From an uncultured Pseudomonadales bacterium (lineage in GTDB: Bacteria; Patescibacteriota; Microgenomatia; UBA1400; MFAQ01), in contig CAZBFU010000006.1 in assembly GCA_964491365.1 (NCBI GenBank), positions 1 to 34,165 of the forward strand: a DNA stretch of 34,165 bases. Reading direction: 5' to 3'. Numbering within the stretch: position 1 is the stretch's first letter; the number at the start of each line of letters is the position of its first letter. The notes under the pieces are model-generated. The model made no database searches. It was not told where the DNA came from and saw nothing but the letters and a program-made list of their open reading frames with translations. The position numbers were made by a program, and so were the translations under genes. Shown here in pieces: positions 1 to 34,165 of this stretch.

Positions 1-64
1 CAAAGGGTAAGCTGGGCTATGTCTTTTTGAGTACATATCATATGATCAATCTATACACAGGTTT

Positions 65-1741
65 ATGGTTACCCTTCGTTTAAGAACAATCATCCCCCTC
101 TTATTCCTCATCATTTTTACTTTATTTATTAGGCTATATAAACTTGACGTTGTCCCAGCCTCGCTTTTTGGAGATGAAATTGATGCCTCATATCACGCCT
201 GGTCTCTGGGGACCACCCTGCGTGATTATTCAGGGCAATTACTGCCTACCTATATACATAGTCTTTCAGAGTGGCGTGCCCCACTATTGATGTATGTTTT
301 AGCACCTTTTGTAAGTTTTTTAGGTCCGTCAGCTTGGTCTGCAAGATTACCCATGGCGATCTTGGGCACGGCCAGTGTCTTCTTGGTCTTTCTTATTTTT
401 CGAAAACTTTACCCAAAAAAATTTAGTGCTGCATTGCTTGCTGCCCTCTTTGTAAGCATCTCGCCTCTTCATTTTCACTACAGTCGAAATGCTGTAGAAC
501 AACCTCCACTTTTTTTCCTACTTACGCTTGGAATTTACCTATATTTACGCTTCAGACATAAGCTAAGTCACCTAGTATTATCTCTTATCGTATTTACTCT
601 GACTTTTTACACTTATTCTGTCGCCAATATACTTACGCCGTCAATTATTTTACTTCTCTTAATTTTCTTTCCCATCCCCAAAAAAGAGTTTCTAAATTGG
701 AAAAATTATCTGTACATGATTATTCCCTTATTGCTCATGCTCCCTATTAGTTTTCATCTCTTTTTTGGACAAGCAGCTGGGAGGTTCAAATTGATAAGTG
801 TGTTTTCTGACACCAAGTCTTCCGATCAAGTCGTCATTGATCGTATTAAACCCTGGGTAGCTGGTCAACCACTTGAGTTTGTGTACAACAATCGACCTTT
901 AGTAGTTTTAAGTAAATTTTCATCAAATTACTTGAACGCACTATCTTGGCAAAATCTATTTCTAACTGGCGATTCTAATTATCGTCAACAAGTAGATCGA
1001 TTTGGAAGTTTCCTAATTCTTACTTTACCTTTATTTTTATTCGGATTAATAAAGGTAATAACTGGTTCTAAAGAAGAAAAATTTCTTTGTTTTGTCTTGC
1101 TTGTAAGTCCAATAGCTTCAGCACTTACAGTAGATGGTTCCAATCATGCCTCAAGATTATTCTTCCTCATCTTCCCAGTCGCTTCAATTACTGCTCTTGG
1201 CGCAGACTCACTTCTAAACGTAAGTCACCTCAGATATTTAACATTCTTTTTTCTTAGTTTAGTTCTAATGAATTTTTCATCATATTTATATAGATATTTT
1301 TATCATTATCGATATGAATCTACTCATGTCTGGCAATACGGATATGAGGAGCTTTTTGCCAAAGCTAAGCCCTTCTTTGAAAATGCCAATCGTGTTTTCA
1401 TTAATAACACTCACGAACCAACACTATATCGTTTTGGATTCTATGCCGCCATACAACCAAGTGAGTTCCAGCAGTCATTTAGTAGTGATGTGCCACAAGA
1501 TCAGATTGTGCCTAATTTTAATGGTTTTGTTTTTGGAACTAAATATTATTTTGGAACAGCTGGCAATATCGACAATGTAATTAGCATGTTGCGAGAAGGT
1601 GATGTCTATTTAGCAGCTCAGGGAAAGGAAGTTCCAGGAGATTGGGATTTAGAAAAAGACCCCCCAAAAGAATTAAAAGTATTAGCGACTGTCAGAAATT
1701 ATCTAAACCAACCGTTGTTCTATGTCCTGGCTCTTCGCTAA
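65..1741 (+). CDS. ArnT/PMT-like GT-C fold integral-membrane glycosyltransferase (array paralog 1)
   Basis: 558-aa ORF with an ATG start and many hydrophobic helices. Motifs seen: loop-1 acidic motif GDEIDASYHAWSL, then SEWRAPLLMY, ARLPMAILG, HFHYSRNAVEQ, FYTYS, central loop NYLNALSWQNLFLTGD, and C-terminal soluble region WQYGYEELF...EPTLYRFGFYAAIQPSEFQ. The motif order matches the other paralogs. Confidence 0.75.
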   Translation: MVTLRLRTIIPLLFLIIFTLFIRLYKLDVVPASLFGDEIDASYHAWSLGTTLRDYSGQLLPTYIHSLSEWRAPLLMYVLAPFVSFLGPSAWSARLPMAILGTASVFLVFLIFRKLYPKKFSAALLAALFVSISPLHFHYSRNAVEQPPLFFLLTLGIYLYLRFRHKLSHLVLSLIVFTLTFYTYSVANILTPSIILLLLIFFPIPKKEFLNWKNYLYMIIPLLLMLPISFHLFFGQAAGRFKLISVFSDTKSSDQVVIDRIKPWVAGQPLEFVYNNRPLVVLSKFSSNYLNALSWQNLFLTGDSNYRQQVDRFGSFLILTLPLFLFGLIKVITGSKEEKFLCFVLLVSPIASALTVDGSNHASRLFFLIFPVASITALGADSLLNVSHLRYLTFFFLSLVLMNFSSYLYRYFYHYRYESTHVWQYGYEELFAKAKPFFENANRVFINNTHEPTLYRFGFYAAIQPSEFQQSFSSDVPQDQIVPNFNGFVFGTKYYFGTAGNIDNVISMLREGDVYLAAQGKEVPGDWDLEKDPPKELKVLATVRNYLNQPLFYVLALR

Positions 1742-3398
1742 CAAAAAATTACTGCTAATTTTTATCTTAGGTCTAGCACTTCGACTAATATCTCTAGGAT
1801 CTGTTCCAATCGGTATTTCCCAAGATGAAATCGGTCAAGGTTATACAGCCTATTCAATTTTAAAAACTGGATACGATGAGTGGGGAAGAACATTAAATTT
1901 CTCAACCTTCAAAGCCTTTGGTGACTACCGATCAACTCTCCAAACATTCTTAATGATTCCTTCTATTAGCCTTTTTGGTTTATCAGAATTTGCGATTCGA
2001 CTACCTAGTGCTATCTTTGGCTCACTCTCCGTCATCGTTATTTATTTCTTAAGTAATAAGTTATTTAGTAAATTAAATCCTGGCATCTATGCTAGTTTGA
2101 TTCTTGCTCTTTCACCCTGGGCTATTCAGTTTTCTCGATCAGCCCTTGAGGCAAATCTTTTCTTTACCTTTTTTGGTACTGCACTCCTACTGCTGATATC
2201 CCTTTCACATAAAACTAGAAACATAATCCTAAGCTTTATATTATTTGGTTTGAGTTTATATACCTACCATTCGGCAAAGTTATTTGTACACCTGTTTCTA
2301 TTTCTTTTTGTCATCTTGAATCGTAAAGATATATTCAAGTCAAACATTCGAGTTTATCTTACTAGTGCGGTGATTTTTTTATTACTGGCAACTCCTGCAT
2401 ATCTAGATAGTTTGTTTGGAGGAGGAAATAGTCGAGCTGCTAGTGTCCTGATCACTAATTTTTCCAAAGAAGAACTCTCAACTATTTCAGATCAGCAATA
2501 CTATTCAAAACTAAATAGTTTAAATCCAATCTTTTCAAGAATTCTCTCCAACAAAGTTTTGTACTCCATAGATAAATTTACTGAAAATTATTTTTCATAT
2601 CTTAGTCCATCGTTTTGGTTTACCGAAGGGGGAAGAGAAATTACTTATTCAACTTTCCCTGGAGTAGGTCTACTTAATCTCTTTACACTACCGTTAATTG
2701 TGATTGCTGGTATTTATTTATTTAAGAATCGCCACCATAAAATTCACCAATTACTAATCATTTGGTTAGTCTTAGGTATCCTACCTGCTGCCCTAACCAA
2801 AGAAGGATATCGTCCCAATCGTGTTGCCTCTTTGATGGGTTTACCTGAGTTGATCGCAGGAGTTGGCACGGCTATCCTCATAGAGTCTAAGTATTTCAAA
2901 AATAAACTGATTTTAATCTCAAGTCTGATATTTGTTTTACTTACCCTTTCTTCGTACTTTAATACATACTTTTTTACTTCTCCTATTCGATATCCTTCTG
3001 CCATGGCTTATGGATATAAATCGTTAGTGAACAAAGTAAATACTCATTCAAAAACATTCAGTAAGGTCATCATAGAAAAAGGAGACAACAATCATATTTT
3101 CTTTGCTTTTTACAGTAAGCTCGAACCGAAAATATACCAAGAAAATTCTCTTAATTGGGAGCAAAACATGAATCAATATCGACTTGGGTTTATTGATCAG
3201 CAAAGTCCATACCAGCTTGGTTCATATACTTACAAGAATATCGACTATCAAACTGATATGATGCCTGGTACTCTCTTGGTAATCAGGGGTCAAAATCTTC
3301 GTGATCAAGATCGTCCCCTTATTATTGATCAGGTTAACTATTATGATGGTAAACCTGCCTTCGTCCTCTTAGGCGTACCAAATAGCGCCAAATTATGA
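1722..3398 (+). CDS. ArnT/PMT-like GT-C fold membrane glycosyltransferase (array paralog 2)
   Basis: 558 aa with an ATG start that overlaps the upstream gene by 20 nt. Motifs seen: SQDEIGQGYTAYSILKTGYDEWG, GDYRSTLQTF, AIRLPSAIFG, PWAIQFSRSALEANL, LYTYHSAK, NYFSYLSPSFWFTEGG, and C-terminal MAYGYKS...NHIFFAFYSKLEPKIYQ. Confidence 0.8.
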   Translation: MSWLFANKKLLLIFILGLALRLISLGSVPIGISQDEIGQGYTAYSILKTGYDEWGRTLNFSTFKAFGDYRSTLQTFLMIPSISLFGLSEFAIRLPSAIFGSLSVIVIYFLSNKLFSKLNPGIYASLILALSPWAIQFSRSALEANLFFTFFGTALLLLISLSHKTRNIILSFILFGLSLYTYHSAKLFVHLFLFLFVILNRKDIFKSNIRVYLTSAVIFLLLATPAYLDSLFGGGNSRAASVLITNFSKEELSTISDQQYYSKLNSLNPIFSRILSNKVLYSIDKFTENYFSYLSPSFWFTEGGREITYSTFPGVGLLNLFTLPLIVIAGIYLFKNRHHKIHQLLIIWLVLGILPAALTKEGYRPNRVASLMGLPELIAGVGTAILIESKYFKNKLILISSLIFVLLTLSSYFNTYFFTSPIRYPSAMAYGYKSLVNKVNTHSKTFSKVIIEKGDNNHIFFAFYSKLEPKIYQENSLNWEQNMNQYRLGFIDQQSPYQLGSYTYKNIDYQTDMMPGTLLVIRGQNLRDQDRPLIIDQVNYYDGKPAFVLLGVPNSAKL

Positions 3399-5041
3399 AA
3401 AATCTATTAATATTATTTGTTATCCTAGTTCTTGGCGCCTCTGTAAGATTTTGGGATCTAGCTAAGTTTCCAATCTCATTAAATTGGGATGAAGTTTCAC
3501 TTGGGTATAACGGCTATTCAATTCTACTCACAGGTAAAGATGAATGGGGGACTAAGCTCCCCTTAATTTTTAAAGCTTTCGGGGATTTTAAACTTCCTGT
3601 ATATGTCTACTCCACCGTAGGATCTATTAGCTTGTTTGGATTAACTCCTTTTGCAGTTAGATTTCCTTCAGTAATTGCCGGTATTGTAGCCATTTTAGGT
3701 ATCTTCCTCCTTGCCCGCGAACTTTCTTTCTTTAAATCTGATCGTATAAGTCCCCTAGTCGCAGCTTTCATACTTGCTTTTATGCCATGGCACTTTTTCA
3801 TCTCTAGACCTGCTTTAGAAGCAAATCTTTCTTTGAGCCTTACTATCTTTGGCTTATATTTTTTGGTTCGCTCTCTTCAACGAAGTTTTAATGCCATAAC
3901 TAGTGCTTTATTCTTCGGACTAGCCCTTCATACTTACAATACCTCTAGAGTTTATATCCCACTCTTACTTCTAACTTTTGTCGTAATCTACTTCAAAAAA
4001 ATAAAGATAGATAAGTTTATTGTTGGTTCTGTAATTACATTATTTATTTTTATTGCTCCAATACTAATGCAAGTTATAACTGGTTCGGGGTTAGCACGAT
4101 ATTCTAAATTAGCAATTCTTAATGAATCTACAATTTATCAAATCGGGGAAGCAAGAAGAAATTCAAGTCTTCCTCCACTCATAGCTAAGTTTGTTCACAA
4201 TAAACCTATCTTTTTTGTAAATGAAACTCTAAAGAATTACATCTCCTATTTTTCTTTGGATTTCTTTAATCAGTCGAGAGGGTCTCAGTCTCAATTTGCC
4301 ATTCCCAACCATTCACTCTTGGGACTGCCAATCCTCATGCTCTTTATTATTGGCATCTTCAAAATGTTCCGCTTGTTGTCACTTCCTGATGGACGTTTTG
4401 TCGTTGCAATCCTTTTGCTCGCACCCATAGCAGCCTCATTAACATATGATCCACCTCAAGCCCTTAGGCCTACCCCTATGATTATTGGTATTACTTTAAT
4501 CGCCAGTGTTGGCTTTAAGTTGCTTTATTCTCTCTTGGGCAAGTTTAGAGTCGTACTAATTGGTCTAGTCATTTTCACAGTCTTCGTAAATTTTTATAAG
4601 TTTACCAATGACTATCGCACAAACTACACGACTGAATACGCTTCTTCATGGCAATATGGCTATGAGCAAGTCTTATCTCTCATGCATCGACATCAAGCTG
4701 ACAAGTATTTTGTCACCAAAAAACTAGGGGAACCTCATATTTTCTATGCGTTTTACGAACGAATTAATCCTTCCATACTCCAAGACGAAACAAGATCAGT
4801 AAGATTCGAGAAAAGTGCTTGGTATTGGACAGACAAGATTGATAACTTCTACTTTATCAATGATTGGCAGATACCCAATGGTAGTCATGTGACCAATTTG
4901 CCACTCGAAAGCGGTCAGCAAATTCCTTGTGCTGGATCTATTTTAATAACAACACCCCAAAAAGTGCCTCTAAACTTCCAACTCCTCGAAACAGTATACG
5001 ATCTAAAGGGTAATCCATATTTATTAATCGGCAGATTATAA
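3395..5041 (+). CDS. ArnT/PMT-like GT-C fold membrane glycosyltransferase (array paralog 3)
   Basis: 548 aa with an ATGA start/stop overlap with the upstream gene. Motifs seen: NWDEVSLGYNGYSILLTGKDEWG, GDFKLPVYVY, AVRFPSVIAG, PWHFFISRPALEANL, LHTYNTSR, NYISYFSLDFFNQS, and C-terminal SWQYGYEQV...EPHIFYAFYERINPSILQ. Confidence 0.8.
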   Translation: MKNLLILFVILVLGASVRFWDLAKFPISLNWDEVSLGYNGYSILLTGKDEWGTKLPLIFKAFGDFKLPVYVYSTVGSISLFGLTPFAVRFPSVIAGIVAILGIFLLARELSFFKSDRISPLVAAFILAFMPWHFFISRPALEANLSLSLTIFGLYFLVRSLQRSFNAITSALFFGLALHTYNTSRVYIPLLLLTFVVIYFKKIKIDKFIVGSVITLFIFIAPILMQVITGSGLARYSKLAILNESTIYQIGEARRNSSLPPLIAKFVHNKPIFFVNETLKNYISYFSLDFFNQSRGSQSQFAIPNHSLLGLPILMLFIIGIFKMFRLLSLPDGRFVVAILLLAPIAASLTYDPPQALRPTPMIIGITLIASVGFKLLYSLLGKFRVVLIGLVIFTVFVNFYKFTNDYRTNYTTEYASSWQYGYEQVLSLMHRHQADKYFVTKKLGEPHIFYAFYERINPSILQDETRSVRFEKSAWYWTDKIDNFYFINDWQIPNGSHVTNLPLESGQQIPCAGSILITTPQKVPLNFQLLETVYDLKGNPYLLIGRL

Positions 5042-5042
5042 T
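5037..5042 (+). promoter_or_regulatory. Candidate -10 box (TATAAT) 6 nt upstream of the ATG at 5049
   Basis: Perfect TATAAT that contains the TAA stop (5039-5041) of the upstream gene. It is followed by tcacac and then the ATG. No Shine-Dalgarno-like motif is present. Confidence 0.3.
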
Positions 5043-5048
5043 TCACAC

Positions 5049-5744
5049 ATGCTTACGTCTCTCTCTATTTTTTTGCCAGCATACAACGAAGCGGACAATT
5101 TACCTGATCTTCTTAAGCAAATTCATGCATTCGCTTCTAAATCGCTGAAAAAATATGAAGTAATCATTATCGATGATGGTAGTACTGATAATACTCAAAA
5201 AATTGCCAGTAATTTAGTTAATCGTTACCCAAACACCAGAATCTTCACCCATCAACGAAATCTAGGTTATGGAGCAGCAATCAAAAATGGCTTAATTGAA
5301 TCAAAGTATCCCTGGGTATTTTTTATGGATTCAGATGGTCAATTTGATATCAAAGAACTAAAAGACTTTTTGGAATTTGATAAATTTGATTTGGTCGTGG
5401 GTTACAGAATTAAAAGAGACGATCCCCCAAGAAGAATCTTCGCTTCAAAAGTTTACGGACAAATAGTTAAGTTTCTATTTGGATTCAAGGTTAAAGATAT
5501 TGATTGTGCTTTCAAGCTTATGAATCGCCAGAAAGTTCTCGATCTAAATTTATATTCAGATAGTTTCTTTATTTCAACTGAACTTTTAGTCAAATCAAGT
5601 AGACAAAATTTAAAAGTCAAAGAAATTGGAGTTCATCATTATAAGAGAGCAAAAGGGGCATCTACGGTCACCACGAAAAGGGTCTTGGATTCATTGTTGG
5701 AACTTGCCAAGCTATTTCTCAATCTTCATAACCATAGGCGCTAA
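5049..5744 (+). CDS. GT2 polyprenyl-phosphate sugar synthase (Dpm1/GtrB/ArnC-like)
   Basis: 231 aa. Motifs seen: LSIFLPAYNEADNL, IIIDDGSTDNT, GYGAAIKNG, DSDGQFD (DxD) and KDIDCAFKLMNR, which matches the D-x-x-C/G-F-K-L motif typical of polyprenol-phosphate glycosyltransferases. It is the last gene of a co-directional block with three GT-C genes. Confidence 0.75.
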   Translation: MLTSLSIFLPAYNEADNLPDLLKQIHAFASKSLKKYEVIIIDDGSTDNTQKIASNLVNRYPNTRIFTHQRNLGYGAAIKNGLIESKYPWVFFMDSDGQFDIKELKDFLEFDKFDLVVGYRIKRDDPPRRIFASKVYGQIVKFLFGFKVKDIDCAFKLMNRQKVLDLNLYSDSFFISTELLVKSSRQNLKVKEIGVHHYKRAKGASTVTTKRVLDSLLELAKLFLNLHNHRR

Positions 5745-7239
5745 ACAAAGTTTCAAAATTCACGCCTTTTACTTCGTGTAACAAAGACATACCAGCACTA
5801 ACTGGTTCATGCGGAGGCATCTCATCGCTTCTACCTATCACAATGACGTCCTTGTCATAAAAATATCTTTGTTTATCAAATGGTCCAAAAGTGTAGTTAC
5901 CCATTTCGATTACTCTGTCGAATTTGGGATCTTTGTAGCCATTAAGAGCTGTTAATTGTGGTTTTCTAGAGTACATCATTTCTGGACTCGATCGTAAAGC
6001 GAATAAGATGTTTGGGTACAAGTCTCCACTTCGATCAAACCAGGCAATTCTTTTTCCACCCTGTTTACTCACCCAATCAACCATCTCCGACACGCCATAA
6101 TTCCACTCTCTTTGTTGGTTCTTTTGTAGCATTATTAATGCGTCATTCAGAGTAAATGCGGCTAGCAAAAGCACAATAACTAAGCCCCACTTATTTAATT
6201 TTGCCAGTCCCAAGCCGACTAAAATCACCATCGGAATAGCCAGTGGAAGGGCTCTTAGACTAGCAAAAGGATCGGCTGATAATGTTGCAGGAATTGGACT
6301 CAACAGTATCCAAAAAAGCAGCCAATACTTAAATTCCATATTTTTTAGTTTGCCAAATTGATAAATCCCTATCAACCAGAAGGGGAGTAGGAACCAATAA
6401 AAGGTAGCCAATCCCTCAAAATGTCTATGTCGAACCGGGTCTGGACTAAAAAATAAATTTTTAGGTGAGAAGTATGCAATGTAGTTTGCTGATACTTTTT
6501 CCGTAAATGTCCTACCTGTGGTTGCCTGATCAAATTTCCACAAAGATTTAATCCGATTGTTGCCAGATGCATCAGCAAGTGAAAAATACATGGGGCTACT
6601 CAACACCCCAAAAAGTACCAAGGCTATTAATAATTGCGTAATTTGTTTACGTTTATAAGTGAATAAATAACCCAACACTACCAAAGGTGTTAAGAACTTG
6701 TAAGTAATATAGCTATAGTTAGCCAAAACCAATGCGATAATTCCTCCTAGCAAAAAGCTGAGGTTTACTTTTCCCTTCAAGAGTAAGAGTATGCCCCAGA
6801 CAAAAAACATTAAACCTAAATTTGACTCAAATGCACCTCTACTAAAAAAAACTAGCCAAGGTGACCATAACGCGACCATGGCTGTTATCCACGCAATTTT
6901 TTTATTTTTTAGAAACTCGTTCACTAATAAATAGACACCAATCACGGTAAGTATGCCTGCCAATGCGCTCACTAATCGAAGCTGCCAAACTCCAACCCCC
7001 AAAATTTTAAAGGTCACTGCTAACAAATAGCCCATTGCAGGCAATTTAAAGTCAGCAAAAGCTCTAAATGTTAATGGCCAGGCAACCCCCCATTCATCTT
7101 TGCCATCTGCCGCCATACTCACTGCGTTGATGCCAAATGATGCTTCATCCATCGCTAATCCTGGTGGATTATTTACTAAATTTGAAAACCTAAAGAAAAT
7201 TCCGAATATAATTGCCAAGGCTAATATTATTTTGCCCAT
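5719..7239 (-). CDS. ArnT/PMT-like GT-C fold membrane glycosyltransferase (array paralog 4)
   Basis: The ORF track starts at a TTG at 7299. I prefer the ATG at 7239 (MGKIILALAIIF...). Motifs seen: AMDEASFGINAVSMAADGKDEWG, ADFKLPAMGY, PWLVFFSRGAFESNL, NYIAYFSPKNLFFSPD, and C-terminal EWNYGVSEMV...YPNILFALRSSPEMMY. The 3' end overlaps the convergent GT2 gene by 26 nt. Confidence 0.78.
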   Translation of the reverse strand: MGKIILALAIIFGIFFRFSNLVNNPPGLAMDEASFGINAVSMAADGKDEWGVAWPLTFRAFADFKLPAMGYLLAVTFKILGVGVWQLRLVSALAGILTVIGVYLLVNEFLKNKKIAWITAMVALWSPWLVFFSRGAFESNLGLMFFVWGILLLLKGKVNLSFLLGGIIALVLANYSYITYKFLTPLVVLGYLFTYKRKQITQLLIALVLFGVLSSPMYFSLADASGNNRIKSLWKFDQATTGRTFTEKVSANYIAYFSPKNLFFSPDPVRHRHFEGLATFYWFLLPFWLIGIYQFGKLKNMEFKYWLLFWILLSPIPATLSADPFASLRALPLAIPMVILVGLGLAKLNKWGLVIVLLLAAFTLNDALIMLQKNQQREWNYGVSEMVDWVSKQGGKRIAWFDRSGDLYPNILFALRSSPEMMYSRKPQLTALNGYKDPKFDRVIEMGNYTFGPFDKQRYFYDKDVIVIGRSDEMPPHEPVSAGMSLLHEVKGVNFETLFSAYGYED

Positions 7240-7697
7240 ACAGATTTTAGAAATGGATAAAGCATGCTTGCATAGATCCAGATAACCAAACTCCACCAAA
7301 ATTGATCAATACCAAATAAAGACACAACCACCAAAGTAGTCAGGAAGCCTACTGCAATTCTAGAATCATTATTTTTTAATTGTTTATATAGGCCATAGAT
7401 AAAAAGTATTATGAGGGGGTAAAAGATTCGTACTTTGTTGCTTGCCCCAGAAATTTCTCGAGGATGATTGCCATAAAAGTAATAGTTTGGGTCTAAACCA
7501 GTAAAAAACTGTTCCAAATACAAATTCATATACATCGTGGGCTTGTTCTGATTCAATTTCCCCAAAGCCGCATTTTCGTAGTACCCACGTCGCTGATTCA
7601 AAAAATACCAGTCCAAATTGTCTGTTTTAAAACTATTTTTACCCAAGGCAATACCCAACCAAATTAAACAGCCTAACCACAATCCTAGATATTTCAT
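7227..7697 (-). CDS. Small 4-helix membrane protein resembling only the central module of the GT-C paralogs
   Basis: 156 aa with an ATG start. There is an N-terminal hydrophobic helix and a loop of roughly 60 aa containing LYLEQFFTGLDPNYYFYGNHPRE, comparable to NYxxYFSPxFxFxxGD in the paralogs. Three further helices follow. It has no DE loop-1 motif and no C-terminal domain. It overlaps the downstream paralog start by 13 nt. Confidence 0.55.
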   Translation of the reverse strand: MKYLGLWLGCLIWLGIALGKNSFKTDNLDWYFLNQRRGYYENAALGKLNQNKPTMYMNLYLEQFFTGLDPNYYFYGNHPREISGASNKVRIFYPLIILFIYGLYKQLKNNDSRIAVGFLTTLVVVSLFGIDQFWWSLVIWIYASMLYPFLKSVWAK

Positions 7698-7708
7698 CCT
7701 TAGATAAG

Positions 7709-7716
7709 ATTATAAT
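7709..7716. promoter_or_regulatory. Palindromic ATTATAAT giving a TATAAT -10 hexamer on both strands of a 28-nt divergent spacer
   Basis: The + strand TATAAT is at 7711-7716, 9 nt before the ATG at 7726. The - strand TATAAT is at 7709-7714, 11 nt before the ATG at 7697. There is no Shine-Dalgarno motif on either side. Confidence 0.4.
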
Positions 7717-7725
7717 TCAAACCAG

Positions 7726-8616
7726 ATGACTACTCCAAAGAAATCTCAAACCTTATCTATCGTATTGGCTACAAAGAATGAAGAAAAGAATTTAGCAAGC
7801 TGTTTAGACTCTGTTGTCGATATTGCTGATCAAATTGTCATTGTGGACGAGGAGTCTACAGATAAAACGGTAGAAATTGCGAAAAAATATAAAGCGCTGG
7901 TAAAAATTACCAAGCATGAGCCTATTTTTCATCTCACTAAACAGAAAGCAATTGACTTGGCTACATCTGACTGGATCCTACAGCTAGACGCAGATGAGCG
8001 TCTTACCCCCTCTCTACACAAAGAGATAAAATTATTACTCTCAGATCAGTACTATGGTTTTGATCGCTGGCTTTCTCCAGCTAAATCCACCTTAAGTCGA
8101 TACTTACCGTCAATTTTTACCCCCGCTAAAGCTCTGCTACAACAAGCTGATGCATATTACTTACCTCGTAAGAATTTCTTTCTAACAAAGTTTTTATCTC
8201 AAACTGGTCAGTATCCAGATCCAGTTATTCGCCTTTTTAGACGAGGTAAGGCACACCTTCCCGCTCAAGATGTACACGAACAAATGGTCGTTGAGGGTGT
8301 AATCGGTTGGATGACAGCTGATTTAGAACACAACGCCTCGCCAGATTTTCATCGGTACTTAGATCGAGAGAACAGGTATTCTAGTTTGCATGCAGTGCAG
8401 TTATCACAAGCAGGCGTCAGGGTAAATGTCCCTAACACAATTAAGTACCTTTTTGTCTTACCACTACTTACATTTATCAAATTATTTATACGTTACAGAG
8501 GCTTTATGGATGGCTTTCCTGGGTTTGTCTTCTCACTTTATTCAGGTTTCCATCACGCTTTCTCTTATATGAAACTTTGGGAACTAAAACGGTCTAAATC
8601 CGATACCACCAATTGA
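7726..8616 (+). CDS. GT2 family glycosyltransferase (beta-4-glucosyltransferase/WaaE-like type)
   Basis: 296 aa. Motifs seen: LSIVLATKNEEKNLASCLDSV, IVIVDEESTDKT, LQLDADERL (DxD), and a C-terminal amphipathic tail RYRGFMDGFPGFVFSLYSGFHHAFSYMKLWE typical of this GT2 subgroup. Confidence 0.7.
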   Translation: MTTPKKSQTLSIVLATKNEEKNLASCLDSVVDIADQIVIVDEESTDKTVEIAKKYKALVKITKHEPIFHLTKQKAIDLATSDWILQLDADERLTPSLHKEIKLLLSDQYYGFDRWLSPAKSTLSRYLPSIFTPAKALLQQADAYYLPRKNFFLTKFLSQTGQYPDPVIRLFRRGKAHLPAQDVHEQMVVEGVIGWMTADLEHNASPDFHRYLDRENRYSSLHAVQLSQAGVRVNVPNTIKYLFVLPLLTFIKLFIRYRGFMDGFPGFVFSLYSGFHHAFSYMKLWELKRSKSDTTN

Positions 8617-9925
8617 TATCAATCAAGAGGTTGTAAAAAATACCAAACCCCAAAACCGTTAGGACGATTAAAACCCCAAAAAATTTTGGGATGGCGTCAT
8701 TTTTTCTAAAACCCCAAGCCAACCCCAACAACATAAGTGTTCTGTATACAGTGCTTGCGCCACTAATATTGCTTAACAATACCGAAACTGAAGGACCCAA
8801 GGCTAGTAAAGAAGTGACCAACAACAGCCAAAGATTTCGCAAATTATCTATCAACAGAACAGCTAAACTTCCACAGACAAAAGGATAGAGAGGTATGCGA
8901 TACCAGCCGTAACTTTCTGATCCGAAGAGTAAATAGACTGCGACTATGGCAATCATTGGAATCCCTATATAAAGTTTCTTGATTTTATTATTCTCTACTA
9001 ACTGATAGAGCATAGCTATGGTTCCAGCTGTCACAATCCCATCCGCTATGACCTTATGACCTGTTAGTTTTGTAGTTGTAAATAAGTCAGTTACCGCACT
9101 CAACCCCAGTCCATAAACCCGGCCACTATTGTTAAAAAGTACTGCCCAAAAGTCAGACGTACTCAAAATGTTTCCATAGACCACCCACAGTAAGATTCCA
9201 AAAGTGAAACCATAGATAGGCCAAAGCCAATCTTGATTCGAATTCTTTTTAAGAATTAAACTACTACCAAGAACAAAAGCGACTCCTGACAATTTAGTTA
9301 ACGCCAGAAGAGTCGCAACTAAGAAAATCCAATACTTCAGTTTCTTAAAATTAAATTTGTAGGTAGATAGTATTAGTATTACAAGTCCCAACGGAGTAGT
9401 AAAATTTTCTGCTTGAACCATCCGGTTGGCAATAGTAATCAATGGCGAAACTGCATATAAAAGTGCCGCCAACAGTCCATAACTAAATCCAAAAACAGTT
9501 GCGAAATAGAATCCCACGAGAAATATAGTCATACCACTTAAAATCACTACTGGCTTGCGAACAACTACCGCTCTAACATCTTCAAATACCCTTGCACCTT
9601 TAATGTAGGCGTAACTTCCAGTAACCAAACCCACCAAAGGAGGATGATCAAACCAAGGGTAAGCTAAGGTCATAGGATCACCATTGGCTGTCTCTTGATA
9701 TACCAGGTCGGGATTTATATATGCTTTAAATCTAACCTTGTTACCATCAACTCCTGTCATACCAACAGGAATACCATTAGTGATTATGCTCAAACCAACA
9801 AATGCATTTGAATATTCATCGAGTGATAGTCCGGGTGGGGGAACTTGAGCAAATTTGTTTAATCGCAACAGAAGCCCAAATAAAGCGACGCAGACTAGCG
9901 CTCCTATTTTCCACTTATTTAACAT
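8594..9925 (-). CDS. PMT_2-type GT-C membrane glycosyltransferase (distinct HPPL subtype, no C-terminal soluble domain)
   Basis: The ORF track starts at a TTG at 9973. I prefer the ATG at 9925 (MLNKWKIGALV...). Motifs seen: SLDEYSNAFVGLSI and WFDHPPLVGL (the HPPL motif characteristic of PMT/ArnT-type enzymes). The rest is polytopic. There is an 11-nt overlap with the upstream small gene and a 23-nt convergent overlap with the GT2 gene at the 3' end. Confidence 0.72.
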   Translation of the reverse strand: MLNKWKIGALVCVALFGLLLRLNKFAQVPPPGLSLDEYSNAFVGLSIITNGIPVGMTGVDGNKVRFKAYINPDLVYQETANGDPMTLAYPWFDHPPLVGLVTGSYAYIKGARVFEDVRAVVVRKPVVILSGMTIFLVGFYFATVFGFSYGLLAALLYAVSPLITIANRMVQAENFTTPLGLVILILSTYKFNFKKLKYWIFLVATLLALTKLSGVAFVLGSSLILKKNSNQDWLWPIYGFTFGILLWVVYGNILSTSDFWAVLFNNSGRVYGLGLSAVTDLFTTTKLTGHKVIADGIVTAGTIAMLYQLVENNKIKKLYIGIPMIAIVAVYLLFGSESYGWYRIPLYPFVCGSLAVLLIDNLRNLWLLLVTSLLALGPSVSVLLSNISGASTVYRTLMLLGLAWGFRKNDAIPKFFGVLIVLTVLGFGIFYNLLIDINWWYRI

Positions 9926-10328
9926 AATTACAGTACATGGTCGAAAGTTTAGTAACTTTATCAGCCCAATCAAATTTACCAGAATCTATATTGCAATCAA
10001 ATTCTTCTCTTTTCAAATCAATCCCATTAATTCGTCGCCAACTTTCCCAAACATCTGCCCATGTATTTAGAACTAATCCACTAAACATCAACTTACTTGT
10101 GGCCTGTTTATCAGCGCACTTAATCGTCACTTTGACATAATTGTCTGCGTCTACAGGTTCTCCATAAATTGCTCTGCCACATGGATCTTTTGAAAGAGGT
10201 TTGGCACTACCTTCAGAATTCACAAGAGTATCTAATCTATTTTCATTAAATCGATTCTTACTGACTAAAGCAAAAATCGCTACAGCTATGACAGTAACAA
10301 GAAGAATCGTGACAAATTTCTTATTCAT
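9915..10328 (-). CDS. Small membrane-anchored or secreted protein of unknown function
   Basis: 137 aa. It has an N-terminal signal-anchor (MNKKFVTILLVTVIAVAIFALV) followed by a hydrophilic domain with four Cys (DPCGR, IKCADK, FDCNID, MYCNY). It has an ATGA overlap with the upstream GT-C gene and an 11-nt overlap with the downstream GT-C gene. Confidence 0.6.
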   Translation of the reverse strand: MNKKFVTILLVTVIAVAIFALVSKNRFNENRLDTLVNSEGSAKPLSKDPCGRAIYGEPVDADNYVKVTIKCADKQATSKLMFSGLVLNTWADVWESWRRINGIDLKREEFDCNIDSGKFDWADKVTKLSTMYCNYVK

Positions 10329-11878
10329 TTATCTGATGAGACTGCTAAGTAAGCTGTTTGCCCGTCTACAAAACTAAATTTCTTTAGTAGTTTATTTTTG
10401 TCATATGTGCCTTCTGTAATACTCCACTCAGATGCAATGATGACTGTGTTAGCAAGTTTACGTTCTACCTGCCAATCAACATTTCTAAAATCAAATTTAC
10501 CAAAACCACCATCTCTCTTTGTTTGTCGATATTCGTTCGGATCGACCTTGCCATAAAAAAGTAAATAAAACTCTGGTACTCCAAAAATATACGGACCTTC
10601 CTTGCCAAACCTAGGGTCTATTAGAACTTTTGTGTCACCACTTATAGAATGAGCATAAAGAGCTACTTCTTTCATTGGATCAAATTGCCAATGAGATTTC
10701 TCTGACTGATATACAACTGTATACATCAACACAAACATCACCACATTCATCATTACTAGTGAAACACCAAGTATTTTCCCCATCTTAATTTGCATCAATT
10801 TAGTCAAACCCAATCCTGCAATCACAGATAAAATTACACTAATGGGCAAGAGACGAAAGTTATGATAGTCATCCATGGTTATTGCACTAGGGATAGGGGT
10901 AATTAAAGTAAGCAGTACTAAAGTTTTCCAAGACACTATTTTTAACTTCTTTCGTGAAAGTGAGAAAAATGCCCACAAACCTATCCCAAAAATTGGAAAC
11001 AGCCAAATTCCCATCCAGCCCATATCCATATTATTTGTAAAGGTCATATTCATTCCTTTGGCAAAGTAGGCGGTAGGATCAAAAGCTTGTAAATACCGAC
11101 TCATTCCAATACTGATGGTTGCTCCAATTTTCGCATTACCTTCAATTGAACTTATCAGAGGGTCATTAAGGATGAACTTATCTCTAGCTCTGGTCTGAGA
11201 TGTTGGATTTATAGTTTGTAATAATGGTAAGCAAAATACGAGCATTAACAACATCCAAACTGAAAATACTTTAATGCGCTTTTTTATTTCAAATCTGTTC
11301 CACCAGATAATTCCAACTAGCATTATCATCGCCAATAATTTTTCGTTATGGTATGTGTACATCGACAATGGAAACAACAACAGAGCCCAATAATGCCCTT
11401 CTTTATCTATTTGATCTTGTAACCACACCAACCCAGCCAACAACAAGGCTAATGCAAAATTGCTTTCATAACCTCCTCTGGACAAAACGATCGTGAGGGG
11501 CATCGTAGCATAAATCAAACTAGCAGCTATGGCAGTTTTCTTCTCTTTATAAATATTACTTACCAATCGATAAATAAGGTAAACACTAAATGTTCCAGCT
11601 AGGGCAGATGGTAATCTAACCGCATATTCGTTTAGTCCAAAGAGTGCTTCGAATATCGCTACTACATAGATATATAGTCCAGGTTTATAGTCGCCCAAAG
11701 ATGGGAAAACAACGGGTAATAAATTTCCCAAATGGTCGCGACCTGTTTTTAAGATCGAGTATGCATCGTAGCCAATAGCGACTTCGTCTACATTCATACT
11801 ACTATTAAATCTATCTAGTCCAACAATACGCACTACTAGTGCAAAGACGAGAATTACTGCTAGCCAGTTAATTTTCAT
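10325..11878 (-). CDS. ArnT/PMT-like GT-C fold membrane glycosyltransferase (array paralog 5)
   Basis: The ORF track starts at a TTG at 11893. I prefer the ATG at 11878 (MKINWLAVILV...). Motifs seen: NVDEVAIGYDAYSILKTGRDHLG, GDYKPGLYIY, AVRLPSALAG, LSRGGYESNF, MYTYHNEK, RYLQAFDPTAYFAKG, and C-terminal HWQFDP...GPYIFGVPEFYLLFYGKVDPNEYRQ. Confidence 0.78.
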   Translation of the reverse strand: MKINWLAVILVFALVVRIVGLDRFNSSMNVDEVAIGYDAYSILKTGRDHLGNLLPVVFPSLGDYKPGLYIYVVAIFEALFGLNEYAVRLPSALAGTFSVYLIYRLVSNIYKEKKTAIAASLIYATMPLTIVLSRGGYESNFALALLLAGLVWLQDQIDKEGHYWALLLFPLSMYTYHNEKLLAMIMLVGIIWWNRFEIKKRIKVFSVWMLLMLVFCLPLLQTINPTSQTRARDKFILNDPLISSIEGNAKIGATISIGMSRYLQAFDPTAYFAKGMNMTFTNNMDMGWMGIWLFPIFGIGLWAFFSLSRKKLKIVSWKTLVLLTLITPIPSAITMDDYHNFRLLPISVILSVIAGLGLTKLMQIKMGKILGVSLVMMNVVMFVLMYTVVYQSEKSHWQFDPMKEVALYAHSISGDTKVLIDPRFGKEGPYIFGVPEFYLLFYGKVDPNEYRQTKRDGGFGKFDFRNVDWQVERKLANTVIIASEWSITEGTYDKNKLLKKFSFVDGQTAYLAVSSDK

Positions 11879-13067
11879 TACTATAAATATCAAAATAATC
11901 GCCGCTCAATAACACCATTTTTGGTTTATCTTGTAAATTTATCTTTTGTGTAATCTGTCTTGGAATAGTGAAAATTCCAATTAAAGTGATAGCCAAGCTA
12001 AGTATCACCATGAATAACTCAAGTTTGTAAGTTTTAGATCTAGAAATAATCATCGCTATCAGAACACTACCCATACCCCAACTAAATCTCTCAGAATCAG
12101 GAGAGTTTGCAATCAAGGGAACAATTGCACTGCTAAATAGTATTAACCAGAGGTTGAAGTTACTTTTATTCTTTAAGTAGTTTCCTAATGCCAACAGAGA
12201 AGCTATTGAAAAAAGTGGAATTAAGTAACTGTTACTAGCAATATTCATATCGCCTTTGCCAAACCAAAAAGAAGGATTAAGATAATACATCGATTTAGAG
12301 ACATAGTATGCCAACTGGCCAGATTTATTAAAAAATACTCTCCCAGATCCATTTATCGCTTTATCAGCGTATCCTCTAAATTTATTTGTATTATTTATAA
12401 ATTCTATTTCTCTAAATGACTTAGTCAGCTCATTTCTATAATAGTTTGTCCCATTAATAACAAAGGTATACATAACACTAATACCCAATACGATCAAAAA
12501 CCAACGCCACCCTTGTCTGGTTGTTACCAACCTTGCCAGTTCACCCAAAACAATAAACCAAACAAACAAGGGATTACTTAATAAACCAATCAAAAACAAT
12601 AATACTTTTAGCTGCAGTTGTTTTTTATTTAGGAGCCAATATCCCACCAAACAGACTAGAGCTATTTTTTCACTCCACAAGCCTGGCCAAAGCAAAATTG
12701 GACTTACTAATACGCTAAAGGTTAACTGCCAGGAAGTTGCAATTTTCATCAAGACAATACTTACGATCAAAAGTACTAATACGTCGGCAATCAACAAAGC
12801 GTTTTCCTTAAAAGCAAATTTAATTGGAATATAAAAATAAGTAGGCAAAGGCATTTCTAGTCCTGACGAGTTACGAAATGTCATTGGCCAATTCATTCCT
12901 CTCTCATCAACCCCAAAGGTAATCAAACTGTTTACTCGATAATCTAGCTGTAGATCCTCTTTCGCAAATCCTACCAAGTTCGTTATCAGAATCTTTATTA
13001 CCATCAGTAGTGCAAAAACCAAGATATACTTTTTATTCTGCACAATCATTGGGTTAATTATAGCCAT
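11868..13067 (-). CDS. Divergent, shortened GT-C-like polytopic membrane protein (possibly non-catalytic paralog)
   Basis: 399 aa. Loop 1 reads KEDLQLDYRVNSLITFGVDERGMNWPMTF, so ED stands in place of the family DE. The central motif YYLNPSFWFGKGD is retained. There is no C-terminal soluble domain. An alternative start is the ATG at 13049 (MIVQNKK...), which lies 7 nt downstream of a - strand TATAAT. Confidence 0.6.
   Translation of the reverse strand: MAIINPMIVQNKKYILVFALLMVIKILITNLVGFAKEDLQLDYRVNSLITFGVDERGMNWPMTFRNSSGLEMPLPTYFYIPIKFAFKENALLIADVLVLLIVSIVLMKIATSWQLTFSVLVSPILLWPGLWSEKIALVCLVGYWLLNKKQLQLKVLLFLIGLLSNPLFVWFIVLGELARLVTTRQGWRWFLIVLGISVMYTFVINGTNYYRNELTKSFREIEFINNTNKFRGYADKAINGSGRVFFNKSGQLAYYVSKSMYYLNPSFWFGKGDMNIASNSYLIPLFSIASLLALGNYLKNKSNFNLWLILFSSAIVPLIANSPDSERFSWGMGSVLIAMIISRSKTYKLELFMVILSLAITLIGIFTIPRQITQKINLQDKPKMVLLSGDYFDIYSNEN
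13057..13062 (-). promoter_or_regulatory. Candidate -10 box (TATAAT on the - strand) 7 nt upstream of the in-frame ATG at 13049
   Basis: The reverse complement reads ggcTATAATtaacccaATG. If used, it would give a leaderless transcript starting at the second Met of the 11868-13067 ORF. Confidence 0.3.
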
Positions 13068-13093
13068 AAGGTAGAATAAAAGTAGCCTTAACG

Positions 13094-14713
13094 ATGCACT
13101 TGTTCAAATCAAACCTCCTGTATTTAATAACGCTCATTACGATTGTCGCAATCGCTTTCTTTGTCAGGTTCGTTTCTTTATCTACCTTACCACCTGGATT
13201 AACCTGGGATGAGGCTGCCTTAGGTTACAACGCCTACTCCATTCTAAAAACAGGTCGAGATGAGCATGGAGTATTTATGCCACTTATCTTCAAATCTTTC
13301 GGTGACTACAAGCCAGGTTTGTATGTCTACCTGACGGTACCATTTGTCTCTTTACTCGGTCTAAACGAGGTAGCAGTCAGACTTCCATCTGTTATAGCCG
13401 GCACCTTAAGTGTTTTATTTCTATGTTTATTAGTAAATCAACTCTTCAAAAACAGAACACTTGGCTTATTTACAGCGTTTGCTCTTGCCCTTATGCCATG
13501 GCATATTCACTTTTCTCGTGGTGCTTGGGAAACCAATGTTTACGTCTTCTTTGTCATTTTAGCTACGTACTTATTTCTAAAAGCACAGACTTCAAATCGT
13601 TCAGTATTGCCATCAATATTAGTATTTGTCGCTACACTTTATCTTTACCAAGCGGCAAAACTCATCACTCCACTTTACCTAATTGGTTTATTTATCTTCA
13701 ATCGCTTGCATCAACCCACCTCACTTGGTCGCTTTATACGAAAAGAAAAACCAAAACTTATCTTCTATGTAATTTTGTTCGCCCTTGTAGCTTTTTATAT
13801 CTACGATACGTCTACTGGTCTTTCGGGTAACCGCTTAAGTCGACTTAGTTTGTTCAATTATCGTCCTACGACTTCAGATAGTGTCTATTTTCACTCAGTC
13901 CTCGATCAGTGGTGGCGAATGGTTTCCTCCCGCTATCTAAATCATTTTTCCAGCGAACTTTTGTTTAGTGGCAAAGTTCAAGTCATGCGAGACACCTTGG
14001 GTAAAATTGGTATGCTTCATCTAGTTGATGGATTTGCCATCTTTGCAGGGTTAGTATTTTTGATTACTAACCCCTTCAGACGCGCCTCTGTTTTAATTCT
14101 TTATTTACTCTTAATATCCCCGCTTGGAGGTAGCCTGACTCTAAGTGAATTTTCTACGGTCAGGTCATTAGTATTGGTGATTCCACTCGCGATGTTGATT
14201 GGTTTTGGACTGTACTATTTATCGATTAGATTTTCTCGACTTATATTTATACCCATCTTTTTGGTTTATGCCCACTTTGCCGTTTTAGATACTGATATTT
14301 ACTTGAATCACTCAGGCAGGTTATTGGCAGAAGGATTTAACAATGGTCATAAGGAGGCTGTCGCCATCATTCAAGCGACCAATCCAGACAAAATTGCTTT
14401 TACAGATGTTTATGGGCAACCATATATTTATTATCTTTTCTATACCCAATACGACCCAGCGAAATTCCAAAAATTAAGAAGCTTCAAAGATGGAGGAGTC
14501 GATGTTGGGTTTGTGCCAGGTTTTGCTAATGTTGAATTTAGACAGCCTCAGTATGGTGATTTGATCAATACTCCAAACAGTATTTTTGTTGGTACTTACG
14601 ATAATTTTCCAGACTCTTTTGATTTCAAAAAAGACTACATAGATTCTGTCACTGACGTGAAAGATTTAAGTGAGAAAATTGTCTTTAGAGTCATCAAAAC
14701 CAGTAAAAAATGA
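13094..14713 (+). CDS. ArnT/PMT-like GT-C fold membrane glycosyltransferase (array paralog 6)
   Basis: 539 aa with an ATG start. Motifs seen: TWDEAALGYNAYSILKTGRDEHG, GDYKPGLYVY, AVRLPSVIAG, PWHIHFSRGAWETN, LYLYQAAK, RYLNHFSSELLFSGK, and C-terminal QPYIYYLFYTQYDPAKFQK. A TAGAAT at 13072-13077 lies 16 nt upstream of the start. Confidence 0.8.
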   Translation: MHLFKSNLLYLITLITIVAIAFFVRFVSLSTLPPGLTWDEAALGYNAYSILKTGRDEHGVFMPLIFKSFGDYKPGLYVYLTVPFVSLLGLNEVAVRLPSVIAGTLSVLFLCLLVNQLFKNRTLGLFTAFALALMPWHIHFSRGAWETNVYVFFVILATYLFLKAQTSNRSVLPSILVFVATLYLYQAAKLITPLYLIGLFIFNRLHQPTSLGRFIRKEKPKLIFYVILFALVAFYIYDTSTGLSGNRLSRLSLFNYRPTTSDSVYFHSVLDQWWRMVSSRYLNHFSSELLFSGKVQVMRDTLGKIGMLHLVDGFAIFAGLVFLITNPFRRASVLILYLLLISPLGGSLTLSEFSTVRSLVLVIPLAMLIGFGLYYLSIRFSRLIFIPIFLVYAHFAVLDTDIYLNHSGRLLAEGFNNGHKEAVAIIQATNPDKIAFTDVYGQPYIYYLFYTQYDPAKFQKLRSFKDGGVDVGFVPGFANVEFRQPQYGDLINTPNSIFVGTYDNFPDSFDFKKDYIDSVTDVKDLSEKIVFRVIKTSKK

Positions 14714-16362
14714 AAAAAGCACCACTCTTGATACTCGCCATCTTTATTGGTCTAATCACCAGACTACCTTTTCTTTCCACTTACCCTAGTGGGCTTAACG
14801 CAGATGAAGCAGCCCTGGGTTACAATGCGTATTCACTTATACAAACTGGTAAAGATGAACACGGAGCAGCTTGGCCACTGGTCTTTCAATCTTTCGATGA
14901 TTACAAACCAGGAGGATACGTCTATTTGAGTTTGCCGTTTATTTATCTTCTTGGTCTTAATCCTTTAGCCATCAGACTACCTTCTGCATTATTGGGGATA
15001 TTGGCAATCTATTTTTTGGCTAAGCTCGTAGATCTACTTTTTGATCAGCAGCACCAACTTAAAATAGGAAAAATTACTTTTAGTCTTGGTGATGTCTCGG
15101 CTCTTTTCTTAAGTCTTTCGCCTTGGCATCTACATTTTTCTAGAGGAGCTTGGGAGGTAAATGCCTCGAGTTCGCTATGGCTTATTGGTCTTTTCTATCT
15201 GATTCGATTTATAAAAACTAAGAAGAACCCGATTGTGGGTATCTTACTTCTGATTTTTAGTATGTACACTTACCACTCAACTAGAGTCGTCTTACCACTG
15301 ACCTTAATCGCACTGGCTATTTTTTCAAGAGATCAAGTTGTTGAACTTTTTAAAGTAAGTAAAACGAGAAACTTAATATTTAAACTATTTGTGGTTTCAG
15401 TAATTCTGCTCATTCCATTGTCTATGCAAATGTTTTCTAAAGAAGGAAGGTCAAGGTTTGGTGGGGTCTCAGTGTTTGCCGATTCAGGCCCGCTTTGGGA
15501 AGCCCTTGAGTATCGTAATGGCCATGATAATCAAATATTAAATAAAGTCTTTCATTCAAAATACATAACTTATTCACGAAGGATACTAAGTAACTATCTA
15601 CTTCATTTTTCTCCCAAATTTCTCTTTGTCACAGGTGATGAAATTGCCAGAAGCAAAGTTCCTGGAGTAGGACAAGAGCTATTAGCGCTGTTACCATTGT
15701 TTGGTTTGGGTCTCTGGTACATGGTCAAACAAGGCAACTTCGCTTCAAAATTTATCTTGTCTTGGTTCCTCTTGGCGCCACTTGCTGCCTCTTTAACTTT
15801 CCAAGCCCCACACGCTCTTAGAGCTCAAAATATGATTTATCCACTAGTCATCATTTGTGGTCTAGGTTTCTACCAAGTCTTGATGTTGGTTCACCAGTAT
15901 AAGTTTAAATTTATTCTATTATTTTTGACTCTTCTATTAAGCTACGATTTTTCAAGATACCTCCACCAGTATTTTGTTCACTATCCAAAAGAGTTACCGT
16001 ATGCTTGGCAATACGGTTTTTCACAGATTAGTGATTACTTGACTATCAACCAAGAAAAATACTCTCAAGTTGTCATCTCAGATCGTTACGATCAGCCTTA
16101 TATACTTATTGCTTTCTTTCAAAAATATCCTCCTACTCAATTGCAAAAAGAAATAGTTCTTACTCCTCGAGACAAGTTCGGATTTTCAACCGTGAAATCT
16201 TTTTCCAAATATCAATTTAGAGCCATTAATTTTGAGCAAGATAAAGACTTAAAGAACACCCTTTTAGTTCTTGCAGATGAATCAGCTCCGGATGACAAAG
16301 TCATAGATACGATTAAAGATCCAGCTGGAAAAGTAATGTATCGTTTTATCGCTACTCCTTAA
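14710..16362 (+). CDS. ArnT/PMT-like GT-C fold membrane glycosyltransferase (array paralog 7)
   Basis: 550 aa with an ATGA overlap with the upstream paralog. Motifs seen: NADEAALGYNAYSLIQTGKDEHG, DDYKPGGYVY, AIRLPSALLG, PWHLHFSRGAWEVN, MYTYHSTR, NYLLHFSPKFLFVTGD, and C-terminal AWQYGFSQI...QPYILIAFFQKYPPTQLQK. Confidence 0.8.
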   Translation: MKKAPLLILAIFIGLITRLPFLSTYPSGLNADEAALGYNAYSLIQTGKDEHGAAWPLVFQSFDDYKPGGYVYLSLPFIYLLGLNPLAIRLPSALLGILAIYFLAKLVDLLFDQQHQLKIGKITFSLGDVSALFLSLSPWHLHFSRGAWEVNASSSLWLIGLFYLIRFIKTKKNPIVGILLLIFSMYTYHSTRVVLPLTLIALAIFSRDQVVELFKVSKTRNLIFKLFVVSVILLIPLSMQMFSKEGRSRFGGVSVFADSGPLWEALEYRNGHDNQILNKVFHSKYITYSRRILSNYLLHFSPKFLFVTGDEIARSKVPGVGQELLALLPLFGLGLWYMVKQGNFASKFILSWFLLAPLAASLTFQAPHALRAQNMIYPLVIICGLGFYQVLMLVHQYKFKFILLFLTLLLSYDFSRYLHQYFVHYPKELPYAWQYGFSQISDYLTINQEKYSQVVISDRYDQPYILIAFFQKYPPTQLQKEIVLTPRDKFGFSTVKSFSKYQFRAINFEQDKDLKNTLLVLADESAPDDKVIDTIKDPAGKVMYRFIATP

Positions 16363-17791
16363 CTTGTAGGAAGTATTTATCTAGCGGATAATTCTCTGCT
16401 TTATTGCCAACTATTTTTTCGCGTTGAGTAAGCAATATTTCTCCTTCAACTGCGCCTAAGTCATCATTCCTAGTTGGTAGTAGTTTTCCAAAGTAGACTG
16501 CTTGATAGAAGTTATTACTCTGGTTTGTTTTATCTCCAATAGTATTTGATATAACAGGATCTAGCTTTTTTTGTTCAGCTACTTTTTTTAGTACTTCAAA
16601 ATCTTTATATCCTTTCATTTCACCTACCAATGATTGGGTCACTCCAGGATAAGTCACAAAATAATATTTCAGAAAATCACCAAAGTTCAAGAAAGAAAGT
16701 AACAACAAAATTGTCACCAAGTATTTATAAGCTTTGCCTTTATAATCTCTAATCCAAACGATGCCATTAACAATCAAGAGAACCAACATTGGTAACAAAG
16801 CCAATAAGCGACTAAAACGGTGTTGCGAGCCTACAAATCCATAAAATAAGGGGGCAATGATCAAGCTATATAGAATTAATATTTTTGGATTATCTAATTT
16901 TTTCAGAATCGAAACCAAGCCAATCACTAAGAGGGGTAGGGTAGCCAGCAATAATACTCCATGCAGCCCGGTTGAATGATAAAGAGTGATATCTCCCCTC
17001 ACAAATAAATATGACCAGTCATAAGAGGATAAATAAGCGCTGGCTAGTTCATAAATAGAATTTCCAGCTGGCCTTGAACCACCCATTACAGCACCTGCAT
17101 AAAAGTGATCTAGTATTGGAATCATCAATACGAACGGTAAGATTGAAACGACAAAATACAAAACTTCAACACCAAACCACTTTTGCCACCCCACTTTTTT
17201 AACAATCATGATTATCGATAAAAATGACCACAAAGGTACTATTGCTCTCATCCCTTTATAGGTATAAAAAGCTACTCCCAAGGCTAATCCTGATAGAAGT
17301 AACCAATTTTTGGTACCAGTTTTTAGAAACTTCGAAATGGTCCATAGCCACAAAATCGTAAATGGAACAGGCATGATGTTGTCTAAACCTAGTCTTGCAT
17401 GAATAAAAAAGAGGGGAGATGAACCTAAAACTAAAACCGCCCAAAGTCCACTTTTCTTCCCTAAAACAGTTTCAGCTAATTTATAGATTAGCCACAAACT
17501 TATAACTGCGATGAGCACACTTGAGAATCGTAGCAAAAATACCGATGGACCAAATAATTTATACAAAAATACCACGAAATACTCGGTTACTGGCTGTCTC
17601 CAGTCTTTTCCTTCTATCGATAGTACAAAGACCGGCCATGATCTGCTATTTTCGTCTCGCCCAGTCTCACTTAATAGGGCAGCATTATAGCCAAAAGCCG
17701 CTTCGTCAACGGTTAATCCAGTGGGAACTTCTAAAAGCCTAAAGGTATATAAAAACGCAAAGATCAAAATAACAAACCATTTGTACAACAC
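16352..17791 (-). CDS. ArnT/PMT-like GT-C fold membrane glycosyltransferase (array paralog 8, more divergent)
   Basis: 479 aa with a GTG start at 17791 (no nearby ATG). Motifs seen: TVDEAAFGYNAALLSETGRDENS, KDWRQPVTEY, LLRFSSVLIA, FIHARLGLDN, FYTYKGMR and AYLSSYDWSYLFVRGD, followed by a short C-terminal soluble region. There is an 11-nt convergent overlap at the 3' end. Confidence 0.72.
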   Translation of the reverse strand: MLYKWFVILIFAFLYTFRLLEVPTGLTVDEAAFGYNAALLSETGRDENSRSWPVFVLSIEGKDWRQPVTEYFVVFLYKLFGPSVFLLRFSSVLIAVISLWLIYKLAETVLGKKSGLWAVLVLGSSPLFFIHARLGLDNIMPVPFTILWLWTISKFLKTGTKNWLLLSGLALGVAFYTYKGMRAIVPLWSFLSIIMIVKKVGWQKWFGVEVLYFVVSILPFVLMIPILDHFYAGAVMGGSRPAGNSIYELASAYLSSYDWSYLFVRGDITLYHSTGLHGVLLLATLPLLVIGLVSILKKLDNPKILILYSLIIAPLFYGFVGSQHRFSRLLALLPMLVLLIVNGIVWIRDYKGKAYKYLVTILLLLSFLNFGDFLKYYFVTYPGVTQSLVGEMKGYKDFEVLKKVAEQKKLDPVISNTIGDKTNQSNNFYQAVYFGKLLPTRNDDLGAVEGEILLTQREKIVGNKAENYPLDKYFLQVKE

Positions 17792-17793
17792 TC

Positions 17794-17799
17794 TATAAT
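17794..17799 (+). promoter_or_regulatory. Candidate -10 box (TATAAT) 11 nt upstream of the ATG at 17811, within a 19-nt divergent spacer
   Basis: The spacer is tcTATAATtattctaactc followed by ATG. On the - strand the same spacer holds TAGAAT (17801-17806), 9 nt upstream of the GTG at 17791. Confidence 0.35.
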
Positions 17800-17810
17800 T
17801 ATTCTAACTC

Positions 17811-18875
17811 ATGAAAATCAAAGTTAATCTAGTTAGCCATAAAGGTTCAGGTAGTAGAGGCATCGGTTTTTATGAGAAATATCTAGCTCAATCACTCCTT
17901 TCGACAGGTAAAGTAGAATTTTCAACCCTTGGGTCAGACATAATCCATTATCCTTTTTTTGATTTGTTCTATCACAGCCTACCACTCATCAAGCTTAAGC
18001 CGACTATTGTTACCATTCACGATTTAACACCTCTGGTCATGTCGAAAAATTATCCAGTTGGGATTAGGGGTAGGCTTAATTTCTTCTTCCAAAAGCTTTC
18101 TTTGCGTGGAGTTAACGCCATAATCACCGATAGTGAGAATAGTCGACGTGACATCATCAAGATTCTCAATATTAATCCAAGTAAAATATTTGTTACACCT
18201 CTTGCTTGTGATGGAGAGTATGCAAAAGTTCCTTCACACAGGCAAGTTGCTGCAACCAAGAAAAAGTATCATTTACCAGATCGTTTTTTGCTTTTCGTAG
18301 GGGGAATCAATGTCAATAAGAATTTGCTTACCCTGATTAAAGCTTCGCTAAAAGCAAACATTCCTTTAGTTCTCGTAGGTGGAGAATTTACCAAACCAGT
18401 TCTCAAAAACACTTCAATAAAAAATTTGCTTGGGTTGCAAGTTGTTCATCCCGAGGTTGCCCATGTTGAGAATATCAAAATGTACCTAAAGGAGTTCAGT
18501 CAAAATATTAGAACCTTGGGTTTTGTTAGTAACCAGGAGTTAAATCATATCTATCGTTTGGCCACTGCATACGTTCAACCGTCATTTTATGAAGGTTTTG
18601 GACTTCCTCTCCTAGAAGCCATGACTACGGGGTGTCTAACAATTTCTTCTAAAGCATCTTCGCTGCCTGAAATATATCCAAAAGGAAGTATAACTTTTAA
18701 TCCAGACTCACAGGCAGAGTTGGTCCAAGCTATAATTAGAGTTCTAAAACTTAGTCTAAGAGAGAGAACTTTACTTCGAAACGACGCCTTGGCTAGAGCT
18801 TCTGATTTCAGTTGGAATATAACGGCTTCAAAAACTCTATCTATCTACCAGAAAGTTTATTCAAGGAGCATATAA
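17811..18875 (+). CDS. GT4 family (GT-B fold) glycosyltransferase
   Basis: 354 aa. The C-terminal half carries the Glycos_transf_1 signature FYEGFGLPLLEAM (E-x7-E). RFLLFVGGINVNKN is typical of GT4 enzymes. Confidence 0.8.
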   Translation: MKIKVNLVSHKGSGSRGIGFYEKYLAQSLLSTGKVEFSTLGSDIIHYPFFDLFYHSLPLIKLKPTIVTIHDLTPLVMSKNYPVGIRGRLNFFFQKLSLRGVNAIITDSENSRRDIIKILNINPSKIFVTPLACDGEYAKVPSHRQVAATKKKYHLPDRFLLFVGGINVNKNLLTLIKASLKANIPLVLVGGEFTKPVLKNTSIKNLLGLQVVHPEVAHVENIKMYLKEFSQNIRTLGFVSNQELNHIYRLATAYVQPSFYEGFGLPLLEAMTTGCLTISSKASSLPEIYPKGSITFNPDSQAELVQAIIRVLKLSLRERTLLRNDALARASDFSWNITASKTLSIYQKVYSRSI

Positions 18876-18876
18876 T
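18871..18876 (+). promoter_or_regulatory. Candidate -10 box (TATAAT) 10 nt upstream of the ATG at 18887
   Basis: Perfect TATAAT that embeds the TAA stop (18873-18875) of the GT4 gene. It has the same arrangement as the hexamer at 5037-5042. Confidence 0.3.
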
Positions 18877-18886
18877 AGATCTTCAC

Positions 18887-20023
18887 ATGCCTATTCGTAA
18901 CATTATCAAAACTTATTTTACCTGGCGAATACTCGTCAGCTTAGCCGCCATACCAGCGGCTTTTTTATTGCCCCTCATTGTTCGTTATTCATTACAGAGC
19001 GGAAACTTTGAAGCAGATCATCTTTTACAAATGTGGGCAAATTTCGACGGACCTCGATATCTACATTTGGCTCAAATTGGTCAAATTGAACGATGGGATT
19101 CGCTCCTTCTGACACTTTTCCCCTTGTATCCATGGCTTATCGGAATCTTTAGCCTGATTTTTTCACCACTAGTTTCTTCACTGCTAATTTCCAATATATG
19201 TCTCGTCATCTCTTTAATTTTGCTTTATAAGCTTGTAAAAATGGATTTTGACTCTAAAGTTGCAAAAATGAGCCTCTTACTACTGCTTATTTTTCCCACT
19301 TCGTTTGTTTTAGGCAGTGTCTATACAGAATCATTGTTCTTACTACTTTCAATTGGAAGTATTTATCTGATGAGGCAGAATAGATTTATGTGTGCAGGTG
19401 TCTTGGTCAGCTTAGCAGGCTTAACAAGATTCCTAGGTGTAGCCTTAATTCCGGTTTTGTTGATCGAATACATCCAGGCTGTTAAGTCAAATAAATTAAA
19501 ACTGTTTGGTCCTCAATTTGCAGGCGTTATTACTGCCCCATTGGGTTTAATTAGTTACTTATATTTTCAGTACGTCCGCATCGGCGATCCTTTATTTCTT
19601 TTGAATTCATATTCAGATTTTATGTTAAGTTCTGGTTTTGAGAAATTTATCCTCCCTCATCAAGTCTTTTACCGGTATCTTAAAATGTTTATCTTCTCTG
19701 GAAATCGCCTCGATCCTTTTTACTTTACGGTTGTCTTAGAACTTGTGGTGGTGGTTTTAAGCTTTGCTTTTAGTGTTTTGGCCCTCAAATATACGCGAAA
19801 ATCATATGCAGTCTTCAGTTTGTTAATCCTCTTCATTCCAATGTTCTCTGGAACTTTCCATTCGCTACCCAGGATTGTCTTGGTCGCTTTTCCTATCTTT
19901 ATTATGGCGGCTAAATTTATCAGTAGAGTATCACTCCGATTTCAACAAATAATTTTTACCTTCTTACTACTAGTAGGTTTTATTTGCATCTCGCTTTTCA
20001 CTCGAGGCTACTTTGTGGTCTAA
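18887..20023 (+). CDS. Polytopic GT-C-type membrane mannosyltransferase-like protein (PIG-V / Mannosyl_trans2-like)
   Basis: The ORF track starts at a TTG at 18812, inside the GT4 gene. I prefer the ATG at 18887 (MPIRNIIKTYFTWRIL...). The product is about 378 aa and very hydrophobic. The first loop, MWANFDGPRYLHLAQIG, resembles the W-D-x-x-x-Y/F-x-x-I-A-x-x-G motif of PIG-V-like enzymes. The family assignment is tentative. Confidence 0.5.
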   Translation: MPIRNIIKTYFTWRILVSLAAIPAAFLLPLIVRYSLQSGNFEADHLLQMWANFDGPRYLHLAQIGQIERWDSLLLTLFPLYPWLIGIFSLIFSPLVSSLLISNICLVISLILLYKLVKMDFDSKVAKMSLLLLLIFPTSFVLGSVYTESLFLLLSIGSIYLMRQNRFMCAGVLVSLAGLTRFLGVALIPVLLIEYIQAVKSNKLKLFGPQFAGVITAPLGLISYLYFQYVRIGDPLFLLNSYSDFMLSSGFEKFILPHQVFYRYLKMFIFSGNRLDPFYFTVVLELVVVVLSFAFSVLALKYTRKSYAVFSLLILFIPMFSGTFHSLPRIVLVAFPIFIMAAKFISRVSLRFQQIIFTFLLLVGFICISLFTRGYFVV

Positions 20024-20047
20024 AAGATTTAAGTTACACTTATAAGT

Positions 20048-21319
20048 GTGATCTCAAAACTAAAAATCACCCCTGCTTTTATTAATGCAAGTTTCTACTA
20101 TTTTAGTTCATTCGGTATAGGCATCCTTAGATACTTTTTTCACCTAATTTTGCTTCGTTTTTTAAACCCTTCCTCATATGGAGAATTCTTAGCTTATCTT
20201 TCTCTCATATTTTTACTATCAGTACCTTCAAGTACTATTGGAACCTTAGTTATTAGGCGAGTTAGTCGCTTGAGTAAGGTAGATTACTCTCATACAAACT
20301 CATTTTTCTATAAAATTCTTAAGATTTTTTCTCTGCCTACAATAGTAGCCGCATTTATTTTAGTCTTGATTGCCCCTTTTCTAGCAAATCTCTTTAAGTC
20401 ACAGAATGATGCTTTTATAATCTTGGCTTTCTTTTTAGTGATCTCACTTCCTTCAACAATCTTGAGATCAATTTTAACTGCTCAAGAGAAATTGAGTCTT
20501 GTTTCACTTATTGGAATAGTCGAAGTAGTTTTCACTTTGGTATTCACCTTTATATTCTTGTCCTGGAAGCCTGATCCAATTATCCCTGTTATTATCCAAG
20601 TCACATCAGTCATCTTTGGATGCCTATTAATGTTTTTTCTACTCTCAAAGTGGCTATGGCCAGTAAATCACAGTTCAAATGATTCACATCTAAATCTCAA
20701 AGGTGATTTAGTCCAATCTTTTATTTACTCTATATCCTTAGCTAGTTTAATTTCTTCAGATAATCTTACTCTGCGTGTAATTTTAGATAGTCACACCTCC
20801 GGTTTTTATGCCGCTCTTTCCACCATTGCTAGGTCTTTTTATTTTGCCCTATCACCATTGGCTACTATTGTATTAAGCGTTGTAGCCAATAGAATTTCAG
20901 ATCACAAATCTCCAAGAACTGTTTTTTTGAAACTCTTCTTTACTCAAGCAGGATTAAGTTTTGCTGGTTTAGGACTAGTTCTCTTTGTGCCGTCGCACAT
21001 CATCGCCCTTTTAGGTGGATCAACCTATCAATCTTTAGTTGGCTTATTACCAATTCAAGTAGCAGCTTCACTATTTTTATCACTCAATGTATTTTTTGTA
21101 TCCACCCTCATGGGTTTGCATTATCGCCATGCCTCAATTCTGATCCTAATCGTGGCGCTTGCCCAACCAATTGCCCTTACCTTTGTAAGAAGTCTTTCAG
21201 ATGGAGTCTATTTAAACTTTTTAGTTCAAGCTTTAGGAAGTGTGTTGCTCGGCTTCTTCTGTATCAGTATTTTGGTACAATTCCGCCCAGATGGCACAAA
21301 AGTTAAAGCAAGTAGATAA
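20048..21319 (+). CDS. MOP-superfamily polysaccharide flippase (Wzx/Polysacc_synt-like)
   Basis: 423 aa with a GTG start (first start codon after an in-frame stop at 20030-20032). It appears to have about 12 hydrophobic segments. The N-terminal LRYFFHLILLRFLNPSSYGEFLAY resembles the conserved R-x-L-x-P-x-x-Y-G stretch of Polysacc_synt proteins. Confidence 0.6.
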   Translation: MISKLKITPAFINASFYYFSSFGIGILRYFFHLILLRFLNPSSYGEFLAYLSLIFLLSVPSSTIGTLVIRRVSRLSKVDYSHTNSFFYKILKIFSLPTIVAAFILVLIAPFLANLFKSQNDAFIILAFFLVISLPSTILRSILTAQEKLSLVSLIGIVEVVFTLVFTFIFLSWKPDPIIPVIIQVTSVIFGCLLMFFLLSKWLWPVNHSSNDSHLNLKGDLVQSFIYSISLASLISSDNLTLRVILDSHTSGFYAALSTIARSFYFALSPLATIVLSVVANRISDHKSPRTVFLKLFFTQAGLSFAGLGLVLFVPSHIIALLGGSTYQSLVGLLPIQVAASLFLSLNVFFVSTLMGLHYRHASILILIVALAQPIALTFVRSLSDGVYLNFLVQALGSVLLGFFCISILVQFRPDGTKVKASR

Positions 21320-22097
21320 TCAACTTCTCTCTGTTGTAGTTCCAGTCTACTCATGCCCAACGATTGCTACAGATCTAAAGAATGTTAAACAAAGTTTAGA
21401 AACATTAAAAGAGCCTTACGAAATAATCTGTGTCGTTGATGGCAGTAGTAGCCCCAAAGATAAAACGTTCCAACGCGCTTTGAAAGTTCAGTCGAACAAC
21501 ATCAAAGTTTATACCTATAGCCAAAATAAGGGTAAAGGATACGCAATTCGATATGGTATGGCCAAATCATACGGTGGCATCGTCTCTTTCATCGATGCAG
21601 GAAGTGACCTAGAACCTCGTGGATTAGCCATGGCACTTGCACATATGAGATGGTACGATGCAGATATCGTGGTCGGCAGCAAACGTCATCGTGCTAGCCT
21701 GGTTAATTATCCTTGGCAAAGGCGAATCTTGTCTTTTATTGTTCAATTAGCAACAAGATTTTTCTTTGGAATCAACGTCTCAGACACACAAACAGGCTTA
21801 AAGTTGTTCAAGAGGGGAGTTCTAAAGAAAGTTTTACCACGTTTACTGGTTAAAAGATTTGCCTTCGATTTAGAAATTCTCGCCGTAGCTAGTAGGCTTG
21901 GCTTTAACAGGATTTACGAGTCACCTGTGGTTCTCAATTATAACTTTGCCTCTACTGTCAAACTGTTTGGAAAAAACTCTGTTCAAGAGTTCTTTATCGA
22001 TTACCTTGCCATCATTTATCGAACCCATTTGCTTCGCTATTACGATGATGCCCAGCACGATTTGTGGAAAAAAGACCCTGATCTGCGTATTATTTAA
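21291..22097 (+). CDS. GT2 polyprenyl-phosphate sugar synthase (Dpm1/GtrB/ArnC-like), second copy
   Basis: I prefer the ATG at 21291 (MAQKLKQVDNQLLSVVVPVY); the ORF track starts at a GTG at 21240. Motifs seen: ICVVDGSSSPKD, KGKGYAIRYGM, IDAGSDLEP and VSDTQTGLKLFKR (D-x-Q-x-G-x-K-x-F motif). It overlaps the flippase 3' end by 29 nt. Confidence 0.72.
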   Translation: MAQKLKQVDNQLLSVVVPVYSCPTIATDLKNVKQSLETLKEPYEIICVVDGSSSPKDKTFQRALKVQSNNIKVYTYSQNKGKGYAIRYGMAKSYGGIVSFIDAGSDLEPRGLAMALAHMRWYDADIVVGSKRHRASLVNYPWQRRILSFIVQLATRFFFGINVSDTQTGLKLFKRGVLKKVLPRLLVKRFAFDLEILAVASRLGFNRIYESPVVLNYNFASTVKLFGKNSVQEFFIDYLAIIYRTHLLRYYDDAQHDLWKKDPDLRII

Positions 22098-23577
22098 GCA
22101 TCTTCTCGATCAATAACATCCCTTGATCATTTGTCGGAGCATATTTTTTTGCCAAGTTAAAAGATTCTAATGCTTTTTTTTTGTCATCCATGGCAATAAA
22201 TGTGACGGCCATAGATCTGGCTGCCTGCCAGATTGTAGGGTTTAATTCCAGACATTTTTTATACATCTCCACGGCATTCTGATACTTGCCCAACATACGC
22301 AAACTTTCTCCTTTATGAAACCAGGTGGCAGCATTGTTTGGGTTAATACTAAGAGACAGATCGAATAATTTTATTGCTTTGTTGTAATCACCTTTTAAGT
22401 TGTAAACGTAACCTAAGTTTAAGTGAGTATGTGGGCTCGATGGAGAAGTTTTCGCTGTGGCTGTCCACAAAGCTTCATTACTTCTCCAATCAGAAATTCT
22501 AAACCCAGTTCGCAACACTAAAGCTAGCCCTAAGAGAAAGACAAGTAAGTACAAATAGTCTTTGTTTATCTTTCTATAAAATATTCTCTCTAGAAGATTT
22601 ACAGTTATGACACTAATTCCTACCAAACTTAAATAGCTATATCGTTCAGCCACAACCCAGGTTAAACCAGTAGGTATCAAGGTTACCCCTAATGCCAAGA
22701 CACTCCATGCCAGCCAGAATCCAGTCTCTTTTTTTCGATAAATCAAGAATATTGCAAATGCCACTATCGATATGGTGATCAATAAACCAAGACCAAATCC
22801 CAAAAATCCGGTGCTTAATTCAGATTGATAAAGACTTAGCTTTTCAGGGAAGTAGTATAAAAAAGTATACTTAGAAATCGCAATTGGGATTGATATGAGA
22901 GGATTTTTAGTATCTACTTGCTGGCCTGTATCTACCTCGATTAATTGCTGTCTACTCGAAGCTTTGGTAATCATTAAGTAGGCAAAAAGTACACTCAATA
23001 TAGTCATGAACACAAGAATAATTTTCTTGTCTTTGTTTGCAGGTGTTAGAAAATTACGGATTATAAGGATCGGAATCAAGGATGTTGCCAAAATGTTTAC
23101 TGATATTGCACACACAAAAGTTACCAAAGACCAAAAGTATTTAACTTTGCTTGTATGTGTATACAAATAGTATGTAAGTAACGCAAAAAAACCCATAATC
23201 GAGTATGGAGCACCTGAAATCCAAGTTATGCTTTCAACCGTTAGTGGATGCAGTCCGAATAAGCCGCTTATCGATAACGCCCTCCATTCACCATTTTTCC
23301 GAAAAATTTTATAAACCATCAAAACACTTCCCAAATGAAAAAGTATATTTACCAATCGATACAAGATAGGCGATTGTCCTGAAACTATCGCGGTCATATA
23401 TCTGATCAAGACAAAAACAAATCCCAACTTGTTTAGATTCAAGCTTTCCGAGAAGTTCGTTAAATTAATATTTTCTGCAATTCCGGTCACATCATCAGAC
23501 AAAAAAGGGAAATTTAAGCTAAAACTGTGTACTAAGAAAATAAAAATTAATAGAAACACCAAATACCATCTGCTCAT
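22090..23577 (-). CDS. GT-C membrane glycosyltransferase fused to C-terminal TPR repeats (TMTC-like architecture)
   Basis: 495 aa with an ATG start. The N-terminal loop is FPFLSDDVTGIAENINL (DD motif), followed by about 10 hydrophobic segments. The C-terminal ~120 aa carry TPR-like repeats (LNLGYVYNLKGDYNKAIKLFDLSLSINPNN, ATWFHKGESLRMLGKYQNAVEMYKKCLELNP). Confidence 0.7.
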   Translation of the reverse strand: MSRWYLVFLLIFIFLVHSFSLNFPFLSDDVTGIAENINLTNFSESLNLNKLGFVFVLIRYMTAIVSGQSPILYRLVNILFHLGSVLMVYKIFRKNGEWRALSISGLFGLHPLTVESITWISGAPYSIMGFFALLTYYLYTHTSKVKYFWSLVTFVCAISVNILATSLIPILIIRNFLTPANKDKKIILVFMTILSVLFAYLMITKASSRQQLIEVDTGQQVDTKNPLISIPIAISKYTFLYYFPEKLSLYQSELSTGFLGFGLGLLITISIVAFAIFLIYRKKETGFWLAWSVLALGVTLIPTGLTWVVAERYSYLSLVGISVITVNLLERIFYRKINKDYLYLLVFLLGLALVLRTGFRISDWRSNEALWTATAKTSPSSPHTHLNLGYVYNLKGDYNKAIKLFDLSLSINPNNAATWFHKGESLRMLGKYQNAVEMYKKCLELNPTIWQAARSMAVTFIAMDDKKKALESFNLAKKYAPTNDQGMLLIEKMLK

Positions 23578-23602
23578 TATTGTTATACTAACTCAGAAAT
23601 CT

Positions 23603-24595
23603 ATGAAGGTGTTAATTTCCGTCATTATTATTGATTACAAGAAAAAGAATCCATATCTTTCAGAGACATTTGCCGCTCTTTCTAAACAAACATTCACAGA
23701 ATTCGAAGTGATTTTGCTTTGTGATCATCCCACAAACTACCATTTCAAGAATTTAATTCAGAAGCACTATGATGGTGTGTATACCTCTCCAGCTAAGAAA
23801 AGAGATGACGGTGCGGCTTTGGCCAAAGGTCAAATACTTGCCTTTATCGATGATGATGCATATCCTGATTCAAAATGGTTAGAAAATATAGCGACAAAAT
23901 TTAACGGACACGAGAATCTTGTCGCCATTGGTGGTCCTGGAATTACCCCACCCCACGTCAGTCTAACCGAAGCTGCTTCGGGATGGGTTAGTGCATCGCC
24001 TCTTGGCTCAGGGCCATATGGATATAGATTCATGGTGGCTTCATCAAGAGAGGTTGACGATTATCCAAGTATGAATTTAGCTGTTAGAAAATCAGTGTTT
24101 AACTCAGTTGGTGGGTACGACACCAATTACTGGCCAGGAGAAGATACCAAATTGTGTTTGGATTTAATTAATAAAGGAGGAAAAATTAGATATTATCCAG
24201 ATGTCCTGGTTTTTCATCATCGACGACCACTTTTTAAAAAACATCTGATTCAAAATGGGCAGTTTGGACTTCATCGAGGCTTTTTTGCTAGAGTTCTACC
24301 ACAGACTTCTGCCAGAGTCAGTTATTTTGCTCCATCTGCTTTACTGCTCGGTTGGATTTACTTGATCTTAGCAAGTTTCATCCCAACAATATCTATACCA
24401 ATCTTCCTTAACCTTGGAAAAATTCTCACTAGTTTGTATCTGTTAGCCGTTTTGATTAATTCTGTCTGGATCGGCATTAAATCAAGTTCGATACTGCACT
24501 TTATTATTAGTCTGATCAGTGTTCCTATCACTCATTTGTGGTACGGTGGGAAATTTATCCAAGGTTTTCTTTTTACAACCAAACTCACACGTTAA
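23603..24595 (+). CDS. GT2 family glycosyltransferase with C-terminal transmembrane segments
   Basis: I prefer the ATG at 23603 (MKVLISVIIIDYKKKNPYL). The ORF track starts at a TTG at 23429, which is antisense to the neighbouring gene. Motifs seen: FEVILLCDH, AFIDDDAYPD (DxD) and WPGEDTKLCLDL. The C-terminal ~90 aa are hydrophobic. Confidence 0.75.
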   Translation: MKVLISVIIIDYKKKNPYLSETFAALSKQTFTEFEVILLCDHPTNYHFKNLIQKHYDGVYTSPAKKRDDGAALAKGQILAFIDDDAYPDSKWLENIATKFNGHENLVAIGGPGITPPHVSLTEAASGWVSASPLGSGPYGYRFMVASSREVDDYPSMNLAVRKSVFNSVGGYDTNYWPGEDTKLCLDLINKGGKIRYYPDVLVFHHRRPLFKKHLIQNGQFGLHRGFFARVLPQTSARVSYFAPSALLLGWIYLILASFIPTISIPIFLNLGKILTSLYLLAVLINSVWIGIKSSSILHFIISLISVPITHLWYGGKFIQGFLFTTKLTR

Positions 24596-26166
24596 ACGCC
24601 CTCCTTAGGGGTTAACACTTTGTTGAGCCAAATCATCATTTTCATTCCCAAACTTTTCTCTTTACTATTGATGGTCAGATTATAGTAATGATTAGAAACT
24701 CTACGTAGTGCTCTAATACCATAAATAAAAATAAACTCAAAATCTCTTAGTCGCCCATTTTTCAAAAAAAGTATTTGTCTATACAAAAATTTAGGAGAAA
24801 TGGCGATCGTGTACATTTTCCTTACTGCTTCATAGTATTCTTCATGTGGAATAGGCGTTTTCACAATTAACTTGCTCATATCATGATCGCTGTAGTTTTT
24901 AGCCAGTAAAACTCCTCTGTCGATACATTCTTGATGGTATGGGGTGTAATCAAGTGGTGTACAAAGGGTTACTTGTAAGGTTCTAGAAAGACCCTCATTC
25001 ATTAGAAATGTCACGTAGTCAACAGTTTCTTGTAACATTTTTCTCGTCTCCCAGTAATATCCAACCATTACCGTCAAGTGAGGATGTAAACCGTATTTAG
25101 TCATCCATCTCAAACACTGTTCTATATATTTCTTTTGATAACCTTTATTTAACCTTCGTAAAGTTGCCTCACTACCTGACTCCAGACCTATTAATACAAA
25201 GCGAAAGTTTGCTCGAGCCAATAACTTAATAGTTTCTTCATCAAGATATTCAAAACGTGTGTTAATTCCAAAATAACACCCTTTTTTGTGTAAACCTCTA
25301 GCGATGATACCTCTAGCAAATTCTTTTGCTTCTTCTCCGCGATACCAAACCCCAGAATCGTCGAAAATTTCCCTTACCCCATACTTAACAATCAACTCTT
25401 CATATTCATCTAAACTTTTCTCAACTTTCATCTTGGTAAAGGTAAGTTCGGGTCCGTTATAGCGGCAGAAAGTGCATTTTCCAAACATACAGTCTCTTAT
25501 TACACTAGTTGCATAAGTACCTGGAGTGCGTAGAAAGTTGCCATTTTCATATGCATAGTTTTTCCAAGAGACTAATTCACGATCAATTAAGGGAGATTTA
25601 TTTACAGCTTCAACCTGGCGAAAAGCTCCAGTGTCTCTAATTTCATCTTTATTCACCCTTATTGTTAGACCTTCAATAGTGCAGGATTTCCTCCAAGACT
25701 TGTGGTCTCGAATGTAGGGTAGAAGTCTGGTAAGAGCAAAGTCAACATGGTTACTTTTTACAACTATGTCAGTTTTACTGTTTTCTAAAGTTTCTTCTGG
25801 TTTTCTCATCGAGTGATAACCGGTCATTACAAAAATTGTCTTTGGCATGATCCTCTTTAAATCGTTGGTTAAATCCCAATAAAATTGCATGACAGGTGTT
25901 GTACTCTCAAAAACTACCACGTCTGGTTTGGATTTAATCAAATCATTTTTCCACTCAACAAAGGTCTTTCTAGCAGCATTGCCGTCGTCCCAACGAACGG
26001 AGAAATTTAAAGATTTTAACCACGTAGCTGCTTGAGCATAAGTTACAGGTAAAAGGTAAGTTGGTGTCTTGAAAAATTGAACGTTACGATTCTGTGAAAC
26101 CATTGCTTTCTGGCCTCTTTCATTCACAATCGGTGGATATGAGATTGCAATTTTAAGTTTTTTCAT
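24592..26166 (-). CDS. B12-binding-domain radical SAM enzyme (class B-like, possible C-methyltransferase)
   Basis: 524 aa. The N-terminal Rossmann-like region (DVVVFESTTP...IFVMTGYH) resembles a cobalamin-binding domain. The cluster motif is RDCMFGKCTFCRY, i.e. Cys226-x4-Cys231-x2-Cys234 (nt 25465-25491, which I re-translated from the DNA). IGLESGSEATLRRLNKGY is typical of B12-rSAM proteins. There is no Cys-rich SPASM tail. Confidence 0.75.
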   Translation of the reverse strand: MKKLKIAISYPPIVNERGQKAMVSQNRNVQFFKTPTYLLPVTYAQAATWLKSLNFSVRWDDGNAARKTFVEWKNDLIKSKPDVVVFESTTPVMQFYWDLTNDLKRIMPKTIFVMTGYHSMRKPEETLENSKTDIVVKSNHVDFALTRLLPYIRDHKSWRKSCTIEGLTIRVNKDEIRDTGAFRQVEAVNKSPLIDRELVSWKNYAYENGNFLRTPGTYATSVIRDCMFGKCTFCRYNGPELTFTKMKVEKSLDEYEELIVKYGVREIFDDSGVWYRGEEAKEFARGIIARGLHKKGCYFGINTRFEYLDEETIKLLARANFRFVLIGLESGSEATLRRLNKGYQKKYIEQCLRWMTKYGLHPHLTVMVGYYWETRKMLQETVDYVTFLMNEGLSRTLQVTLCTPLDYTPYHQECIDRGVLLAKNYSDHDMSKLIVKTPIPHEEYYEAVRKMYTIAISPKFLYRQILFLKNGRLRDFEFIFIYGIRALRRVSNHYYNLTINSKEKSLGMKMMIWLNKVLTPKEGV

Positions 26167-26169
26167 AAC

Positions 26170-26835
26170 TTAAAAGAAACTTTCTGTAAAAATTTGATTT
26201 CCGTTTACCCCAGCACTACTTAAGATGTCATAAACCTCGTTTATCATTTCACTATTTCCACACAAATAATAGTATGCTTTAAGATCTATCGGATGGCATT
26301 TTAAATAGTCAGTAACTCTACCAGCAAAATTACCTGAATCATCTCTTGAAGTACAGGAAACATAGTTTTTTCCATAATCTTTGGCGTCATAGCTTTCAGC
26401 CGCTGTTCTGATTCCGTGAATAATTTTATAGTTTAGAGATGGATATGAGGTCACATAAGAGTGAAACGGCGCAATACCCGTACCAGTGCCAATAAAATAA
26501 TACTTTGTCGATTTGTTTGTAGGATCAGTTATTATGAATTTTCCATAAGATCCATCTATTTGCACTTTGTCACCTTTTTTCAGTTTGGATAACGCATTTG
26601 AAACTGCACCGTCTTCAACTAATTTAATGAGAAAATCTAACCTACTCTTATTATTAACAGATGAGTATGTAGAATATTCACGGTTAATACCACTTCCAAT
26701 AATACCTAAATTTACACACTGTCCAGGAGTAAATACAAACCCATCTCGCTTCAGAGATAGACAAAAAGTTGAATCGCTCAGCCATTTAACCAAGACAACT
26801 TCACTCGATGAACCTACATTACTCAAATTCTTCAT
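26170..26835 (-). CDS. Ferredoxin-NADP reductase-family flavoprotein (FAD_binding_6 + NAD_binding_1)
   Basis: 221 aa. Motifs seen: R-x-Y-S FAD motif (NREYSTYS), GAVSNAL, GSYGKF, the NAD(P) motif GTGTGIAPF, LCGNSEMI, and a C-terminal aromatic tail TESFF. It ends 3 nt upstream of the radical SAM gene. Confidence 0.75.
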   Translation of the reverse strand: MKNLSNVGSSSEVVLVKWLSDSTFCLSLKRDGFVFTPGQCVNLGIIGSGINREYSTYSSVNNKSRLDFLIKLVEDGAVSNALSKLKKGDKVQIDGSYGKFIITDPTNKSTKYYFIGTGTGIAPFHSYVTSYPSLNYKIIHGIRTAAESYDAKDYGKNYVSCTSRDDSGNFAGRVTDYLKCHPIDLKAYYYLCGNSEMINEVYDILSSAGVNGNQIFTESFF

Positions 26836-26843
26836 AAAAACAG

Positions 26844-26849
26844 ATTATC
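26844..26849 (-). promoter_or_regulatory. Candidate -10-like box (GATAAT on the - strand) 8 nt upstream of the ATG at 26835
   Basis: The reverse complement of the 54-nt spacer reads ...gaaGATAATctgtttttATG. Confidence 0.25.
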
Positions 26850-26873
26850 TTCATAACATATCATATTCCATCA

Positions 26874-26879
26874 TATAAT
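26874..26879 (+). promoter_or_regulatory. Candidate -10 box (TATAAT) 10 nt upstream of the ATG at 26890
   Basis: Perfect TATAAT in the AT-rich 54-nt divergent spacer. TTCATA at 26850-26855 could be a weak -35 with an 18-nt spacer. Confidence 0.4.
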
Positions 26880-26889
26880 TCTTACTCAG

Positions 26890-28050
26890 ATGACAGAGAA
26901 AAAGGACAATAAAATCAAAATTGTAATTGTCTCTGGACTAACACCAGAAGGTCATTACACAAATACATTACTCGAGGGTTACAAGGTAAACAATAAATAC
27001 GAAGTAATAGTATACACAGACAATAATAGTCGAAAGAGCATTTTTGAGGTTAAAAAAGTTTGGAAAAAAAATGCAAAATTCTTTGTAGACATTCTATGGC
27101 AACTCATCAAAGATCGACCAGATATTTGTCACTATCAGCACGAAATAAATATGTTTGGTCCCAAAGTTACTGCAATTATTTTTCCACTCCTCATCTTTCT
27201 TACAAAACTAATTGGTATTAAAGTTGTCTGTACGGTGCACGCTACTGTATCAGAGAAACAGATTAATGATGAGTTCCTCGAAACTTTCTCGTATAAAGTT
27301 AGCCATCTGAATACATTTACAACGAAGGCATTTTTCTACATCCTTTATTCAATGATTAATAACTTTAGTAATAAAATTATTGTTCACACTGAGTATGCCA
27401 GAAGCATACTCCTTGAATACCCATTTGCAAATAAAAATAATATTGCTGTCATTGCGCATCCGTTTCCTAACTACACTTATAAAAACAACCGAAATGATCA
27501 AAAGATAACCAACCTCTTATATTTTGGTTATTTTGCAAAAAGAAAAGGTATTCTTAACATTCTTCGTGGATTTAATGAGTTTGTCAAAAAACACCCGATG
27601 TCAAAAGTAAAATTATACTTAGGTGGGGGAGTAATTCCAGGACAAGAGATAGTCATAGAACAGATACAGGAATTTATTCAAAAACATAATCTTAAGACAA
27701 AAGTAATCTATTTAGGTTTTCAAGCCAAGTTGAATGATATATACAAGCTTGCAAATATAGTCTTGTTGCCATCAAGTTTAGTTGTTAGTTCCAGTGGACC
27801 TATGTGTCATGCTATTTCAAGGTCTAAGATTGTTTTGGTAAGTGATAATCCTTACATTAAAGAAGAGCTTAAAGATAAAATAAATTGCCTTATTGTAAAA
27901 GATTCTGATTGGGAGGCTGCAATATCTACCATTCTCAAAGATAGTCATCTTAGAGAAACAATAACAAACAATCTTCCCTTAATTCAGCACAAACGAAGTT
28001 CTGCAAATATCTTTAGATTACACGAAGATCTATACTTAAAAAGTTTATGA
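26890..28050 (+). CDS. GT4-like (GT-B fold) glycosyltransferase, divergent
   Basis: 386 aa. The overall layout is GT4-like (LLYFGYFAKRKGILNILRGFNEFVKKHP...KLYLGGG, then VLLPSS...). A clear E-x7-E motif is not visible, so the family call is tentative. Confidence 0.5.
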   Translation: MTEKKDNKIKIVIVSGLTPEGHYTNTLLEGYKVNNKYEVIVYTDNNSRKSIFEVKKVWKKNAKFFVDILWQLIKDRPDICHYQHEINMFGPKVTAIIFPLLIFLTKLIGIKVVCTVHATVSEKQINDEFLETFSYKVSHLNTFTTKAFFYILYSMINNFSNKIIVHTEYARSILLEYPFANKNNIAVIAHPFPNYTYKNNRNDQKITNLLYFGYFAKRKGILNILRGFNEFVKKHPMSKVKLYLGGGVIPGQEIVIEQIQEFIQKHNLKTKVIYLGFQAKLNDIYKLANIVLLPSSLVVSSSGPMCHAISRSKIVLVSDNPYIKEELKDKINCLIVKDSDWEAAISTILKDSHLRETITNNLPLIQHKRSSANIFRLHEDLYLKSL

Positions 28051-29090
28051 TTATCACTTCAGTTATCGTTGTTAACTTAAATGGAAGTAACTATATTGAT
28101 AAATTGCTTAGTTCCATTTCAAAATCAAATTCGAGCGATTACGAAGTTGTCGTTGTAGACAACGGCTCAGAAATCTCAGAGATAAAATCTCTAGAAAGAA
28201 TAGTTAATAGGTATGATAGAGCCCATTTAATTAAGTTACATCGAAATTTTGGACCTGCATTTGCAAGAAATATTGGAGTAAAAAACTCAACTGGAAAAAT
28301 ATTAAGTTTTTTAGATAACGATACGTTAGTACACCAAAATTGGTTGATAGAAGCAAATCATTACTTTCGACAACATCCAAAAGTTGGCCTTATACAATGC
28401 AAGCTTCTACTAGAATCTAACCATAATAAAATTGATTATGTCGGAGAATACTTAGGTACCAATGGATTCTTAGTTCAAACTGCAAAAGGTGGAGATGTAG
28501 ACAATGGTCAATTTAATACTCCAACCAAAATACTGGCAGCAAAGTCCGCTGGAATGTTTATCCGAAGAGATGTTTTTGAATCTACTGGTGGATTTGATGA
28601 CGATTATTTTATCTATGTTGAGGAAACTGACTTGGGTTGGAGAACTTGGCTGAGTGGCTACGAAGTTCACTACTTGCCTAGCTCCATAGTTTTTCACCAT
28701 TCTGGAACAAGTAGTCTCATCCTAGGCCAACTAGGAGTATCAAAATTAGCCAAGTTTCATGGGCCAAAAAATTATATCTCGACCTTAGTAAAGAATTTGT
28801 CTTTCGAGAAATTGTTAATTATTCTTCCTCAGCACCTCTTGCTGTGGTTCGGGCTAATTTTCTTTAAAATAATTACCTTCAATTTCAAAGATGCATACTA
28901 TATGGTTTCTGGTATTGGCTGGGTAATCATAAACTTACCCAAAATTCTTAATAAAAGAAAATTAATTCAGCATCAACGAAAAATTAAGGATGAAACATTA
29001 TTTAAGCATCTAGTAGTACGACGCAGCTTGTGGTATTTTGTGAGCAAAGCTGTCTTAAAGTCTAAAGTAGGGAATGCCCAAAGTTATTAA
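28047..29090 (+). CDS. GT2 family glycosyltransferase (rhamnosyltransferase/WbbL-like type)
   Basis: 347 aa with an ATGA overlap. Motifs seen: IVVNLNGSNYIDKLL, VVVVDNGSE, NFGPAFARNIG, FLDNDT (DxD) and YVEETDLGWR. There is a hydrophobic C-terminal segment. Confidence 0.78.
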   Translation: MIITSVIVVNLNGSNYIDKLLSSISKSNSSDYEVVVVDNGSEISEIKSLERIVNRYDRAHLIKLHRNFGPAFARNIGVKNSTGKILSFLDNDTLVHQNWLIEANHYFRQHPKVGLIQCKLLLESNHNKIDYVGEYLGTNGFLVQTAKGGDVDNGQFNTPTKILAAKSAGMFIRRDVFESTGGFDDDYFIYVEETDLGWRTWLSGYEVHYLPSSIVFHHSGTSSLILGQLGVSKLAKFHGPKNYISTLVKNLSFEKLLIILPQHLLLWFGLIFFKIITFNFKDAYYMVSGIGWVIINLPKILNKRKLIQHQRKIKDETLFKHLVVRRSLWYFVSKAVLKSKVGNAQSY

Positions 29091-30078
29091 AATGAATTTA
29101 TCAAAACCAATAATTAGCGTCTGTATTCCTACAAAGAATCGGGAGAATTCTATAGGAAACATGCTTAAATCGCTTTGTAAACAAAGTTTTAAGCAATTCG
29201 AAGTAATCATTGTAGATGGGGGGTCAACTGACCAAACTCTTTCTATCGTTAAAAAATTTCAAACTAAATTAAATCTTAGAATTGTGAATCAACCTGGAGG
29301 TTTAATATCTCAGATGAATAAAGGTTTAAGCCTTTCTCATGGAAGCATTTTTGTCAGAACAGATGATGATGTAGTGGCAACCGAAGATTGGTTGAAAACT
29401 ATAGAGAGTGTTTTTCACAGCAATCCAAAGATAGGAGGAGTTACCGGTCCAACTGTAATTCCTGCTAAATACTCTAAGTCACGCGATTTATTCTATTTTC
29501 AGAGAAAGTTAGAAAGTGGAAATATACTCTGGAAACTAATTGGCAAATTTTATTACTCTTATCTATTAGAGAATAAACAAATGCATGTGAGTCAATGGCT
29601 AAAGTCAGGTGCATTTACCCTAGGTACAAATTTTTCATACTCGAGAAAAGAACCATTTCAAGAAATTACAAACTTAGAAGCGTGTAATTGGTCTGTAAGA
29701 ACCTCCCTTCTAAAAAAAATTGGAGGCTTTGACACAACGTACAGTGGGATCGGAGAATACCATGAACCTGATGCGTCTCTGAAAATCAGATCTTTAGGCT
29801 ATAAACTGGTTTTTCACCCCAAAGCGGAAGTGAATCATTGTCCTTCAATTGATGGCTTCTTTCAAGATCGACCTAAAAGCTATCCAAGAATGGTAAATTT
29901 TGTTACTTTCTATCTAAGACACATCAAAGCAAATACTATTGACAAAAAAATTCGTTTCATTTCGTATCTTATTTTTCAGAACTTATACTATACATTTCAA
30001 GCTATAAATAAAAAACAACCTGAATTATTGGGTTCTTACTTAGGAACAATAGTAGGTTTACTTAAATCCGGTAAATGA
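29074..30078 (+). CDS. GT2 family glycosyltransferase
   Basis: 334 aa. Motifs seen: ISVCIPTKNRENSI, VIIVDGGSTDQT and RTDDDVVA (DxD). An alternative start at the ATG at 29092 (MNLSKPII) would remove the 17-nt overlap with the upstream gene. Confidence 0.75.
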   Translation: MPKVIKMNLSKPIISVCIPTKNRENSIGNMLKSLCKQSFKQFEVIIVDGGSTDQTLSIVKKFQTKLNLRIVNQPGGLISQMNKGLSLSHGSIFVRTDDDVVATEDWLKTIESVFHSNPKIGGVTGPTVIPAKYSKSRDLFYFQRKLESGNILWKLIGKFYYSYLLENKQMHVSQWLKSGAFTLGTNFSYSRKEPFQEITNLEACNWSVRTSLLKKIGGFDTTYSGIGEYHEPDASLKIRSLGYKLVFHPKAEVNHCPSIDGFFQDRPKSYPRMVNFVTFYLRHIKANTIDKKIRFISYLIFQNLYYTFQAINKKQPELLGSYLGTIVGLLKSGK

Positions 30079-30833
30079 ATCAAGTAACTAAGGTAATAAA
30101 TGATTTAGAAAAGTATAAGCATCTTGGGGTAACCCTTTTTAGGGGTATCGAATTATTAGTTCTAAAAAAAGAACTAGCAAAACTTAAAATTAAAGGGTCA
30201 ACCTTAGATTTAGGTTCAGGAGATGGCTATATAAACTCACTACTTTTTAAAGCAAAATTTGCTTTCGGGGTTGACAACAATGAGGCAAACGATGCCCAAA
30301 TTGGTTCACAATCAAAAAGATATAAAAAAGTACTTATAGAATCTGCAGAGAAAATTTCTCTTAAAAGTAACAGCCTTGGTCTTGTATTTAGTAATAGTGT
30401 AATTGAGCACATTCCTGACAATAAAGCAGTCCTTTCAGAAGTCTCAAGACTTCTTAAAAAAGGTGGTCTCTTTGTTTTTACGTGTCCATCGTCGTTTTTT
30501 ACAAAGTATTTAAGCGACACATTTGGTAGTAATTATGCAATTTTAAGAAATAAACAATTTAATCATTTCCACTTACTGAGCCAAGTAGAGTGGAGCAAGA
30601 GGCTTAAGAACCATGGCCTTGAAGTTGTATCATTTCGATACTACATGAATCGCGATCAACTTATCTTATGGGAATTAATTTTATGGCTCTATAAGTTAAT
30701 GACTCCATTATGGTTTATCAGGCACTCTATCATAAGGACATTTTTAGCCAAAATTATCAGAAATAATTTAACAAATATAGATAGTATTTCACCAAATGAA
30801 GGAGCAAATATATTAATCGTAGCTAAAAAGTAA
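30075..30833 (+). CDS. Class I SAM-dependent methyltransferase (Methyltransf_11-like)
   Basis: 252 aa with an ATGA overlap. Motif I is LDLGSGDGY. It also has LVFSNSVIEHIPDN and LKKGGLFVFTCP. Confidence 0.75.
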   Translation: MNQVTKVINDLEKYKHLGVTLFRGIELLVLKKELAKLKIKGSTLDLGSGDGYINSLLFKAKFAFGVDNNEANDAQIGSQSKRYKKVLIESAEKISLKSNSLGLVFSNSVIEHIPDNKAVLSEVSRLLKKGGLFVFTCPSSFFTKYLSDTFGSNYAILRNKQFNHFHLLSQVEWSKRLKNHGLEVVSFRYYMNRDQLILWELILWLYKLMTPLWFIRHSIIRTFLAKIIRNNLTNIDSISPNEGANILIVAKK

Positions 30834-31592
30834 ATGTACTATAAACAGTTTAGAAAAGGGAAACGAACTGAAGCAAAAACACATTACGGTGATTTGTTTC
30901 TGGATAGATATATGGTCCAAAGATTTGGACTTAACTACTCGTTTGCCTCAATGGTTCTAAAAAAAACAAATTCTACAAAAAGTATCTTGGATGTAGGTGG
31001 GTATACTGCTGATAATCTTCGATTCTGGCTGGAGCAAGGTGAGAATTTAAAGAAAATAGACTATCACGTCGCAGACTATGACTCTTCAGCAGGAAAAGTC
31101 GCTATAAGTAGAGGAGCGAAATATCATTATTATGATCTTAATATTGATGATCTAACTGCACTTTTCCCTAAGAAAAAATTCGACTTAATTATCTGTACTG
31201 AAGTATTAGAGCATCTATTAGATCCACATCGACAAATGGAGTACTTTAGTAAATTACTTAAACCAAATGGAAGAATTATTATTTCACTTCCAAATGAGAA
31301 CACAATTTTCCATAGAATTTACTCACTTATAGGGTTAGGTATCGATCAGTATCCTTTTGTACTTTACAAACATTTACATTTTCCAACAGTAAGTCAATCA
31401 AGAGATTTTGTTTCTAACTATTTCAAAATACAAGGTCAAAAATACTATATGAACTTCGCAGGCACAGGTTCTAGATTTGGATACTTAGGTAAATTGCTTA
31501 CCTTAGTTCCTGATAGTTTCTGGAGAAAGTTAGTAGATCGTTTCCCATCTATGTTAGCTAGAGGAACCGTTTTTTATCTTAAAAGAAAGTAG
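30834..31592 (+). CDS. Class I SAM-dependent methyltransferase
   Basis: 252 aa, starting immediately after the upstream stop. Motifs seen: ILDVGGYTADN, DLIICTEVLEHLLDP and LKPNGRIIISLPN. Confidence 0.7.
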   Translation: MYYKQFRKGKRTEAKTHYGDLFLDRYMVQRFGLNYSFASMVLKKTNSTKSILDVGGYTADNLRFWLEQGENLKKIDYHVADYDSSAGKVAISRGAKYHYYDLNIDDLTALFPKKKFDLIICTEVLEHLLDPHRQMEYFSKLLKPNGRIIISLPNENTIFHRIYSLIGLGIDQYPFVLYKHLHFPTVSQSRDFVSNYFKIQGQKYYMNFAGTGSRFGYLGKLLTLVPDSFWRKLVDRFPSMLARGTVFYLKRK

Positions 31593-31593
31593 C

Positions 31594-32310
31594 ATGATTA
31601 GATCGTATTTAAATCATTTAATGAGGTCTGCTGAGGCAAACTATTTGGCTAATATAGTTAATGTTCTAAAGTCAACTAAGTTATCAGTTAATAATTTCGT
31701 AGATATAGGTTGTGGGGACGGATCAAATACACTGCTAATTTCAAGAAGTATAAATGCTACAAATGTGTATGGGGTTGACTTCGACGATAAATACTTAAAA
31801 ATTGCAAATAAAAGAGGGATTACTTCTTACAAAAGAAATATTAGCAAGTCTAATTGGGTTTCAGGCTTACCAAAGGTAGATTTTGTCTACAGTAATCAAA
31901 CTATAGAGCATTTGTACTCAGTGGATGACTATATAAAAAACATTAGAAAATTACTTAAGAAAAACGGTCACCTCTTAGTGTCAACTGAGAATTTATCCTC
32001 TTGGCACAATATTATTTCTATGCTCTTAGGTTTCCAACCATTTTCTCTAACAAACATAAGTGTCAAATGTTGGTCAATTGGAAATCCTTTTACTCTTGAA
32101 AAAAAAGGACATCATAATCATTTAATGATTCATAGATCTGTCTTTACTTCATATGCTTTACAAGTGTTTCTGAAAATGTATGGTTTTGAAATCATTAGAG
32201 TAATTTCGAGTGGTTACTATCCACTACCAAATAATATTCTTGGTAACTTATTTGCGAAGCTAGACCCAAGACATTCAGTATATATGGCAGTCTTAGCAAA
32301 GAAAAAATAG
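31594..32310 (+). CDS. Class I SAM-dependent methyltransferase
   Basis: 238 aa with a 1-nt gap from the upstream gene. Motifs seen: FVDIGCGDGSN, VYSNQTIEHLYSVDD and LKKNGHLLVSTEN. Confidence 0.75.
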   Translation: MIRSYLNHLMRSAEANYLANIVNVLKSTKLSVNNFVDIGCGDGSNTLLISRSINATNVYGVDFDDKYLKIANKRGITSYKRNISKSNWVSGLPKVDFVYSNQTIEHLYSVDDYIKNIRKLLKKNGHLLVSTENLSSWHNIISMLLGFQPFSLTNISVKCWSIGNPFTLEKKGHHNHLMIHRSVFTSYALQVFLKMYGFEIIRVISSGYYPLPNNILGNLFAKLDPRHSVYMAVLAKKK

Positions 32311-32311
32311 T

Positions 32312-33043
32312 ATGAGTAAAATTGGAATATTTCTCAAACTCCTCAAAAGATCTAAGAATAGATTTAGTTTATTCCTAACTTATTTAAAGCTTAAAGAAAG
32401 TGTTATACAAACTCAAACTGGTGAACAAGTTTTTGTCAGACCCAATGGAATTGACTACTGGATATATATAGAGAACTTAGTCATTGACAGCTATGAACTT
32501 TTCAAACTCAAAAAGAAAAAGTTTAAAAGTGTCTTAGATATAGGTTCGAATATAGGTTTATTTAGTGTCTATGCCCATTCCTTATGGCCAAAAGCCAAGT
32601 TTATTAATGTAGAACCAAATCCAGCTAGTTTAGTAATTCTCCAGAAAAACTTCAATTTAAATAATATTCGCAGCACAACAATAGCAAAAGCTGTTTCCAA
32701 CAAAGATAATCAGTTTATTAAACTTTATTTCAATGAAAACCCTGCTATGGCTTCCACCAAAGTGGGAAGTGGGTCTGCTATCAAGGTCACGACCATTAGT
32801 TTAAAAAGCTTGGTGAAATTAATAGAAGGTCCTAGTCTACTCAAACTAGATATTGAAGGGGCAGAATATCAACTCTTTACAAAAAATAATGAGATTCATT
32901 TTAAGAAATTTAACACCATTCTCATGGAGCTTCATGACTTAAATAGCAAAAATAATTCTAGTCATGTGATCAAGTACTTTCACAGAATCGGTTTCAGGGT
33001 AGAGGTTAATGGGCGGTTACTCAGTGCCTTACATGAAGACTAG
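32312..33043 (+). CDS. FkbM-family SAM-dependent methyltransferase
   Basis: 243 aa. Motifs seen: VLDIGSNIGLFSVYA, NVEPNP and LKLDIEGAEYQLF, the characteristic FkbM (Methyltransf_21) pattern. Confidence 0.72.
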   Translation: MSKIGIFLKLLKRSKNRFSLFLTYLKLKESVIQTQTGEQVFVRPNGIDYWIYIENLVIDSYELFKLKKKKFKSVLDIGSNIGLFSVYAHSLWPKAKFINVEPNPASLVILQKNFNLNNIRSTTIAKAVSNKDNQFIKLYFNENPAMASTKVGSGSAIKVTTISLKSLVKLIEGPSLLKLDIEGAEYQLFTKNNEIHFKKFNTILMELHDLNSKNNSSHVIKYFHRIGFRVEVNGRLLSALHED

Positions 33044-34165
33044 ATTCGACTTAATTGTTTTACTGATAGTTTGCGTCCTCGCAATTCTAGTAACAAGAAA
33101 TCTATGGCTACAACCAGGTCAATTAGGTAGAAATTGGGATTATTCATTTACTGACAATCAGTATCTTCAGTCAAAGATATCAAGAAACCTTACTTCGTGG
33201 AGTTACTATCAACTTGGAAACCCTAACCCACTGCTGTTAGCCCAACAACCAGTAAATATACTCTACGAGAGTATTGTCAGGTTGGTGGGGCACAGATTTG
33301 CAACCTTTACCCTACTATATTTTGTATTTGTCATAAGTTACTTATCCTTTACTTCATTAATAAAACCATTCGTCAATATTAAATTACTTAGCATTCTATA
33401 TGCCTTTTCCCCCTTTCTATTTTCAGACATAATCGGTGGCTCTTGGTATTCTTGGGTTTCATACGCTACTTCTCCACTTTTAATACATTTCCTAGGTCTC
33501 TATTTTTTCAAACCTCGAAAGGTTGTCCTCTATAAAGTTCTTATCTTAAGCTTGATAGTTGTCTGTTTTCTTCAGTATTTTCTAGTAAGTTTCTTGTTTG
33601 GTCTTTTGTATGGAATTGTGCTTACTAAGGAAATTAGACATTATATTAAAACTTCCTTAATTTTGTTTAGTTCTCTTTGTATTACCCATTTTCATTGGTT
33701 GATTCCTTACCTATTGGTTTCACAGTCACAGTACTCAAGACTTCTATCACAGAAAGTAGCATCAACTGTATCCTTTGAAGGATATTTATATGCCAAGCAA
33801 GGATTACTACAGGCCTTTGGGTTAATTGGCTATTTAGATCGTAACTTCTTTTATTTTTCTTTACCTACAATCTTAAAACCTATATTACTTTTTCTTATCG
33901 TGGCGATTTTTATTCGTTTAATTACTTTGCTTAAAAATAATCAAACTTTCTCAGTCATATTTCTTCTATTTTTAGTAAGTAATATATTTCAAAAAGGGGG
34001 AGTGTGGCCATTTGGAATTGCCTTCGAAAAAATCATGACCAAAGTTCCTTTCATGGCAATCTTTAGAAGTCCACAAAGAATAATGTTCATTTCTGCCATC
34101 TTGGGGCCAATCTTGTTAAGTTTTATTTGGCGTAGTGGTGGCAAGTTCTGGAAAACCGTCATTAG
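33033..34165 (+). CDS. Polytopic membrane protein, 5' partial (runs off the window); possibly another glycan-assembly membrane enzyme
   Basis: This ORF is not in the ORF track because it has no stop. I translated it by hand from the ATG at 33033 (MKTRFDLIVLLIVCVLAILVTRNLWLQPGQLGRNWDYSFTDNQYL...) and found no stop codon through 34165. It overlaps the FkbM gene by 11 nt. It is highly hydrophobic with many helices. The function is unassigned. Confidence 0.6.
   Translation, partial: MKTRFDLIVLLIVCVLAILVTRNLWLQPGQLGRNWDYSFTDNQYLQSKISRNLTSWSYYQLGNPNPLLLAQQPVNILYESIVRLVGHRFATFTLLYFVFVISYLSFTSLIKPFVNIKLLSILYAFSPFLFSDIIGGSWYSWVSYATSPLLIHFLGLYFFKPRKVVLYKVLILSLIVVCFLQYFLVSFLFGLLYGIVLTKEIRHYIKTSLILFSSLCITHFHWLIPYLLVSQSQYSRLLSQKVASTVSFEGYLYAKQGLLQAFGLIGYLDRNFFYFSLPTILKPILLFLIVAIFIRLITLLKNNQTFSVIFLLFLVSNIFQKGGVWPFGIAFEKIMTKVPFMAIFRSPQRIMFISAILGPILLSFIWRSGGKFWKTVI

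Follow-up and report, generated by a model that had tools for sequence, protein, structure and literature searches.

Ten ArnT/PMT-like GT-C genes in a putative cell-envelope glycan locus of a Microgenomates-type CPR bacterium

Ten membrane-embedded GT-C genes lie within about 18 kb (65-17791) of the window, by which we mean the whole 34,165-nucleotide stretch analyzed here, alongside likely lipid-sugar donor synthases. With moderate confidence, we propose that the window covers part of a large locus for cell-envelope glycans in an ultra-small CPR bacterium of Microgenomates type, related to Collierbacteria, and that these genes act in the multi-step extracytoplasmic assembly and decoration of a complex cell-surface glycan. 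The nearest relatives belong to Candidatus Collierbacteria and other Microgenomates, and the locus was found near-identical on 19 contigs from several samples. All eleven ORFs of the original prediction are present at its coordinates, and the boundaries of D, F, G and K (506, 443, 517 and 479 aa) match independent calls on a near-identical public contig. Its estimate of up to 14 polytopic candidates in 34 kb also held, as 12 GT-C-clan proteins plus two further polytopic ORFs. Its count of about eleven paralogs, on the other hand, stood in part: eight core and two divergent (F, H) GT-Cs belong to it, and E falls outside. The genes of the array are as follows.

A, 65..1741, + strand: core-family GT-C, 558 aa, with a C-terminal soluble domain; PMT_2 47.6 bits, PMT 34 bits
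B, 1722..3398, + strand: core-family GT-C, 558 aa, 20-nt overlap with A; PMT_2 51.9 bits
C, 3395..5041, + strand: core-family GT-C, 548 aa, member of the class-wide C-I-J trio; PMT_2 38.3 bits
D, 5719..7239, - strand: core-family GT-C, 506 aa, partner of E; PMT_2 30.8 bits; hhalign against the family profile, 100% probability
E, 7227..7697, - strand: small membrane protein, 156 aa, whose homology to the GT-C family is confined to the EL4 loop and TM8-10
F, 8594..9925, - strand: divergent GT-C, 443 aa, lacking the C-terminal domain; PMT_2 22.4 bits, below cut-off
s137, 9915..10328, - strand: small protein, 137 aa, with an N-terminal TM segment
G, 10325..11878, - strand: core-family GT-C, 517 aa; PMT_2 52.7 bits; hhalign 100% probability
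H, 11868..13067, - strand: divergent, shortened GT-C-like protein, 399 aa, lacking the C-terminal domain
I, 13094..14713, + strand: core-family GT-C, 539 aa, member of the C-I-J trio; PMT_2 39.4 bits, PMT 32.3 bits
J, 14710..16362, + strand: core-family GT-C, 550 aa, the best-conserved member and our reference
K, 16352..17791, - strand: core-family GT-C, 479 aa, lacking the C-terminal domain; PMT_2 64.8 bits; hhalign 100% probability

Sequence and fold of the GT-C family

All-vs-all BLASTP identified A, B, C, D, G, I, J and K as mutual full-length paralogs (23-31% identity; 25-30% for A against the others), with E values of 1e-12 to 1e-72 that place this relationship far beyond chance. Seven of the 10 GT-Cs (A, B, C, D, G, I and K) scored above the curated cut-off of PMT_2 (PF13231), F and J (17.2 bits) scored below it, and E and H gave no match to this model; PMT (PF02366) was above threshold in A, B, G and I. 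Homologs of these proteins are routinely auto-annotated by NCBI as 'glycosyltransferase family 39'. For J, AlphaFold2 gave a model (pLDDT 92.5, pTM 0.92) that contains about 11 TM helices and has the fold of a glycosyltransferase. Indeed, its best Foldseek matches in the PDB were all GT-C enzymes, headed by the oligosaccharyltransferase STT3 (E 1.7e-8) and including ArnT (TM-score 0.52-0.54; 5ezm, 5f15), PglB, AglB, ALG9/ALG12 (E about 1e-5) and Pmt4.

Among 8000 candidates scored, 2555 were homologs of J at E <= 1e-10, the best non-self match sharing 55% identity. We counted residue conservation over 400 distinct family members, taking as denominator the sequences that cover each position. 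The loop-1 Asp-Glu pair (D32 and E33) was kept in 361/361, so that no homolog counted had lost these acidic residues, and R89 (366/371), Y188 (368/378), R249 (363/376) and R371 (377/385) were nearly as constant. In a profile alignment, J K66 corresponds to ArnT K85 and J E149 to ArnT D158, two ArnT residues with documented roles (PMC7801869). All catalytic residues are retained in the eight core paralogs, the loop-1 motif reading GDEIDASY in A and NVDEVAIGY in G, and every ordered motif quoted in the original prediction was found in the alignment. Its assignment of the array to the ArnT/PMT_2 clan is thus borne out by Pfam, by AlphaFold and Foldseek, by the intact loop-1 DE and K-P stretch and by the alignment with the two ArnT residues. 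Identity between paralogs peaks in TM1-EL1, the loop with the catalytic Asp-Glu (38%), and is lowest in EL4 (21%) and the C-terminal domain (19%), a pattern that would fit shared chemistry acting on different acceptors.

For the divergent member F, profile-profile comparison confirmed a GT-C identity (hhalign 97.7% probability, E 1.7e-12, J residues 7-416), and an LDE motif follows TM1. Upstream of F lies s137, which matched no Pfam or NCBIfam model; s137-like genes were also present upstream of F orthologs in the related loci L002, L004, L012, L025 and L026. The match of H to the family is partial (hhalign 85% probability, residues 24-82 only), with additional BLASTP similarity to D and J in their central loop (E 1e-5 and 1e-4), and its loop 1 carries K-E-D where the others have x-D-E. 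H has no Pfam match, and no ortholog of it was found in related loci.

E had been described as a reduced form of the paralogs, which turned out to be a misreading. Its family aligned with J residues 252-389 in the GT-C profile (hhalign 95.8% probability, E 7.9e-9), and a profile search with this family retrieved 44 database clusters, among them P0121, a near-identical copy of E; most of the clusters are about 272 aa long and without a Pfam domain, and the named ones are called 'hypothetical'. In related loci, 16/16 E-like genes sit directly upstream of a core GT-C. We therefore rejected the idea that E is a truncated GT-C remnant and place it in a distinct, conserved family of small proteins, homologous to EL4-TM8-10 only and adjoining GT-C genes.

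These features bear on whether some members, above all H and E, could be non-catalytic, either as decaying duplicates or as scaffold or regulatory subunits of heteromeric GT-C complexes, which we regard as less likely than not. H, with its E-D in place of an otherwise invariant D-E and with neither C-terminal domain, Pfam match nor ortholog in related loci, fits such a role, as does E, which covers EL4-TM8-10 without loop 1 and was modelled alone at low confidence (pLDDT 64). However, the ORFs of both are intact and their overlaps translationally coupled, the occurrence of the E family in 44 clusters and always beside a GT-C indicates that it is under selection, and the eight core paralogs retain every catalytic residue.

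Neighboring genes and conservation across Microgenomates

The GT-C genes are surrounded by a GT4 enzyme, several GT2s, a Wzx-like protein and methyltransferases, an arrangement resembling polysaccharide loci. The neighbors considered here are:

gt2a, 5049..5744, + strand: soluble GT2, 231 aa, candidate polyprenyl-phosphate-sugar synthase (donor maker); Glycos_transf_2 105 bits
gt2b, 7726..8616, + strand: GT2, 296 aa; Glycos_transf_2 65.5 bits
gt4a, 17811..18875, + strand: cytoplasmic GT4 glycosyltransferase, conserved operon member; Glycos_transf_1 73.6 bits
L, 18887..20023, + strand: GT-C-clan membrane protein from a different subfamily, 378 aa counted from the publicly called ATG; PMT_2 36.6 bits
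flp, 20048..21319, + strand: polytopic, weakly Wzx/MOP-flippase-like; Polysacc_synt 20.1 bits, below cut-off
gt2c, 21240..22097, + strand: soluble GT2, the other candidate polyprenyl-phosphate-sugar synthase, part of the conserved core operon, with an uncertain start codon
M, 22090..23577, - strand: TMTC-like, with an N-terminal polytopic domain and C-terminal TPR repeats; TPR_1 73.8 bits
gt2d, 23429..24595, + strand: GT2 with C-terminal TM segments, likely start near 23603; Glycos_transf_2 46.4 bits

The two candidate donor synthases resemble known enzymes of this type. Near full-length matches of gt2a were ArnC (9hwj, E 3.5e-16) and DPMS (5mlz), with a shorter match to GtrB (5ekp, query residues 4-163), and the NCBIfam models for ArnC, AglJ and PpgS matched it far below their cut-offs. 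For gt2c, the PDB matches were only GtrB (E 7e-8), DPMS and ArnC, the best NCBIfam match was PpgS, again far below cut-off, and orthologs share 48-64% identity. A hydrophobic-segment check found no membrane anchor in either protein. The N-terminal half of gt2b resembles SunS and GmaR, gt2d has hydrophobic segments at residues 297-356 and follows gt2c in many loci, and the PDB matches of gt4a are generic GT4 enzymes. L reached 33 bits, below cut-off, with the NCBIfam model 'cell surface glycopolymer formation protein'. Downstream of L, flp is conserved and has about 9 hydrophobic segments; it had no PDB sequence match, and its sub-threshold Pfam match weakly suggests a flippase. In M, Glucos_trans_II scored 24.9 bits, below cut-off, and FLSDDVTG (S-D-D) follows TM1. 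Among the window ORFs, we recognized no initiating phosphoglycosyltransferase, polymerase, ligase or GtrA-type flippase.

The gene order C-I-J-gt2b-gt4a-L is kept in 35-42 of 48 related loci. A C-like gene lies two genes upstream of the J ortholog in 42/48 and an I-like gene directly upstream in 40/48, and gt4a and L are the second and third genes after J in 40/48 and 35/48, respectively. The window departs from this order in that gt2b, elsewhere directly after the J ortholog (42/48 loci, up to 62% identity), has been relocated, an 8-kb block of extra GT-C genes sits between C and I, and K is inserted between J and gt4a. A fixed position is seen for C, I and J alone; whether and where A, B, D/E, F, G, H and K occur differs from genome to genome.

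Apart from H, for which none was found, the window paralogs have their own orthologs in L002 at 40-54% identity, compared with 23-31% between paralogs, and the duplications are therefore ancient. The L002 ortholog is 51% identical for A and 45% for F, B has orthologs at 47-48% in L002 and L004, and the D ortholog in L002 (40%) is likewise preceded by an E ortholog; the public gene call also starts D at the ATG at 7239. Across 50 related loci, 3-8 core paralogs occur no more than 10 kb from the J ortholog in either direction, and the GT-C density of L002 equals that of the window. The uniqueness implied by the original prediction was thus overstated, since the array is a typical, upper-range example of one conserved across the Microgenomates class. 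Its remark that no characterized locus has this organization agrees with our literature search, which found no published characterization of a homologous locus with a defined product.

Proposed role in surface glycan assembly

Neither sequence nor fold separates protein acceptors from glycan or lipid ones; the conserved synteny with GT4, GT2 and flippase-like genes favors glycan assembly over a protein glycosylation set. In the pathway that we infer, including the type of donor, the order of steps and a single product common to the paralogs, gt2a and gt2c would transfer sugars from nucleotide sugars to polyprenyl phosphate on the cytoplasmic face, while GT4 and other GT2 enzymes would build a lipid-linked primer that the MOP-like protein would flip. 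Each GT-C paralog may then, on the outer face, move a sugar from a polyprenyl-P-sugar onto a different position or acceptor, presumably using the loop-1 Asp-Glu pair together with conserved Lys and Arg phosphate-binding residues. Jointly, the paralogs would extend and branch one surface glycoconjugate, such as a wall polysaccharide or lipoglycan. C, I and J, together with gt2b, gt4a, L, flp and gt2c, could represent the conserved backbone machinery of the class, to which A, B, D/E, F, G, H and K would add lineage-dependent diversity of the product, though accessory paralogs, since they vary between genomes, need not act on one product.

Such a pathway would probably share its logic with mycobacterial lipomannan/lipoarabinomannan synthesis or the eukaryotic ALG pathway. 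In mycobacteria, an array of GT-C enzymes assembles LM/LAM with polyprenyl-P-mannose supplied by Ppm1; after cytoplasmic GT4 steps and flipping, a GT2 polyprenyl-P-sugar synthase feeds the GT-Cs (PMC3485146, PMC3123699). The mycobacterial and corynebacterial LM/LAM and arabinogalactan enzymes PimE, MptA-D, EmbA-C and AftA-D with Ppm1/PpgS likewise place serial outside GT-Cs on one lipoglycan or wall polymer, and PpgS is the best NCBIfam match of gt2c. However, the GT-C subfamilies differ: AftA was a weak Foldseek match (E 0.011), and no Arabinose_trans or GT87 Pfam matches were found in the window. Mycobacterial GT-C genes are also largely dispersed, embCAB excepted, whereas those of the window are packed in one locus. 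In the eukaryotic pathway (ALG3/9/12/6/8/10 with DPM1/ALG5, RFT1 and OST), cytoplasmic GT4/GT2 steps and flipping precede serial paralogous Dol-P-sugar GT-Cs, and ALG9 and ALG12 are among the Foldseek matches of J. By contrast, the window genes are bacterial, operon-clustered and of another GT-C subfamily, and no oligosaccharyltransferase was identified in the window.

The ArnT (GT83)/ArnC system, which transfers aminoarabinose to lipid A, resembles the window in its GT-C fold, loop-1 Asp-Glu, C-terminal extracytoplasmic domain and, given that the adjacent GT2 is closest to ArnC, its donor synthase. ArnT is the only PDB sequence match, at marginal similarity (E 0.006). It differs in that the NCBIfam ArnT equivalog reached 31.7 bits against a cut-off of 567, in its 13 TM helices compared with about 11 in the J model, in having one GT-C rather than 10 paralogs, and in the membrane anchor of ArnC, absent from the window GT2. 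The hosts differ as well, CPR bacteria being generally regarded as lacking an outer membrane and lipid A. Three-component bacterial glycosylation systems (GtrA/GtrB/GtrV, CsbB/GtcA/YfhO and GacI/GacL) also combine a GT2 Und-P-sugar synthase-like enzyme with an outside-acting GT-C (PMC5836110). They have one GT-C, in contrast to ten to twelve in the window, where no GtrA/GtcA flippase was detected, gt2a and gt2c lack TM helices, and neither YfhO nor GtrII Pfam models matched above threshold.

It is unlikely, in our assessment, that the paralogs make up a group of protein O-glycosyltransferases similar to PMT, TMTC or streptococcal PgfM. Such enzymes might move sugars from polyprenyl-P-sugar to Ser/Thr, each on a different class of secreted or surface protein (pilins, S-layer, disordered Ser/Thr-rich regions), which we likewise judge to be unlikely. 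PMT (GT39) and TMTC (GT105) proteins share a loop-1 DE/DD motif with the window, the DE motif being a PMT hallmark (PMC7801869), and PF02366, above cut-off in A, B, G and I, and PF13231 both match. In addition, M combines a GT-C domain with TPR repeats as in TMTC, STT3 was the best Foldseek match and Pmt4 was matched too, and gt2a matched the PgfS model at 58 bits, below cut-off; Pgf-type systems of streptococci glycosylate surface adhesins (10.1101/2022.10.10.511621). Against this, Pfam detected no PMT_4TMC or MIR domain, the C-terminal domain differs, J resembles STT3 and ArnT more closely in Foldseek than it does Pmt1, Pmt2 and Pmt4, and inspection of the translations by eye showed no WWDYG-type oligosaccharyltransferase motif. 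The locus also contains no candidate acceptor protein, and polymer loci typically show the conserved linkage seen here to GT4, several GT2s, a Wzx-like protein and sugar-modifying methyltransferases. To our knowledge, no bacterial protein O-glycosylation system has 8-10 GT-C paralogs.

It is improbable that the paralogs are instead alternative, non-sequential decorating enzymes in the style of Gtr serotype conversion, each adding a different side-branch to a common polymer, with lineage-specific gain and loss that would, just as improbably, vary the surface for host recognition or phage escape: the variable set around the fixed C, I and J (3-8 core genes within 10 kb of J), the block between C and I, the position of K and two donor synthases that could supply two different sugars are compatible with this, but no signs of phase-variation repeats or mobile elements were noticed (short of a systematic search), the locus is near-identical on its 19 contigs across several samples, and most accessory paralogs have 40-51% orthologs in distant genomes, indicating long-term retention, not rapid turnover.

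The GT-C array and its catalytic residues

The window (34,165 bp, G+C 32–39%) is crowded with overlapping genes. All eleven open reading frames that the original prediction placed at 65-17791 were found there, and gene calls on the near-identical contig L085 (Logan SRR5306409) gave the same boundaries, namely 506 aa for D, 443 aa for F, 517 aa for G and 479 aa for K. We scored these proteins, together with that of the GT-C-clan gene L outside this interval, against the Pfam PMT_2 family (PF13231), for which the gathering threshold is 26.1 bits.

GT-C-clan genes and gene E, with strand and PMT_2 result relative to the gathering threshold
A, 65-1741, forward: core paralog, 47.6 bits, above
B, 1722-3398, forward: core paralog, 51.9 bits, above
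C, 3395-5041, forward: core paralog, 38.3 bits, above
D, 5719-7239, reverse: core paralog, 30.8 bits, above
E, 7227-7697, reverse: small membrane protein (156 aa), no match
F, 8594-9925, reverse: divergent, 22.4 bits, below
G, 10325-11878, reverse: core paralog, 52.7 bits, above
H, 11868-13067, reverse: divergent, no match
I, 13094-14713, forward: core paralog, 39.4 bits, above
J, 14710-16362, forward: core paralog, 17.2 bits, below
K, 16352-17791, reverse: core paralog, 64.8 bits, above
L, 18887-20023, forward: GT-C clan, 36.6 bits, above
M, 22090-23577, reverse: GT-C clan, with S-D-D after TM1 and C-terminal TPR repeats (TMTC architecture)

In an all-versus-all BLASTP comparison, A, B, C, D, G, I, J and K were full-length mutual paralogs (23–31% identity, E 1e-12 to 1e-72), while the pairwise matches of F, H and E were marginal. 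The six ordered motifs initially described for these proteins were all visible in the paralog alignment. Taken together, the PMT_2 matches, the BLASTP comparison and the motif alignment establish the predicted array as real and far beyond chance, and it is biologically suggestive. In total, the window encodes 12 GT-C-clan proteins, in addition to E and one polytopic open reading frame that runs off the 3' end.

Gene packing is extremely tight. Where genes converge, their 3' ends overlap by 26, 23 and 11 nt (5719-5744, 8594-8616 and 16352-16362), and divergent pairs lie only 19–28 bp apart (7698-7725, 13068-13093 and 17792-17810), so that their promoters must sit within coding sequence. Scans of the window for tRNAs and Rfam families returned no match.

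We modelled J, which also provides the residue numbering used here, in AlphaFold2 from an alignment with 50 orthologs and the seven other core paralogs (pLDDT 92.5, pTM 0.92). The model shows some 11 transmembrane helices. Its extracytoplasmic loops are helical, and an alpha/beta domain forms the C-terminal part (about residues 437–550). When it was compared with the PDB using Foldseek, all 17 significant matches were GT-C enzymes, including STT3 (E 1.7e-8), ArnT (TM-score 0.52–0.54), PglB, AglB, ALG9/ALG12 and Pmt4. The fold is thus that of a glycosyltransferase, as had been proposed, and the core proteins belong to the GT-C superfamily and the Pfam PMT_2 clan. By sequence, the family is distant from every solved structure; the paralog profile retrieved ArnT alone from the PDB (E 0.006), and no NCBIfam model came near its cut-off for the paralogs, the weak matches being to Agl23, ArnT and LA_3751. 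Using hhalign, D, G and K matched the J profile with 100% probability, and F proved to be a divergent GT-C protein (97.7% probability, E 1.7e-12, J residues 7–416). Support for H was partial (85% probability over loop 1); this protein carries K-E-D in loop 1 instead of the x-D-E found elsewhere, has no C-terminal domain and had no ortholog in the related loci.

The acidic pair expected in the first extracytoplasmic loop (D-E or D-D, as in ArnT D55/E56 and Pmt1 D77/E78) corresponds to D32/E33, which immediately follow TM1 and are kept in all eight core paralogs and in F. For residue conservation we drew on 80 related loci, which yielded 400 distinct family members, and both residues were present in 361/361 sequences covering the position; the loss of this pair in homologs, which the original prediction had named as grounds for abandoning it, was therefore absent. 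Among the members covering each position, D49 was conserved in 358/362, R89 in 366/371, Y188 in 368/378, R249 in 363/376 and R371 in 377/385, with K or R at position 66 in 325/366 and E or D at position 149 in 344/376. In a profile alignment to 5ezm_A (chain numbering offset +3), K66 of the DYKP motif of J aligned with ArnT K85 (the K of KPP) and E149 of the GAxExN motif with ArnT D158 (the D of TLDMT). In the GT-C/PMT clan, the loop-1 residues D55/E56, K85, D158 and an arginine before TM10 serve donor-phosphate, metal and acceptor binding; ArnT K85, in the second EL1 helix, contacts the phosphate of the lipid carrier, and D158 is the acidic residue of EL2 (PMC7801869). R371 lies two residues ahead of helix 373–397 in the J model and is a candidate for the pre-TM10 arginine. 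The GT-C fold of the locus comes with intact catalytic and phosphate-binding motifs, and with D32, E33, D49, R89, Y188, R249 and R371 kept family-wide, all core paralogs look catalytically competent. Conservation between paralogs was highest in the loop-1 region (38%) and lowest in EL4 (21%) and the C-terminal domain (19%), a pattern that fits one chemistry directed at different acceptors. A paralog set with a conserved loop 1 and divergent EL4 and C-terminal regions also offers a natural system for studying acceptor choice by GT-C enzymes.

Occurrence and conserved gene order

The best non-self homologs of J were 50–55% identical, and the named ones mostly came from Candidatus Collierbacteria or were titled 'glycosyltransferase family 39' or 'ArnT-like'. 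Scanning one genome per species yielded at least 588 relatives, and every named one among the best 80 of these was a Microgenomates-group MAG (Collier-, Woese-, Shapiro-, Ames-, Blackburn- and Daviesbacteria). The core-family profile matched 7,082 clusters formed at 50% identity (E <= 1e-30) out of 1.84 billion representatives. Each of 50 related loci exceeding 20 kb had three to eight core-family genes (median five) in the 10 kb flanking the J ortholog on each side, and locus L002 packs nine of them and an F ortholog into about 17 kb. The GT-C array is not peculiar to the window and is typical of its class.

The orthologs in L002 were 51% (A), 48% (B), 49% (C), 49% (I), 54% (J), 40% (D), 41% (E), 45% (F) and 41% (L) identical to their window counterparts. 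The paralogs are ancient and individually conserved: since orthologs share 40–54% identity versus 23–31% between window paralogs, the duplications are, judged by these values, older than the split of these lineages, and each copy was retained. The neighbours of J in 48 loci were C (42/48), I (40/48), the GT2 gene gt2b (42/48), the GT4 gene gt4a (40/48) and L (35/48), and L was usually followed downstream by flp, which encodes a weakly Wzx/MOP-flippase-like polytopic protein, and the GT2 genes gt2c and gt2d. The array is linked in operons to GT2, GT4 and flippase-like genes, with ArnC/GtrB/DPMS-like GT2s adjacent. The window is a rearranged and expanded form of this class gene order, with an 8-kb block between C and I (the GT2 gene gt2a, D, E, gt2b, F, the small-protein gene s137, G and H) and with K inserted between J and gt4a.

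Related MAG records, including many of our loci from binchicken assemblies, are often titled 'uncultured Pseudomonadales' or 'Gammaproteobacteria'. Because contig CAZDXN010000001.1 (L004/L005), which bears such a title, encodes a protein assigned by NCBI to Candidatus Collierbacteria, these titles appear to be wrong. P0020, a J ortholog with 53% identity, is attributed to Candidatus Wildermuthbacteria, which belong to the Parcubacteria group and not to Microgenomates; the sequence may have been mis-binned, or the locus may have been transferred horizontally.

The window holds members of a known enzyme class that form a large, uncharacterised subfamily, unusually expanded and clustered, and conserved throughout a class of ultra-small bacteria. 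Much of bacterial diversity belongs to the CPR/Patescibacteria; the members studied so far are attached to other cells, and almost nothing is known of their surface chemistry. With 10–12 GT-C genes, two candidate lipid-sugar synthases, a flippase-like protein, many GT2 and GT4 genes and methyltransferases, the locus is a large commitment for a bacterium whose genome measures about 1 Mb, and for that reason a concrete candidate for the machinery of the dominant surface glycan. As the core subfamily has no characterised member, establishing the activity of just one would provide an annotation for thousands of proteins. A full-text literature search found no description of the array or subfamily in CPR bacteria and, in line with what had been stated beforehand, no characterised locus of this organisation; a Microgenomates genome paper merely remarked on '29 glycosyl transferase genes'.

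Possible products of the locus

The array members are already auto-annotated as GT39-like, and their product is not inferable from sequence. The original prediction had offered two functions, a glycan assembly line or a set of protein O-glycosyltransferases. Genomic context and synteny favour the former, and we lean, by a modest degree of confidence, towards a multi-step extracytoplasmic assembly and branching of one envelope glycoconjugate. GT2 enzymes would make polyprenyl-phosphate-sugars, a lipid-linked primer would be built in the cytoplasm and then flipped, and at the outer face each GT-C enzyme would add a sugar at its own distinct position, such that the paralogs would jointly build and branch the glycoconjugate. 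Two adjacent GT2s resembling ArnC, GtrB, DPMS and PpgS provide the donor context:

gt2a, 5049-5744, forward: soluble GT2 of 231 aa
gt2c, 21240-22097, forward: GT2 whose PDB matches are GtrB, DPMS and ArnC only

The product of gt2a aligned to ArnC over residues 4–220 (E 3.5e-16), to DPMS over 4–222 and to GtrB over 4–163, and the best NCBIfam match of gt2c, below cut-off, was PpgS, the mycobacterial polyprenyl-P-GalNAc synthase. No hydrophobic segment was found in either protein. Because all their NCBIfam scores lie far under the equivalog cut-offs, we regard both as candidate polyprenyl-phosphate-sugar synthases and not as assigned ones. The remaining genes of the window include those for a GT4, the weakly Wzx-like polytopic protein and more GT2s and GT4s; among the open reading frames of the window we recognised neither a phosphoglycosyltransferase nor a polymerase, a ligase or a GtrA-type flippase. 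Searched by sequence against the PDB, flp, L and gt2d gave nothing, and gt4a gave generic GT4 matches only.

The main competing explanation is that a set of PMT/TMTC/Pgf-like enzymes O-glycosylates proteins, which would be compatible with the PF02366 matches of the paralogs (modest, at 18–34 bits), with the DE motif and with STT3 as the top structural match. GT39 PMTs, however, combine the PMT N-terminal domain with a MIR domain and a C-terminal PMT_4TMC module, and Pfam matched neither of the latter two in any window paralog, so the window proteins are not GT39 PMTs. The absence of these domains and the polymer-type gene context both speak against an O-glycosylation set, which we consider unlikely. 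A Gtr-like repertoire of alternative decorations, which overlaps with the glycoconjugate assembly that we favour and would explain the lineage-variable accessory paralogs, seems decidedly improbable.

We also compared the locus with characterised systems. G, the window protein scoring best against the ArnT (GT83) model, reached 31.7 bits versus an equivalog cut-off of 567 bits (NCBIfam PRK13279), and the host belongs to the CPR/Microgenomates, CPR bacteria being generally regarded as devoid of lipid A; for both reasons the window enzymes are not ArnT. Three-component Gtr/CsbB-YfhO systems consist of one membrane-anchored GT2, one GtrA-family flippase and one GT-C, whereas the GT2s of the window are soluble, GtrA (PF04138) matched none of its open reading frames of at least 100 aa and there are 10–12 GT-C genes, which together rule out such a system. 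The GT-C enzymes that synthesise mycobacterial LM/LAM form an 'array' and draw on polyprenyl-P-mannose, which is supplied by Ppm1 (PMC3485146, PMC3123699). This series and the eukaryotic ALG series follow a logic similar to that of the proposed glycoconjugate assembly, although the GT-C subfamily of the window differs.

Small partner proteins and flanking genes

E had initially been read as a reduced form of its GT-C neighbours, a reading that we revise, as it belongs to a separate conserved family. A truncated pseudogene or remnant is ruled out by its orthologs, by a family of at least 44 clusters and by a constant GT-C neighbour. These clusters, mostly of about 272 aa and annotated as 'hypothetical' only, emerged from a profile search; searched as a single sequence, E retrieved itself alone. 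Members share the motif LDPNxYFFGxHPRE and contain no Pfam domain.

Members of the E family
Window, 7227-7697, reverse: E
L002, 14884-15390, reverse: E-family gene
L002, 2801-3388, forward: E-family gene
Further relatives: proteins P0122-P0164

E and its relatives aligned only to J residues 252–389, that is, the EL4 loop and TM8–10 (hhalign 95.8%, E 7.9e-9). In the related loci, 16/16 E-like genes lay directly upstream of a core GT-C gene on the same strand, and the E ortholog of L002 (41% identical) is upstream of the D ortholog. The idea that E supplies an EL4 segment absent from its partner was unsupported, with a median EL4 length of 34 residues in partnered enzymes versus 39, and EL4 is also short in the unpartnered K, G and I. 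Modelled alone, E gave a low-confidence structure (pLDDT 64, pTM 0.36), for which Foldseek returned no meaningful match. One possibility is that E is an accessory subunit, and this mini-protein may indicate an accessory-subunit mode for GT-C enzymes; we know of no described split or heteromeric GT-C of this kind.

A broader proposal, which we view as rather unlikely in its entirety, is that Microgenomates-class CPR bacteria share an undescribed, conserved envelope lipoglycan or polysaccharide pathway of up to 12 GT-C enzymes, E-type trans-acting subunits included. If true, a genome of roughly 1 Mb would give about 2% of its length to an independently arisen functional analogue of mycobacterial LM/LAM, its product would possibly be the main surface determinant for host attachment, and E would represent a new family of stand-alone 'EL4-module' mini-proteins pairing with particular GT-C enzymes.

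A second small protein is encoded next to F:

s137, 9915-10328, reverse: 137 aa, one N-terminal transmembrane segment, several cysteines, no family match

A similar gene lies upstream of the F-type divergent GT-C gene in L002, L004, L012, L025 and L026, and the two may form a second pair of small partner and GT-C.

Downstream of the array we observed further genes with a possible role in glycan modification:

24592-26835, reverse, and 30075-33043, forward: B12-radical-SAM enzyme, FNR-like FAD/NAD reductase and four SAM methyltransferases
About 33030-34165, forward: 3'-partial polytopic open reading frame running off the 3' end, open for at least 377 aa

The B12-binding radical-SAM enzyme best matched HpnJ, BchE and PhpK-type methyltransferases. 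It adjoins the FNR-like reductase, a pair also present in L035 (71% and 50% identity), and is followed by the four SAM methyltransferases in a row, one of them of the FkbM type. This combination suggests a product with heavily methylated or C-methylated sugars. The region 26000-34165, which contains a GT4, two GT2s and methyltransferases, has a G+C content of 0.32–0.34 versus 0.35–0.39 elsewhere, and its GC skew changes sign; this part may be a glycan module that was acquired separately or is variable. The 3'-partial protein had no Pfam match even at E <= 1 and could be another glycan-processing membrane enzyme.

The locus also extends past the 5' end of the window, where L085 (17615-20471) carries two further GT2 genes and a gene for a 376-aa polytopic protein without a Pfam match, which extends at its 3' end into the beginning of A. 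The same upstream region encodes a PTPS_related (PF10131) membrane protein, of a family that the TMTC paper counts among those homologous to GT-C/PMT enzymes.

Follow-up and report, generated by a model that had tools for sequence, protein, structure and literature searches.

A conserved FNR-type flavoprotein and radical SAM gene pair in a bacterial glycan locus, with a putative role in sugar modification

Introduction

The question raised by this locus is why a radical SAM (rSAM) enzyme should be encoded immediately beside an FNR-type flavoprotein among genes for glycan synthesis, and what both proteins might do there together. The window, i.e., the whole stretch of 34,165 nucleotides that was analysed, holds at least 10 PMT_2 GT-C genes, GT2 and GT4 genes and four SAM methyltransferases, a content in agreement with the glycan locus recognized in a preliminary description of this DNA. 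The features under discussion are collected in Table 1.

Table 1. Position of the genes, domains and intergenic elements discussed in the text
Feature	Position (nt)	Strand	Basis or remark
Wzx-like multi-pass membrane protein, recurrent neighbour	20048-21319	+	weak Polysacc_synt match
PpgS/ArnC-like GT2, candidate polyprenyl-phosphate sugar synthase	21240-22097	+	NCBIfam PpgS and ArnC-type models
Membrane-anchored GT2 glycosyltransferase (GT2tm), 330 aa	23603-24595	+	Pfam GT2
rSAM enzyme, 524 aa, two-domain "class B-like" architecture	24592-26166	-	ORF, PF04055
Radical SAM core, residues 222-384	25015-25503	-	PF04055 profile positions 3-165 of 166
Cluster-binding triad C226-MFGK-C231-TF-C234	25465-25491	-	translates to CMFGKCTFC
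Rossmann-like (cobalamin-domain-like) domain, residues ~1-160	25687-26166	-	conserved hairpin insert GQKAMVSQNRNVQ
Spacer between FNR stop and rSAM start, 3 nt (gtt)	26167-26169	-	reads ...tttctttTAAgttATGaaa
FNR-type FAD/NAD(P)H oxidoreductase, 221 aa	26170-26835	-	ORF, PF00970 and PF00175 above cut-offs
Divergent intergenic region, 54 nt, between the FNR-rSAM unit and the GT4 gene at 26890	26836-26889		ORF coordinates

A gene pair conserved across phyla

Re-translation agrees with the preliminary description in placing two co-directional ORFs on the minus strand, 3 nt apart: the FNR-like ORF ends in ...ESFF-TAA, after which come gtt and then the rSAM start codon ATG, a spacing that makes co-transcription and translational coupling likely. 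Within the window the operon comprises these two genes only. The divergent intergenic region contains a single promoter-like match, on the plus strand (26850-26879), and the promoter count around it is no higher than in shuffled controls.

The count covers the 71 genome loci in which 750 nt or more precede the rSAM ortholog. An FNR ortholog lies upstream of it in 70 of these, in many phyla; in 60 of the 70 the FNR gene has the same orientation and stops fewer than 400 nt before the rSAM gene, the gap having a median of about 32 nt. The linkage is reciprocal, the next gene being an rSAM for both FNR homologs from which the search was started (2/2). Loci carrying the pair belong to Patescibacteria, Planctomycetia/Kuenenia, Nitrospinae, Pelagibacteraceae, Gemmatimonadales, Elusimicrobia, Leptospiraceae, Legionellaceae and Methylophilaceae, together with one archaeal MAG, and the rSAM orthologs share 61-79% identity across phyla. 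The pairing is far above chance, and the two genes adjoin in essentially every genome that has an rSAM ortholog. The self-contained FNR/rSAM pair previously proposed from this DNA therefore survives the linkage test. The rSAM family itself is widespread and uncharacterised.

The radical SAM core and its cysteine triad

The rSAM protein matches PF04055 with 61.1 bits (cut-off 29.5), and the HMM assignments PF00970 and PF00175 that had been proposed for its partner likewise lie above their cut-offs. Its AF2 model (pLDDT 83, pTM 0.86) has a partial (beta/alpha) TIM-barrel core and is matched by Foldseek with probability 1.00 to many rSAM structures, the top matches being AprD4, MgmA, TsrM, OxsB, CysS and TokK. 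In this radical SAM enzyme of 524 aa, a partial TIM barrel follows a Rossmann-like N-terminal domain.

The canonical radical SAM [4Fe-4S] motif is CX3CX2C. Here, the stretch read earlier as CMFGKCTFC translates in the same way, and its three cysteines are invariant in 43 rSAM orthologs, as is the motif RDCMFGKCTFCRYNGP. A check for a different triad found none, C226-x4-C231-x2-C234 being the sole conserved candidate ligand set, in agreement with the earlier reading. As for the extra residue, its conservation is complete among the 43 orthologs but does not extend to distant relatives, where the loop at the triad varies (X3, X4, X7, X9). The spacing had also been regarded as an oddity, a view that has to be dropped since CX4CX2C is carried by OxsB, whose structure is solved (PMC9204698), by GenD1, GenK and Sis14 (PMC4340712), and by the queuine lyase 6p78.

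Several names suggested by similarity were rejected. No NCBIfam model fits the window rSAM better than HpnJ (TIGR03471), but its 97.2 bits fall far under the cut-off of 577.6, and hpn genes were found neither in the window nor in related loci. BchE (TIGR02026) reaches 87.3 bits against 481, and the "anaerobic Mg-protoporphyrin cyclase" names given by JGI to rSAM relatives are over-annotations. For the AprD4 family (NF033070) the score is 33.2 bits against 500, the likeness being one of fold only.

The N-terminal domain and the question of cobalamin

In the AF2 model the N-terminus adopts a five-stranded alpha/beta fold (strands 5-10, 56-61, 83-87, 111-115 and 134-136, with helices between), and the full-length model matches MgmA, TsrM, OxsB, CysS and TokK. 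The same fold is present in AprD4, an enzyme not known to require cobalamin. At the sequence level, the B12-binding profile PF02310 matches residues 50-136 with 24.7 bits, under its cut-off of 32.1, and a precomputed match to it exists in 58 of the 120 closest protein clusters; a comparison of the first 200 residues with PDB sequences returned only two spurious low-scoring matches.

The motifs that surround the cobalamin tail have been described as a GxSxL-type loop after beta3, Gly(-Gly) on beta4 and Gly-Glu at the start of alpha5 (PMC9204698). In the window rSAM the beta3 loop reads F-E-S88-T-T-P, with the Ser kept, beta4 carries one Gly (T115-G116), and alpha5 starts as K-S-N-H-V-D142, where Gly-Glu is absent; the sister clade described below has GGD[YF]D. 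The earlier label "B12-type" is consequently borne out by the fold and not by the PF02310 score, the Gly-Glu motif or the best structural match, AprD4, and as judged from the model it would apply at the fold level only.

A minimal flavoprotein

The partner matches PF00970 (FAD_binding_6) with 52.1 bits (cut-off 21.1) and PF00175 (NAD_binding_1) with 24.7 bits (cut-off 22), and a Pfam search of its 221 residues gave no ferredoxin, flavodoxin or iron-sulfur domain. The motifs of the FNR superfamily are present: R52EYS55 for the flavin, G118TGIAP for the nucleotide, C192-G193, and the aromatic end F220-F221. In 24 orthologs R52-E-Y-S55, G118-T-G-x-A-P-F, Y190-L-C-G-N and the C-terminal F-F are all invariant; scores and invariance alike confirm what had been read from the letters, namely FNR-family motifs in a protein devoid of a ferredoxin or flavodoxin domain. 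By sequence, its nearest solved proteins are the FAD/NADH domain of MmoC (1tvc) and, second-best, the E. coli flavodoxin reductase Fpr (1fdr). A reductase of the BenC/MmoC/E3 type was rejected, the MmoC and BenC models being matched only at profile positions ~106-343, their flavin/NAD part, with no Fer2. As an FNR-type FAD/NAD(P)H oxidoreductase the protein is complete yet minimal, with no carrier domain. Furthermore, no conserved carrier gene was found in the pair loci, nor a conserved ferredoxin in a simple motif scan of them.

A third member of the cassette and its neighbours

The GT2tm gene, overlooked in the preliminary description, is convergent with the rSAM gene, with which it shares 4 nt; an identical contig (L001) also has it called as 330 aa. 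Its AF2 model (pLDDT 92) has long C-terminal helices and a fold like that of the hyaluronan and cellulose synthase GT2s, and the GT2tm sequence gives no match to the HpnI model. In the FNR-linked clade, orthologs with 33-56% identity lie at most 3.6 kb from the rSAM in 33 of 43 eligible loci, and GT2tm is a conserved third member of the FNR-rSAM cassette. It is absent from about a quarter of the eligible loci, those of SAR11 among them, and in one locus (L084) the pair stands beside a SUF Fe-S assembly operon (Rrf2-SufC-SufBD-SufS-NifU) with no GT2tm within 6 kb.

Other neighbours recur as well. The PpgS/ArnC-like GT2 is one of them, the clusters "c9" and "GT2-PPsynth" reappearing in related loci; the Wzx-like protein, whose match to PF01943 (E = 4.8e-4) is below threshold, has its cluster in 13 loci of the FNR-linked clade and 23 of the sister clade. 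Together with a UDP-glucose dehydrogenase and a UXS/ArnA-like SDR, a PgfS/ArnC-like GT2 and the Wzx-like protein resemble a route to lipid-linked sugar donors.

The sister clade

A sister clade of rSAMs, with 34-40% identity to that of the window, offers a comparison within the family. No FNR was found near the rSAM in any of its 80 loci, whereas the GT2tm family adjoins it in 58 of them. By these counts GT2tm is the evolutionarily older partner of the rSAM and the FNR a clade-specific addition. The FNR is accordingly dispensable for the core chemistry of the family, which fits an electron-supply accessory, with GT2tm as the core partner. The two clades also differ at the conserved C297, C402, ESTTP, TGYH and KSNHVDF, and score differently against the HpnJ model (153-190 bits in the sister clade, 97 bits for the window rSAM). 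Since conserved positions differ, the FNR-linked clade may catalyse another chemistry, with the flavoprotein as a direct participant.

A proposed role and its alternatives

On balance, and with moderate confidence, we favour a co-transcribed FNR-rSAM unit with a private electron supply, engaged in a sugar modification tied to GT2tm. The two genes would form one transcription unit within a mobile, very strongly conserved glycan-modification cassette, in which the FNR may serve as the clade-specific, dedicated NAD(P)H electron-input module of the rSAM. Electrons would pass from NAD(P)H to FAD and on to the rSAM [4Fe-4S] cluster, as well as to cobalamin if it is bound, and the reductive cleavage of SAM would then be independent of host flavodoxin or ferredoxin; both this transfer and an FNR-rSAM complex are putative. 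Direct reduction of a [4Fe-4S] cluster by FAD, with neither ferredoxin nor flavodoxin, is thermodynamically demanding, and a literature search found no described bacterial precedent. As GT2tm is linked to the rSAM family even in the FNR-free sister clade, the rSAM would most likely act by radical chemistry on a sugar that GT2tm makes or uses on the cytoplasmic side of the membrane. Its substrate would probably be a lipid-linked intermediate, which after flipping would serve the locus's many GT-C (PMT_2) transferases. Candidate chemistries are C-methylation, ring contraction or carbocycle formation, and dehydration or deoxygenation. L084, the loci lacking GT2tm and the conserved positions at which the two clades differ count against this reading.

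Which of these chemistries applies may be approached from the relatives of the rSAM. It is possible, and we hold it tentatively, that the enzyme carries out a cobalamin-independent, or at least non-methylating, rearrangement or elimination on the sugar, with the FNR still as electron source: a 1,2-diol dehydration like that of AprD4, or a ring contraction like those of HpnJ, Cds or OxsB on a GT2-made glycolipid. Indeed, AprD4 (6fd2) heads the Foldseek list (E = 1e-18, TM 0.77 normalised to the target) and is one of only two PDB sequence matches to the rSAM, HpnJ is the nearest NCBIfam model for the window rSAM and scores higher for the sister clade, the ring-contraction enzyme OxsB shares the cysteine spacing, and the Gly-Glu cobalamin motif is lost in the FNR-linked clade; moreover, the membrane glycolipid on which HpnJ works has passed through the GT2 HpnI first (PMC13459092), in parallel to GT2tm and the rSAM. 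Nevertheless, the HpnJ and AprD4 scores are far under their cut-offs, identity to AprD4 is only 16-17%, and a hopanoid or aminoglycoside context is missing. The likeness between AprD3, the partner of AprD4, and the FNR is loose because AprD3 is a substrate-level NADPH reductase and not an electron donor. More doubtful to us is a cobalamin-dependent (class B) C-methyltransferase acting on an unactivated sugar carbon. The FNR would then supply the two electrons that each turnover consumes, the first going to SAM cleavage and the other to Cob(II)->Cob(I). An enzyme with this demand would benefit from an NAD(P)H reductase of its own, and the fold (that of the cobalamin-dependent methylases MgmA, TsrM, CysS and TokK), the PF02310 matches among close clusters, the invariant E87-S88-T-T-P and G116, placed as the GxSxL and Gly-Gly motifs, and the spacing shared with the sugar C-methylases GenD1 and GenK all speak for it. 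Against it stand the subthreshold PF02310 score of the window rSAM itself, the replacement of Gly-Glu by K-S-N-H-V-D where the sister clade keeps GGD[YF]D, methylase models far under their cut-offs (PhpK 61/600, RiPP C-MT 50/282, KedN5 25/700), and the non-methylase nature of the top structural match and of the curated families nearest in sequence (AprD4, HpnJ and BchE). Nothing in the evidence is specific to the C-methylated sugar foreseen in the preliminary description.

The remaining alternatives concern the flavoprotein and the setting of the pair. That the FNR-like protein is a chemical participant or an unrelated helper rather than the donor for SAM cleavage, either reducing, through the rSAM, a keto intermediate or substrate radical in the manner of E3/AscD with E1/AscC, or acting as a free-flavin or cobalamin reductase, seems unlikely to us. 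Its restriction to a clade with substitutions of its own, the invariant C297 and C402 included, would suit such a role, as would the SDR genes often found directly upstream of the FNR (e.g., in SAR11 and Methylophilaceae loci) and the example of AscD/E3, an FNR-family reductase dedicated to a sugar-deoxygenating Fe-S enzyme in O-antigen loci. However, the flavoprotein encoded here is without the [2Fe-2S] domain by which E3, BenC and MmoC hand electrons on, we know of no FNR-fold protein that is a direct sugar ketoreductase, and the 3-nt coupling together with a co-occurrence of ~99% fits an obligate protein partner. Finally, a housekeeping or non-glycan role of the pair, with an incidental position in the glycan locus, appears very improbable: the SUF operon preceding it in L084 and the quarter or so of eligible loci with no GT2tm within 3.6 kb would agree with it, but nearly all other loci, in unrelated phyla, are rich in glycosyltransferases, sugar-nucleotide enzymes and flippase-like genes, the GT2tm linkage is found in the sister clade too, and accessory surface-glycan genes typically show such scattered occurrence combined with very high identity.

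Comparison with known systems

The 3,6-dideoxyhexose O-antigen pathways, with AscD/DdhD (E3) and AscC/DdhC (E1), offer a glycan-locus FNR-family flavoprotein dedicated, like that of the window, to one Fe-S-containing sugar-modifying enzyme; unlike it, E3 has a plant-type [2Fe-2S] domain, and E1 is a PMP enzyme and not a radical SAM protein. AprD4 is the radical SAM diol dehydratase of apramycin C3'-deoxygenation, with the NADPH-dependent partner AprD3 (PMC5461906). As the best structural match (TM 0.67-0.78), it has two domains with a cobalamin-domain-like N-terminus, as the window rSAM does, and acts on a sugar; besides the low identity and NF033070 score given above, it differs in belonging to an antibiotic pathway and not to a surface-glycan cassette with a membrane GT2, and AprD3 reduces the keto product and is not an FNR-type electron-transfer flavoprotein.

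HpnJ, the nearest curated sequence family for the window rSAM and the sister clade, belongs to hopanoid cyclitol-ether synthesis as a putative rSAM that remodels the sugar put on a membrane lipid by HpnI (PMC13459092), and its chemistry is itself putative; the calditol synthase Cds is grouped with it here. The logic of a GT2 followed by an rSAM is common to HpnJ/HpnI and the window cassette, whereas the scores are distant (97-190 bits against 577.6) and HpnJ has no FNR partner. With OxsB, one of the structural matches, and with GenD1 and GenK, which act on sugars, the window rSAM shares the cluster-ligand spacing (PMC9204698, PMC4340712), although HMMER against the PDB detects no sequence relationship; OxsB is larger (730 aa) with extra domains, and all three are cobalamin-dependent and were reconstituted with generic reductants, with no dedicated FNR gene.

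On the electron-supply side, E. coli Fpr-flavodoxin and the yeast chain from Cbr1-Dph3 to Dph1-Dph2, of which Cbr1/Dph3 are the physiological reductants (PMC8251694), bring NAD(P)H electrons to an rSAM cluster through an FNR-family FAD enzyme. Both chains include an intermediate one-electron carrier, flavodoxin or Dph3, and the Fpr and Cbr1 genes are unpaired with an rSAM gene, whereas the reductase of the window is encoded just upstream of its presumed client.

The gene pair and its family assignment

Two minus-strand ORFs of the window, encoding a flavoprotein of the FNR family (hereafter FNR) and a radical SAM protein (rSAM), are separated by a gap of 3 nt (...ESFF-TAA-gtt-ATG...), and both the coordinates and the junction sequence confirm the co-directional arrangement reported in the preliminary description. 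The larger protein matches the Radical_SAM Pfam model with 61 bits, over a cut-off of 29.5. No curated NCBIfam cut-off is reached, the top scores being those of HpnJ (97 bits vs 577.6) and BchE (87 vs 481); according to these models, the enzyme does not belong to HpnJ, BchE, AprD4, PhpK or any other curated family, and the labels "anaerobic Mg-protoporphyrin cyclase" and "YgiQ" attached to its relatives in JGI are over-annotations.

In the smaller protein, FAD_binding_6 and NAD_binding_1 score above threshold and no further Pfam domain is found. Its best NCBIfam matches, MmoC and BenC, are confined to the flavin/NAD portions of these models, and its closest solved relatives are the FAD/NADH domain of MmoC and the E. 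coli flavodoxin reductase. The motifs RxYS, GTGxAPF, YLCGN and the C-terminal FF are invariant among its orthologs, and the earlier reading of an FNR-type protein devoid of a ferredoxin or flavodoxin domain is thus upheld.

The rSAM represents a subfamily of class-B architecture, set apart by an obligate adjacent carrier-less FNR inside a glycan cassette that also includes a GT2 glycosyltransferase. Single parts of this FNR/rSAM/GT2 cassette are already familiar; in the literature searches made, no description of the cassette was found.

Coordinates of the features discussed (positions in the window unless a homologous locus, L, is named)
Feature	Position	Strand	Remarks
FNR	26170-26835	-	221 aa
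rSAM	24592-26166	-	524 aa
Cysteine motif of rSAM	25465-25491		CMFGKCTFC
GT2tm, membrane-anchored GT2	23603-24595	+	330 aa; converges on rSAM, 4-nt overlap at 24592-24595
GtrII-like GT-C membrane domain fused to C-terminal TPR repeats	22090-23577	-	between GT2tm and PpgS/ArnC-like GT2
PMT_2/ArnT-like GT-C membrane genes	65-20023	both	about 10 paralogs, ~400-560 aa, GT2/GT4 genes between
SAM-dependent methyltransferases	30075-33043		four consecutive genes: class-I paralogs (252, 252, 238 aa) and FkbM-type (243 aa)
FNR-rSAM pair with Fe-S assembly operon, L084 (metagenome contig)	1222-7601		pair directly downstream of Rrf2-SufC-SufBD-SufS-NifU
FNR, rSAM and GT2tm, L165 (Polynucleobacter wuianus GCA_018881935.1)	6585-14076		flanked by CDP-alcohol phosphatidyltransferase and phosphonate genes

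Distribution and the cysteine triad

More than 1000 database relatives of the rSAM exist, and the best 120 clusters all match it over the full length with 68-79% identity. In one-genome-per-species data, orthologs with 61-78% identity occur in Patescibacteria (Microgenomates, Gottesmanbacteria, Shapirobacteria), Planctomycetia/Kuenenia, Nitrospinae, Pelagibacteraceae, Gemmatimonadales, Elusimicrobia, Leptospiraceae, Legionellaceae, Methylophilaceae, SAR324 and an archaeal MAG. The taxonomic spread is patchy and the sequence conservation very strong. Polynucleobacter wuianus is a cultured carrier of the cassette. Carriage by phages or plasmids was considered and discarded, since relatives were absent both from viral contigs and from PLSDB plasmids.

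Across 43 aligned orthologs RDCMFGKCTFCRYNGP is invariant and no second cysteine triad exists, which agrees with C226-x4-C231-x2-C234 being the cluster ligand set, as initially proposed. The four-residue spacing had also been presented as an oddity, and this view has to be abandoned. CX4CX2C is present in OxsB, whose structure is solved (PMC9204698), and in GenD1, GenK and Sis14 (PMC4340712), the queuine lyase 6p78 carries RPCIWGKCSFC, and a CX4CX2C megacluster is listed by RadicalSAM.org (PMC9477430). Moreover, the aligned position is occupied by X3 (CPMKCSFC), X4 (CWWGKCTFC), X7 (CWWRKDGGCTFC) or X9 loops in relatives with 25-42% identity; the stretch separating the first cysteine from the second simply varies in length in this lineage.

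An auxiliary Fe-S cluster formed by the conserved C297, C402 and C414 was likewise considered. The AF2 model places C297 where one barrel strand begins (N-terminal end) and C402 where a different strand finishes (C-terminal end), so that they are unlikely neighbours, and the idea was set aside.

Several relatives of 30-42% identity (P0123, P0125, P0128, P0142, P0145 and P0167), from the sister clade described below, carry inteins (Intein_splicing and LAGLIDADG_3, one of them with HTH_7) whose insertion site adjoins the cysteine-triad loop. Further class-B-like radical SAM genes, 21-28% identical to the window enzyme, with canonical CX3CX2C and without an FNR of their own, are found in the same glycan loci as the orthologs in Nitrospinae and one Patescibacterium (L029, L051, L054, L061-L064).

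Fold and the cobalamin question

The AF2 model of the rSAM (pLDDT 83, pTM 0.86) combines a five-stranded Rossmann-like N-terminal domain with a partial TIM barrel. Its top Foldseek match is AprD4 (E = 1e-18, TM 0.77 on target), a radical SAM 1,2-diol dehydratase acting on an aminoglycoside sugar and not known to use cobalamin; the next matches are the cobalamin enzymes MgmA, TsrM, OxsB, CysS and TokK. Of the cobalamin motifs used for comparison (summarised in PMC9204698), the Ser of the beta3 loop (E-S88-T-T-P) and one Gly of beta4 (G116) are kept, and the Gly-Glu at alpha5 is absent. The B12-binding Pfam match stays sub-threshold (24.7 bits vs 32.1), and the N-terminal 200 residues give no meaningful match to PDB sequences. 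Hence, the original designation as a "B12-type" enzyme holds only as regards architecture: the modelled fold is class-B-like, and cobalamin use is putative. An argument against cobalamin dependence, namely that SAR11 carries the gene and does not use B12, was dropped because SAR11 is described as a B12 auxotroph (PMC9296465).

Linkage of the pair and its older partner

Conserved linkage was assessed by tblastn of the window FNR against 80 genome loci, 71 of which were eligible because their sequence extends 750 nt or more beyond the rSAM on its upstream side. Of these 71, 70 possess an FNR ortholog (37-58% identity), without exception oriented like the rSAM; in 60 loci fewer than 400 nt separate its end from the rSAM downstream of it, the median gap being ~32 nt. 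The exceptions are L033, which has no FNR, and L024, where it lies 2 kb away. Starting reciprocally from two FNR homologs, the next gene was in both cases an rSAM of the same family. The linkage claimed from a single locus is thus borne out. Neither ORF clustering nor a Cys-motif scan revealed a ferredoxin or flavodoxin gene conserved among the loci; a single Fer4 gene (a small ferredoxin) occurs in L083, two genes from the pair. In P0150, an apparent natural fusion, the end of FNR reads through into the start of rSAM (...KSFF-RNNV-MKIAISYPP...); the protein looks frameshifted at both of its termini, and the fusion is probably an artefact of poor sequence. In L084, the Fe-S assembly contig, no GT2tm was found within 6 kb of the pair.

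Clustering of all ORFs in the loci disclosed a third member, GT2tm, a membrane-anchored GT2 of ~330 aa located directly upstream of FNR or directly downstream of rSAM. In the window, the mechanical ORF call begins at a TTG (23429) that falls within the adjacent TPR/GT-C gene, but the gene is called with 330 aa in the identical contig L001; the true start is likely ATG 23603, giving a 25-nt divergent spacer. GT2tm orthologs lie at most 3.6 kb away in 33/43 eligible loci of the FNR-linked clade; SAR11 loci show the order SDR-FNR-rSAM-ArnC-like GT2, and GT2tm is absent from them.

A sister clade was sampled in 80 metagenome loci, with rSAM proteins 34-40% identical to the window enzyme and the motif CWWG[KR]CTFC. 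None of these loci has an FNR-like gene. In 58 of them there is a GT2tm family member, 36-55% identical to that of the window and in most cases directly preceding the rSAM in the same orientation. These counts indicate that the GT2-rSAM couple is ancient, and that FNR was added in one clade. The FNR-linked clade has its own invariant substitutions (C297, C402, ESTTP for ExKTP, TGYH for GDH, KSNHVDF for GGD[YF]D). Sister-clade loci also share an accessory set composed of a Wzx-like membrane protein, ArnC/PgfS-like and "c9" GT2s, and SDR genes.

The glycan locus

The glycan setting recognized at the outset is corroborated: the window is a very large locus, in which about ten PMT_2/ArnT-like GT-C genes occur together with several of the GT2 and GT4 kinds, four SAM methyltransferases and a Wzx-like gene. 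Such a battery of transferases using lipid-linked sugars is unusually large for a single locus. Recurrent neighbours of the cassette are UDP-glucose dehydrogenase, a UXS/ArnA-like SDR, an ArnC/PgfS-like GT2 and a Wzx-like protein. GT2tm and the PpgS/ArnC-like GT2 are adjacent in related Patescibacteria loci; in the window the GtrII-TPR gene separates them. Scans of the window found no tRNA, and no promoter or terminator signal above shuffled background.

Proposed electron supply and chemistry

The physiological electron donors of radical SAM enzymes are rarely known, and for this reason these enzymes are usually studied with artificial reductants. Here, electrons would flow from NAD(P)H to the FAD of FNR and then to the rSAM. 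Several lines converge on this proposal: FNR is a complete electron-transfer flavoprotein without a carrier domain or a substrate-binding addition; its translation is likely coupled to that of the rSAM; the sister clade manages without it, as expected for an accessory replacing host flavodoxin or ferredoxin; and FNR-family reductases serve radical SAM enzymes elsewhere, as does Fpr through flavodoxin. Stoichiometric consumption of SAM costs two electrons per turnover, that is, one NAD(P)H. Another FNR-family reductase that serves a radical SAM enzyme is Cbr1, acting with Dph3 (PMC8251694).

The rSAM would modify a sugar made or used by the membrane GT2, probably borne on a lipid carrier, and the product would then be handed to the GT-C transferases. 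In its model (pLDDT 92), GT2tm is similar to hyaluronan synthase and BcsA, two GT2s embedded in the membrane, a resemblance that does not fix the substrate. The closest analogy in logic is the succession of HpnI (a GT2) and HpnJ (a putative rSAM) on a hopanoid glycolipid (PMC13459092).

In a joint reading, which we offer as a tentative and rather doubtful possibility, the pair would be the first bacterial case of a radical SAM enzyme that has its own NAD(P)H supply built in and needs no carrier: the minimal FNR would dock directly on the flavodoxin-fold N-terminal domain and, with neither ferredoxin nor flavodoxin involved, reduce the cluster (or a cofactor bound at that site), and the GT2 and rSAM cassette would install an undescribed radical sugar modification (e.g. 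ring-contracted/carbocyclic or C-branched) on lipid-linked glycan precursors of environmental bacteria that are very abundant (SAR11, Nitrospina, Patescibacteria and freshwater Polynucleobacter/Methylophilaceae).

An enzyme that belongs to no curated family and whose sequences share 61-79% identity among Patescibacteria, SAR11, Nitrospinae, Planctomycetes and other groups probably marks an undescribed, widespread surface-glycan modification of bacteria. Furthermore, a flavoprotein encoded 3 nt upstream of its radical SAM client, in a pairing conserved across a dozen phyla, is a ready and testable candidate for the physiological partner, and the family may prove easy to reconstitute with NADPH alone. 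Conservation, breadth and the candidate reductant recommend the pair, whose function is predicted, for experimental work.

As to the reaction, rearrangement or dehydration of the AprD4/HpnJ kind is rated slightly, and by a small margin, above cobalamin-dependent C-methylation, the chemistry first suggested for this enzyme, which is still a candidate. A link to phosphonates, through Fom3-like C-methylation of cytidylyl-2-HEP, was rejected as a general explanation, phosphonate genes being found next to the cassette only in P. wuianus and at the edge of L058. In P. wuianus, a Fom1-like cytidylyltransferase-PEP mutase, a Fom2-like phosphonopyruvate decarboxylase and a FomC-like Fe-ADH directly follow the cassette, which suggests that the glycan of this organism is phosphonate-decorated.
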